Positions 1-64,000 of a DNA stretch of 64,000 nucleotides are shown piece after piece; position 1 is the first letter of the stretch; each line of letters starts with the position of its first letter. Below the pieces are notes generated by a model. That model had not been told where the DNA came from. It worked only from the letters and a program-made list of their open reading frames with translations, and did not search any database. This DNA comes from Octopus sinensis (lineage: Eukaryota). The translations under genes and the position numbers were made by a program. The stretch lies in the NCBI RefSeq assembly GCF_006345805.1, contig NC_042997.1:85560001-85624000 (forward strand). Direction: 5' to 3'.

Positions 1-158
1 TTAGCTTAGCATTGGTAAAAATTCAGATGAGAAATCAATCTCATATTTAGATAATAAATACAGGAAAAGAAAGAACATTATAATAGCAAAGATCAAAAAT
101 ATTAATAAAATGCTTATACATGCACAGAGACAGTTAATATTCAGTTAATATTATACAT

Positions 159-630
159 GCAGGTGTGGCTGTGTGGTAAGAAGCCTACTTCCCAACTACA
201 TGGTTCTGGATTCAGTCCTATAACGTGGCACTTTGGGCAAGTATCTTTTACTATAGTCTTGGGCCAACAAAACCCCTGTGAGTGGATTTGTTAGACAGAC
301 ACTGAAAGAAGCTTGTCGTATGTATTTATGTGTGTATATGTGTGTGTGTGTGCGTGTGTGTGCGCGCGTGTGTGTGTGTGTATGTATCTATGCATGTGTG
401 TCTTAGTGTCTGTGTTTGTCCCCCACCAGTACAAGTACAAGACACCCAGTGTTGGTGTATTTATGTACCTGTAACTTAGTGGTTCAGCAAAAGAGATCAA
501 TAAAATAAATACCAGACTTTTAAAAAAAAATGTTCTGGAGGTCAATTCAATTCAGCTAAAAATGTTTCAAGGTGGTGCCTCAGCATAACCACAGTCTAAT
601 GACTGAAACAAGTAAAAGATAAAAGAAAAG
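159..630 (+). mobile_element. tRNA-derived SINE family A (octopus OR-type, CORE-like), near full length
   Basis: Pol III A-box-like GTGGCTGTGTGG, B-box-like GGATTCAGTCC, CORE-like CTTTGGGCAAGT, internal (TG)n tract, 3' end GACTGAAACAAGTAAAAGATAAAAG. About 20 related copies are in the window. Confidence 0.85.
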
Positions 631-1734
631 ATTCAGAAAGATGTAGAACATTAATTATATGAAGCAAAGACAGTACTTTTATATGATCCTTTAGCCTGCT
701 AGAAAAATCAACCGAATCTTCCTCACATTACACCTTGCTGTCTTAGAAAAATCACTTTGGATAATGTGGCTTGGATGGCATGTGGGATTTTATAGTCATG
801 ACTGGGATACCTTTGATCAAAAGGTCTATCATTCATTACATTACTAGGAGTAAATAGCAACAATAATATCGATTATGAAATATCATTTGCAGAAAAGGTT
901 TTAGATCCTTCCTATCAAAAACAGCACTTCATTGAAAACTCTGCTGGATAAAACACATGCTAGTTAATAAATGATATCAAAATACCATGCTAAGTCTTAG
1001 AACAAAACTGAAACAATTTCATTAATATAATATATATAACAGAAACAATATACAGTAAAAATATACAAAAAAACAACTAACATGTAAAATGTATTACATG
1101 AACCAAATCCACCTTGGTCTATAGGATAAATGTGCAAGTCTTTGAAAATTTCATAAAACAACACACAGCATGCCTTACACATAATTATAATATAGCATGA
1201 ATAATATATGTTATGCAATGAAACAAAAATTTTTAAAAATCACCCATGGACATCAGCAATGAATAAGCCTGAATGCTAATGAAAATATTTCAGGTGACTA
1301 ATGTAATTATTCATTTGAAGTTTATTGTGAGTTAATAAATTAATAAATTCAGATAAAAACATGAAAGTTTATTCTTCGTGACTCTAACCGTTACATTTGA
1401 TAAACACGTAATACCATCCCTCACTAGCTGACAATGCAGATACATAGATCCTTCTAATATTTTGCATTACATAATGCAAAACAAAACTAAATAGAAAAAC
1501 AACTATCTCATCTGCAATATGAAAAAATAAAAAAAGGCAGATTGGTCATGATATTTTTATATTTCTATATGGCTGCCATGTAGTTTTTTTTTCTTTTCAT
1601 TTTCAAGGTTTCTGTGATAAATTCAATAAGCTCTGATGAAAACTTGAGAAAATTTAAGAATTTCAGTTTATATTTTTATTCATTGCATCTAAGAACATGT
1701 AAGTGTGTGTGTGAGTGTGTGAGTGTGTTTACAC

Positions 1735-2620
1735 AGGGTGTCCCAAAATTAAGGCAACCAACTCTTTTCAATTTTGTCGAAGCAAAATATTATATTTTGG
1801 GTCTGAGTATTGCAAAGCAATGATAAAGGAAACATAATTACGACACTACCACATTTATTCTAAATGATCACCTCTGTTTCAAATCACAGCCTTAAGTCTA
1901 GATGCGAATGCTTCACACATGGCATGCAGCTGTTCTTGTGGAATCAAAAAACATTCTTGGCACAGTTTTGCCTCCAGAGTAACAAGCAAAGAATGACGAG
2001 TGCTCAAGATTGTCATCTCCAAAATGGACCATACAGAAAAATCCAACAACATAAGGGCTTCTTGAAGGGCATACAAGAATGATGAAATGTTTTTCTGAAT
2101 CCAGTGTTGTGTCTGTTTGGAGCTGTGGAATGATGCTGAGTCCTGTTGGAGGTTCCAAGGTGCACCAAATTGCCAAGTCCTGTTGGAAATTTAAGGTGTT
2201 CCAAAGTGCACATTCACCCATGGAAGCTGTTCAGCTTCTAGAATTTCACTATTGTATCACTGGGTATTAATTAATAACATCCAAGGACACAAAAATGAGG
2301 GGAGACCTTCCAGTGGCTGTCACACTGCACAAACCATAATTGGCTGTGGATTTTAACATCGATTCATGTGTCTACCCTCAACAGAGTCAGATACACTACA
2401 AAGTCGGTCATTCTGGTGGTTTACTGTCTGTTTGATGTCAAATTCTTTTCATCAATGAACACCAAGTTGGGCAGCATGCCTTCAGCAATCTGACACAAGA
2501 TAAAACAACTTCTCCCCAGTCTCATGGCCTTATAAACTTGCATGAGCTCATGACAGTGGAGTATCTTGTAGGGTAGGTCTTGAGATCCTCCCTCAGCACT
2601 CAATACATTGATATTCAGCT
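1735..2620 (-). mobile_element. Degenerate Tc1/mariner-superfamily transposon, maT/DD37D-like
   Basis: Terminus CAGGGTGTCCCA near 1734. Minus-strand fragments LVFIDEK, FQQD and LDFSVWSILE...IPQEQLHAMCEAFASRLKAVI match maT-type transposase C-termini. Many frameshifts. Confidence 0.7.
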
Positions 2621-2749
2621 TATTTTTGCTGTGGCAAATAACAAATAAAATACAGTACTAGTGTGGTAAACATTACCAACTGCACATACTGCGTGTGATT
2701 TGTTTGTTCATCAGTTTACAGCAGCATAGCATGTGGGAGACACTTCACT

Positions 2750-3258
2750 CATTTCCATCTTTCCTTTAACTTGAAAATACCCTCTTCCCAGAATTGAGGT
2801 GGTTTCATGCCAATTCTCAGGTTGTGCAATGTGGGTTATTGTCAATTAATGACTTGATTTGGTCATCATCTGTAGTGGATGATCTGCCTGATCACTCTTT
2901 ATCAATAAGGCTACAATCTCCAGCTCGGAACCTTGCGAACCACTTCCGTACAGTTCTTTCGGATGAAGAAACATCACTGTAAACTGCACATATTTCTTTG
3001 GTTGCAAGGCATTTTTCCCTTTACGGAAAAAAGAAAAGCATCAAGTGCTGAAAATGAACTTTTTTATCTTTCATTTTAAAGAGTTACAGAATAAACACCT
3101 GTTATATGAACATAAACCTTCTTCCACGAAAAGATAGCTTAAACTGTGCTCTAAATGGAGGTGTAGTCAAATCCTATTTTATGAACTCAACCATGTTCTA
3201 AAATAAGTCGAAAGGTAAGCTACTATAAATCGGCTTGAACTTTCCGGACAACCCAATA
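2750..3258 (-). mobile_element. Internally deleted mariner, same family as 25496-26684
   Basis: Nearly identical to about 25520-25580 joined to 26241-26684. Ends in TIR ...TTTCCGGACAACCCAA followed by TA. Confidence 0.85.
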
Positions 3259-4192
3259 TAATGGACTTTCTCATCAAAGACAACGTATGAGCATTCAGCT
3301 TTTTGGCAAATGACCTGTACAAATGATTTATTTATAGTTTCTTTCCATTGTACACCTATCAACATTTTTGTAAATAAAAAAACAGAAAGGAGAAAGAAAA
3401 TAAGAAAAATGCTTTGTAATGAAATTTCAATAAGTTGACCACATTAAATTGAAAAGAAACTTCTCTCTCTCTCTCCTTCTCTGTATGTATGTATCTATTT
3501 ATCTATCTACCCTTTTCCATCCTTTATTATTATTTTTTCTCCTCTTTCTTGATTGCCCTGAAACCTCTCTCTCTGTCTATCCCCCCTTTGATTTTCTTTC
3601 TCTTTCTCTCAACCTTTTTCCAAAGCCACAGAAACAATATTCTCCTCTTCTAAACAAAGTAAAAAAGCATCCAATTCATATAAATGAACACGTTCTGTTT
3701 TTACCATTTTTATTCTGATTTTGTCTTGATGAGTTTGAAAAACCAATGGAAGCGCTAATAAAGGATTATCCAAAATTCTAACTGCTTTCTTTTTCTCAAT
3801 ATATATATATACGTATGTATGTACATGTGTACGTATGTATGCAATGGACTTCTTTCAGTCTCCATCTCCCAAATCCAATCACAGGGTTGTGACTACACTG
3901 GGTACTACTGTAGAAGACACTTATCCATGGTTCCATGCTGTGGGACTGAACTCAGAACCATGTGGCTGGAAAGCAAACTTCTTACCACACAGCCACACCT
4001 ATTTTTACATATAAAAGATTTTAACGATAAATTTCTGTTGAAAGTAAGATGTATGTTATGTCATCACAGAAAAGGAAATCTTGTTATTTGTTACAAGAAT
4101 AGCCTTGTGTTTGTTTACTAGGTGACAGCTTATAGATTTCTGTTTAATTTTTGTTTTTGTTTTTCTTTCCGTTGTTCTTGCTTGTTTCATAG

Positions 4193-4249
4193 GAATTATT
4201 GGATGACATTGGAAGTGAAGAACTATCTAATGAGAGTCATGTTGTGTGA
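4193..4249 (+). CDS. Candidate terminal coding exon of an unidentified host gene (ELLDDIGSEELSNESHVV*)
   Basis: Long pyrimidine tract 4141-4190 ends in CATAG. The phase-0 frame is open to TGA and is followed by non-repetitive AT-rich sequence with AATAAA motifs. No upstream exon is visible. Confidence 0.35.
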   Translation, partial: ELLDDIGSEELSNESHVV

Positions 4250-5191
4250 TCTGTAACACAAAAAAAAATCCCAAAAAGACAGACTGGATAAAACCAGAAA
4301 AGAATATTATATGTTATGTTAGAAATACCAAAATGTAGAAGAAAATAAAAATAAAACAAAACAAAACAAAGAAAGAATATTCTAATTACACTAACTTTGG
4401 TTATTCTTTGGTATTCTTGGAGCTATGATGGGATGTTATGGAAATTATGGCTTTTACGACAATATATTCCCATCTGACTTTAATGTAAGCTATACTTTTT
4501 GTTTTTGTTCTTTGTAGCTTTTTGTCTTGCAGTTTATAATTAAATTACAGTGCCATCATTCTGAATTTGCAATCGATATTTCTGAAAGAAGATGTCATGA
4601 ACACGCTAATGTAATTTGAAGTAAATTGCTATGGAGGTACAAACAAAACTTGGTAAATGTACACAATGAATGATGGAGTAGGTTTAAAATTATTTCAGTG
4701 ACTTCATTTCATTATAGTGTTCACTTTGTGTGGGGATGGAGAGGATGCATGTGTGTGCATGTGTTTGTGTGTGCATATGTGTGTATTTGTGTGTATGTAT
4801 GTGTGCTTTTGTGTGAGAGTGTGTGTGTGTGTTTATTTATTTATTTCTATTTTCATTTTTTGACATAATTCTATTTTCAGTAGTACAATAATAGTAGACA
4901 AAATAATAGAATTAATGGTAAAAATAAGTCTTTGAGGATAGTGGAATGAAAGGTAGATTTCCAAAGGGAGCAAATAAATAAAGCAATAAAATGCTTATAG
5001 AATTTTTGCAGAACTAATTCTTTGAAGAATTTGCTCATTTTCAGAAGATAGGCAGAAAATTTTAGATTACAAATGTATTCTCATATACTTACCTGTCTTT
5101 TTTTCTTGCCAGCCTGCTTGTCTGTCAGTCTTTCTGTCTGTCTGTCTGTCTCTCTGTCTATCTATCTATCGATCGATCAATCTGTGTGACT

Positions 5192-5228
<37 letters not shown>

Positions 5229-5338
5229 AATGCATGTATGTTTGTATAAAAATATGGTATATTTATGTATATATTTGTGTGTGTGGTGTGTGTATACATA
5301 CATTTATATAAATATTTATGTATGTATATCTATCTATC

Positions 5339-5401
<63 letters not shown>

Positions 5402-5579
5402 CTATATATAGTCATATACCAATTTACCAATATATGTATTCACTTAAAGTTGTTCCCAAATGAATGGACCCACCTCACCCCACTTTCAAAACATCAAAGA
5501 TAGAGAAAGCTCTTTTCTTGGAGAATATATTTCCCATAAGTATTGCATGATGTATGTATTTAAAGAAATGTGAAGAATC

Positions 5580-5614
<35 letters not shown>

Positions 5615-6194
5615 AAAGGAAATCACAGTCTCAGTACTGAATGGTTAAGTTATGGTAAGTTTGTTTTTGTTTAGCTTCCAGTGAGCTCTGAATGATCTCA
5701 CCTAAGATCAACGACATTCCAGCCATGACCATTCCTAAGACTTTTGGAAACATTATTGTGTTGTAAGGCACATATTGCTCTTACTTCAAGATGCAATCTA
5801 AACTTTGGGTTACAGGAACCAGCAAAACTTAGCAGACATATCCTCATGTGCCCTCTATCCTAGCTTCTGGCTTTTTTAGGACTACTCCCCCTAAAATGAT
5901 CCCCAAAATATGTCTGTCAAGGTCGATGCCCCAGCAAAGAAAGAGACTGTTTGAGCTACCTGCTTCTTGATGTGACGTCACTTCCCCTCGCTTCCTGTCC
6001 CCTTGTCCTTGTCCACACCTTCATTCCTCCACAACCACTAATTTGTCCTTTCTCTTTTAAAACAGTAGTGTTTATGTGAGGAAGATTTGGCTATTGTTGA
6101 AGCTCTTTCTTGCTGATTTTTATTGTATATGGAAAACAAAAGTGGTTAAGGGAATTAGACAGTTAGACAACCACAACCAGATAATATGGATGGT

Positions 6195-7320
6195 GCTGTC
6201 TTTTCATCCGATGTCACTTTCAAACATGTTTTCATCCATGTCTTTTGGTCCGATGTCTTCTTGTCCGATGATTTTTTTGTCCAACAACTTTTTGTCCAAT
6301 TTTAAATAAACTCTTTGGAAAACATAGTGAAATATCTCTAATGATATATTCACAGAACTATAACTATAACTGTTAACAGTTTTACTTTCACTTTTTCCAT
6401 CTCTCTCTTAAATATGATGCTGTGTATAGAGAGTGCTGCAAACTTAATGCATATCCACTTGAACTCATGGCAGATTTCAAAGTTACAGTTCACGAGGCAT
6501 ATAATTCATCATTCTTTAATTCATCTATCATGGCATGTTTGTTTCATTTGAGCCAATCAGTATTTTGAAAAATTACAGATTTAGGCCTCAAAGAACAATA
6601 CAATAAATTCTGTCTTAAAATTTGGTGTTTTTGAAGCATTAGCCTGCCTACCCATTGGGAGTGTGAAAGAGGCCTATGAAGAATTAATAGACAATGAAGA
6701 AATACCTGTTCAATTCATTGCTTACTTCAACTTGACTTACATAGGCATTGTGAGAGGACATGGTGCTAGACGAAGGAGAAAACCACCTACATTCCTGATA
6801 GCTGTATGGAATGTTAATCAGTAAATTCTTCAAGATCTTCCCAGAACAAATATTGCTGCTGAGGGGTTCAATTCTGTGATAAAGCATTCAGCAGGTGGAG
6901 CACATTTGAATTTTTGGAAATTAATCAAAACTCTAAGGAAGAGGAAGAGTTCATTAAAGTAAAGTGACTCAAATTCTTCGATGAGACCCATCAGTTTCAT
7001 GAACACAATATCAAAGAATAATTGAACACCTCATAAGATTGGTCATTGAATACGGGTCAACAAGAAAAACTGATATTTTGAAAAGTGTGGCATATAATTT
7101 GCATCAATTTTAAGTGATCATAATAAATCATTAGTTATATCTTATTACTTTTTTAAAATGACATTTTTTAAATACATTTTTCCATAATAAATTCTCAATG
7201 ATTATTTGACTTTGATGTTCTCTTGTTTTCTAAAGAGTTTATTTAGAATTGAACAAAAGTCAATGGACAAAAAAATCATCAGACAAAAAGACATCGGACC
7301 AAAAGACATGGATGAAAAGA
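6195..7320 (+). mobile_element. Internally deleted MULE (Mutator/Phantom-like) DNA transposon
   Basis: TIRs of about 95 bp (6229-6324 vs 7224-7318) built of TTTT(C/G)(A/G)TCC-like repeats. Internal fragments ACLFHLSQSVF, ALACLP, YFNLTYIG, PPTFLIAVWNV and DLPRTNIAAEGFNS match MULE transposase C-terminal motifs. Confidence 0.85.
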
Positions 7321-7795
7321 GGAGCGTTTTATATTCTTTGATTCCTTTACTAGCTTAATCCAGTGGACAGCAGCACTGCTGTGGCACCACCTTCAGGGAT
7401 TTTGTCAATTATGTCAGTCACAATACATTGTCAGGCACTTATTTTATCCATCTCAGAAATAGGAGACACAAATATCATCATCATCAGCATCATCATCATC
7501 GTCGTCGTCGTCATCATCATCATCATCATCATCATTTTAACATCCACTTTTCTATGCTCACAGAGGTCAGACTGAATAATTTGAAGTGGATTTTTTGATT
7601 GGATGCCCTTCCTGTCACCAACCTCCACTTGTTTCCAAGAAGGTGATGCTTCCATGTGACTAAACATAGCTCAGAAGATTGGAAATGAAGGACACTGCTA
7701 ACATGACAGTAACACATGCTTGCCACTCTCATGTGACGTCAAGGCAAGGACACACACAAACACACACACATGTATATATGCAATATATATATATA

Positions 7796-8930
7796 AAGAA
7801 AATGCACACAGTTTACATAGTTTTAATATATTTTAAATAAAAGAGAATTGTGGTTGTCAACCGGTTTCACTTTCCCTAATCATTATTGTAATTTCATATT
7901 TTCTTAAGAAGGTTTTAGCCCATGTTCTTGTATGAAAGTCTTTGAATGAACCAACAGGTAGAAAAATCTAAGGGGAAGTAACTGGTGATAGTTACTACTT
8001 GGGACAATGGAGGTAATTAGTGATAGTTACAACTTGGGTCAGTGGAGGTAACTTCCCATTCCTGGAGCAGGATAAATGAACATACAAAAAGTCATAAGAT
8101 AAAGTAGTGAGATGAAATATGTACAGTGCTGGATATGTGATCATGAATTAAAATATATACTGAGACCAAAGTTGGTTATGCATTCATATTTAGGTGTGTT
8201 CTGCATTTATCAATAAATAAATTTTCTTTATTTAAAGATTCTTGTACAGATGGGGAAAACTGTGAAATTTGGTTGGTGATTCCCTGCATATCTCTCTATG
8301 TGTTCATGCAAAGGTATTTGTCTATACTTTGGGAAATGGATCTGTTGTTTATGTAGTGTGGTTCTCCATCTAAGAGCCATACTTGTCTGTCCTATATAGT
8401 TATATCTACAACCTGAACAAGTTCTAACATAGATTAAATTCTCAGATGCACAAGTGAAATCGGTCTTAATTGTGAACCTCTCTTCTTGTTTGAATTGGAA
8501 TTCCGAGCCTTCCAGTAGGTTGGGGCATGTCCCAGAGCTTGGACATCCACATTTTTTAACCATTGGTTTCACGATTGCTGTGTAAAGCTTTGCATTTGTC
8601 AGAAGTCTTTTCAGCAATTTGGGCTGCATTTTACATTTGATGAATTTATGTTTTCAGAATGTTGTTCATTTTTGGATCCCTTGTGAGTCTTGGTAGATTT
8701 TGTACAATAGTGTTGTATGCATCATTGTTTCTAGGGTTGTAAGTTGATATATACGGTAGTATTTTGAGATGAGGTGTAGTGTTTCATTTTGTTCCCCTTA
8801 CTGATTTAGTGCCTATTTTCTTGGCACATTTAATTCCAGCATCTATAAATGAGGGTGGATAGTGTCTCTCTGTTAGTGTTGTTCTGAGGTCTTGAAGATG
8901 AAGGTCCCGAGTATTTCCCTCAGACATCAT
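7796..8930 (-). mobile_element. 5'-truncated Penelope-like retroelement (Neptune-type): RT C-terminus, GIY-YIG endonuclease and 3' pseudo-LTR
   Basis: ORF 8228-8629 has NLIYVRTCSGCRYNYIGQT (GIY-YIG) preceded by a Cys-rich linker KKCGCPSSGTCP. Upstream are LTERHYPPSFI and LPYISTYNP. (TA)n flanks both sides. Confidence 0.85.
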
Positions 8931-9082
8931 ATATGTGTATATATATATATATATGTGGGGGGGGGGGGCTTGGTCATTAGAGTCTGACAAGTCACCCAGA
9001 GAGCTAAGTGCTTTATGGATGCAAAACCATTGGTCACTCTATGACCAGACATGTATTTAGCTGCAGGCAGACAGACAGCTAA

Positions 9083-9121
<39 letters not shown>

Positions 9122-9751
9122 TATGAAGGGCTTCTTTCAGTCTCTCTCTGCCAAATCTTTTCTCAAGGCTTTGGCTGGCCTAGAGCTACAGAAGAAGGCA
9201 CTGAACTTGAAAGCCATGTGGTTGGAAAACAAACTTCTTACCATGCAGCCATACTTTCCTCAAAATTATTCTTTAGACACTGAAAGTGTAGTAGCATGTT
9301 ATCTCTCATGAATCACCACTAGTGTAGCTGAATTTTGTGCTGAAGTTTGTGGATACTCTGATTTTAATGTCTTATTCCCCACAGAAAACCCAACATAATG
9401 TCCATCAAAATTGCAACACTAAAAATACTAAATGGGGCAGATCAGCCTACATGTCTCTTCTTTTTTAGCTATGCTGCTGTGGGCCACCACGAGTGGCATA
9501 ACCAATTCTGTTGTTCAGTTTAGGTTTCTTCGCATCAATATCCATAGGAGAATGTTGACAAGGAGATTGTTCCCAAAGGTTACAGTTCTGGGGATGGAAA
9601 AATTTGATGGGGAAAGTGTTTATGAGAGAATTTGAGGGTCGATCCATTGAAATCAATGAAAATTAAAAAGAGAATTTTAACAAGAGCACCTAAAAAGACA
9701 ACGTTTATATCAAAAGAGCCTTAATATCTTTCACAACTATGGAAAAAAGAG

Positions 9752-10270
9752 GGTGATGAAGATGATGGTGATGATGGTGATGTGATGGTGATGATGATGG
9801 TGGTGGTGGTGGTGGTGGTGGTGGTGGTGGTGGTGGCAGCAGAGGTGGAGGTGGTGGCAGCAGTAGCAATGGTAGTGGTGATGAGGATGAGGATGATGAT
9901 GATAATGGTGGTGGTGGTGGTGATGGTGTTGATGGTGGTGGTGGTGTTGGTGGTGGTGATGATGATGATGATGGTGGTGGTGGTCATCATGGTTGCAGTG
10001 GTGGTGGTAGCAGTGATGGTGGTGGTGGTGGTGGTGGTGGTCATAGTGGTTGCAGTGGTGGTAGTGATGGTGGTAGTGGCTGTGGTCATGATGGTGATGA
10101 TGATAATGGTGGTGGTGATGGCGTTTGTGTTGGTAGTGGAGGTCATCATCATCATCATTCCCATTATCATCATCATCAATGTCATAATCATCAGCATCAT
10201 TATTACCATCACTACCATCAACATTATCATCAACAACCACAATATTTTCTAGAATAAAACAAAGCACACA

Positions 10271-10301
<31 letters not shown>

Positions 10302-10842
10302 TACACAGATATCACCCGTTACAAATAACCAAAGACTCTTTGATAAAGAAATTCCGGAAGCTGTCATGTAGAAAATAAAACAAACTCAACAATAAAAAAC
10401 AAAAACGAGGTTTCATACAAACACAAATATAGACAATGCAACACTAAACACAGTGTTAGCAATCATCATCATCATTACCTGAACTATCATCATGATGAAC
10501 ATCATAACAATGTTATCATCATCATCATCATCGTTATCATGAAGGCTTCATCAACATTTTAAGTCATCCTTATCATGGTTGTCACGATCACATTCATCAT
10601 CATCGTCATCGTCATCATCGTCTTTGTCATCACTATCGTCATCATCATCAATGTTGCCATCATAGTTGTCGTTATCATCGTCATCACCATCATCATTATC
10701 ATCATCAATGTCACCATCATTTTTGTCGTTGCCATCATCATCATCATCATCATCATTGTCATCACTATCATCACCATCATCATCATCATCATCATCATCA
10801 TTGTCATCACTATCATCATCATCATCATCGTCGCCACCATTG

Positions 10843-10882
<40 letters not shown>

Positions 10883-11775
10883 TTTCATCATCATCATCAT
10901 GGTCGTTGTCATCATGATGTTCTCTTTCTTCATATTGTCATTATTAAACCTTGGTCAATGCTCTTGCAATCATTGTCATCACCTTCATCATAGTCTTTAC
11001 TATTATCATCGTCATCATTACCATCATCATCATCATCGTTACCATCATTATCAACATCGTCATCATCATCATCATTTTATACTCCCTTCTTCCACTACCT
11101 CTTTCTCCGCCTCCTTATCAATAACGTTTATTCTCTTCCAGTTATAATCATCTTCATCATCATCATCATCATAATCACCAGCAGCATCAGCAGCAGCAGC
11201 AGTCACATTATACCCACCATCATCAACAACATCATCATCAATACGACATTACCATCACCATCATCATCACTATCATCTTCCTTGTCATTGACATTATCAG
11301 CATCACCATCATTATCATCATCACCACCACTACTACCTACTTTCATTTTCATCATCATCACCATCATCATCACCATCATCATCATTATCATCATTGTTTT
11401 TGGCCTCGGCATCATCGTCGTCATTGTCATCATTATCATTACCATCATCACCACCACCACCACATGAAAGTAAGATCAAAACAAAACAATTTGCTGTTCA
11501 AACAAACGCAAACACAACTGCAAATGTAACAGCAAAAAATACAAATCCACCATTCCACTGACTGGTTACAGGGAGGAAGGAAGATTGTGAGGGGGGAGGT
11601 GGTGGTGGTGGTGGTGGTGGTGTAGGAGGAGGAGGAGGAGGAGGAGGGGGTGGGGGTGGGGAAGGAGAGTGGGAGGAGGAGGAGGGGTGGTGAGGGAGAG
11701 TGGGAGGAGGAGGAGGAGGGGTGAGGGAGGTGGGTTTGAGGGAGAGTGGGAGGAGGAGGAGAGGAGGAGGAGGAG
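9752..11775. repeat. About 2 kb compound triplet microsatellite block: (GGT/GAT)n, then (CAT/CAC)n, then (GGT/GGA/GGG)n
   Basis: Directly visible. It is the source of the poly-His/Met/Val/Ile/Pro ORFs. Confidence 0.95.
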
Positions 11776-11911
11776 TGATGCCACTAAAATCAAGGTACTC
11801 AATGGTTCCGGACCAAAACCGAAATGTTCTATCGACTGAGAGACTAAGCAATATGTTTTATTGAATGATATGTTTCAATGGTCTTTAGATCTATAACCCA
11901 TAACAGAACAT

Positions 11912-11949
<38 letters not shown>

Positions 11950-12148
11950 GTGTGTGTGTGTGAATGTATGCATATTTGAGCATATAGTGGTATGATATAT
12001 TGGTATGCGTATTCAAGTGTAAGCAGGTGTGTGCATCTATGTGCTTGATAGTATGTACATATGTACATATGTGTATAAATATATCAATGTATGTACGTGT
12101 GTATGCATGTACATATATATACATACACACACACAAACACATATATAT

Positions 12149-12210
<62 letters not shown>

Positions 12211-12212
12211 GT

Positions 12213-12243
<31 letters not shown>

Positions 12244-12278
12244 CATATGTATACATATATTTGTATATATTTATATAG

Positions 12279-12585
12279 GTGTAGGAATGGCTGTGCGGTA
12301 AGTAGCTTGCTTACCTACCACATGGTTCTGGGTTCAGTCCCACTGTGTGGCACCTTGGGCAAGTGTCTTCTACTATAGCCTCAGACCAACCAAAGCCTTG
12401 TGAGTGGATTTGGTAGATGGAAACTGAAAGAAACCAGTCGTATATATATATATATATATATGTTTGTGTGTCTGTGTTTGTCCCCCCAACATCGCTTGAC
12501 AACCGATGCTGGTCGATTTACTCGACTAAAGGTGGTGCTCCAGCATGGCTGCAGTCAAATGACTGAAACAAATAAACAAATAAAA
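12279..12585 (+). mobile_element. SINE family A, internally deleted
   Basis: Head GGCTGTGCGGTAAGTAGCTTGC...GGTTCAGTCCC, then CCTTGGGCAAGT and tail GACTGAAACAA. Confidence 0.85.
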
Positions 12586-13318
12586 GAATATATATATGCA
12601 TGTGTGCATGTATGAGTGGATATGTCTGCGTATATATGCATACACATACACATATATATACTTATATATACTACTACTATGACTACTACTACAAACTGGT
12701 GCAGATATAAAAGGAAGTTTCTAGAGTCAACGCGCTTGAATATTTTCCCCAATATGCTGTTCATTCTTTAATATTGGAGTTTTTACAAGGAAAAGCTTTA
12801 TACGGCGGCAGTGGTGGTAGTGGTGGTGTACTACTCCTTAAATTGCTGCAAGAATTAGCATAGTTTTTAGTTGTGTTGGCAGTATAAGAGCTGCTGGAGA
12901 CTGAATTTTAGTGGCAGCAGTAGTTACAGAACTTGGATTATGTTGAACCTTTAGAATTATCACTGCAGCGATCATATGGACCAAACAATGGCTCTGCAAG
13001 AGAAGGAGGGGCTGATGATGTTGGTCCATTGATATCATTATCACAATTAGCAGATGTACTCAGGTAATGATATCTAGGAGCTGTTTGATTAATTGACATT
13101 AATTGAACATTTCATCTTCACATTTGATTCATAAATCTGATAATAAGCAGCCACTGGAAATTTCCTTTAATTGTTCCTGTAAGGAACCAGTTGTCTAACA
13201 TTGTAAAAAATGGAGAGATTTACTGATACTATTAATTGTCTGCTGAGTAATTTCTCAACTACAAGTTACTTACATGCACCAAATGCACTATGATGGTTAA
13301 AAAGAATATTGTTAGGTA

Positions 13319-13538
13319 TATTTGGGGATGATTATATTTTGCCAATTAAACACATGCACTATATGTTTGGTCTTCACTTCAGTTTTATTATTATTATTCT
13401 GTTTGCTCTTTTGTCAAAGCTCTTTTGTCACACATCCTGTGACCTCTTCTGCCACTCTTTATCTCACATGTCTCCTCTTGTTCAGGAGACACATAGAGTG
13501 CATGTGTTTAATTGGCAAAATATGACCATCCCCAAATA
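13319..13538. repeat. MITE-like or fold-back element with 48-bp inverted arms
   Basis: 13319-13366 matches the reverse complement of 13491-13538 with 3 mismatches. Both outer ends are TA. Confidence 0.75.
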
Positions 13539-13677
13539 ACACACAATTTCACATCAGGAATCCTGCAAACAAATACATAAAGGTTAAAAAGAACCATTAA
13601 AGAATATTCATCAAACATTCCAATTGATGGATGGTAACCTTTTTATACAGACATGTACAGACACAGTTCTTTCTTAT

Positions 13678-13890
13678 TTCTTTTTTTATTTCTTTACTGC
13701 CCACAAGGGACTACACACAGAGGGGACAAACAAGGACAGACAAGGTTACTGGTACTTATTTAATCGACCCCAAAAGGATGAAAGGCAAAGTTGACCTTGG
13801 CAGAATTTGAACTCAGAATGTAGTGATAGAATTTGAACTCAGAACCACTATGCATTTCACCCAGCATGCTAACGTTTCTGCCAGCTCGCA
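13678..13890 (-). mobile_element. Meta-domain SINE family B (partial) with CCCTTGTGGGCAGTAAAG tail
   Basis: Reverse complement contains GAGTTCAAATTC (B-box) and GCCTTTCATCCTTTTGGGGTCGATTAAATAAGTACC. Confidence 0.8.
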
Positions 13891-14994
13891 GTTCTTTCTG
13901 CTGCACTAGTAGATTTAGGATTGTAGGTAGGACTTCAAATCTTTTTGTAGCCAATACAATATAACAATCCCTATTTAAAATTAATTCTGGTCTGTTGTAT
14001 GAGATCACTATCTTTAAATGGCAGCGGAATTAATGTAATTAATCCCCATCTAATAAGTGAATAGAGTTAATTTCTCCCAACCAGTGTGCTACTGTATCAA
14101 CAGGTGTAATTAATCTCTGACAGTAATCATGTAATCCTAGTAGTACAAAACATTAACCCCCATCCTTTTGCTCTGCTTTGCAGCATACAGGCCTCTCACA
14201 GCCAATACAGGTCAATGACATGCCTTCAAACTTTGACAGCTCAGCCAACATGGCCATGAGCACAGCCACAAGCAAGAGCATGGCCACAAGCACAGCCACA
14301 ACTACAATGCCCAGCAAGAAACACATAACACACGGACACACACACACACTCATGCTGGTTTCAGCAACCTATGTACCAGCCAGGTCTAGTGACATGCTCA
14401 CAGTGGACAGCTTGCAGTTCACTACCAGCTGCCATATGATTACAGGTAAGTTCACTACTGTCAATTTTACCATGAAGGAAGTTCACCACGAGGAAAGTTT
14501 ACTGAGAAAATATATCCATGGTATCACACTATTAATAGTCAAAAGCTATTTTATTGAAAAACAAAATGGTGAATTCATGACAATGAACTTACCACACATG
14601 GAACCAGATAGTTGTAGTGAAACTATGAGAAGGCATCAGCATGTGGCAGAGAGTGATACAGCTGACCTTTGTGTACTCTCACATTCATAGTTATCTGAGG
14701 CACCTTGGTTACTGTGAGCAATGGTTACTGTGAGCATAGTTGTTCTTCCACCACCAATCTGTGCTCATTCAGATGGGGGTAGATATGAACATGATCAGAA
14801 GCATGGGGATGTCCAGGAGCAGGAGTAAGACAAGAAACATGAACACAAGCACATCCATGTAGATGAAGAGGACAGTGAGCACAACTAGGAGCCTGCCAGT
14901 TTTTTCATCATACATTGCAACTTGAAGAACATGATTCATCCTACACACAGGATATAGGATTTCTACACAAGGCAAATTAGCAAGACTTACTATT

Positions 14995-15398
14995 CTTTTA
15001 TTGTTTTACTTGTTTCAGTCATTTGACTGCAGCAAAGCCAGAACACCACCTTGAAGGGCTTTTAGATGAAGAAATCGACCCCAGGACTTATTTTTTGTAA
15101 GCCAAGTACTTATTTTTTCAGCTTCTTTCACCAAACCACTAACTTACAGGGAAATAAACACACCAACATCAGTTATCAAGCAATAATGGTGGGACAAACA
15201 TAGACACAAATACACACACACATAAATATATACATATATGATGGGCTTCTTTTAGTTTCCATCAACTAAATCCACTCACAAGGCTTTGGTCAGCCTGAAG
15301 CTATAGTAGAAGACACTTGCCCAAGATGCCACACAGTGGAACTGAATCTGAAACCGTGTGGTTGAGAAGCAAACTTCTTGCCACACAGCCACACCTGC
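14995..15398 (-). mobile_element. SINE family A
   Basis: Reverse-complement match to family A along its whole length. Confidence 0.85.
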
Positions 15399-15658
15399 TA
15401 TATCAAGAATATAAATTAACTACTTTCCAGTTTGCCTCCAGTTACATGTATATACTAGTGGAGCTTCACATCATATGTTTATGCAAAATCATATACATAC
15501 TGATGTATACATGCAAATTTGCTAGTATACACACTGATTCAGCATATGCAGATATACATGTATGCACTCATGTAAACATACAGACTCAGTTGTATGTAGC
15601 ATGCACATGCATACCATTGTATATACAAGAGATGATAAAATAAAAAAACATTGGGACT

Positions 15659-15691
15659 GTTGCTATGGCAACAGGGCCAAACTATATAAAG
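15659..15691 (+). promoter_or_regulatory. Candidate promoter: RFX X-box (GTTGCTATGGCAAC) plus TATA box (TATATAAAG)
   Basis: The 14-mer at 15659-15672 fits the RFX palindromic consensus. TATATAAAG lies at 15683-15691 in non-repeat sequence. Confidence 0.4.
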
Positions 15692-15939
15692 TGGAGCTGC
15701 TTAGCACAGATTGATCTTGAACTCTGTTGTGCATGCACATTAAAGTTATAATGTTCTCGCTCACTTCTGTTGTTTATAGCAGTGTTTGGAAGTGTGTAGA
15801 GGGTGGTCATTTCCCCAAAACCACAGAGATTCCATTAGTGACTATGGAAGAGAGAATATGTGTGTATGTGTTTGTATGTGTGTGTGTCTGTGAGTGGGTG
15901 CATGGAAAGAGACAAGGCTTGAAAGTTATTATGGCCAAG

Positions 15940-16172
15940 AATCTTTCCAAAAATCAAATCTCACTTGAAAAGAATATGATTTCAAGAAATCAATGAAATC
16001 CAAGGGAATTCAACAAGGCAGCTACTTGCTATCCCCTAGAAAGATAGTTCCAGGAATGCTTCCACCAATGGAAATGACAGGGGATTACTTCGAAGGAGAT
16101 TAAATGCAAAATTGATATGTGTTGTAGCTTTATTTTTATAAGCACCAGTCTTAATACTTTTTGATAACACCT
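15940..16172 (+). mobile_element. Mariner 3' fragment (irritans-like)
   Basis: Fragments FPKIKSHLK, FQECFHQWK and DYFEGD*, followed by TIR-like TTTTGATAACACCTC. Confidence 0.65.
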
Positions 16173-16213
<41 letters not shown>

Positions 16214-17543
16214 TTGATCAACACAACCCTTGTATTGAAATACTGTGTTCACTGATGTTCAAGAAAATTACACTATCTTTTAATTAACATGGTTTTATGC
16301 TGAAATAGTAGCTCTTTTATATCAAAAACATTTTGATGTCACTCAGATTTGTCACAGTTCCTAGTGGCAAGTAGCAAATATATTCCTATTTTGTGTTTTC
16401 TATGGAATAAAACAATCTTCACATGTGCAACATTTTTACACAACTCTTCATGTCTTCTAACATTTTTGCATTTCATCCTATTTTATTTAAGCCAATCAAC
16501 AACTAGCAATTTATCAGCCATTTTGACTATATAAGGGAAAATTTGAAAGAATTTTTCCTCTTCACTCATTGACTCTGTATGTCATGCAGTTGACCTTTCT
16601 TATCTCTCCTCTGACATCCAGGAAGTAACAACACAAGAAAGAATAAGCTTTATTTCTTTTTTTTTTTTCAGCCATTATAAATCACAAGGCACAAAAGCAG
16701 AATGAAAAATCCTTTGTCAATTTCTGTTTTTATCAGTTTAAAAAATATCTTCTTTTTTCTCTTATTTCTGTGCCATTATTTACACACACAGTTATGACCT
16801 TCAAATAGAACACTAACTCAAAAACATCCATTATCATTATTTCCACAATACTGAATTACACATTTGACTGTAACAAACAAGAGCATATGGATGAACTCTT
16901 TATATGATTCATTAAGTACAATTAACTTTTTATTAATGTTGTATAAAGAAACTTGTTTTTCCGTGCATGAATTTACTATTCAAGCACAACTTATGTTTTT
17001 ACTGTTGTTCACTTTTATCATATATTCACAATCTTTGTTTAAAGATGTCTTATTTTACTGCTTTGAATTCTAGAGTCACTTAGACTCCACAAAGTCTATT
17101 ATCATAAAGGTAGAAAATAAAGAAACACTGTTAAAGCTAACTTTATTCTTGTTTTTCTCTGGTATTCTTTTGTTTTCTACCCATTAAAAAAAAAAAGAAG
17201 TTTCACTGTATATGAAGAAACAATAAACAGTGAGTTAAGACCACTGAATGAAATGGTTCAAACACAACAACTGAATAGAAGATAAAAGAAAACAAAAGAC
17301 GAGATTAAAGACAGATTGAAAATATACTAAAATAGTAATGGAGTAAAAGCTTCTCCTTTCTCAATACCTGGCAAGACTGGAGAGAAGAGAAGCAAATCAA
17401 CATCAAAGGTAACAATGATTCAAAAGCTCTGAGCTAAATAGATTAAAATATCACTATTAAATGAGCAGCTAACATCATTCACAGGCTGTATAACCAGTAT
17501 AGCATAACTTAGCTGTTCAGCAAAAGATGCTATGGGTGATTTG

Positions 17544-17682
17544 TTTAAATCTTTAGCATTTAAGCTGGCCATATCTGACCAAAATATTCTACTTGTCTTA
17601 TGTTCAAAGTGGCCAGATCCAGCCTCTCACATTTACCCAACAAGATTAGTCATAAAATAAACAATCACATAATTGAAATCTC

Positions 17683-17715
<33 letters not shown>

Positions 17716-17986
17716 TGTTTAACGTCCGTTTTCCATGCTAGCATGGGTTGGACGGTTTGACCAGGGTCTGGGAAGCCAGGAGGCTGCACCAGGCTCCAGT
17801 CTGATTTGGCAGTGTTTCTACAGCTGGATGCCCTTCCTAACGCCAACCACTCCATGAGTGTAGTGGGTGCTTTTTACGTGCCACCGGCACAGGTTCCAAT
17901 GTTATAAGATAATATAAGATTAATTCAAAACAATGTCAATAAAAAGTGTTACATTTGACAGAATTATCAGAATGTTAAAAGGTTAA
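17544..17986. mobile_element. TTAA-type MITE (same family as 26875-27102) interrupted by an RTE 3'-tail copy at 17685-17897 (minus strand)
   Basis: Flanks match the 26875 element. The insert begins with (CAT)n and TTTAACGTCCGTTTTCCATGCTAGCATGGG. Confidence 0.75.
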
Positions 17987-18746
17987 CTAAAACCCTTCAA
18001 AGTGGTGTCTTCAGCATGGCTGCAGTCCAATGACTAAAATAAGTAAAAGATAAAATGATACAGAAACAACCAATCAGATCGTTTCTGGCCGACCACAGTC
18101 CTTCCACACACACGTAATAAACATGACTTGATGGGTGCCTAAATATACTAAGACATACATACAAACATACAAATAGCCAGACTAGCAGGCAAGCAGGCAG
18201 GCAGGCAGAGCAACATCAGTATTCCTAGGTGGCTATTCACAATAGGCACACAAACTGTATTTTTGAGAGGGTGAGGCTAGTCAATTACACTGACCCCACC
18301 ACCACCCCAGTAGTTGATAAGTATGCTACTTTATTAACCCCAGAAGAATAAAAGCTAAAGCTGACTAAGCAGTATTTGAACCCAAAGCATAAAGAGTCAA
18401 AGAAATATAGCAAGGGCTTATCTCAAACACACTAATGATTCTGCTGGTGCCTCTCACCTTAATATTTCTAAAATATGTATGAAGCCTTAAATTTGGTGGA
18501 ATGGGACTAAATGATGCCATAGGCTCCATTACTTGAATGGTATATTAATTTATTGATTTTGAAGGTATGAAAGGCAATGCTGACCTCAGCAAGATTTGAA
18601 CTCAAAATATGAACCAGACCTAGTCATCTCTGTGCATGATGAAGTCTCTGGGACCACTAACTAGAGATGACCCCAGCCCCATCAAGAAAGAGCATGAAGC
18701 AAGCAAGAAGTATTTTCTGATATGCCAGTGATTCTATCAATCGATA

Positions 18747-18810
<64 letters not shown>

Positions 18811-18812
18811 TA

Positions 18813-20432
18813 ACCTCCATTGTTTTTTGTTCTCTGCATGATATCCCTGGCCTTGGTACTAAGAAAAATTAACCAGGGGTACCAACTAAAGGAAAAATCC
18901 CAAATAATCAACCACCTCTTCTTCGTAGATGATTTGAAACTGTATGGCAAAGATGAGACACAAGTGAGTTCCTTGGTGAATATGGTCTACTGTTTTAGTA
19001 CTGATATTAGAATGGAATTTGGATTCAAGAAGTGCAGAATAATCTACCTAAAAAAGGTAAGGTACAGTCCCTAGAAGGGATAGAATTACCAAATAGAGAC
19101 TTGCTTAAACAAATTGAAATGCAAGGCTACAAATACCTTGGTGCACTAGAGTTCAACCAGATAACGGAGAAGGAAATGAAAGAGCAACTGAGGATGGAAT
19201 ATTTCTGAAGTCTGAGGTAGGTGTTACACTCAAAATTGACTGGATGGAATAAAATCCAAGCAGTTGATACGTGAGCAATAGTATCACTTTGGTATGGAAC
19301 GGGAATCATAAAATGGCAGTGAAGAAAATGGATACCAAGACCAGAAAAATGTTGACAGTACATGGAGTCTTCCACCCTAAGAGTGACACTAATAGGCTGT
19401 ACTTGTCCAGAAGAAAGGATAGGAGAGGCTTTATCAGTTGTCAGGACTGTATCAAAACAAAGGAACACAGCTCAGGGTGGTATATGAAAAATGCCATGGA
19501 GCCACTGTTGAAAAATACAAAGAAGGCCAGTGTCGTCAAAAATGAAAATTGTATAATGAAAGAAAAATTTTAATAAGAAATGAACAAGAAAAAAGAAAAA
19601 GCATGGAAGGAAAAAGAAATGTATGGTCAGTTTGCAAGAGATGTGAACTCCAAGACAGATACAGAGGACCGGTGGCTATGGATGAGGAGGAGTGACCTGA
19701 AGACAGATACAGAAGCACTTATATGCACAGCCCAAGAACAATCATTAAGGACCAACTATGTGAAGTGCAGAATAGACAACACTACCAACAATGTGTGGTG
19801 AGAGGGGTGAAACGGTATGGCACATCATTAGCAAATGCCCCAAATTAGCACAACGTGAATACAAAAGATGCTATGACAATGTGGCAAGAACGACCTATTT
19901 GGAGCTCTGTGGTAATCACAGCCTACAAAGAGCAAAGATGTCGTATGAGCAAACCCCAGAAGGAGTGATTGAAAATGAGGATTGCAAAATCTTGTGGAAT
20001 GCAATGATCCAGTGCAATCACCCCAATCAGACATTGGAAACTGGACATTATTGTGGTGGATAAAAAAGAAAGAACATGAATGATAATTGACATAACATGC
20101 CCTGGTGACAACAGAATCAACGGGAAAGAAGAAAGAAAAAACAACTACGATGATTTGAAGTAAGAAATACGAAAATTGTGGTCAATGAAGAGAGATGTGA
20201 TACCAATAGTAATTGGTGCACTTGGAAGTATTGACACTCAACACCCAACGTGGCTAAAAATGAAGTGTGAAGGTAGAACACCTACAAAAATCAGCATTGC
20301 TTGGAACTGCAAGAATTCTTCACAGGGTTCTTGAAGTGTGACCAGTAGACAAGTGTCACTTCAGTCTGCTGGTTGTGGACAGCTGACACTTTCCATCATA
20401 CCCAGCAAAATAAGCTGCGAGTTTTCATTGCA
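18813..20432 (+). mobile_element. 5'-truncated R4/Dong-clade non-LTR retrotransposon (RT, CCHC knuckle, REL endonuclease), pseudogenised
   Basis: HLFFVDDLKLYG (RT), AQEQSLRTNY, CGERGETVWHIISKC (zinc knuckle) and a PD-like/IDITCP endonuclease region. (TAA)n lies on both sides. Confidence 0.88.
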
Positions 20433-20456
20433 TAATAATAATAATAATAATAATAG

Positions 20457-20665
20457 TTTCAAATTTTGGCACAAAACCAACAATTTTGGGAAAGGGGCAA
20501 GTTAATTACATTGATCCCAGTATTTAACTGGTACTTATTCATTGACCCCAAAATGATGAAAGGCAAAGTTGACCCCAGCATAATATTAACTCAGAACATA
20601 AAGGTAGACAAAATGCCACTAACCATTTTGCTTGGCATGCTAACGATTCTGCCAGCTCACCACCT
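20457..20665 (-). mobile_element. Meta-domain SINE family B inside a (TAA)n tract
   Basis: Reverse complement begins AAGGTGGTGAGCTGGCAGAATCGTTAG and contains the Meta-like core. TAA repeats flank both ends. Confidence 0.8.
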
Positions 20666-20704
20666 TAATAATATTAATATATATATAATAATGATAATAA
20701 TAAT

Positions 20705-22596
20705 AGCCATGAACATGGTAGCACCAATGATAATAGAATATATAAAACATGCTATGAATAAGTGGCAAACAGTTCTGTAGCTTCAAACAAAAGAGGGTAT
20801 CACAAAAACTAAAGCCATCCTCATTAGAAGAGATTTCTCTTCTAAGGAGACTTACTTTCTCCACTCTTTTTCTGTCTGGCACTGACACCTTTAACCAACA
20901 CACTAAACAAAACTGGATGTGGATACAACTGTTATGGTAAAACAATCAACCATCTCTTGTATGTAGATGATCTAAAACTGTATGCTGCAAATGATAAAGA
21001 GCTGGAAACATTACTACAGACTGTGTATAGATTTAACAAAGAATGAATATAAAATTCAGCATAGTGAAATGTACTATAGCAACCTTGAAAAGAGGAAAAC
21101 TAGTTAAGAGAAACAATATCACACTAGATAAAGAAAATGAAATAAAAGTAAACCCAGACATACAATACTAAGGAATCAATGACCAAACCCAGACAAAGAA
21201 ATACTTAGGAATCAAGAACTAGATAAGGCACAAATGAAAGGGGAGATAAGGAAGGAATACTATGGATTAATACTTAAATGAGAGTTCAATGTGAAAAACA
21301 AGATTATCAGTATCAATACTCTAACTGTTCCAGTTATAAGTTTCAGTTACAATTTTCTTAATTGGATACTAAATGAACTAACCAAACTAGAGAGGAAAAC
21401 AACAAAAAAAAATAATAATAATGACAGAATTTAGAATACATCACCCAAAATCTGATATGGAAAAGTTGTATATACAATGAATTGAATGTGATAGAGGCTT
21501 TATACAATTAGAGAACTTCTATAAAATATCCACCATAGGATTACAGAAATATTTTTGAACCAAGAAAAACTGGTACAGATAGCCACAAAGCATGAGCAAA
21601 ACAAAAAAGCTGTTTTCTGTCTTCAAGGAAAAATACTGAAAGGAGTCATAATACTTGACAACTATGAAGAAAAAAGAACAAGCAACAAAAGCTATAAAGC
21701 AACTAAAATATAAGCTCAAACTGAAACTACAAAATACCATGATAAAACGATAGCAAGAAAAGAGTTTACATAGCAAATACTGAGTAAGTAAAACAGAAAA
21801 GAAATAGACAAATAAAAATCCCAACAGTAGTTGAGAAGCTCAGGGCTCAAAGCAGAGAGTGAAGGTTTTTATTTGCTGCACAAGATCAAAGCCTCTCCAA
21901 AAACATATAATGAAGAAAAATATAGTAAGTAACTGCAGAATATGTGGTGATGGGGAAGAAACAATAAATCATATTGTCTCTGGCTGCCCACCAGTCCTGG
22001 CTAAGAAGGAATATATTCAAAAACACGACAGAGTTGGGACCTATATACATCGGAAGTGATACCAACACTATGGAATGACAACAGAAAAATGATGGTATAG
22101 GCACACCCCAGAAAAGGTATCAGAAAATGACAAAGCAACCATACTCTGGAATATACCAATACACACAGATAGAGAGATCAAGGCTAATCAAACTGGATGT
22201 AGTTGTCAGAGACCATCAAGAAAAAAAGTTGTCTTCTAATCGAAGTATCAATCTCAAAAGATTGCAATGTATCTCTAAAAGAAACAGAGAAACTCTCAAA
22301 ATGCAAAGATCTAGAAATGGAGATAACCTGAATGTGGAACCTAAAAACAGAAATAATCCCTCTATGTGTTACGTATGATTAAAAAACATACAGACAAATA
22401 CATAGCCAAAACACCAGGACTTACAAAAATATATAATATACAGAAAATAGCATAACTAGTCATCATACACATCCTAAGTGTGAAAATAACAACACCAGTG
22501 AAAATATCAACTACAATATCGACCACAGCACATACCCAAACACAGGGCTGTGCTCAGTAGTGTAGCAAAATCACATGGTAAAAACAAGACTACTGA
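20705..22596 (+). mobile_element. Second R4/Dong-clade LINE relic (different subfamily)
   Basis: GDLLSPLFFCLAL, NHLLYVDDLKLYA and CRICGDGEETINHIVSGC. Ends in (TAA)n. Confidence 0.85.
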
Positions 22597-22682
22597 ATAA
22601 TAACAATAATAATGATGATAATAATAATAATAATAATAATAAACAATACACATATACAAATGCATACACACTAATATATGCT

Positions 22683-22874
22683 CTTTTACTCTTTTACTCT
22701 TTACTTGTTTCAGTCATTTGACTTCGTGACCCCAGGACTTATTCTTTGTAACCCTAGTACTTATTCTATAGGTCTCTTTTGCTGAACCGCTAAGTTACAG
22801 GGACGTAAACACACCAGCATGGTCATCAAGCAATGTTGGGGGACAAACACAGACACACAAACATATACACACAT

Positions 22875-22913
<39 letters not shown>

Positions 22914-23090
22914 ATGCATATATACAACAGGTTCTTTCAGTTTCCATCTACCAAATCCACTCACAAGGCTTTGGTTGGCCCAAGGCTATAGTAGAAGACA
23001 CTTGCCCAATGTGCCACCACGCTGTGAGACTGAACCTGAAACCATGTGGTTGGTAAGCAAGCTACTTGCCACACAGCCACTCCTGCGCCT
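22683..23090 (-). mobile_element. SINE family A
   Basis: Reverse-complement match to family A. Confidence 0.85.
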
Positions 23091-23285
23091 ATGCTGTGCA
23101 TACATAAATGTTATTGCTGTTTATACATTTCTTCTTCAATTGATAAAATAAATGAAACTGACTCTGGAAAGATTTGGATCCAAAAACCTATGTTTTATAC
23201 AAAACTAAATGTAGAGAGGGGAGGGGAAAATCTAGTGCTCTACAATTTTTGCCAACATCCTGGATCATAAATCTATTGAGTGAAA

Positions 23286-23286
<1 letters not shown>

Positions 23287-23332
<46 letters not shown>

Positions 23333-23463
23333 AAGAGAAATGAACATATATATATAGAGATAGATAGATAGATATATAGATAGATAGAGGGAGAGAGAGA
23401 GAAATGAATATAGATAGATAGATAGATAGATAGATAGATTGATAGATAGATAGATAGATAAAA

Positions 23464-23549
<86 letters not shown>

Positions 23550-23793
23550 AGAGAAAATAGGGAGAAAGGGAAAGAGGAGGAGCATAGTAAAGTTATGGAA
23601 GGGAAAAAAATACTTAGAGAGAGAGCTATTTTGATTTTAAAGCAAAGAAAATGCTGAATGAAAGAAATTCAGAGATGAAAATTCTATAGTATTTATCTTT
23701 TGGTAAGAAGCTAAAATATGGCAAAAAGAACAAAAAGAAAAAAAGGAAATAATAATAATGATAATAATAATAATAATGATAATAATAATAATA

Positions 23794-23829
<36 letters not shown>

Positions 23830-24327
23830 TAATAATAATAAAACCAAATTGATTCAAGATTGTAATGTTCTGTTTCCAGCAAATGGATTCACTTTTTCCA
23901 ATTATGAAAACCAAATGCTTTCCAATTGATTTCCGTATGGGGTGAAGTATTTTGAGAGAGTGGTTGGAAAGTAGTACCTTTAAATCTATCTGGCATGATG
24001 ATAGTGGTAGTTGTAACAGAAGTAGTTGTTGTTGTTGTTGGTGGTGGTGTTGATGTTGGTGGTGGTGGTGGTGGTGGTGGTAGTGGTGGTGGTGGTGGTG
24101 GTGGTGGTGATGGTAGTGGTGTTGGTGGTGGTAGTGGTGGTGGTGGTTTTGGTGGCAGTGGTAGTGGTGTGGTGGTGGTGGTGGTAGTAGTGTGGTGGTG
24201 GTTTTGGTGATGGTTAGGGCATTGTTGTTGTTGTTGGTGGTGGTGGTGGTGATGAATTACATGTGTTATTTTGTTGTTGTGCTGGTGGTTGTTATTGTTG
24301 TGGATGATGATGATGATGATGCTGTTG

Positions 24328-24359
<32 letters not shown>

Positions 24360-24520
24360 GGTGGTGGAAAGTGTTGAAGTAGATATGAGTTTAATGGTTA
24401 GTTTTGTTGTTGGGCGATCATGATGGTGGTGGTGGTGACTATAATAATAATGATGATGGTGGTGGTGGTGGTGGTGGTGGCGGCAGCAGTGATGATGGTA
24501 GTGTTTTAGGTGATGATGAT
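23287..24520. repeat. Microsatellite cluster: (GATA)n/(GA)n 23287-23548, (TAA)n 23748-23840, (GGT/GTT/GAT)n 24000-24520
   Basis: Directly visible. Confidence 0.95.
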
Positions 24521-24792
24521 TGCGGTCAGGGTATGTGAGTGGGTTGTGATGGTTGAAGTGAGGGAGTGGAGAGAGGGAGGTAGTAATGCTATAATTCCCA
24601 GTGATGTCAGACAGGTGATGGTATAGGTACCAGGAGGAGTAAAAAAGTTGAAGAGTATTGATATAATGATATCAAGCAATAATTTTAGTGATGATGATGA
24701 TGCTTGTTATGATGCTGGTGCTGGTGCTGGTGAAAGTTGTATTTGTTACCATGGTAGCAAATACACTTCTGACAAGAATTTTTTTTTATTTT

Positions 24793-24960
24793 AGGCACAG
24801 ACATGGCTGTGTGGTAAGAAGCTTGCTTCCCAACCACATAGTTTCAGGTTCAGTCCCACTGAGTGGCATCTTGGGCAGGTGTTTTCTTCTATAGCCTCAG
24901 ACCAATCAAAGCCTTCTGAGTGGATTTGGTAGATGGAAACTGAAAGAAGCCTGTTGTATA

Positions 24961-25001
<41 letters not shown>

Positions 25002-25255
25002 ATGCATATGTGTGTGTGTATCTATGTACATGTGTCTTTCTATATGTGTTTGTCCCACCACCACTGCTTCACAACCGGTGCTGGTGTGTTTGCATTCCTG
25101 TAACTTAGCAGTCCAGCAAAAGAGACCAATAAAATAAATACCAAGCTTAAAAAATAAGTACCAGGGTCAATTCATTCAAGTAAAAATTCAAGGCAAAGCC
25201 CCAGCATGGCCACAGTCTAAATGACTGAAACAAGTAAAAGATAAAAGATAAAAGA
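24793..25255 (+). mobile_element. SINE family A, full length
   Basis: Head, CORE-like block, (TG)n and GTAAAAGATAAAAGATAAAAG tail are all present. Confidence 0.88.
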
Positions 25256-25277
25256 TGGTACCAGGTAATTTGTTCTA

Positions 25278-25457
25278 GTTCCACATTCCTCAAAACCATG
25301 GAACTCCCAAACCAGAGTTTCACTACTGGATACAGTTATGGTTTTAAACTGTATCCAGTAGTGAAACTCTGGTTTGGGAGTTCCATGGTTTTGAGGAATG
25401 TGGAACCAATAGTCACTACTGATCTGGAATCAGTAGTGACTTCACTACTGATTCCAG
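25278..25457. repeat. Perfect inverted repeat (60-bp arms, 9-nt loop) followed by two overlapping small palindromes
   Basis: 25278-25337 is the exact reverse complement of 25347-25406. Hairpins with 13-bp and 16-bp arms lie at 25411-25457. Confidence 0.95.
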
Positions 25458-25495
25458 GTCATTAAATACTGGCCATTACATTTTTAATCAACCAA

Positions 25496-26684
25496 TTATG
25501 AACCATTTTGTTGCATAATGCATCTCCATCTTCCCTTTAACTTGAAAATACCCTCTTCCCAGAATTGAGGTGGTTTCATGGCAAAGAATTCATCAAGGTA
25601 TCTTTTTACATCATCCAAGGAACTGAAATTTTTACCATTAAGACTATTCTGCAGAGACCTGAATAAGTGGAAATCCGAAGGAACAATATCTGGTGAATAT
25701 AGAGGATGGGGTAACATATCCCAGCCGAGCTGCAGCAATTTTTGTCTAGTTCCCAAAGAAATGTGTGGTCTTGCATTATCATGCTGGAAAACAACACCCT
25801 TCCTGTTGGCCAATTCTGGACATTTCTCTGGAATTGCTGCTTTTAACTCGTTCAGTTGTGTGCAGTATTTCTCAGAATTAATTGTCTGGTTACTTGGGAG
25901 AAGCTCATAGTACAGAATTCCTTTCCAATTCCACCAGACACAAAGCAAGACTTTTTAGGGTGAAGACCCACTTTTGGGATGGCTAAGGGTGGCTCATGTC
26001 ACTTACTCCAGGTTCACTTTCTCTGAACATTTTGGTAGATAATCCATTTCTCATCACCTGTCAGAATTTACTTTAAAAAAGGCACATTTTCATTCCATTT
26101 ATAAAGCGAATCACAGATGGAAATGCGATCCAAAAGGTTCTTCTCACTCAACACATGTGGTACCCAAACAGCGCAGTGATTTGTGTACCCAAGCTTTACA
26201 GGTGCTCATGAACGATGGATTTTGACAGGTTGAGGCTTTCTGCCAATTCTTGGGTTGTGCATTGTGGGTTATTCTCAATTTAATGACTTGATTTGATCAG
26301 GATGGTCTGCCTGATCGCTCTTTATCAATAAGGCTACAATCTCTAGCTTGGAACCTTGCAAACCACTTCCGTACAGTTCCTTCGGATAAAGAAACATCTA
26401 TGTAAACTGTGCATATTTCTTTGGTTGCTTGTAAGGCATTTTTCCACTTACAGAAAAAGAAAAGCATCAAGTGCCAAAAATGAACTTTCTTATCTTCCAT
26501 TTTAAAGGGTTACAGAATTAACACCTGTTATATGAACATAAACATTCTTCCACGAAAAGATAGCTTAAACTGTGCTCTAAATGGAGGTGTAGTCAAATCT
26601 TATTTTAGGAACTCAACCATGTTCTAAAATAAGTCAAAAGGTAAGCTGCTATAAATTGGCATGAACTTTCCAGACAACCCAATA
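25496..26684 (-). mobile_element. Mariner (DD34D, Mos1/Hsmar1-like) transposase pseudogene with one TIR retained
   Basis: LCVWWNWKGILYYELLP, FQHDNARPH and HPLYSPDIVPSDFHLFRSL; N-terminal HTH TVRKWFARF...ERSGRP. TIR ...CAGACAACCCAA plus TA ends at 26684. Confidence 0.92.
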
Positions 26685-26874
26685 GTTCATCAGAGGGAAA
26701 AGTGGCTGCAGCAATGCATTGTAGAATGCAGAGAGCAAGATGAGGCAAGTAAGACATCTTGATTGTCCACTGCATCTGTCTCCATCCCTTGTTGTCTGGA
26801 CCAGGTCTTCCCACTGGATTGAAGATGGTCACAGATAAGACAGTGAGGTTGACAGTGCACAACTCTTCTTCACT

Positions 26875-27102
26875 TTAACCCTTTAGCCTTTAAACTGGCC
26901 ATATCCAGCCCAAATATCCTACATATTTTGTATTCAGACTGGCTACAACTGGCCTCTCACACCTACTCTACGATGTCATTCTAAAAATATATTATCACAT
27001 CATTGAAATCTTGAAGCTAGAAAATAATGCTGGATTCATTTGCAATGATTTGAATAAATAAACATTATATTTGAAAAAGTAATCTGAATGCTAAAGGGTT
27101 AA
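26875..27102. mobile_element. About 220-bp MITE with TTAA TSD and CCCTTTAGC...GCTAAAGGG ends (piggyBac-like)
   Basis: Structure TTAA-CCCTTTAGC ... GCTAAAGGG-TTAA. Related copies are at 17544 and 29335. Confidence 0.75.
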
Positions 27103-27164
27103 ATAATTTCACTGCACAGATCATCAGTCATCCATATGATCTGTGAGATTTGGTCATTATTTCT

Positions 27165-27199
<35 letters not shown>

Positions 27200-28164
27200 C
27201 TTTTAAAGGTTCCCTCATTGGCTCATGAAATAAGGCATTGGAGAGAGATGTGATATGAAAAAACACAAGAACTTATCTAAATCTTTAACTCCTAAATAGA
27301 GCATAGGTCATTGATGTCTTTTCTCTACTGTTCTTGAATCTAGGTAGTCTTCAGGGCTGCTTCTTCAGTATGAGGATAACATCCCCTGAGTGAAGCATGA
27401 TTCCTCTCCCAGGTCTTATTGGTTTGAATGGTCATTGATGCTTCTGAAGTTTTTCTTTTTCTTTTTTTTTCTTCTAGGTAGAGGTGTTGACCCTACACAA
27501 ACCTATTTTTACCTCTGGGAAGAGGTGGTCCATTTTGGCCTTGCCTCTATCCTTTGGCCCATCCAAGAGCTTGTGCTTTGCTGGCATAGTTCTAGGTGTG
27601 AAACACCATCCACCACACTACAAATAACTACACAGTTTCTCCCTTTTAGCTTGTAAAAAAATATATTGGAAGAAAATATGAGATGCTTTAACAACCTGTT
27701 ATCAGCATAAACATATAAAGGAAATCAGAAACCTTTAAGCCAGGTCATTATTGTGAATTTCTGGTGGATTTTGTAACCTTTATTACACTTTCCACTTCCT
27801 GTTATTTTAGACATTTTTGGTAAATCCAGTTACCATAATCTCACACAGTTTTCAAGTAAATGTAGTGACAGATTCCTTTTTACACAATATAGTTGGATTG
27901 CTGACAGCAACTTCAAACAACTTTTGCCATTATCTCTTTTGTTATTAATAAAGGAGCTTTTCATTCTTCTTTTCACATTCTGTTTTTTCTTCATGATACT
28001 GACCTTTCTATAATGCCAAAAATCGATTCTTCCCCTACTCTCTCTATCTCTCTTATAGCTTTTTTATTTTTATAAGAAAAACTGGCTTGGTGTTCTCTGC
28101 ATCATTACTACTGCAAATGATGGTCTATTCATCATAACCTTTGTTGCATTTATCTTCAGTGCAC

Positions 28165-29100
28165 AGAGATAAGTAGCTTACTTTCTGACTACAGGGTTCT
28201 AGGTTCAGTCCTACTGCCTGGCACCAAGGGCAAGTGCAGGCTACTATAGCCCCAGGCCAATCAAAGCCTTGTGAGTGGATTTGGCAGATAGAAACTAAAA
28301 GACACCTGTTGCATTTATGTGTTTGTGTGTGTCTGTGTTTGTCCCCACCACCACTTGACAACCAATGTTGGTTTGTTTACATCCCTATCACTTAGCAGTT
28401 CAGCTGACAGAATAACTACCAGGCTTTAAAACAAAAAATAAGTACTGGGTTCAATTCATTCAGTTAAAACATTTTGAGGCACAGTGCCCCAGAAGGCTGT
28501 GGCCCAATGCCTGAAACAACTAAAAGATAAATATGTTATATAAACTATAAATTGGTCATTTAAGAAGTTAGTCTTCGTTAAATTCTGGCCTGAACATTTC
28601 TCATGAAAAATTCATTCTAAGCATTAACTTCTGGAGATATTTTAATTAACAAACATTTCTGTTAGCTAATGAATTTATGATCTGATGCAATTATAGTCAC
28701 ATCTTTTATTCTTCTATTCTGTTATTCTTTTACTTGTTTCTGTCATTTGAAGGCAGCCTTGCTGGAGCACCACCTTTAGTCAAACAAATTGACCCCAGGA
28801 CTCATACTCTGTAAGCCTAGTACTTATTCTATTGGTCTCTTTTGCTGAACTGCTAAGTTACAGGGATGTAATCACACCCACATCAATTGTCAAGTGATGG
28901 TGGAAGAGGCAAATACACACACACACACACACATATATATATGATGCGCTTCTTTCAGTTTCTGCCTACCAAATCCACTCACGAGGCTTTGATCAGCCTG
29001 AAGTTATAGTAAAAGACACTTGCCCATGGTACCATGCAATGGGACTGAACCCAGAACCATGTGTTTGGAAAACAAGCTTCTTACCACACAGCCACACTCG
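28165..29100. mobile_element. Two SINE family A copies tail-to-tail (28165-28530 plus, 28727-29100 minus)
   Basis: Both match family A, in opposite orientations. Confidence 0.8.
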
Positions 29101-29334
29101 CCTATCTGTTTATATTTCTAAGAATGAAAGAATATTATTTTAAAAAATTCAATACAATTTAAAACAAAAAATGCAAATGCACACTTAATTTTCCTATTAG
29201 TAAAAAAAGATATTAAAGACTGAATTCAATTGTAATTATATCAATGTAATAATTTCCACTATATAATAAAGAAACAATACAATAATTTGCATTTGAAAAT
29301 AGTATTATGATTTGAGCGATGAGTAGACAAGGTC

Positions 29335-30224
29335 AATCCTTTAGCTTTTAAACCAACCATATCTGTCCCAAATATTCTATTTGTTATTATGTTTAACCCT
29401 TTTGTTACCATATTTCTATTGAGATGCTCTGTGTTTCTTTCAATTAATTTTAAATATAACAAAGAATTTAGTAAAATAACTTAGTTATCATGAATTGGGA
29501 CTTAGGTTTGGTGAAAACAAGACATTTGTACTACAGAGCCAGAGGCAGTTTCAGCCAGATTGATATTAGAAGGATTAAACTGGTCAGATTTGATCTCACA
29601 TAAGAGCAGTTGCATAAAGAAATGCCGATCACTTTAAGTGCGGGGAAGTTGTGAAAGAGGGAAGTCCAGGAAGACACAGGATGAAGTATTGAAGGCTGAT
29701 CTCAAAAATGCTGAGTTATATAAAGAAGATGACAGGGAACCAAGATATGTGGGGCATTGTTGTTCTTGAGAAGACCCACCCACCACAACACAATTGAAAT
29801 CTTAAAACCAAGGTGCCACATAGAAACCCTTTTGTGTGGGTGCTGGTGTCACCTAAAAAACACTGGCACTGGTGTCACATAACAAGCACTAGGGCCATGT
29901 AAAAAGCATCTAATACACTCAATCAAGTGGTTGGTGTAAAGCACCTAATACACTCAATAAAGTGGTTGGTGTAAGGAAGGACATCCAGCTGTAGAAAACA
30001 AGCCAAAATGGAACCTAGTGCAGCCCCTGCCCTTGCCACTTCCTGTCAAGCTGTCCAATCCATATCAGCATGGAAAATGGTTGTTAGATGTTGATGATGA
30101 TGATGATAGATGAAACAGCCACATCAGTGAAATCTTGAGGGCACAAGATAATGTATGGTTAATTCAAAACTATGTGAATATATAAGTATTACATTTGACA
30201 GTAATGTGAATGCTAAAAGGTTAA
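29335..30224. mobile_element. TTAA MITE with a nested second TTAA MITE (about 29392-29578) and an RTE LINE 3' end (about 29620-30110, plus)
   Basis: Outer segments match the 26875 MITE. The insert encodes a degenerate RTE C-terminus (KKCRSL..GSCERGSPGR..DEVLKADL) followed by a 3' UTR GGAAGGACATCCAGCTG and a (GAT)n tail. Confidence 0.7.
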
Positions 30225-30271
30225 ACTTGAAAGGCAAAAATAGGCAATTTCTCAAAAATTTTTTTACAGAC

Positions 30272-30680
30272 ATGGCACAGATGTGACTGTGGTAAGAAGC
30301 TTGCTTCCCAACCACATGGTTCCAGGTTCAGTCCTACAGCTTGGTACATTGGGTAAGGGTCTTCTTTTATTACTTTGGGCCAACCAAAGCATTGTGAGTG
30401 GATTTGGTAGATGGAAACTGAAAGAAGCTCATCGTGTGCATGTGTGTGTATGTGTCTTTGTGTTTGTGTTTGTCCGCCCCACCCTATCATCGCTTGACAA
30501 CCAGTGTTGCTGTGTTTACATCCCTGTAAGTTAGCAGTTCAGCAACGAGACCAATAGAATAAGTATTAGGCTTAAAAATAAGTCCTGAGGTCAAATTGTT
30601 TGATAGAAACACTTCAAAGCAGTGCCCCAGCATGGCCGCTGTCAAATGACCAAAACAAGTAAAAGAATAAAAATAAAAGA
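30272..30680 (+). mobile_element. SINE family A
   Basis: Full head-to-tail match. Confidence 0.85.
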
Positions 30681-31679
30681 ATAGAAAAAAGATTATCAAA
30701 TATTCTGGTTACCCAATTCTAACAACCATTCAAGTATGAATCTGCTACAGAATCACTTGATTTCCTAAAATAAAAAAAATTTAAAAAAACAGGTGAGTCT
30801 TTGTCAAATCATACAATAAATGGAGGGAACACAGTAGATAATGAAACAAACAAAAAAAAGATGGAATAATCAGAGGTGGAAAGCTTTTGATCATATGTCT
30901 GTATGCTCAAAGCTAACCTGGAGCTAAACATTTCACACCAACAACAGTTATTTAAAAGCAAAGAGCTAGCAAGGGAACTTCTATAGTGTCATCCAACTCG
31001 TTTAGATATACTAGATACCACTCTGTCAAATCATATCTTAAAAAAAGAAAAGGTTATGTTGGATAATGAATTCATTGATATATTATGTATGAAAAAGGTG
31101 GGATAGTCATAGCTGAAATATTTTTGGTCACAAATTTGCTCAATCAGATCTGACTTGAAGCTAAATAGCAATAACAATAACAATAACTTAACGATAAAGA
31201 GAAGAAAACTGCAGATAAAAAATTGCAAAACAAGAGAAATAAAACTACCATGATTATAACTGAACACAAAAATATACAATAAAGATAAAATGTAATTAAA
31301 AAATAAATAACTACGACTTATGTAACCAAAAAGTTCTGAATTTGCATTACATGGCACTTTGGGCAAACCTTTTTTCTGTAGATTGTGTAGACCAAGGAAT
31401 TTGGTAGAGAGAAATTATGTAGATGGTCAATGTATATATTGCTCATTTGCTTCACATCCATTTTTCCAAGTCAACATTGGATGGACAGAGACTTCTTGAG
31501 GCAAAATTTTATGGATCTTGTCACCACTTCTTACCTGTTTTTCAAGTAAGGGTTTTTCTTTTTTACTGGTCTTTTTTTTTCACTGGTCTTTAAAAGTACA
31601 GAGCAACAGGAATGAAAAACATGTTTTTGCTCAAGCATCATCATATGAAAATGCAAAATGTAAACATTCATGCACATTG

Positions 31680-31710
<31 letters not shown>

Positions 31711-31956
31711 TGTGTGTGTGAGGTAATACGCTTAATTATTTTCACATTTAGATAATTTTCAAAAGTGTAAGTTTTGAGGGACATGAAACACATTTGAAAA
31801 TTATACAAACATGAAACCAGTTAAGTATACTGATAATAATATAGATAAATACTCATATAGTCTCATTCTGCATTTTCAACTTCATTTATTTCTTCCATAC
31901 TATATCTATCAGTCTGTCAATCTCTGTCTGTCTATCAATCAATTTCTCTCCTTACA

Positions 31957-32028
31957 TGTATGTATGTATGTATGTATGTATGTATGTATGTATGTATGTA
32001 TGTATGTATGTATGTATGTATGTATGTA

Positions 32029-32059
<31 letters not shown>

Positions 32060-32142
32060 ATGAATGTATGTATGTATGTATGTATGTATGTATGCATGTA
32101 TGTATGTATGTATGTATGCATGCATGTATGTATGCATGTATG

Positions 32143-32176
<34 letters not shown>

Positions 32177-32207
32177 TGTATGTATGTATGTATGTATGTA
32201 TGTATGT
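31957..32207. repeat. (TATG)n microsatellite
   Basis: Directly visible. It is the source of the MYVC/YIHT ORFs. Confidence 0.95.
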
Positions 32208-32279
32208 AGATGTGTGCATACACATTATATTTCCAGCATTTGTAACATTACTCCAGCCTTCTTGCATAGGTGAACAGGG

Positions 32280-32530
32280 CTTCCAAGGTAGTGTATGTCA
32301 CCTATCATTTCAGTCTTTTGTCATTTCCTCTCTGCAGCTAAGCATCCTGATATCACTCTCTGCCTCCTCATCACACATCTTCCTGGATTTACTCCTTCCA
32401 CAGGCTACATCCACTGTAAGCAATCAGCATTTCTTTATACACCTGTTCAAACACTATATGCATCACATGTCCATGCTAATGTAATCTCTCTTGCACACCA
32501 CATCTGATTCCTCTTATGTTCAGTTTTCCT
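32280..32530 (-). mobile_element. RTE LINE ORF C-terminal fragment
   Basis: Reverse complement reads KLNIRGIRCGVQERL..HGHVM, resembling the RTE RLRWYGHV region. Confidence 0.6.
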
Positions 32531-32619
32531 CATAAACACTGAATTAGCAAAGCATGCTTGCTTCATTTGCTCCTAATCTTTACTCCTCTATTTTCAAGAC
32601 CCACACATCTCACCTCTCT

Positions 32620-32651
<32 letters not shown>

Positions 32652-32664
32652 ACTATATATATAT

Positions 32665-32715
<51 letters not shown>

Positions 32716-32723
32716 ATATATAT

Positions 32724-33278
32724 GGGGGGCAAAGGAAAGTGATTGTGTCTCTCATAGCCTCTCCTCTCCAGGTGTAATGATCGCTGCAGAACTTCTACTT
32801 GGCTGCGCCTTGTGGAAAGTTCTTGCTAATGGCCTCTCCTGCACTACTGTGTCCACAGCAGCACCTTCACGCGGTACCCCCTGTTCTCACTGAGCCTGCT
32901 GTGTGGCGCGACCGGGTGCTTGGCGGTATAACCAGGTGGGCAGACTGGGCTCGTTAGCCTTGGTTGGCAGCCAGTCTAGGAGAAGGAAAACTCTGACTCC
33001 AAACCCTCGCTCCGCTGCCTTGCGGATGCTCTTAGGAGAGGGAAAGGCTATGGGAGTAAACCCAGACAGAAAATCCGGAGTGGAGCCCCGAAGGCGATAG
33101 GGTGTCGAATCTCGACCCCTTTCCGGCAACTCCTGCAGCCAACCAGACTCCAAACGTACTGCACTGCATTCCTTTGGATTATGTCTGGGGGGGCCGAGAG
33201 GGAGATTCTGGTGTCTGGGCAGCCCAGTGTCTTCGTTTCTACCGCCCAGGCTTGCGCCATGGAGAAACTACTCCATCG
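32724..33278 (+). mobile_element. GC-rich RTE-like 5'-UTR segment flanked by (TA)n
   Basis: Contains GGCAGCCAGTCTAGGAGAAGGAAAACTCTGA and AATCCGGAGTGGAGCC, motifs I recall from RTE-clade 5' regions. CpG-rich, with no convincing ORF. Confidence 0.45.
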
Positions 33279-33470
33279 ATATATATATATATATATATAC
33301 AAATTGAGATAGGGGTTGTAAATGCAACCCTCCATGGGATAAAATATATCCAATATACTGCTAGTGAAGTACCCAACAAAGTTAATACATAAATGTTAAG
33401 GATTGCGATGCAATCAATTCATTTACTGTATTATATGGGCAAAGGTAAAATGATTTACCACAAATTACTA

Positions 33471-33816
33471 ATACAAGATAAGAAAATGGAGAAATACATC
33501 TAAATAAAATATCAATTACCAGATAATACTCAATCACATACTTTATTAAACCACCACATAAGAGACTGTAGGGTTAAGCATAAATAAGCAGAACAAATCA
33601 GTGTACATAAAGGAATGTACATAAAAAAGTGTACATAAAAGAGTAATGTTGTATAATAAGTAGAATATATATAAAAAAAGAGAATATAAATATAAGTAAA
33701 TATAAATATAAGTATAAATTACATCTTATGTGGTGATTTAATAAAGTATGTGATTGAGTATTATCTGGTAATTGATATTTGATTTAGTTGTATTTCTCCA
33801 TTTTCTTATCTTGTAT
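33471..33816. repeat. Fold-back repeat with about 93-bp arms abutting (TA)n; probable inverted PLE pseudo-LTR
   Basis: 33471-33563 matches the reverse complement of 33724-33816 with few mismatches. Confidence 0.8.
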
Positions 33817-33893
33817 ATATATATTTACATACACACATGTGTGAGTGTGTAAATATATATGTATGTGTGCGTACATATATATATACTTATATA

Positions 33894-35184
33894 CGAGGGG
33901 CGTTCAATAAGTAATGCCTCTGACCCACTTGCCTTTGTTTGATCTAGCTGGAATTTTGCATGTGCAATTATTGATATCTCTATAGATTAAGTGGCAAATT
34001 ACAGCTACGAACTAATTGAGGTTTCTGATTTACAGGTGTTTGAAATGAGTCAAGTGGGAAATGGAGCATGTTGAGTGTCAGGCAGTGATCCGGTTTTTGT
34101 ATTTGAAATGACGCACACCACAGGAGACTTTTAATGAAATGAAAGTAACTTATGGTGATGATGCCCCATCATATGACCTTGTAAAACGCTGGCATCGTGA
34201 ATTCAAACATGGTCGGAACTCTGTGGAAACAGCTCCCAGATCTGGTCGCACCCCTTCTGCCATTGATGAGGCATCTGTCCGTCAAGTTGAGGCTGCCATT
34301 TTGGAAGATCGACGCATAACAATTCGCCAAATAGCCCATGAGGTCAAGATTAGTACCAGGTCTGTGGAAACTATCATTCATGACCATTTGCATATGCAAA
34401 AGGTGTCTGCCAGATGGATTTCCAGGTTGCTCACACTTTTCCAGAAGCAAGAACGCAAGAATTCCAGAAGCAAGAATTTAGGGATGTGCCAAGAAGATGA
34501 GTCAAAATTTTTCAAAAGACTGATTACACAGGATGAGACCTGGGTCCATCACTATGATCCAGAGACCAAAGCCCAGTCAATGCAGTGGAAGCACCATGAC
34601 TCACCTCCTCCAAAGAAGGCAAGGGTGCAGCCCTCCGCTGGCAAGGTCATGCTCACAGTCTTCTGGGACCAGGACGGAGTAGTGATGCCAGATTTCCTGG
34701 CAAAGGGTACCACAATTACAGGAGCCTATCATGTTTCACTTTTGAAGAAATTAAGAGAAGCTATCGAAACCAAGAGGCGGGGCAAGATCAGCAAAGGCAT
34801 CCTCCTCCTGCAGGACAACGCTCCGGTCTACAACTCGCGTGTCGCCAGATCAGAAGCACAGGCGTGCGGCTATGAACTCTTCCCCATCCCCCTACTCTCC
34901 TGACCTTGCACCCTCTGATTTTCACCTCTTCCCAGCCATGAAGTTGTTTTTGAAAGTAAAGCATTTCCCAGATGATGCAGCCTTGATTTCTGAAGTCACG
35001 TCGTGGTTGGAGGACCAAGCTGGGGTCTTCTACGAAAACGGTCTCCAGAACTGCATCAAACGATGGGAGAAATGCATACCTCTGGGTTGTTCCTATGTAG
35101 AAAAAGACCAATACCTGTGCCAAGTTTCGTTGCTCTACTGCTATGGGAAGTGGGTCAGGGGCATTACTTATTGAATGCCCCTCG
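33894..35184 (+). mobile_element. Full-length (1291 bp) irritans-subfamily-like mariner with 37-bp TIRs and TA TSD
   Basis: TA|CGAGGGGCGTTCAATAAGTAATGCCTCTGACCCACTT ... AAGTGGGTCAGGGGCATTACTTATTGAATGCCCCTCG|TA, with 2 mismatches between the TIRs. Confidence 0.95.
34061..35111 (+). pseudogene. Mariner DD34D transposase pseudogene
   Basis: ATG at 34061 (MEHVECQAVIRFLYLK*) with premature TGA at 34109. Motifs ITQDETWV, LQDNAP and SPDLAPSDFHLF; frameshift near 34885. Confidence 0.9.
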
Positions 35185-35189
35185 TATAT

Positions 35190-35527
35190 GAAGGGTAAAA
35201 GGACAAATACCTCCTTTTGTCATGAATGTGCATGGGATTGCACTTAGAAAGTCCCCTTCTGAGGCACAAGTCCAGGCATGGTTGTTTATGAAAGACCAGC
35301 AGTTGCCCATGCATACCAGTCTCCCCTCCCTGCACCACCAATGTTATCCAAGGGAAAGGCAAAGGCTGATACAACTTGCCATTAGTGACATTGCAATTCA
35401 TTTCTACAGCTGAGTGAACTGGAGCAGCATGAAATAAAGTGTCTTGTTTAAAAACAAAGCATACAGCCCAATCCAGGACCTCATGATTGTGAGCCCAAAA
35501 CTCTAACCCCTGAGCCATGTACCTTCA
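35190..35527 (-). mobile_element. tRNA-derived SINE family D (CORE-like)
   Basis: Reverse complement has a TGGCTCAGGGGTTAG head, then CAAGACACTTTATTTCA..GCTCCAGTTCACTCAGCTG. A related segment lies at about 57390-57607. Confidence 0.7.
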
Positions 35528-35540
35528 CATAGACACACTT

Positions 35541-35610
<70 letters not shown>

Positions 35611-35712
35611 TGTCGGTAGAACATAAATCTGAAAAAGAAGCACACTCTAAGTTATAGAGCAGTATATAATATAAATAAAGTTAGATAAGGCTGGTTTATG
35701 GTATTACCTTCA

Positions 35713-35860
35713 GTTTCATGTTCATAAAGCACTTAGCATTATAGCTTATCATCAAATCCAAAAACTTGTAGGCTTAAGGCCACTCTAGAGAGGCCTTAAG
35801 CCAACAGGTTTTGGGATCTGATGATATGCTGTAAAGCTAAGCACTATATGAATGTGAAAC
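35713..35860. repeat. Loop-less 148-bp imperfect palindrome with hammerhead-like CUGAUGA...GAAA in each arm
   Basis: Centred on CTCTAGAG (35783-35790). The arms differ partly by CpG-decay pairs (TG vs CA). Confidence 0.8.
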
Positions 35861-36406
35861 CCAGGAAAAAGCAGGTTAGTTCACTGGTGTAATCGGTAAC
35901 ACACTTAGTTGTGTAAACAAAAGGGATGTGCATTCAAGTCCCACGCATATGGGAAAAACCTACGTTTTTCTGTTGAAGGCTTATATGCCCCATTATTAGA
36001 CTATTTTCCTTAGTCATTGTGCGGTGATCGCTATAAGCTTTAAGCTTATAAAATACTATTATTATTATTTACAGAATTGTAAAACTCAACACTGCTTGAC
36101 AAAACCATTCACAGTGAATACACACACACACCGAAACGTAGAGTAGATGAAATTAAGGCGACTGAAGAAAGGGAATTTTCCTTGTTTTGTATGTCCTGTA
36201 CTCTATTTTTCGTTGTTTAAAAAAATGTCCATTTCCTTGGTTTTGTGTTTATGTTTTCGTTTCTCATTGTGTTCGACGTTTTTTTGGTGTCCTGTACCCA
36301 TATATGCATGTATATATATATGTAGAGGTAGGTACGTACATATATGTATGTATATATGCATATGTTTTATTTATTTTAAATTTATTATATATATATATAT
36401 ATATAT

Positions 36407-36439
<33 letters not shown>

Positions 36440-36689
36440 CATACATATCGTTAATTAAATATATTCAATGAGAATGCAATATAAGTACTCTTGGTAGGGA
36501 AATGTGTAAAACATTAAAGGTATTTAGACATTTAATAATAGCGATTATTATTATATTATGAAATAAAAGCAGGAAAATTACAGCGAAAAATCATCACAGA
36601 AGATATAAATCCAAAATAATATTGTATTAATAGATAGATGTATAAATATATGAAGCATGATAATTTAAAAAGTTTAAAAGTTTAAAATA

Positions 36690-36778
36690 TCTTACGATCA
36701 TTTCATGAATGTATTACCCTTAGGAATGGAATTTAAAATTGATAATCAGTATTAGGTAATACATCCGCTCATCAGAGA
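36690..36778 (-). ncRNA. Type I hammerhead-ribozyme motif (PLE pseudo-LTR type)
   Basis: Minus strand: UCU-CUGAUGA-GCGGAUGUAUUACC...GGUAAUACAUUCAU-GAAA-UGAUCG-UA-AGA. Core boxes are intact and stem II pairs at 13 of 14 positions. Confidence 0.7.
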
Positions 36779-36865
36779 GAAAGAGGGTGAATTTCTGTGT
36801 AGTCAATTGAACGCTATTTAAAAATATATGTAAAAGATGTTGTTTAAAAAGTCTTATTTTATAAT

Positions 36866-36913
<48 letters not shown>

Positions 36914-37059
36914 ATATATATCCACATGTGAATTGGCAAATGAAAGAAAAAGTCATTCAACATCATATTCCAACAACACTGTGTGACCCATCTTAACCAA
37001 TAAATAGCAACCCATTTTCCAGCAGCCAGCTTGGACTACCTGTGCCCTTCCACTTGCTA

Positions 37060-37490
37060 ATCTGAGCCTGAATGAGCAAGGCTTCTGCATGAAGACTATG
37101 AACATTTAAGTCACACACAGCCAAATCAAATGGTTTTAAACAGTAAAGTGGGTGAGTTCCTTTCAAGTGTTGGGTCTCCTGGAGGCAAGGTGGCTGAGTT
37201 TCTTTTGAGCGTTGGGCCTCACAAAGGCAAAGTGCATGTAAATGCACCTTGATGTCATACAAATGACACCTATGCCAGTGGCACATAAAAGCACACATTA
37301 CACTCTCGAAGTGGTTGGTGTTAGGATGGGTGTCCAGCCATAGAAAACCATGCCAAATCAGACTGAAGTCTAGTGCAGCCTTCCAGTGTGCCAGCCCAGA
37401 TAGACCATCCAACCCTTGCCAGCATGGACAATGGACATTAAATGATGACGATGATGATGATGATGAAGAAGATGATGATGATGATGATGA
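37060..37490 (+). mobile_element. RTE LINE 3'-UTR-derived repeat (family C) with (GAT)n tail
   Basis: GTGGTTGGTGTTAGGATGGGTGTCCAGCC...GGACATTAAATGATGAC. Other copies are at about 7473, 42370, 43230, 46520, 47960, 51246 and 59410. Confidence 0.75.
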
Positions 37491-37799
37491 CGGTATAAAT
37501 GTAGATATACAGATATATTTTTATTAATATTTAGCAGAATTAACAGAGTGACACATGTACATACATACATACATACATGAAAGTCTTCTTTCTGTTTCCA
37601 ATTATCAAGTCCACACACAGGTCTTTTGTTGCCCAGGGTTATAGTAAAAAACATTTATCCAAAGTGCTACACAGTGGGACTGAACCTGAAATTATGCAGT
37701 TGAGAAGTGAACTTCTATGTTTTTTAATTAGTCAAAGCACAAAAGGGCAAGAATTTGCTGAAGGCTAAGAATTTATTTTTACTTACATTCAAGCATGTG

Positions 37800-37849
<50 letters not shown>

Positions 37850-38057
37850 GTGTGCTTTTTTCTTGTCAGATAATATATAATTAATTTTTTTTATGTATGC
37901 TTTTCTTGATTTTGTATTTAAAATTATATGATATCATTCTTGCCCAAAGGTGTCTAAAATTATAATAATCTTGCAGAGGAAACGTTTCTATTCATACCAA
38001 ACCATCTGCAAAATGTTTCCACTTATAGGTATATGTTTTGTTTCTAATATTCTTTAA

Positions 38058-38425
38058 TTCTTTTATTTGTTTCAGTCATTTGACTGTGGCCATGCTGGAG
38101 CACCACCTTTAGTCGAACAAATCAACCCCAGGACTTATTCTTTGTAAGCCTAGTACTTATTCTATGAGTCTCATTTGCCGAACCTCTAGTTATGGGGGTG
38201 TAAACACACCAACATTGGTTGTCAAGTGATGGTGGGGAGACAAACACAGATACATAAACACACACACACACATATATACGACAGGCTTCTTTCAGTTTCC
38301 CTCTACCAAACCCACTCACAAGGCTTTAGTCGGTCCAAACCTATAGTAGAAGACACTTACCCAAGAACTGAACCTGGAATCATGTGGTTGGTAAGCAAGC
38401 TCCTTACCACACAACCACTCCAGCA
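38058..38425 (-). mobile_element. SINE family A
   Basis: Reverse-complement match to family A. Confidence 0.85.
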
Positions 38426-38532
38426 TGTAACTATTTATTTCAAAACCAATTTCAAAACATCTGTAGAATCTCAATATTTGTATATCCTGTGTTTTTCATT
38501 CATCCAGGACCCAAGCAGTCAGTCAATTATCT

Positions 38533-38589
<57 letters not shown>

Positions 38590-39099
38590 TCATATGCATG
38601 GGTGGAGAAAGTAATGTAGCAGTGCAGAATAGACTTCAGAGGAGATGTAATACACAGTGTTAACAAAAATTCATACAGAATTTCCCTAGTAAATTCTGCT
38701 TGAATAATATATACTTAGGTTTGATGTAAGAATATTAATTTTGGATATATTCTGCTGAACTGGTGAAATTTGGCAACTTTGGCTAATATTGCATGATAAT
38801 TTTCAATTGCTCTCACTTCAGGCAGCAACAATAATTGTGAAAGTGATATCAAAAGTAGTGCACAATATTGACGTGACTTTCCTAATGCATTCATAGAGAA
38901 AAATAAATGTTGTGGGCAATTAAAATTTTCCACAATCAATAAATTGCACTCTATTTAGATCCTCAATGGATAAATGGTTAAAAATCAATAAGTTGAGAGC
39001 TAATAGACAGAAACCAAACAACAAAAATGTAAGAAGTGTTTTGTGCTTTCAGCCTTCAGTAAGTTCATCTTTGGAAGAAACACCAAAACAAAAAGATGG

Positions 39100-40620
39100 A
39101 CAAAGTTAAAAAATGAAAAAGTGATGTGATAAAATATTTATTGTTTAATTGTATTGGTTAGAATGGGGATTATTTTGAATCAAAGTGTTTGTGTATTGAA
39201 TGCAGAAAGGTTTTTAGTAATAGAAGCTTAAATCCCACAAATGCTTCACTTAAAGATAACACATGAATTTTTAAAAACTCCAAGGGAAGAATGATTTGAA
39301 AATAAGTGTTTGGAATTGAATCAAAGGAAAAGTACATTTTCAGAAACATTGTCATTTATATGATAAAAGAAAATGCTTTCCTAGCTTCATATCATATTAA
39401 TAAAGCTAGGTAAAATATAATTACAGAAAACTTAATAAAGCCTTGTGCAAAAGATTTCAGTTGAAATGCATGGAAGATAAGAAATACATAAAAAAATATC
39501 AACAGCATATCACTTTCTAATGACATAGATGACATATTTTCATGAAATGTCAAATTTTGATAAAACTGCTGCAATGAGGCAGGTTAAAATGAATCCAGAA
39601 TTCTCTCCTCAAAAGGATCAATCAACAAACATTACTGGTACAGTATTTTTTCTTCCGTTCATATGCTATGTTTATGAAGAGAGTACAAAGGAAGATTTGT
39701 TAATATCAGCTTTTGGAGAGTCATGTTAGATGGGGAAGTAATATTTGATTTAATTAATTCATTTCTAGTTACAAATGAAATCTCATGGAATCTTGTTCAA
39801 GCGTTTATACAAATGGAGGTGCTGCTGTTGTAGAGAAAATTTCTGATCTGTTGCAAGAATTAAGACAATCAGAATCCTGAAAGTATCCGCAATTGTCTTC
39901 ATTACCAAGCGGAGCAGCTGAATATATGCTACAGATCTAAAATAACTGATGTTGTAAAACAGTTTAGTTTTATTTAACCAAGCCGCTAAATGGAAGAATC
40001 TGATATTTATTCTGTGAAAATATCAGAAGTCTGCATGTAACTTTATTATTATATACAGAAGTAAGGTGGTGAGCTGGCAGAATCATCATGTTGGGCAAAA
40101 TACTTAGTGGCTTTTAATCTGTCTTTATGTTCTGAGTACAAATTCCACCAAGGTCGACTTTGCCTTTCATCCTTTTGGGGTCAATAAATTAAGTACCAGT
40201 GAAACACTGGGGTCGATGTAACTGACTAGTCCCCTCCCACAAAATTTCAGGTATTGTGCCTTTAATAGAAAGGATTATTTTATACAGGAGTATGCTGGTT
40301 ATCATGCTGAAATGTGTAGGGAAGGTTTTTCAATCTGCATAAAGACATTGGGTTATTTCAAGAACATTTGTTCAAACTTTCAGTCAATCTAAAAGAGTCA
40401 GTGTTGAATGGAAAATAAATGGCTCTCAGATATATTCAATTCAATAAAGTTAATCTTGCAATGTAGGCTACTGACAAAACATGTTTCAGAGTCCGAAGCA
40501 AAATGAATGCATTGAAGTGTAAACTAAAATTTTAGTGGGGACCATGTAACTAAAAATGATCTTGAATGTCATGAAGACCATAGTCATTTCTTGTTTCAAA
40601 CAAACGTTTTCTGAGATGAA
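39100..40620 (+). mobile_element. hAT/Charlie (Buster/ZBED5-like) transposase relic, interrupted by SINE B at 40062-40278
   Basis: Fragments ENLIKPCAKD, ISLSND, FSPQKDQSTNITG (cf. FSLQLDESTD), YVYEESTKEDLL, IFDLINSFLVTNEISW and KVNLAM. Confidence 0.75.
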
Positions 40621-40621
40621 A

Positions 40622-40718
40622 TACTGGGTTGGCCAAAAAGTCTGTTTGATTTTTGTCAACACTAAACTTCAAGCACTCTTAATAAGTAGCAAACTTCTGT
40701 CTGTCCCTTGTGCACACA

Positions 40719-40749
<31 letters not shown>

Positions 40750-41976
40750 TGTTTTAAATCCAGGTTTTGTCCCCCTTAACAGGTGTGGCCAGATCTACCT
40801 CAATGCCATAGCTATCGAGGTAGGCAGGTACAGCCCACCCCAAACTTTGGGCTGGCTGGTGCCCATTCTCCTTTGCTATCATGAGGCTTTTTTGGATATT
40901 TGATGCTACAATGTTGTTCAATATAAACTTGTGATAAAACAGGTTGTATTTTATGGGCTTGGGATCACTTTGAAAATAGATAACCAAAACGAACATTACC
41001 AACATATCAAGAAAGCGACAGAAACTTACAGGATGGTATGCATGTGTATAGAAGGATGTGATTAAGGAACATGTGTGTTAAAAGTGGTTTTCAAGATTTT
41101 GATTGGGAAATTTTTCAGTCCTGACTCAACCGAGATTAACAGCTACAAAATGAAGGAGTTAGTTGACAACAACTCCTGTTAAATGTCCAAGATGATTGCA
41201 GATATTCTCCAAATATCAAAATTGAATGTTGAACACCATCTGCATAAACTTCTTTACATCAGCAGGCTTGGTTTTTGGATCCCACGTCAATTGAATGCTA
41301 CCAACTTTTCCCAACAGACTTCCATCTGCAATTAATTGCAGAAATGTGAAGAAACTGATTCTTTTTTTTAAGAGAATGGTGACAGGGGAGTAAAATGGCT
41401 CATCTATAATTATGTGAAGTGCAAACAATTATGGATTAAGTGTGGTGAATTACCACAAACAACCTCCAAAGCAGGACTTCACCCAAAGGATTTTATGCTA
41501 TCAATTAGGTGGTATTGGAATGGTGTTATCTTTTATGAGCATCTTCCCATGAACAGGACCATCAATTCAGATATATACTATGAGTAGCTGAACAAATTAT
41601 ATTACCACTTGCTAATTAGATGTGGTAGAAGTTACTGGGGCTTGGCTGGGAAGTTTTGCTGCACTGTCCATATTCATCTGTCCTTGTGCCTTCCATGTTT
41701 TCAATATCTTGGTCTCTTCAAAAAACATTAAATGGACAGATCTTCAAATCTAAAGAAGATGTAAAAATTCATCTGGAAGAGTTTTTCCCCAGTAAAGACA
41801 GGAAATTTTTTTCAACCTGGGAATAAAAGATCTGCTCACATGATGGCAGAAGAGACTGCTAATAAAACAGTAATTATATCATTGATTGAATAAATTGCTT
41901 TGTATTTAAAACTTGTCTCTTATTTTTGCTAAAAAAAATTAAAAAAAAAAAAAAGATTTTTTTGACCAATGCAATA
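40622..41976 (+). mobile_element. Old degenerate mariner inserted in the hAT relic
   Basis: Degenerate TIRs TACTGGGTTGGCCAAAAA and TTTTTGACCAATGCAATA. Fragments GLHPKDFMLSIRWYWNGVIFYEHLP, TINSDIY and LGWEVLLHCPYS. Confidence 0.8.
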
Positions 41977-44146
41977 CAAAAGTTGTTGTTGACATCATAA
42001 GAATTAAGAAACTTCAAAAATGTGAAATAATCCCTTGTAGGATCAGTGAATCTTAAAGCAAATAAACCTATAAACAGCATGTAAATGTACCCTTTGAACA
42101 GAAAAAAAATCAATGACTTCTCATGGGATGTGAACTCATATCTCCTGAAAATGTGACAGATGTTCTACTATGTTTGCAGAAGATATGGGTTTATGTCCCC
42201 TCAGACAGCCTTCAAATTTTTGTATTGAAAGGGATTTTAACCCAATATTTACACACTGTTATTTACAATAGTTGACCAAGATACCTGGCAACTTACTGGA
42301 CTCCAGAAGGCCTGTCCTCCACAGCAGAAGTGTTAAGCTCACATGCCCTGGTGAAGAGGATTGGCCTACAAGAATTCTGTGCCAGTACCTCATAAAAAGC
42401 ACTTGTGCTGGTGCCACATAAGAGTGCTCATACTGATGTTATGTTAAAAGCACCCAGCACACACAGAAAAGTGGTTGGTGTTAGGAAGGGCATCCAGCCA
42501 TAGAAACCATGCCAAATCAGACTGGAACCTGGTGCAGCTCTTCAGCCTACCAGTTCTAGTCGAACCATCCAACTCATGCCAGCATGTAAAAGAGACATTA
42601 AAAAATGATGATGATCATGTTGCTTCACGATACATTGTTCCCGAAAAAGAATGAAAGATATCGTTTTATGACATTAGTATGTATGTATAAATCAATAACG
42701 ATATTACATTTAAAAAGAAAAAAATGAATTATATGGAAATATTATTTAATATGTTCTTTTCATTCATAAGAAAAAGACCTCTCACAATAATAATAAAGAA
42801 AAAATTATAAACCCTGAGCTGTTCTCTTCCCTTAAAAGAAAGCTTCACCCTTTCTTTCATTTCTTACTAAACTCTCTTTCTCTCCCTCTCTTACTCTGAA
42901 AGCAAGTGTAGGTAGCAGCATCAAGAGTCACCAGTCAAATTTCCCATGAGTGAAGTAACATTTCCCAGTTGAAACTGAAAGTTAACTTTGGGTTGAAAAA
43001 TCATTTGCAAACTTATGAAGCTTAAGTAATTTCTCACAGAAAGAAAAGGAAACAATAAATAAACATTGTGATGTTCAACTCAAAATCATAATTCCAACTA
43101 CTAGAACTGACAAAATATTTTGGATTGCATTATTAATGGAGTACACTACTACAAGTACAAAAAAAAAACTGTAAAAGTGTTAATGGAATTTGTGATATCA
43201 TTTACACAAAAGACATTTTACACTATGTTCATCATCATCATTCTCATCATCATCATCATCATCATCATCATTATTTAACGTCCATTGTCCATTCTGATAT
43301 GAGTTGGATGATTTGTCCAGAGCTGGTAAGCTGGGGAGCTGCACCAGACTCCATTAGACATCCTTCCTAACACCAACCACTTTACAGAGTGTGCTGGGTA
43401 CTTTTACGTGGCACTACACAGGCACAATTATGTGACACCACACAGGCGCTTTTACATGATGCCACACATGCACTTTTACACGGTCTTAAGATTTCTGCTG
43501 CAGAGTTCAGTTCTTCTTGAGTACAGCAAGGCACCAGGTATCTCAGTCTTTGTCATCTCACCTTAGCTCTTCACTACTTCATTCCATGTCTTCCTGGGTT
43601 TCTCACTTTACTGTTCAATAACACAAAAACAGATTCAGAAATAGAGTGTATATAGAAGCAGATCTACAGATACAAGTGACAAAGTTCCAAATACTGTAAC
43701 CCATGATCAGCAGCGAACTCAGTTATGTAACTTTTAGTCTTATGAAGGTCAGCTGAAAAGTTGTTGGGTCAAGGTTGTTTCATTTGCAGGGAAGGTGATG
43801 GCCTTGGGAAAGGAACAATGCAGTTATTAATAAGAAAATTTGAAATTAATATCTGCAAGATTTCCCAGCTCTAGCATCATAAGAAAAAGGAGGTAGTCAG
43901 AAATTTGGATAATTATTTATTTCATCTCATTTGAATCTCTGAAATAAGATGAGAGCACTAAATAAATTATTGTCCAAAATTCTGACTACCTCCTTTTTCT
44001 TTATATATGGAATCTGTACAACACTTTCAACAATCTATACAAATACATACATACATACATACATACATACATACATACATGCATACATACATACATACAA
44101 CATACATACATACTACATACATACATACAATACATACATACATATA

Positions 44147-44192
<46 letters not shown>

Positions 44193-44263
44193 ATGTTTTG
44201 TTGTCCCATTTTTGTATCACCTAACTGTTCGGATGTTTTGCGTTCTTCTCCCATTCTGTATTT

Positions 44264-44328
<65 letters not shown>

Positions 44329-45239
44329 CGGCATCATACACTTTGGTCCCTTATATGTAAGCATACATTTTTCTAAACCTTATTTGACTCTTTTTCTGTC
44401 TACTTGAGTAATAAAGGTAGAATGAGGTATTTTTGCCTCTTGGCTGAAATAGCTGTAAGTTATTTTCCCAATTTATATTCATGTGTGTTATTTTGTAATA
44501 ATTACTGGTATCCTTATATATTAATATATTTTATATCTTATAAGTAAAGCATAATATGTTATACATGTATGTATATCCTTGAATTGTCAGTTTAGTAAAT
44601 AAATAAATATGTTAACATAATATAATGTCTAAAAGTTGATGAACCACCTATTGATCCCCTCCATTTTCTTATTGCTATATATATATATATATATTTAGAG
44701 AGGGAGAGAGAGGGAGAAAGAGGCAGAAAGAGAAGAATAGATGCAGTACATGACTGGTTCATTATCATTTCATCAAAGAATGAAAGTCAAAGCTGATCTT
44801 AGCAGGATTTGAATTCAGAACTCAAAGAGGCTGGAACAAATACCATAAGAAGCTTCTAAAGCTTCACTGATTCAGCCAACTGGTTACCTTATTTTAATAA
44901 TAACTCATCTGAAAATTATAGATGCCTAAGATAATCTTTTATTAACATTTTAACACATTACCTTGCATCTAATAAGTTTAAAACTTCCTGTATAGCTTAA
45001 GAAATAATTTTCATATTTCTTGTCCGTATATGACATTGGTGCATAAGATTTTTTTTTTTTAGATGTAATTCCAGCTTCCAGTCTGTAGTAAATTGATGTT
45101 GAATTATTATAACTGCCTTCCTCCTTATTTACAATTTTTCATTATCATTTTGCTTTGTAGTTTTTATTTGTATACCAAGAGCAATGTTCTTCCTAAAAAG
45201 TTGTATCAAATAGGGAACTGTTAGTATTTTCTGATGACA

Positions 45240-45871
45240 ATGATGATGATGAGGAGGAGGAGGATGATAATGATGATGTTAATGATGATGATGGTGGTGG
45301 TGGTGTTGGTGGTGATGAAAAAGATGTGGAAAAGGAGAAAAGGAAAAATTAAAAAATACCAATAACAACAACAATAACAAATATATATGGTGGTGGTGAT
45401 GGTGGTGGTGATGGTGATGATGGTGGTGGTGCTGGTGGTGGTGCTGGTTTTGGTGGCGGTGGTGCTGGTACTGGTGGCGGTGGTGATAATGGCAATGATT
45501 ATGATGATGATGAGGAGGAGGAGGAGGAGGAGGAGGAGGATGGGGGTGGTGATGAGGATGATGGAGGTGGTGATGATGCTATTGAAGGTGACGTTGGTAG
45601 TGGTGCTGGCAGGTACTGATGGTAGTGATGATGGTGGTATATTTGGTAGAGGTGTTGGCAGAAGTCTTGGTAGTGGTGGTGATGTTATTGGTATTGTTGG
45701 TATAAAACGAATTAGTAATGAAATCAAGTCACTAATAATATAAATAATCCATAAATGTGTAAAAGACTGAATGCTAGTCAGGTATTAATGAATGTAATAT
45801 TGGCATTGGTTCATTCATATTTTTTTTGTACAGATAAAAGTTATTACACAACCTTATTACAGCAACATTAT

Positions 45872-45906
<35 letters not shown>

Positions 45907-45951
45907 GTATCATCATCATCATCATCATTTATTATCACTATATTATTATTA

Positions 45952-45991
<40 letters not shown>

Positions 45992-46265
45992 ATTTTCATA
46001 TTGGTTATTTTTTTTTTCTTCACATCTTTACACAGACTTGGCAGTCATTCACAAAACTCTTGCCAAGAAATTGCTTTATGTAATTTTTTGTTGTTTTTTG
46101 TTAATATGTGTGTGTCTCTATTTGTGCATGTATATATGTGTGTGTGTATCTATATATATATATATAACATCCATACAAAAAATATATATATATAAATACA
46201 TATATATATTTATATGTAACATACACTCAAATATATCGATATATATATGTATGTATGTGTATACA

Positions 46266-46315
<50 letters not shown>

Positions 46316-46371
46316 ATATATATTATATATATATATATGTATGCATGTATGTATGTATGTATGTATGTATG

Positions 46372-46432
<61 letters not shown>

Positions 46433-46515
46433 GTGTGCGTGTGTGTATATATATATATATATATACACACTCATATATATAAATATATATAAGTATGTGT
46501 GTGTGTGTGTGTGTG
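45240..46515. repeat. Compound microsatellites: (GAT/GGT/GAG)n 45240-45690, (TAC)/(TAT)n 45870-45990, (TA)/(TATG)n 46140-46515
   Basis: Directly visible. Confidence 0.95.
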
Positions 46516-47239
46516 TCTCATCATTGTTGTTATCATCATCATTTAATGTCCATCTTCCATGCTGGTATGGGTTGGACAGCCTGAGAGGAGCTATCCGGCC
46601 AGAAAGCTGCATCAGACTCCAGTTGTCTGTTTTGACCTAGTTTCTATGGCTGAATACCCTTCCTAATGTCAGCCACTTTACAGATTGCTCTAGGTGCATT
46701 TTTTTAAATGGCACCAGCCTAAGCACTATCTGTGGCACCAGCATGGATGCTTTTTATGTGATACCAGCATGATTACTTTTTATGGATGAGAAGGTTATCT
46801 TTGCCAGGTGTTAGCTACATATATCCTCATCAGATAATTTCTTAAAAAGCCTTAGGGCTGAAACATGTAAAAGAAGAAAAAAATTGGTTCTGTGGAATTT
46901 GGTTTTAAATCCTTGTAAGCATCACTGTATTTTATCTGATATTACTATAATATTAAAGCAGCAAGCTAGCAGAATTGTTAGCATGCCGGGCAAAATGCTT
47001 AGTGTCATATCCTCCATCTTTATCTTCTGAGTTCAAATTCCACTAAGATTGACTTTGCCCTTCATCCTTTCAGGGTTGATTAATCGAATTAACTCCTCTG
47101 CTGAAATTGCTGGCCTTGGACCAAAATTTGAAACTTATATTACTATATCACTAGAAGCCTGTAAGGGAGCACCTGTGTAATTTCTTGATCCACAAGTAAT
47201 AACAGCAAAATGAAATCACTTTTGAATCACAGTCCCACT

Positions 47240-47457
47240 CTTTTACTCTCTCTTTACTTTTTTACTTGTTTCAGCCATTTGACTGTGGCCATGCTGGAGC
47301 ACCGCCTTTAGTCAAGCAAATCAACCCCAGGACTTATTCTTTGTAAGCCTAGTACTTATTCTATCAGTCTCTTTTGTCGAACCACTAAGTTACAGGAGCG
47401 TAAACACACCAGCATCAGTTGTCAAGCAATGTTGGGGGTACAAACACAAACACATAA

Positions 47458-47490
<33 letters not shown>

Positions 47491-47689
47491 AACACACACA
47501 CACATATATATATATATACATATATACGATGGGCTTCTTTCAGCTTCCGTCTACCAAGTCCACTCACAAGGCTTTGGTCAGCCCAAGGCTATAGTAGAAG
47601 ACACTTGCCCAAGGTGCCATCTAGTGGGAATTAACCCAGAACCATGTGGTTGGTAAGCAAGCTACTTACCACACAGCCACTCCTGTGCC
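47240..47689 (-). mobile_element. SINE family A, full length
   Basis: Reverse-complement match to family A. SINE B lies immediately upstream at 46955-47135 (plus). Confidence 0.88.
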
Positions 47690-48299
47690 ACTGTCTTAAA
47701 TATGTGATGATGATGATTCTTTCAGGTTCAGATGTAAGACTTTTTCTAGCGTTCTTCAACATTTAGCATTAGAATGTTCTGAAACACATCCAACTTTGAA
47801 TATATATATGTGTGTCTGTATATGCCTGTGTTTATGTGTATATATGTAGGCAAGTATGTATTTGTATGTACACTGTTCAGACACACACACACACACACAT
47901 AATCTCCCCACCCACCCACACATGTACACATGTACACACACATACACACTCAAGTGACATGGTAACCTCACTAGTGCCAGTGACATGGAAAAAGCACCCA
48001 GTGCACTTTGTAAAGTGGTTGACATTAAGTAGGACATCCAGGCATAGAAACCATGCCAAAATAGACAATTGAGCTTGATGCAGCCCTGCAACTTGTGGGT
48101 TCCTTGTCAAACCATCCTTAACCAGACATTAAATGATGATGATATGGCTGTGCTATTGGGAAGTTAATTTCACAACCCCATGGTTTCATATTTGATACTA
48201 CCACATGAGACCTTGGGCAAGTCCCTTCAATTATAACCTAACATTGACCAATGCTTTGTGAGTAAAATTCAGTAAACTAAAACTGTAAAAAGGTACAGA

Positions 48300-50490
48300 A
48301 GCCCAATATATCTCAATATTTTGTATGACACAAGGACCTAGCTCTCAGTAATTTGTAAACTTTATACTAGCAGTGTTTGGACAGTAGTTATGGAATATTT
48401 TCCACAGTGTACAAATGATATAGCCCTTTTGGTGACATTGGAGAGAACAGTTTCAGCTTGTTGAGGCAATCCCATTAATCAAGGCCTGTTATAAAATATT
48501 TTTCTTCTGTGTTCATTTCTGGGCATGCCTCAGGTCTCATAATGTTTTGTCATATATAGGGAGACCACAGTGGGTAGTATTATTCAAGGTAAGGTCTAAT
48601 AAACATAGAGAAAAGAAAGATGATGGCATCAGGGTCTCTGGACCAAATACTTCTAAGAACCCAGGAGCACATTCTGTGGGCTATATCATCTTTATTGTTA
48701 ATATGTGTATTCCTAGTTAGGTTGGTGTCCATATTTAACAGTTTCGCCTAAGACTCTGATATTATTTGATGCTACAAGAAGCTCTTCTGGGAGAAGAGAA
48801 TGTGGCTGTTTAAATGTATTCTTTCTCCAAAGTGGATGAACTTAAATTTCCCCTCATCTTGCAGCATGTCCCCTCACCCTCCATCAAAGTACAGTATGCA
48901 GATCAGACTGGAGTTCTCTTTGGTCACATTCTTCTTTGCTAATTTTCTGGAGCTTAGAGTCATCTTTCCTACATTTCATGACGTTTTCAACATCATATTA
49001 TTTCCTACTTGTTTCGGTCATTAGCGGGGCATCATTCTAAAGAATTTTTAACCAAATAAATCAAACCCAGTACTTATTTTTGATAAGCCTGGTACTTATT
49101 CTATTGGTATCTTTTGCCAAACCACTAAGTTACAGTGTACGTAAATACACCAACACTAGTTGTCAAGTGATGGGCGAAAGCACAGACAAAAAGACACACA
49201 CACACATACACACAATAAGCTTCTTTCAGTTTTCATCAACCAAATCCACTCACAAGGCTTTGGTTGGCCCAAGGCTATAGTAGCAAACACTTACCCAATG
49301 TGTCATGCAGTGGGAGTGAACCCAGAACCATGTGATTGGGAAACAAACTTCTTACCACTCAGTCACACCTGCGCTTGTAACTAATAAACAGAAGTGAACC
49401 CAACTCAATACCCTGAAGGACTTTTGCTGGACTTGAGCAAATTTTGTCAATTGCAACATGTTAGATTCTGCTAGTTAGAAAACATTTAATCCACTGCAGT
49501 AGCTTACTACATACTCCAGTGTCCGGTAATTCCTTCAGTAGAATGCTGTGGTCAACTCTATCAAAAGTTTTACTGGAGTCAAAATAAACAACACTTGTAT
49601 TAGTGTATTCACCCAGAGCATTTAGAATATCATCAATGTGGTGTAGAAGCTATTTTAGGCAGTCTCTGCTATCATGAAAAAAATGCTGTTAGGTTCTAAG
49701 AAATGATTTTTTTTTCTCTACAGGAAGGCAGTTTTTTTTTATCTGACCACCTCCTCAAATACTTTAATAGCACTGTGAAACAAAATTAAAATATTTTTTT
49801 GTCTTTGGTCAGTATGTGTTATTTCCTATTTGCTTCTATTTTGAAATCAAAGGAAATGACTACTGTTTCTTTCAAACTTTGCTTTTGTGACCTAGATATC
49901 AATGTTTTGAAATTGACTTGTTTTCCATTACATTTCAGACAGATTCAATACTGAGTTACTGAAGCAGAAATATCATTATAGCAAATATTCTGCTCAATAT
50001 GATAAATTTGCTTGTCAGTTACTTGACTATAACCATCTGAGCATGTCCTTTAGTGGCTGACAATATGTACAATATGGACAGGAGTAGTTAGCCATGTGCT
50101 GAGAGGGATTCTTTGGGGTTTGAATAAATGTAACAAAAGCAAAGTTTGAAGGAAATATTAGCCATTTCCCATACTTTCTAGGGGTAAGCAAATAGGAGAT
50201 AGAAACAGTTGCTACTAAAGGACAAAAATTGTGTTACACAGTATAATATGAGAGATTAGTGAAATCAGATGATAATTCCCTGTGAGTGATTTATTTCCCT
50301 TTTTAAAAACTAGGATAACAGACTGTGACAGAAAATACAAAAGTTTAAAAACCTAACTCAAGTGATTTCCTCCAGAGATTAGCAAGAGATGTAAGGTGAT
50401 GCTTGCGCTCATTCAGGGAACAAACTAGAGGAACATGAGTAAATATTATCCAGTACTGTGTATAAAACTTTCAATCTTGGGTGACTTTTG
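48300..50490 (-). mobile_element. CR1-clade LINE RT relic, interrupted by SINE A (49005-49372) and a MITE (49773-50241)
   Basis: Reverse-complement fragments RDCLK.LLHHIDDIL, VVYFDSSKTFDRVDHSILL, FIRPYLEY.PLWSPY and LKLFS. Confidence 0.75.
49773..50241. mobile_element. MITE with about 115-bp degenerate TIRs (CTGTG...CACAG-TA), Tc1/mariner-type
   Basis: CTTTCAAACTTTGCTTTTGTGAC pairs with GTAACAAAAGCAAAGTTTGAAGG, and TCCTATTTGCTT pairs with AAGCAAATAGGA. Confidence 0.7.
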
Positions 50491-50588
50491 TAACATTTTG
50501 TTGACTATAGCCCTGGGCTGACTGAAGTCCTATAAATGGATTTGGTAGATATGGAAGCTTAAGGAAGTTCATTGTACACACACACACA

Positions 50589-50643
<55 letters not shown>

Positions 50644-50922
50644 GCATGTATGTATGTATGTATTTATGTCTCTATTTGTGTATCTTCCTATGTTTATGTT
50701 TGTCACCCACTATCATTTGACAACTGGTGTTGGTTTATTTAGGTCCCTGTAACTTAGCTGCTTTACAAAAAGAGACCAATAGAATAAGTAACAGGCTTAA
50801 AAATAAAATTAAGTACTGGGGGCAATTTGTTTGACTAAACACTTTAAGGCAATACCCCAGCATGGCTGCAGTCCATTCACTGAAACAAGTAAAAAGTAAA
50901 AGATATATATATATATGTATAT

Positions 50923-51152
50923 ATACAAAATTAAGAGGAATGACCGCTTAAGTGGACACCTAATATGCTAAACATAGACGTCAAATCAGCATTACCACGA
51001 AGAATGTGTTCTGAAAAAATATCTCAGCAAAACGCCATAATATAAAATTGAGCAAGACAAATGAAACACATTCTTCATGGTAATGGCGATTTGACATCTA
51101 TGTTTAGCATATTAGGTATCCACTTTAGTGGTCATTCCTTTTAATCTTGTAT
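50923..51152. repeat. Fold-back repeat with about 88-bp arms abutting (TA)n; probable inverted PLE pseudo-LTR
   Basis: 50923-51010 matches the reverse complement of 51065-51152 at roughly 90% identity by eye. Confidence 0.8.
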
Positions 51153-51355
51153 GTAACACACAACTTTTGATCTTTGGATTTTTTTAAATATGCTAAGCCA
51201 CTGGTTTTAATTGATTAATATCAATTTCTACCCTTATTATTTAGTATCATCATCATCATCATTATCATCATCATTTAACGTCCGCTTTCCATGCTAGCAT
51301 GGGTTGGATGGTTCAACTGGGGTCTGGGGAGCCCGAAGACTGCACCAGGCCAGTC

Positions 51356-51408
<53 letters not shown>

Positions 51409-52529
51409 CATAGATACACACATTCATATACATACGTCTATATTTATATTTATAGATGTGTTGTTATTGCATGGTACATGTGTGTCTGCATGTGTGTCTG
51501 TAGCTGTGTATATGAGCCTGTGTGTGTGTGTGCATGTGTGTGTGTGCATGTGTTTGTATTAAATAAATCTATGCAAAGCATATACAACATCTGTTTGAAC
51601 TGGCATTGAAATATATTCCATTGAACTGATCAATGATTTTCTGGTTAACTTCTATCTTCTTTCTTAGCCTCTATGCTGCTGACATACATAGAAAACCTGG
51701 TCTGCTTTTTATTTCAATCTGTTTCTTGTCAATTGTATTTGCTATCATCATTTATCTTCCACTTACAGAATAGAACATCAGAGAGAAATGACACAAAAAA
51801 ACATTAGCAATTCTATAGTAGACGTTGTTGCTATAGTTGTTGCCGCTATTGTTGTCATAGTTTTTTATGTTGTTGTTGTTTTGTTGGTTTTTTTATGTTT
51901 TTTTTTTGCTTTCCTGTTGGTGTTGTTGTTGATAAGTCCTTCCTAAGTTGGGACTGATTGAACAAACCTGCAATAAAAGTACTGAAGACACAGACCAGCT
52001 CATCTTTTTTTTTTATGTTATTTTTTCAGACAGTTTATATCTATGCTAATATTATCCAATGTGTGTGTCCCTGTGGTTTTGAAGATAGTAAGGAAGTTAT
52101 TTGAGGTTGATTTAACTGCTCATACTAGCAAGTCAAGTGACTACATAGAGACGTTTTTGTCAGCTCTCACATATGTTAGTAGACAACTAAGATGGTTTAG
52201 ACATATAAATGGAAGCTTCTGGCTGAGTAATATTTTATATTATATAGATAATAACTATTTTTGTTATAATAAAAATAATTAATTCTTTTTATTGGCCACA
52301 AGGGCTAATATAAATCAAAACATTAAAGGACAACACAAGACGATCAACCAAGGGTTTTGCAAAAAAGGTCTGTGTAAACATTTCATAACAAAAACAGCAA
52401 TATAACAAGTAAAAACTCCCAGTAGAGGGAGGCACTTTGAAGGTTACTCATGGGAAAACCCATAAAAGCCACGGGTGCCTGGTCAACAGACGAGAACCTT
52501 TTTTCCTTTCATACCTTTATAATAATAAT

Positions 52530-53270
52530 AATTCTTTCTACTATAGGCACAAGGCCTGAAATTTGGAAGAGCGGACTAGTTGATTACATCGACCCCAGTG
52601 TTTTACTGGTACTTAATTTATTGATGCCAAAAGGATGGAAGATAAAGTCGACCTTGGCATAATTTGAACTCAGAATGTAAAGATGGATGAAATACCATGA
52701 AGCATTTCACCTAGCATGCTAACAATTCTGCCAGCTCACTGCCTTCTGTCATAATAATAATAATCCTTTCTTCTATAGGTACAAGGTCTGGTATTTGGCG
52801 GAGGGGACTAGTCAATTACATCGACCCCAGTGTTTCACTGGTATTTCATTTATCGACCCTGAAATGATGAAAGGAATTCAAATTTTGGCACAATTTTGGG
52901 GAGGGGATAAGTTCATTACATCAACCCCAGTGTTCAGTTTGGTATTTATTTAATCAACACTGAAGGGATGAAAGGCAAAAATCAACCTTGGCAGAATTTG
53001 AACTCAGAATGTAAAGAAGGACAAACTGCTGCTAAGCTCTTTGTCTGGCATGCTAACCATTCTATCAGCTTGCTGCCTTAATAATGATATTGGCTTCTGA
53101 TTTAGGCACAAGCCCAGCAGCTTTGAGAGTAGGGAATAAGTTGATAGTGTTGACCTCAGTACTTAACTGGTATTTTATTTTATTGACCCCTGAAAGAATG
53201 AAAAGCAAAATCAATCTCTGAAGGATTTAAACTCGGATATTATCAAACATTTTGTCTGGCATTTTAATGG
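52530..53270 (-). mobile_element. Tandem cluster of about 4-5 Meta-domain SINE B copies, mostly separated by TAATAAT spacers
   Basis: Repeated GACCCCAGTG...GGATGAAAGGCAAAG...AATTTGAACTCAGAA units. Confidence 0.8.
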
Positions 53271-53929
53271 TTCTGCCACTGCCTTCCAGAGAGACAGATG
53301 AAGGGAAGCTTACAAAGACAGGTTTCAAAACATGATGGAGCATACAAAGAAATTGAAGATTGTAGGTTTTTCCCATATGTATATATGTATATATATATAT
53401 ATATATTTACACAGACAGACAGCAACACACACACACACACACATGCATACATAAACAACAAGCTTCCCGCAGTTTCTGTCTACCAAACTCACTTGTAAGA
53501 CATCAGTCAGCCTAGAGCTATAGCAAAAGATGTTTGCACAGTAAGACTGAACCTCCGATAAGAGCTAACAAGTTAGTTTTTATTCTAATATGTATATATT
53601 TTTTATACTATATATAAAGGATATTGATTTATTGAAAAAATATTATTTTATTATTGAATTTTAGATTTTTCTAACCTGTTAAATAAGAAAAAAATGAGAT
53701 TAAGAAGTATACAACATTTACAAATATCCGATATGGTCCTAGAGAGGACTGCTATAGAAGGCCAGTGAAAAAAATCTACAGATCAATGATCACTATTTTT
53801 ATCAAAATATGCTACTAGTTTCAACTGTTTCAACCAATTTAGTCATGAAATAAGAGAAAGGAAAAATAAAATGAAATAGATTAAAATTATAGTTTATTAT
53901 ATTAGCTTTGCAATCTTACTACATTCTGA

Positions 53930-54465
53930 AGACGTCAAGCTGGCAAAAATGTTAACATGCCGGGCGAAATACTTAGCAGTATTTCGTCTATCTTTATGTT
54001 CTGAGTTCAAATTCCGCCAAGATCGACTTTACTTTTCATCCTCTTGGGGTCAATAAATTAAATACCAATTGTGTACAGAGGTCAGTCTAACCAACTGGCC
54101 CCCACCCCAAAATCTTCAGGCCTTGTGCCTAGAGTAGAAAAGAATCATACTACATTCTGAATTCAAATTCCACTGAGGTCAACTTTGCCTTTCATCCTTT
54201 CGGGTTCAGTACTGGGGTTGATGTCATCAACTTACTCCCTCTCTCAAAATTGCTGGCCTCGTGCAAAAATTTGAAAATAGCAGTGGGCTGGCAGAATTGT
54301 TAACACGCTGACTAAAATGCTTAGCAGTATTTCACCCGTCGTTATGTTCTGAGTTCAAATTCTGCTGAAGTCAACTTTGCCTTGCATCCCTTTCAGGACG
54401 ATGTAATCAATTAGTCCCCTCCCACCAAATTTCAGGCCTGGTGCCTTTCATAGAAAGGATTATAT
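53930..54465 (+). mobile_element. Tandem cluster of 3 Meta-domain SINE B copies
   Basis: Three occurrences of GA(G/A)TTCAAATTC...CTTT(C/G)ATCC. Confidence 0.8.
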
Positions 54466-54890
54466 TAGTTTTGTAAGAGAAACATGCAACTGACTGACTA
54501 AAGATTTGTCATGTGAAATGCAAGCAAGATTATTATTCAGCCAGCTGGCTAATCACAACACCAGTGATTTTTCAATCACTGTTTTTCTACTTCAGTGATG
54601 ATGGATTTTGTCTTAACTAGTGTGTACATGCTATTGAAATAGTCCAAAGAGGCAGAAGTGCACAGTCTACCATTCTCAACGAAGCTGCTGAACAAATTTC
54701 ATTTGCCGCTGAGATATTAAATACATCTATCCATTTGTCTATACGTCTGTCTATATCAATATATATTCTGTATGTATATAGGTTTGGTGATGCAAACAGA
54801 AAATAAAACCCAAAACGAGTATAAATGTTTTTTATTAATAATTGGCAGAGTAACTCAAGGGCCAAGAGATTATTAATAAAAAATATGTAC

Positions 54891-54922
<32 letters not shown>

Positions 54923-55092
54923 GGAGAGGGAGAGACAAACAGAGAGTAACATTTTCTCCAGGTTTGTCTTTCTACAAATGGTATATATATATAGTTAATC
55001 CAAACATGAAAGCACAAAAAAAACACAACAACGCGAGGACGTGGAACAAATATAGTATTATTGGACGCTCAGGAAAGAAGGAAAGAAGGAGG

Positions 55093-55127
55093 GTTTAACG
55101 TTTAGAGCGGAGCTCTTCATCGGAAAC
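55093..55127 (-). ncRNA. Minimal hammerhead-ribozyme relic in a PLE-type short repeat (about 55000-55203)
   Basis: Minus strand: GUUU-CCGAUGA-A-GAGC UCC GCUC-UAAA-CGU-U-AAAC. Stems I and II pair, G12 is changed to U, and stem III is the palindrome ACGU. Confidence 0.6.
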
Positions 55128-56554
55128 ATAGGAGAAGGAAAGATCCAGAGAAGGGAAGACAGAGGAAAAAAATCGCCAACGGTACACACGCGGTCACATT
55201 TTGAATATATATCACACACATAGGAAGTTAGTATGCTCCGAGCATTCTGTGGTAGGTACAAAAACAACATTTAAGTACAATAATTTATTGATATTAACAA
55301 CAAGCTTCCTGCAGTTACCATCTACCAAGCTCACTTGTAAGACATCAGTCAGCCTAGAGCTACAGTGGAAGATGTTTACGCAGTGGGACTGAACCTCCAA
55401 TAAAGAGCTAACAAGTTAGATTTTATACCAATATGTACATATTTTTATAATATTTATAAAGAATATTGATTTATTGAAAAAAAATATAATTCTATTATTG
55501 AATTTTAGATTTTTCTATCTTGTTAACTATTTTGTTTCTACAATGAGACACAGTACTTAAAATTTGTTGCATATTTCTATAATCTACATCTTAATACTTA
55601 ATTATTCAATTAATGTATATAAATTCAATTTTATTTTATTATATTTTTATCTTGTAGATATAGATTTATTTGTCTAAATTTATAAGTTATCTTGTTATCT
55701 ATAATCACTCAGTATGTATTGGGACATAATTGATTATTGACTTAACGGTGTTGTGGGGATTTTTTTTTTGTCATTATGTAGTTTTGAATGAATTTTCACT
55801 TTGCAGATACCTACATTTGCACATTAAAATACAATTTCTTTATAGAATTTCTTTCCATAATATTTCATAATTATTATCTCATTAACACCTTATGAGATTG
55901 TTGGTTTTAATTTGCAGTCATTAACTCCTTTCACATCTCTCAATATCAAAAAATCTAAAATTAATATTTGTCTTTGAATTTTCTAAAACTCCTTTCTTTT
56001 TTTTAGAACATGATTATTTTGTATAAGCTTGTATAGGCAGAGCTATAGTCTTCTATATTCTTCTGTCATTGGATTGCAGTCATACTGGGGTACCATCTTG
56101 AAGGGTTTAGCTGAACAAATCACCCCCAGTAATTATTCGTTAAATGTGATACTTATCAATCTCATTTGCTGAACTGCCAAATTATGGGGATAGAAACCAA
56201 CCAGCACCAGCTTTCAAGTGGTGGTGGTCAGTAAGAGTCAAACACAAAATGCACATATACATACTACAGGTTTCCACACAGTTTCCTACTACCAAATTTT
56301 GTCACAAAGCATAAGTTAGCCTAGGGCTATAGAAGATATATGCCCAAGGCACCATACAGTAGGACTGAACCCAAAACCGTGTAGTTATAAAGCAAGTGTC
56401 TTATCCACATAGCCATGCCTGCATCTATTATATTGTTTAATATGATTTTTGTCCTTGTATAGCAACTTTTGTGTCCTCTTTTGCTTACCCATATATATAT
56501 ACACACACAAACAAAGTTGTGAGATTTGAAATGTTAATGTCTTCATAAGACTTC

Positions 56555-56981
56555 TACTCTTTTACTCTTTTACTTGTTCCAGTCATTTGACCGTGGTCAT
56601 GCTGGAGCACCACCTTTAGTCAAGCAAATTGACCCCAGGACTTATTCTTTGTAAGCCTAGTACTTATTCTATCAGTCTCTTTTTGTTGAACTGCTATGTT
56701 ATGGGGATGTAAACACCGGCATCGGTTGTCAAGCTATGTTGGGGGGGGGGCAAACACAGACCCACAAACACATACACACACACGTACATATACATATATA
56801 TATATATATACATATATACAACGGGCTTCTTTCAGTTTCCGTCTACCAAATCCACTCACAAGGCTTTGGTCGGCCCAAGGCTATAGTAGAAGACACTTGC
56901 CCAAGGTGCCATGCAGTGGGACTGAACCCGGAACCATGTGGTCCGTAAGCAAGCTACTTACCACACAGCCACTCCTACGCC
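56555..56981 (-). mobile_element. SINE family A, full length and young (an older copy lies at 56060-56422)
   Basis: Close match to 60978-61364 with CpGs retained. Confidence 0.9.
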
Positions 56982-57155
56982 TTCAATTTAAAATATAGAT
57001 GAAAATTCTCTGCTGTTCTATGTATTAAATTCTTGATTGTAAGTTTGGATAGTCTTCATAGTCTTCATATTGGCGACACTTCATAGTCTTTGTATTGATG
57101 ACAAACAGTCCAGTTGATCCAGTCAATGGAACAACCTACTTGTGAAATAAATGTG

Positions 57156-57385
57156 CGAGCTGGCAGAAACGTTAGCACGCCGGGCGAAATGCTTAGTGAT
57201 ATTTTGTCTGCCGTTACATTCTGAGTTCAAATTCGGCCGAGGTCGACTTTGCCTTTCATCCTTTCAGGATCGATAAATTAAGTACCAGTTACACACTGGG
57301 GTCGTTGTAATTGACTTAATCCTTTTGCCTGTCCTTGTTTGTCCCCTCTATGTTTAGTTCCTTCTGGGCAATAAAAAAAAAAGAA
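57156..57385 (+). mobile_element. Young Meta-domain SINE B embedded in a minus-strand family D-like SINE
   Basis: GAGCTGGCAGAAACGTTAGCACGCCGGGCG...GAGTTCAAATTCGGCCGAGGTCGACTTTGCCTTTCATCC...GGCAATAAAAA. Confidence 0.85.
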
Positions 57386-57659
57386 ACATGTACCCTTAAC
57401 ATAGTTCTCAGCAAGATTCAGCATGACACAGAATGTGACAAAGCCAACTCTTTGAATTACAGGCACAATTCATTTTTACTACCGGAGTGGACTGGAGTAA
57501 CGTGAAATAAAGTGTACTGCTGAAGGGCACAACATGCTGCCGGGAATCAAACTCATATCCTTATGATCATAAGGCAATTACCCTAACCACTAAGCCATGT
57601 GCCTTCAGTCTTTGTATTAAGAGTTTCATAAATGTGTGTATGTATATGTGGATGTATGC

Positions 57660-57691
<32 letters not shown>

Positions 57692-58461
57692 GTGCTTATG
57701 TATTGGTATATGTGTATACATGTATGTGTATATGTGTGTGCATATATATATGCGTGGGTGTTAGTGTTTGTATATGTATATGCTTATCATCAAACATTTC
57801 CTATTTAAGCAAAAAATAATCTCTAAATTATTAGTTTGAAAGCCCCTTTCAAGCGAGAAACTCAACCAGAGTCACTTTTTTGGAAACATCTAATTATTAA
57901 AGTGGAAAAATTATCAGAAAAGCTTTTTCTATTCATTTTTTCAAATGTGTGTGTGTGTGTTTGTATGTATGTATGAATACATCATATTGACTCTATATTG
58001 ACTCATATATTCTGCAGACATCTTTTAAAGTCAATATCTACTAATTGTTTTCTCTTCTTCTTTTCCCCTTTTTCTCCTCATCATCATTTAGACAGTTGTC
58101 TTTCTTCACGTGATAAATGTGAGGAAAGACAACTGTGTTTTTATACCCACCACGCATAATAAATCACAGAAATAACATCTGGTTTCAGTGATCTGTGTAA
58201 AGTAATATATTATATAAGATAATCCTATAAGTTGAACATATGATATCTTTAAATAATGTTATCATGACAGTTAATATCATCATACGGAAGCTTAGCTTTC
58301 TTTGAAACTATCTTACTTGTCTGCAGCATGTAGATCCATTACATCAAAGAAAAACATATTGATTTCATCTCATTGTAGAAGTTGTATTGATGCCATATCA
58401 TCAAAGTATAAACATATTGATTTATTCTTTCTGGTATACATATATATACACACACACATAT

Positions 58462-58553
<92 letters not shown>

Positions 58554-60977
58554 GAATGTATGTATAAGAAAATGGAAGGAGATCCAAGATTTTCTAGTCA
58601 TGCGGTTTATTTAATTCTAAAAGTCAGATTGAATATGTGTCTATTGAACAGATTATATAACCAACAAGTAGTTTATCTATCTATTAAATAGACATTTTAT
58701 ATATGATATATATAGTCTGATCTCAATGGAAGATTTTAATACTGTTTTATCACCATTTATTGGTGATTGTATGGGAAGCAGGAATGTACATTCTCAGAGT
58801 GCTAGTTGGGTGTTTCATGCCTCAGTAAAGACAGTAAATTGTTTTTCTTTAGAATAATTCTGTTCTTAAAGTATCACAAACAGAGCACAACCTAAAAGGG
58901 AACTGGTTAGTTCCTTTGTTTCTAACACGTTTGGAACAATTCCAGTGGAAAGGGAAAACATTTACCTGCTAAAATAGGTGTTGGTAATAGTTGTGTAGTT
59001 AAGAAGCTTGTTTTGGGTTCACTCTCACTGTGTAACCAGTCAATGCCTTGTGAGTGAATTTAGTAGATGAAAACTGTGTGGAAACTTCTATTCTCCCTCT
59101 TTCTCTCTTGTGCCACCACCACCACCACCACTTTACTTTCCCTGCTACTCACTCCCACCTACTCATCTGTATCCCTCTACCATCCCCAGCTCATAACTCA
59201 CATCTCGTCCTCCATTCAATTCTACCCTTCTTTTTGCATACATAACAGTAACAATACATAACAGTAACAATGCAGATCCCACTGCAAGAACCTACTCTAC
59301 TCCCCATCTCCATCTTCATCATAATCCCCTCATCCTCTAGTATAGACTTGAACACCTCCACTTACCCCAGGGCTCATAGTCCTGCTGCAAATTGTATGGT
59401 GATCTCAATAGTGCAACTGGCACATGAAAAGCACCCAGTCCATGTTCTATAGTAGTTGGCATAAGGAAGGGCATCCAGCCATAAAACTATACCAAAGCAG
59501 ACATTGGAGCTTGGTGCAGTCTTTGAATACATTGGTTCCTGTCACCCAACTCATGCCAGAATGGAATATGGATGTTAAATGATGATAATGATGATGATGA
59601 TGACATATGTATATGCTTGACAACTGGTGTAAGTTTGTTTATGTCCTCATAACCTAGCAGTTCAACAGAAGAGACTGATAGAATAAATACCAGAAATAAA
59701 AATAAAAACTTAAGCACTGGGGTTGATTTATTCAACTAAAACCCTTCAAGGTGTGCCCCAGCATGGCCAAAGTCCAGTGAGTGAAACAAGTAAAAGTAAT
59801 AAAAAAATTAATAAAACAATCAAAATAAGAATGTGGAACTGAGATCGTTACCCAACTAAAAAACCAAAAGAAGGCAGAGAGAGGATGTTCAAATAGTGAG
59901 GTTGTTGCCATAAGTCTCTCTCAATGCTTTTTCTAAGAAACATTTCTCCCTTTTTCAGCAAATAAACAGCAGCACTACCACTATCATGAGCCCTGTTGAG
60001 GAGAAAATGAGCTGGCAGTACCAACAACTATAATTTGCCAAGCAACAAGAACAACAACATTGATGTTGAAAAAAATAAGAAGGGAAAATTAAACAACAGT
60101 AATGGGTTAAGCAGCAGCAACAACAACAACTACTACTATTACCACTACTTTCATTTCCACCAAATCAAAAATTATGTTCACAGATAGTTTGGAAGTCAGA
60201 ATGAGCAAGAAAGAAGTGCAAGCACATCCAACACCAACATTCGACATTCTCTGTTGTCACTGTTACCAACATAACCAACAATAGCAGCTACAGAAATGGC
60301 ATTGTAAAGGTTAATTTATTTGTGACGGCCACAAGAATAACCAAATAGGATCCTCTAAAATAGAAGCAAAGAATCCTGAGAGAAGACCAAAAGCTAACAC
60401 AGAGAGAAAAGAGAAGTACATACATTAACTGAACAATTAGTGGCTAGTAGCATGTGTTGTCTTAGAAGGCAGGAACACACTCCTGAATATGAGAAAGCAC
60501 CTCTATAAAAACTGGTCCAGAATTAGAGTGAAATACCTGATTAAAGTAAACCACAAAAATTTGGACATACTTTTCAACCAGATAGATCTTCCAATTGATA
60601 CATTATGGTGGAAGAGAGAAGACTTTGCAGAAGCCTTTGCAGAATTTGAACTCAGAACATAAAGACAGATAAAATGCCATAAAACATTTTGTCTAAGATG
60701 CAAACAATTTTGCAAGCTTGCTACCTTAACAATAATAATAATCCTTTCTACTACAAGCACAAGGCCTGAAATTTGGAAGGGTATTAGTCAATTACATCGA
60801 TGCCAGTGCTTCACTGGCATTCAATTTACTGACCCCCAAGGGATGAGAGCAAAGTCAACCTCAACAAAATTTGAACTTGGGACATAAAGACAGGTGAAAT
60901 ACCACTAAGCATTTTGCCTAGTGTGGTAACAATTCTGCCAGCTTACCTCCTTAATAATAATAATAATAATAATAATA

Positions 60978-61364
60978 GGCGCAGGAGTGGCTGTGTGGTA
61001 AGTAGCTTGTTTACCAACCACATGATTCTGGGTTCAGTCCCACTGCATGGCACCTTGGGCACGTGTCTTCTACTATAGCCTCGGGCTGACCAAAGCCTTG
61101 TGACTAGATTTGGTAGATGGAAACTGAAAGAAGCCCGTCGTATATATGTATATATATATATGCGTGTGTGTGTTTGTGTGTCTGTGTTTGTCCCCCTAGC
61201 ATTGCTTGACAACCGATGCTGGTGTGTTTATGTCCCCGTTACTTAGCGGTTCGGCAAAAGAGACCGATAGAATAAGTACAGGGCTTACAAAAGAATAAGT
61301 CCCGGGGTCGAGTTGCTCGACCGCAGTCAAATGACTGAAACAAGTAAAAAATAGTAAAAGAGAG
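60978..61364 (+). mobile_element. SINE family A, young, preceded by (TAA)n and two minus-strand SINE B copies (60635-60950)
   Basis: GGCGCAGGAGTGGCTGTGTGG head through GACTGAAACAAGTAAAA tail. Confidence 0.9.
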
Positions 61365-61369
61365 TATAC

Positions 61370-62968
61370 CACTAACACCGAATCTGAGTAAAGTAAAAGC
61401 TGGGTATATATTCAAAAGCCACCAACAAAAGTCAATCATTTGTTATTCATGGATGACCTCAAACTTTGTGGTAAAGATAAAGCCCAAGTCAGTTCCCTCA
61501 TTGATACGGTGAATACCTTCAGTGCTGCTATCAGAATGGAGTTTGGACTGAGAAAGTGTGGTGTGTTAGTCTTGAAGACAGGCAAAATCAAATGTATGGA
61601 TGGGCTAAAGATACCAACGGGGGAGGTTATGAAGCAGATAGAAGAGATGGGTTATAAGTACTTGGGGATTGTGGAAATGTATAAATTGATGGAAAAAGAA
61701 AGGACAGAAAAATTTAAGGTGGAGTACTTGCGCAGACTGGGACTGATCCTTAAGTCGAAATTAAATGGACAGAATAAGATTGAAGCTATCAAAATCTGGG
61801 TGGTTTCACTCCTGAGATATGGAGTAGAGATAATCGCATGAACAGTAGATGAACTAAACAGTTTAGACAGAAAGACAAGGAAGTTGCTAACTACATATGG
61901 GTCACTCTACCCAAAAAGTGTCACAGACAGACTGTATGCACCAAGAAAAAGAGGGGGAAGAGGACTTATTGGATGCGAACACAACATTAGAGCAGAAGAA
62001 AACAACATAGCATAGTATGTAAAACGTGCCACAGAACCGCTATTATTAGAAGTAAGAAGGTCAGGCTTGAGTAGGATGAAAGATTACAAAGATAAAGCAC
62101 TGTAAAAGAAATTGAAACCGAATGAAACTGAAAATAGGTGGGTAAAGAAAAGAATGCATGGTCAATTTCATAGGGATGCTGAAGATAAGACAGACAGAGA
62201 AAAAAGATGGTTGTGAATGACTAAAAGTGATTTAAAACTGGAAATGGAGGCTTTAATATGTGCTGCCCAAGAGCAAGCACTAAGAACAAACTACATAAAA
62301 TACAGAATAGACAACACATCAGAAAGTGATAAGTGCAGAATCTGTAGACAAAATGATGAAACCGTATGGCATAGTACCAGCCAATGTACGCCACTAGCCC
62401 GGAAGGAACATAAGAGATGCTACAACAATATAGCCAGATTTGTCCATTGGAGACTTTGCAACAAGTATGCACTTAACAGAGCAGAAAATTGGTACAACCA
62501 CAAACCTGAAGGCATCATCGAAAATAAAAATGCAAAGATCCTATGGGATTTTATGATTCAGTGTGACCATGAGATAGAGAATAGGAAGCCAGACATAGTC
62601 TTAATTGAGAAAGAAAACAAACTATGCTGGATCATAGATATAGCATGCCCAGCTGACAACAAGGTATGCAATAAGGAAGAAAGAAAAGTCAAGAGATATG
62701 ACAGGTTAGCTTGGGGAGTTAAGCAGTTGTGGTCGATGAAAAAGGTATCAATAGTACCAATAATTGTCGGAGAAAAAATCTTAAGAAGTACGTGGAACAA
62801 ATAGGGGCTGCAATAAGGGTGGAGCACTTGCAGGAAACAGCACTGCTTGGAACCACTTGAATACTCCGGAAGGTGCTTGAAAAATAAGAGGTATTATCTT
62901 AATTCACTGGTAGGGAACAGCTGACACAGTAGTACATCTCCAGCATTAGAAGCTGTGCAAAGGCATTG
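61370..62968 (+). mobile_element. 5'-truncated R4/Dong-clade LINE
   Basis: LLFMDDLKLCG, GYKYLGI, CAAQEQALRTNY, CRICRQNDETVWHSTSQC and RKPDIVLIE...IIDIACPAD (REL endonuclease). Ends in a TAA-like tail. Confidence 0.9.
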
Positions 62969-62989
62969 ATAATAATAGTAATTATAATG

Positions 62990-63700
62990 ATAACCCTAAA
63001 TGCAGATTCTGTGATAAATTTGATGAAATAATAGACCATCTTGTCTCGGGACGTCCTGTGCTAATACTAAATGAATGCAAAAATTGCCATGATTAGATAG
63101 GATAGTATTTACATTGGAAGATATGTAAACACTACAAAATCAGCACTCCTGCTTACTGGTATGAACATCATCCTGAGCCAGTCACTGGAGGTAAAACTGT
63201 CACTATCCTCTGAGATTTTCCAGTCAACACCAACAGGATGATCCAGGCTAATTGACCAGACATAGCTATTAAAGACAGAGAAGAAAATACTTGTAGACTA
63301 ATAGATGTAAGTGTTCCCACTTTGACTAAGGAATTTGACTAATTAAGTAAATATAAGGACCTGGAAATTGAAATACAAAAGTTGTGGCATCTTAAAGCAA
63401 GAACTGTTCCTGTTATTGTGGGAGTCCTTGGTATGTTATGAAAGGAATGTCAGAAATCCCAGGAGAACCATGTCTCAGAGAAATCCAAAAGATTGTCCTA
63501 ACAAATACTGCTCACATCCTTAGAAAAACCCTATCAATTTAAATATACATGTCATATTACATGAAAATATTTCGCAACTGTCCTCCTGCCACTTTCCCTC
63601 CCTGAGCTTTGTCATACTGTAACATCTCTTATCCTTCACTCACCCTAGAACACTGGGTGTGTCTTGATGAATGATTGTAACAAACATGCAGATTAAAAGT
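62990..63700 (+). mobile_element. Fourth R4/Dong-clade LINE 3' fragment
   Basis: KCRFCDKFDEIIDHLVSG, PDIAIKD, LIDVSVP and KYKDLEIEIQKLW. Ends at AATAATAAT, followed by a minus-strand SINE B (63715-63912). Confidence 0.85.
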
Positions 63701-64000
63701 AAATAATAATAATAATTTCTACCATAGCCACAAAGCCTGAAATTTTAGGAGATTATATCAATCCCAGTACTTGACAGGTACTTATTTCATTGACCCTTAT
63801 AGGATGAAAGGCAAAGTTGACCTCAGCAGAATTTAAACTCAGAATGTATAAACGGATGAAATGTAGTTAAGCATTTTGTCCATTGTGCTGACGATTCTGC
63901 CAGCTAACCACTTTATAATAAAAGCAAACAGGAAATTACACCAAACACAGTAAAAACCATAGCAGACACATCAAAAGAAAGAAACAAAAGACATCAAAAC

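Follow-up and report, generated by a model that had tools for sequence, protein, structure and literature searches.

The window, a stretch of 64,000 nucleotides of Octopus sinensis contig NC_042997.1, holds mutated or truncated copies of seven repeat families, A–G, and the tail of one further repeat (Table 1). A first-pass annotation had read hammerhead parts at eight sites and ascribed them to several distinct Penelope-like or non-autonomous families. Every word that it named lies at its position, and seven repeat families can indeed be told apart at the sites. The hammerhead parts stand as remnants of these families, but not at 46863, nor at 36136 as a type I motif with a palindrome.

Table 1 Repeat and hammerhead features of the window, numbered from its first letter
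Feature	Position	Strand	Details
Family C, Penelope-like 3' end	3338..3790	+	stops at (TA)n
Family C hammerhead remnant	3719-3763	+	extra-U core CUUGANGA, 5-bp stem II, AGCGCU, cut after A
Family B, Neptune-type Penelope-like 3' fragment	7750..8926	-	GIY-YIG frame 8228-8653
Family B hammerhead remnant	7856-7884	-	2-bp stem II, ACCGGU, cut after C
Family G, two-armed inverted insertion	35584..35870		remnants 35701-35759 (minus), 35813-35865 (plus)
Family F, 5'-truncated copy of an 836-nt tandem unit without ORF	36132..36298	+	GAAA and CUGAAGA blocks 36132-36173
Family D	36500..36863	-	type I hammerhead 36690-36777, palindrome ACGAUCGU
Family E, 5'-truncated	44394..44697	+	3' half of 97-nt stem II arm, GAAA 44446-44449
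3' stem-loop tail of an abundant short repeat	46848..46873	+	no hammerhead
Family A, young short repeat	54981..55212	-	stops at (TA)n
Family A hammerhead	55093-55127	-	CCGAUGA core, bulged A, 4-bp stem II, ACGU, cut after U

Repeat families at the annotated sites

The bare signature, a GAAA box followed by a palindrome and H, is weak and non-discriminating evidence. The window has 80 occurrences, where 60 local shuffles give 53.7 ± 8.4; for CUGANGA...GAAA the figures are 9 and 6.5 ± 2.2 (also 60). A full type I descriptor run over the whole window found no intact hammerhead at any named site; its sole match (53846, minus strand; 0.2 in shuffles) lies away from them. Rfam hammerheads were absent among the window matches listed (150 of 191) and, at gathering score, from 10 loci with sister copies.

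The identity of the sites was settled by comparison with sister copies, whose family alignments yield complete cores and stems. Site 55098 belongs to family A, 7860 to B, 3751 to C, 36693 to D, 44449 to E and 35713-35860 to G. Complete type I motifs are present in sister copies of all six, and most sister copies have a core with stems I–III, the core being canonical in D, E and G and variant in A, B and C. Scanned de novo, 337 loci (1.07 Mb, search-enriched) returned 119 matches in 22 clusters, against 1–5 in six shuffles. Across the genome, pattern counts compare with reversed-pattern controls as 13,562 to 127, 16,047 to 353 (type I motifs with a long stem II) and 6,122 to 1,481; the first two correspond to an excess of 45- to 100-fold. 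It is barely conceivable that the motifs arose by chance in AT-rich repeat DNA: this reading can point to the bare GAAA plus palindrome, which exceeds shuffles by only 1.5-fold, and to the failure of every named window copy to pass the descriptor, but the family alignments, the excess over reversed patterns and compensatory changes refute it for seven of the eight sites. It holds at 46863 alone. There, neither a CUGANGA strand nor a stem I was found and 11 sister loci agree, with C(C/U)GANGA lying within 60 nt upstream in 0 of 67 similar tails (loci). We take this repeat to be SINE-like.

The window copies have decayed to different degrees. That of D is closest to intact, with two C-to-U changes that leave G.U pairs; its stem II arm measures 64 nt (about 15 bp and an inner loop). 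Family A has lost G12 to U, and C has a GGAA box and a broken stem II. In family B, whose family core AUGAUUA amounts to an A3-U8 pair, 11 nt are gone, among them the 5' strand of stem I. The copy of E is missing CUGANGA and reads AUAGCUGU where the family palindrome is ACAGCUGU. In G, the plus-strand remnant has no cut-site strand. The hairpin-type stem III annotated at 35713-35860 is the element duplicated in inverted orientation; the actual stem III of the family is the odd palindrome ACCCAGGGU, beside a stem I of 5–6 bp.

The proposed targeting of TA repeats is supported. After the 3' marker, 25 of 27 copies of A have a TA run, as do 11 of 14 of B, 9 of 15 of C, 7 of 9 of D and 9 of 13 of G, tallied over copies in which the marker was found and against a baseline of 13% of random 30-mers. 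Families E (0 of 13, its marker not being terminal) and F (whose unit is itself rich in TA) are both uninformative. A position behind a Penelope-type endonuclease (RT/GIY-YIG frame) was found for B and C, two of the six type I families: the B motif lies 360 nt behind the frame, with a B-type motif or a decayed form behind about 21 of 30 fetched endonuclease loci (by eye), and C is connected via a common UTR of about 1.2 kb to an endonuclease fragment in locus L330. Families A, D, E, F and G yielded no coding link, and a profile from a single Neptune-type lineage gave no sense-strand GIY-YIG match upstream of A, D, E or G. An endonuclease near one E copy is antisense and downstream, and was rejected as a link. 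Inverted insertions with two arms were seen in six families (A, C, D, E, F and G); for A, D, E and G they are the pointers to PLE machinery, joined by TA ends in A, D and G only.

Comparisons with published systems, here and below, extend to the accessible parts of the sources cited. Families A–E and G are like the type I hammerheads of PLE pLTRs in block order, palindromic stem III, short stem I and a bulge after A9, in the occurrence of many families per genome, mostly as single truncated copies, in the 3-8 pair variant and, for B and C, in their place behind a GIY-YIG frame (PMC4209133, PMC6765202). The accessible text of the same papers does not describe stem II arms of 54–97 nt (D, E and others), the A3-U8 core of B or the extra U of C. 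The CCGA that replaces CUGA in A is reported from viroid-like RNAs (bioRxiv 10.64898/2026.09.16.752053).

A permuted block order in family F

Family F fits none of types I, II and III. Its blocks run in the order cut site, GAAA, CUGANGA, which makes a non-circularly permuted hammerhead with a full core. The ACGU at 36136, annotated as another palindrome, is one strand of a long-range helix within this motif; the window copy has (CA)n in place of the cut-site block and upstream helices. Exact pattern matches to the permuted motif number 1,592 + 3,255 = 4,847 in the genome against 1 + 0 in the control, and three shuffles of 757 kb gave no match to any block order.

Stem I pairs 1–5 are formed in 41–46 of 46 copies, four positions showing U-A/C-G swaps; for stem III pairs 1–5 the figure is 40–45, with swaps at three positions and five fully paired variants. 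These counts use 46 of 48 aligned full copies, and copies within one subfamily are not independent. Position 17 is C in 19, A in 14, U in 13 and G in none of the 46. A further helix, GAAGG/CCUUC, forms with an upstream strand and is Watson–Crick in 43–46 of 46 copies at all five positions. Stem II and the helix after A9 are conserved partly by construction, because the patterns hold CUUCGAAAC and CUGANGAAG constant and the 48 copies kept, out of 76, were filtered for a GAAGG-like word upstream; neither helix covaries within this genome. The Naiad_Obim and Naiad_Ovul tails (PMC8557442 supplement) have the F block order, but their upstream stem II is another one, of 6 bp (by eye); the upstream strand covaries in these tails. 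The stem II strand of F thus likely comes from upstream, and the core would therefore be open after A9.

The strand after A9 can also pair over 4 bp with CUUC (43–46 of 46 copies), leaving a bulged A as is typical of PLE motifs (PMC4209133). F might then be a plain type-SGC hammerhead whose CUGANGA block is unbroken and whose stem II starts from GGGG, or an assembly of two molecules. In favour of two molecules, the distal extension of stem III continues directly into stem I, which implies a sharp bend in a single one, and the 836-nt tandem units make a partner available. We nevertheless regard these alternatives as unlikely: in the unbroken block two of the four pairs are G.U in 44–45 of 46 copies, against an upstream strand that is all Watson–Crick; the strand after A9 is otherwise paired with a partner of its own, CCCCU, in 38–45 of 46; and the two Naiad tails give 2 bp after A9 versus 6 bp upstream. 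That the fold is a non-catalytic look-alike, such as a reverse transcriptase signal, appears less likely still, since CUGANGA, GAAA, G10.1-C11.1, A15.1-U16.1 and a non-G at 17 sit exactly at a three-helix junction, two of whose helices covary.

Start points of truncated copies were compared with the predicted cut. Fifteen of 77 copies (13 if two internal deletions are discounted) begin no more than 15 nt behind it, against 4–6 expected, and 9 of 49 fall in the first bin, followed by 3, 3 and 1, a modest excess among pattern-selected copies. A first, cruder measure (4 of 77, no excess) was confounded by microsatellites and redone with anchored extension. An enzyme stalling at the knot would also explain the excess. 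Locus L095 has a tandem period of 836 nt, tandem matches being about 830–880 nt apart. Contigs of four sequencing runs (four organisms) cover 1490-1760 of this locus, although contigs cannot reveal RNA ends; no RNA sequencing run with F was listed for a query that was mostly downstream flank, L095 lying on the minus strand.

Type-SGC hammerheads (HRIMA-1 and variants) share with F the block order, a full core, a short linker between stems I and II, and covariation in stems I and III (PMC10085705). In that study they come from metatranscriptomes and not from genomes of known organisms, whereas F has thousands of genomic copies. Unlike them, F likely draws stem II from the upstream strand, has two extra helices after A9, and bears the distal stem III extension where type-SGC has a helix between stems I and II (PMC10085705). 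The CUGANGA block is taken to be unbreakable (PMC10085705); in F, the upstream strand pairs better than a stem II strand running directly on from CUGANGA, the type-SGC trait, which would include two G.U pairs. We therefore consider that F would work like type SGC but do not class it as a member. One Neptune-type subfamily (6 of 30 loci) has an S-G-C-like match antisense to its GIY-YIG frame, which was discounted as likely chance under protein constraint.

Naiads are said to lack canonical hammerheads, although some are marked 'HHR_half_core' (PMC8557442). They share with F the tandem and inverted insertions and perhaps the preference for (TA)n, and the F-type fold occurs in two octopus consensus tails (PMC8557442). 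Their ORF, with an N-terminal GIY-YIG and a C-terminal RT, is absent from the ORF-less F unit. On the common fold, its one ground, we infer that F descended from Naiad or was mobilised by it. F, and probably A, also resemble metazoan non-LTR retrozymes in having an ORF-less, partly tandem unit with one hammerhead each (PMC7229834). Retrozyme units measure 170–400 nt, against 836 nt in F and about 450–560 nt in A; F further differs in that its motif is not type I and its copies are mainly dispersed and truncated (PMC7229834; bioRxiv 10.64898/2026.07.22.740005). An F fold in a genome was not found in the accessible parts of the open literature (PMC13725137, PMC10162972 and bioRxiv 10.64898/2026.09.16.752053 included). 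On balance we favour the reading of F and its subfamilies as an active split-core hammerhead that would work without a partner, be the ribozyme apparently missing from Naiads and set the 5' end of the inserted RNA.

Stem III palindromes and pairing between families

As the first-pass annotation anticipated, the palindrome is fixed within a family, decay aside: it is retained in 30 of 30 copies of A, 17 of 20 of E, 12 of 25 of B, 9 of 20 of C, 8 of 20 of D and 7 of 25 of G. The free tetramer is palindromic in 85 of the first 100 genome matches listed (hand count; rows not independent), and one family with the non-palindromic word ACCGAGGU makes up 3 of 100 rows listed. Between related clusters the word is exchanged through double changes (ACACGUGU/ACAUAUGU, ACCUAGGU/ACCGGU). 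The palindromes thus look selected. The eight- and nine-letter words could also form a small monomer stem III; similar invertebrate motifs cleave as monomers (PMC7229834).

The annotation had gone further and proposed a family-specific dimerisation code, in which selected palindromes block cross-activation between RNAs of different families. The six type I families of the window do use six different palindromes, and none of their 15 pairings is predicted to be compatible. Of the 171 pairs that 19 motifs make, no more than 8 have a word in common and no more than 2 satisfy both stem tests, on duplex energies that are rough relative values and with 13 of the 19 motifs based on one copy. At least ten different central tetramers appear among the 100 genome matches listed. 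The same words are reused, however: ACGU is common to family A and another abundant, unrelated family, ACCGGU occurs in three clusters and ACAGCUGU in two (337-locus scan), and ACGAUCGU is found in D and at least three further stem II types. Family E and a motif in locus L102, apparently unrelated, are predicted to be fully compatible in both stems. A mismatch is moreover automatic between any two different palindromes, most families that share a word are already kept apart by stem I, and cis pairing in tandem copies requires no discrimination in trans. A selected code is therefore improbable; because unrelated families reuse words and stem I is a second discriminator, the predicted family specificity is likely a by-product. 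The palindrome result is an ordinary one, and it counts against the code.

Proposed mode of spread

Taken as a whole, the following proposal, which draws on sequence comparison, has in our estimate a probability of about 0.7. The sites would represent seven decayed families spread by Penelope, six with type I motifs and F with a permuted one, together with one SINE-like tail. All seven were likely carried into TA repeats by Penelope-type enzymes. By analogy with published PLE hammerheads, type I cleavage would take place when two copies join, both through stem III with its palindrome and through a stem I formed between the molecules, the partners probably lying next to each other in one tandem or two-armed transcript. 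Selection likely maintains the self-complementarity of stem III while the word itself drifts between lineages; families would therefore be mostly incompatible as a by-product, with words reused. In F, the upstream strand likely makes stem II, which would let two additional helices into the core between A9 and G10.1. The prediction for F is single-molecule cleavage, which would fix the 5' end of the RNA for a Naiad-type enzyme to copy.

Non-circular hammerhead permutations have so far been reported from environmental sequence and not from animal genomes, as far as the accessible text of PMC10085705 goes. If true, a split-core motif of the F type would explain why Naiads were scored as having no hammerhead (PMC8557442). 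Descriptors for types I–III and Rfam would then overlook whole classes, including the type I motifs with a long stem II. Family F offers a short natural RNA for direct tests of the role of the ribozyme in PLEs.

Hammerhead words in the window and their sister copies

The first-pass annotation described hammerhead motifs, mostly with palindromic stem III, at eight sites, an account that was partly confirmed: all of the words it named are found in the window, while site 46863 is not a ribozyme and site 36136 has a permuted order. The words alone prove little. GAAA followed by a palindrome and H matches 80 times in the window, against 53.7 ± 8.4 in shuffles, and none of the named sites passes a full type I descriptor run on the window. 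Given this weak bare motif and the descriptor failure, the genome (2.72 Gb, AT-rich, rich in microsatellites) was searched with each of the eight sites, yielding at first look at least 280–2,175 candidate matches for seven sites and at least 12 for 46863; 11–29 sister loci per site were aligned.

The 11 sister loci of 46863 have in common only a short stem-loop tail, with differing upstream sequence and no CUGANGA. The window holds seven related tails; of 67 such tails in the fetched loci, none has a core upstream. We take this tail to be the 3′ end of a SINE-like repeat.

Six type I families and their origin

The mobile repeat families A–E and G, each traced from one of the named sites, are new members of the known type I class of Penelope-like elements (PLEs; PMC4209133, accessible text); some have a long stem II arm or a variant core, which Lunse et al. 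2017 may already include. All six window copies are damaged: A lost G12, B has a deletion, C reads GGAA with a broken stem II, D contains two G·U pairs, E is truncated 5′ and G has an absent or decayed cut-site strand. The CUGA form of family A is likewise abundant. What had been called a hairpin-type stem III in G is a large hairpin formed by its two-armed inverted insertion.

Features of the window, with one antisense match in fetched genome loci
Feature	Position	Description
Family A	55098	CCGAUGA core, bulged A, stems I and II 4 bp each, ACGU
Family B	7860	AUGAUUA, A3–U8 pair, stem II 2 bp, ACCGGU
Family C	3751	CUUGACGA with one extra U, AGCGCU
Second family C remnant	43882–44026	two-armed, absent from the first-pass list
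Family D	36693	canonical core, stem II arm 64 nt, ACGAUCGU
Family E	44449	canonical core, arm 97 nt, ACAGCUGU
Family G	35713–35860	canonical core, ACCCAGGGU
Mariner-type transposase fragment (PF01359)	25496–25954 (−)	
Mariner-type transposase fragment (PF01359)	34112–35174 (+)	
Inverted repeat	25296–25392	~95 nt, near-perfect, adjoins mariner fragment
Non-LTR reverse transcriptase fragment	61392–62804 (+)	broken, weak RVT_1 match
Antisense S-G-C-like match	L214, L217, L222, L227, L233, L236, near 1560–1660	antisense to GIY-YIG frame

Genome-wide there are many type I families whose stem II arms measure 30–97 nt and whose palindromes are 8 nt long (for example, at loci L019, L097, L145, L161, L200, L219 and L252), and descriptors with short spacers would overlook them. 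Single-copy matches at L019, L255, L266 and L063 carry other 3–8 core pairs (U3–A8, G3–C8) and a long stem I.

The Penelope-related origin proposed earlier is shown in two of the families; in the others it is likely. The family B motif lies 360 nt behind a GIY-YIG frame carrying the cysteine linker of Neptune-type elements (clade label from the accessible part of PMC8557442), and the family C UTR extends ~1.2 kb up to an endonuclease fragment (locus L330). Two-armed insertions, which the same source gives as typical of PLEs, are present in A, C, D, E, G and the permuted family F. For A, D, E and G, a search using a profile built from a single lineage found no coding link. The suggested targeting of TA tracts held, with five families ending at TA runs far above background. 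Families G, F and D are packed within 1.3 kb (35584–36863), F and D reaching one TA-rich tract near 36300–36500 from opposite sides and both ending there.

Stem III palindromes and dimerisation

A long-stem-II pattern with the four stem III letters left free matches the genome 16,047 times versus 353 for the reversed pattern; among the first 100 matches listed, where two related families dominate, 85 have a palindromic tetramer, in 10 words by hand count. Word switches between related clusters are double substitutions, and the stem III palindromes look selected.

The further proposal that these palindromes act as a family-specific dimerisation code is unsupported: unrelated families reuse words (ACCGGU, ACAGCUGU and ACGAUCGU), and stem I also discriminates. 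Matches to the ACGU pattern (13,562 versus 127 reversed) come for the most part from A-like repeats and from a second, unrelated family having a different stem I. It follows from the topology that stem I of a double hammerhead would also be intermolecular. Nineteen motifs give 171 pairs, with the same word in 8, stem I compatible both ways in 19 and both tests passed by 2; among the window's six families, 0/15 pairs pass both. Hetero-dimers are mostly predicted to fail because of divergence under a self-pairing constraint, together with stem I. In published PLE motifs, pairing is believed to occur inside tandem copies (PMC6765202, accessible text), a setting that requires no code.

Permuted block order in family F

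Site 36136 had been read as a type I GAAA plus ACGU palindrome. In its family, F, CUGANGA is absent upstream of GAAA and lies ~25 nt downstream. The strand preceding CUGAAGA pairs over 7 bp with that following an upstream UH, and the strand following GAAA pairs over 5 bp with that preceding the UH. Read from the sequence, the block order is cut site (S), GAAA (G), CUGANGA (C), as in type SGC (PMC10085705). A scan of all six block orders returned this order in 12 rows that belong to F loci; three shuffles gave no match in any order. A diverged copy in L165 gave entry to further subfamilies, and two complementary permuted-motif patterns match the genome 1,592 and 3,255 times (controls, 1 and 0). 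The unit has no ORF and shows an 836-nt period in L095.

Sufficient flank was available for 76 distinct copies; the upstream region is retained in 48, of which 46 were anchored. Stem III takes five forms, all fully paired (ACGUG/CAUGU, ACGCG/CGCGU, ACACG/CGUGU, ACGUA/UACGU and ACGCA/UGCGU); among the first five positions of stem I, four show U-A/C-G swaps, and the base at position 17 varies among C, A and U but is never G in the 46 anchored copies. A distal stem III extension varies among subfamilies yet pairs (mean longest run 5.7 within copies versus 4.1 across). Between stem III and this extension, both strands of an internal loop are GA-rich in most subfamilies, possibly a bend that would let a single molecule fold.

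The initial reading of stem II (GGGG after a bulged A) includes two G·U pairs. An upstream GAAGG forms five Watson–Crick pairs with CCUUC in 43–46 of 46 copies, the strand after A9 finding its partner in upstream CCCCU instead, and a covarying hairpin lies between GAAGG and CCCCU. These upstream strands were partly fixed by copy selection, so their pairing does not count as covariation. Separate evidence for the upstream stem II, outside the selected copies, comes from the Naiad_Obim and Naiad_Ovul tails (PMC8557442 supplement, by eye), which have the family F block order, stem I CUGCCC/GGGCAG, stem III ACCAU/AUGGU and upstream stem II GACACC/GGUGUC, with just 2 bp of after-A9 pairing; the supplement flags Naiad_Ovul 'HHR_half_core'. 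We infer two helices inserted after A9, where natural hammerheads tolerate one extra base (PMC4209133, accessible text).

Measured by anchored extension, 15/77 copies start ≤15 nt behind the predicted cut versus 4–6 expected, two being internal deletions, and pattern-selected copies fall into successive bins of 9, 3, 3 and 1 of 49; a cruder start-point measure gave no excess. The window's own copy is among the short starts. Such an excess would fit either a template that begins where the cut is predicted or an enzyme that stalls at the knot. The permuted-motif copies L286 and L307 carry internal deletions edged at or beside the predicted cut site. Six of 30 endonuclease loci, from one Neptune-type subfamily, hold an S-G-C-like match antisense within the GIY-YIG frame, probably by chance under protein constraint.

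Judged by sequence, family F would work like a type-SGC hammerhead yet without its unbroken-block feature, so we leave it outside that type. According to the accessible text of PMC10085705, genomes of known organisms gave no type-SGC motif. Literature outside subscription journals on octopus, permuted, type-SGC or extra-helix hammerheads yielded, in its accessible parts, no description of the family F fold. The main interest of the window is family F, a variant of a known hammerhead kind.
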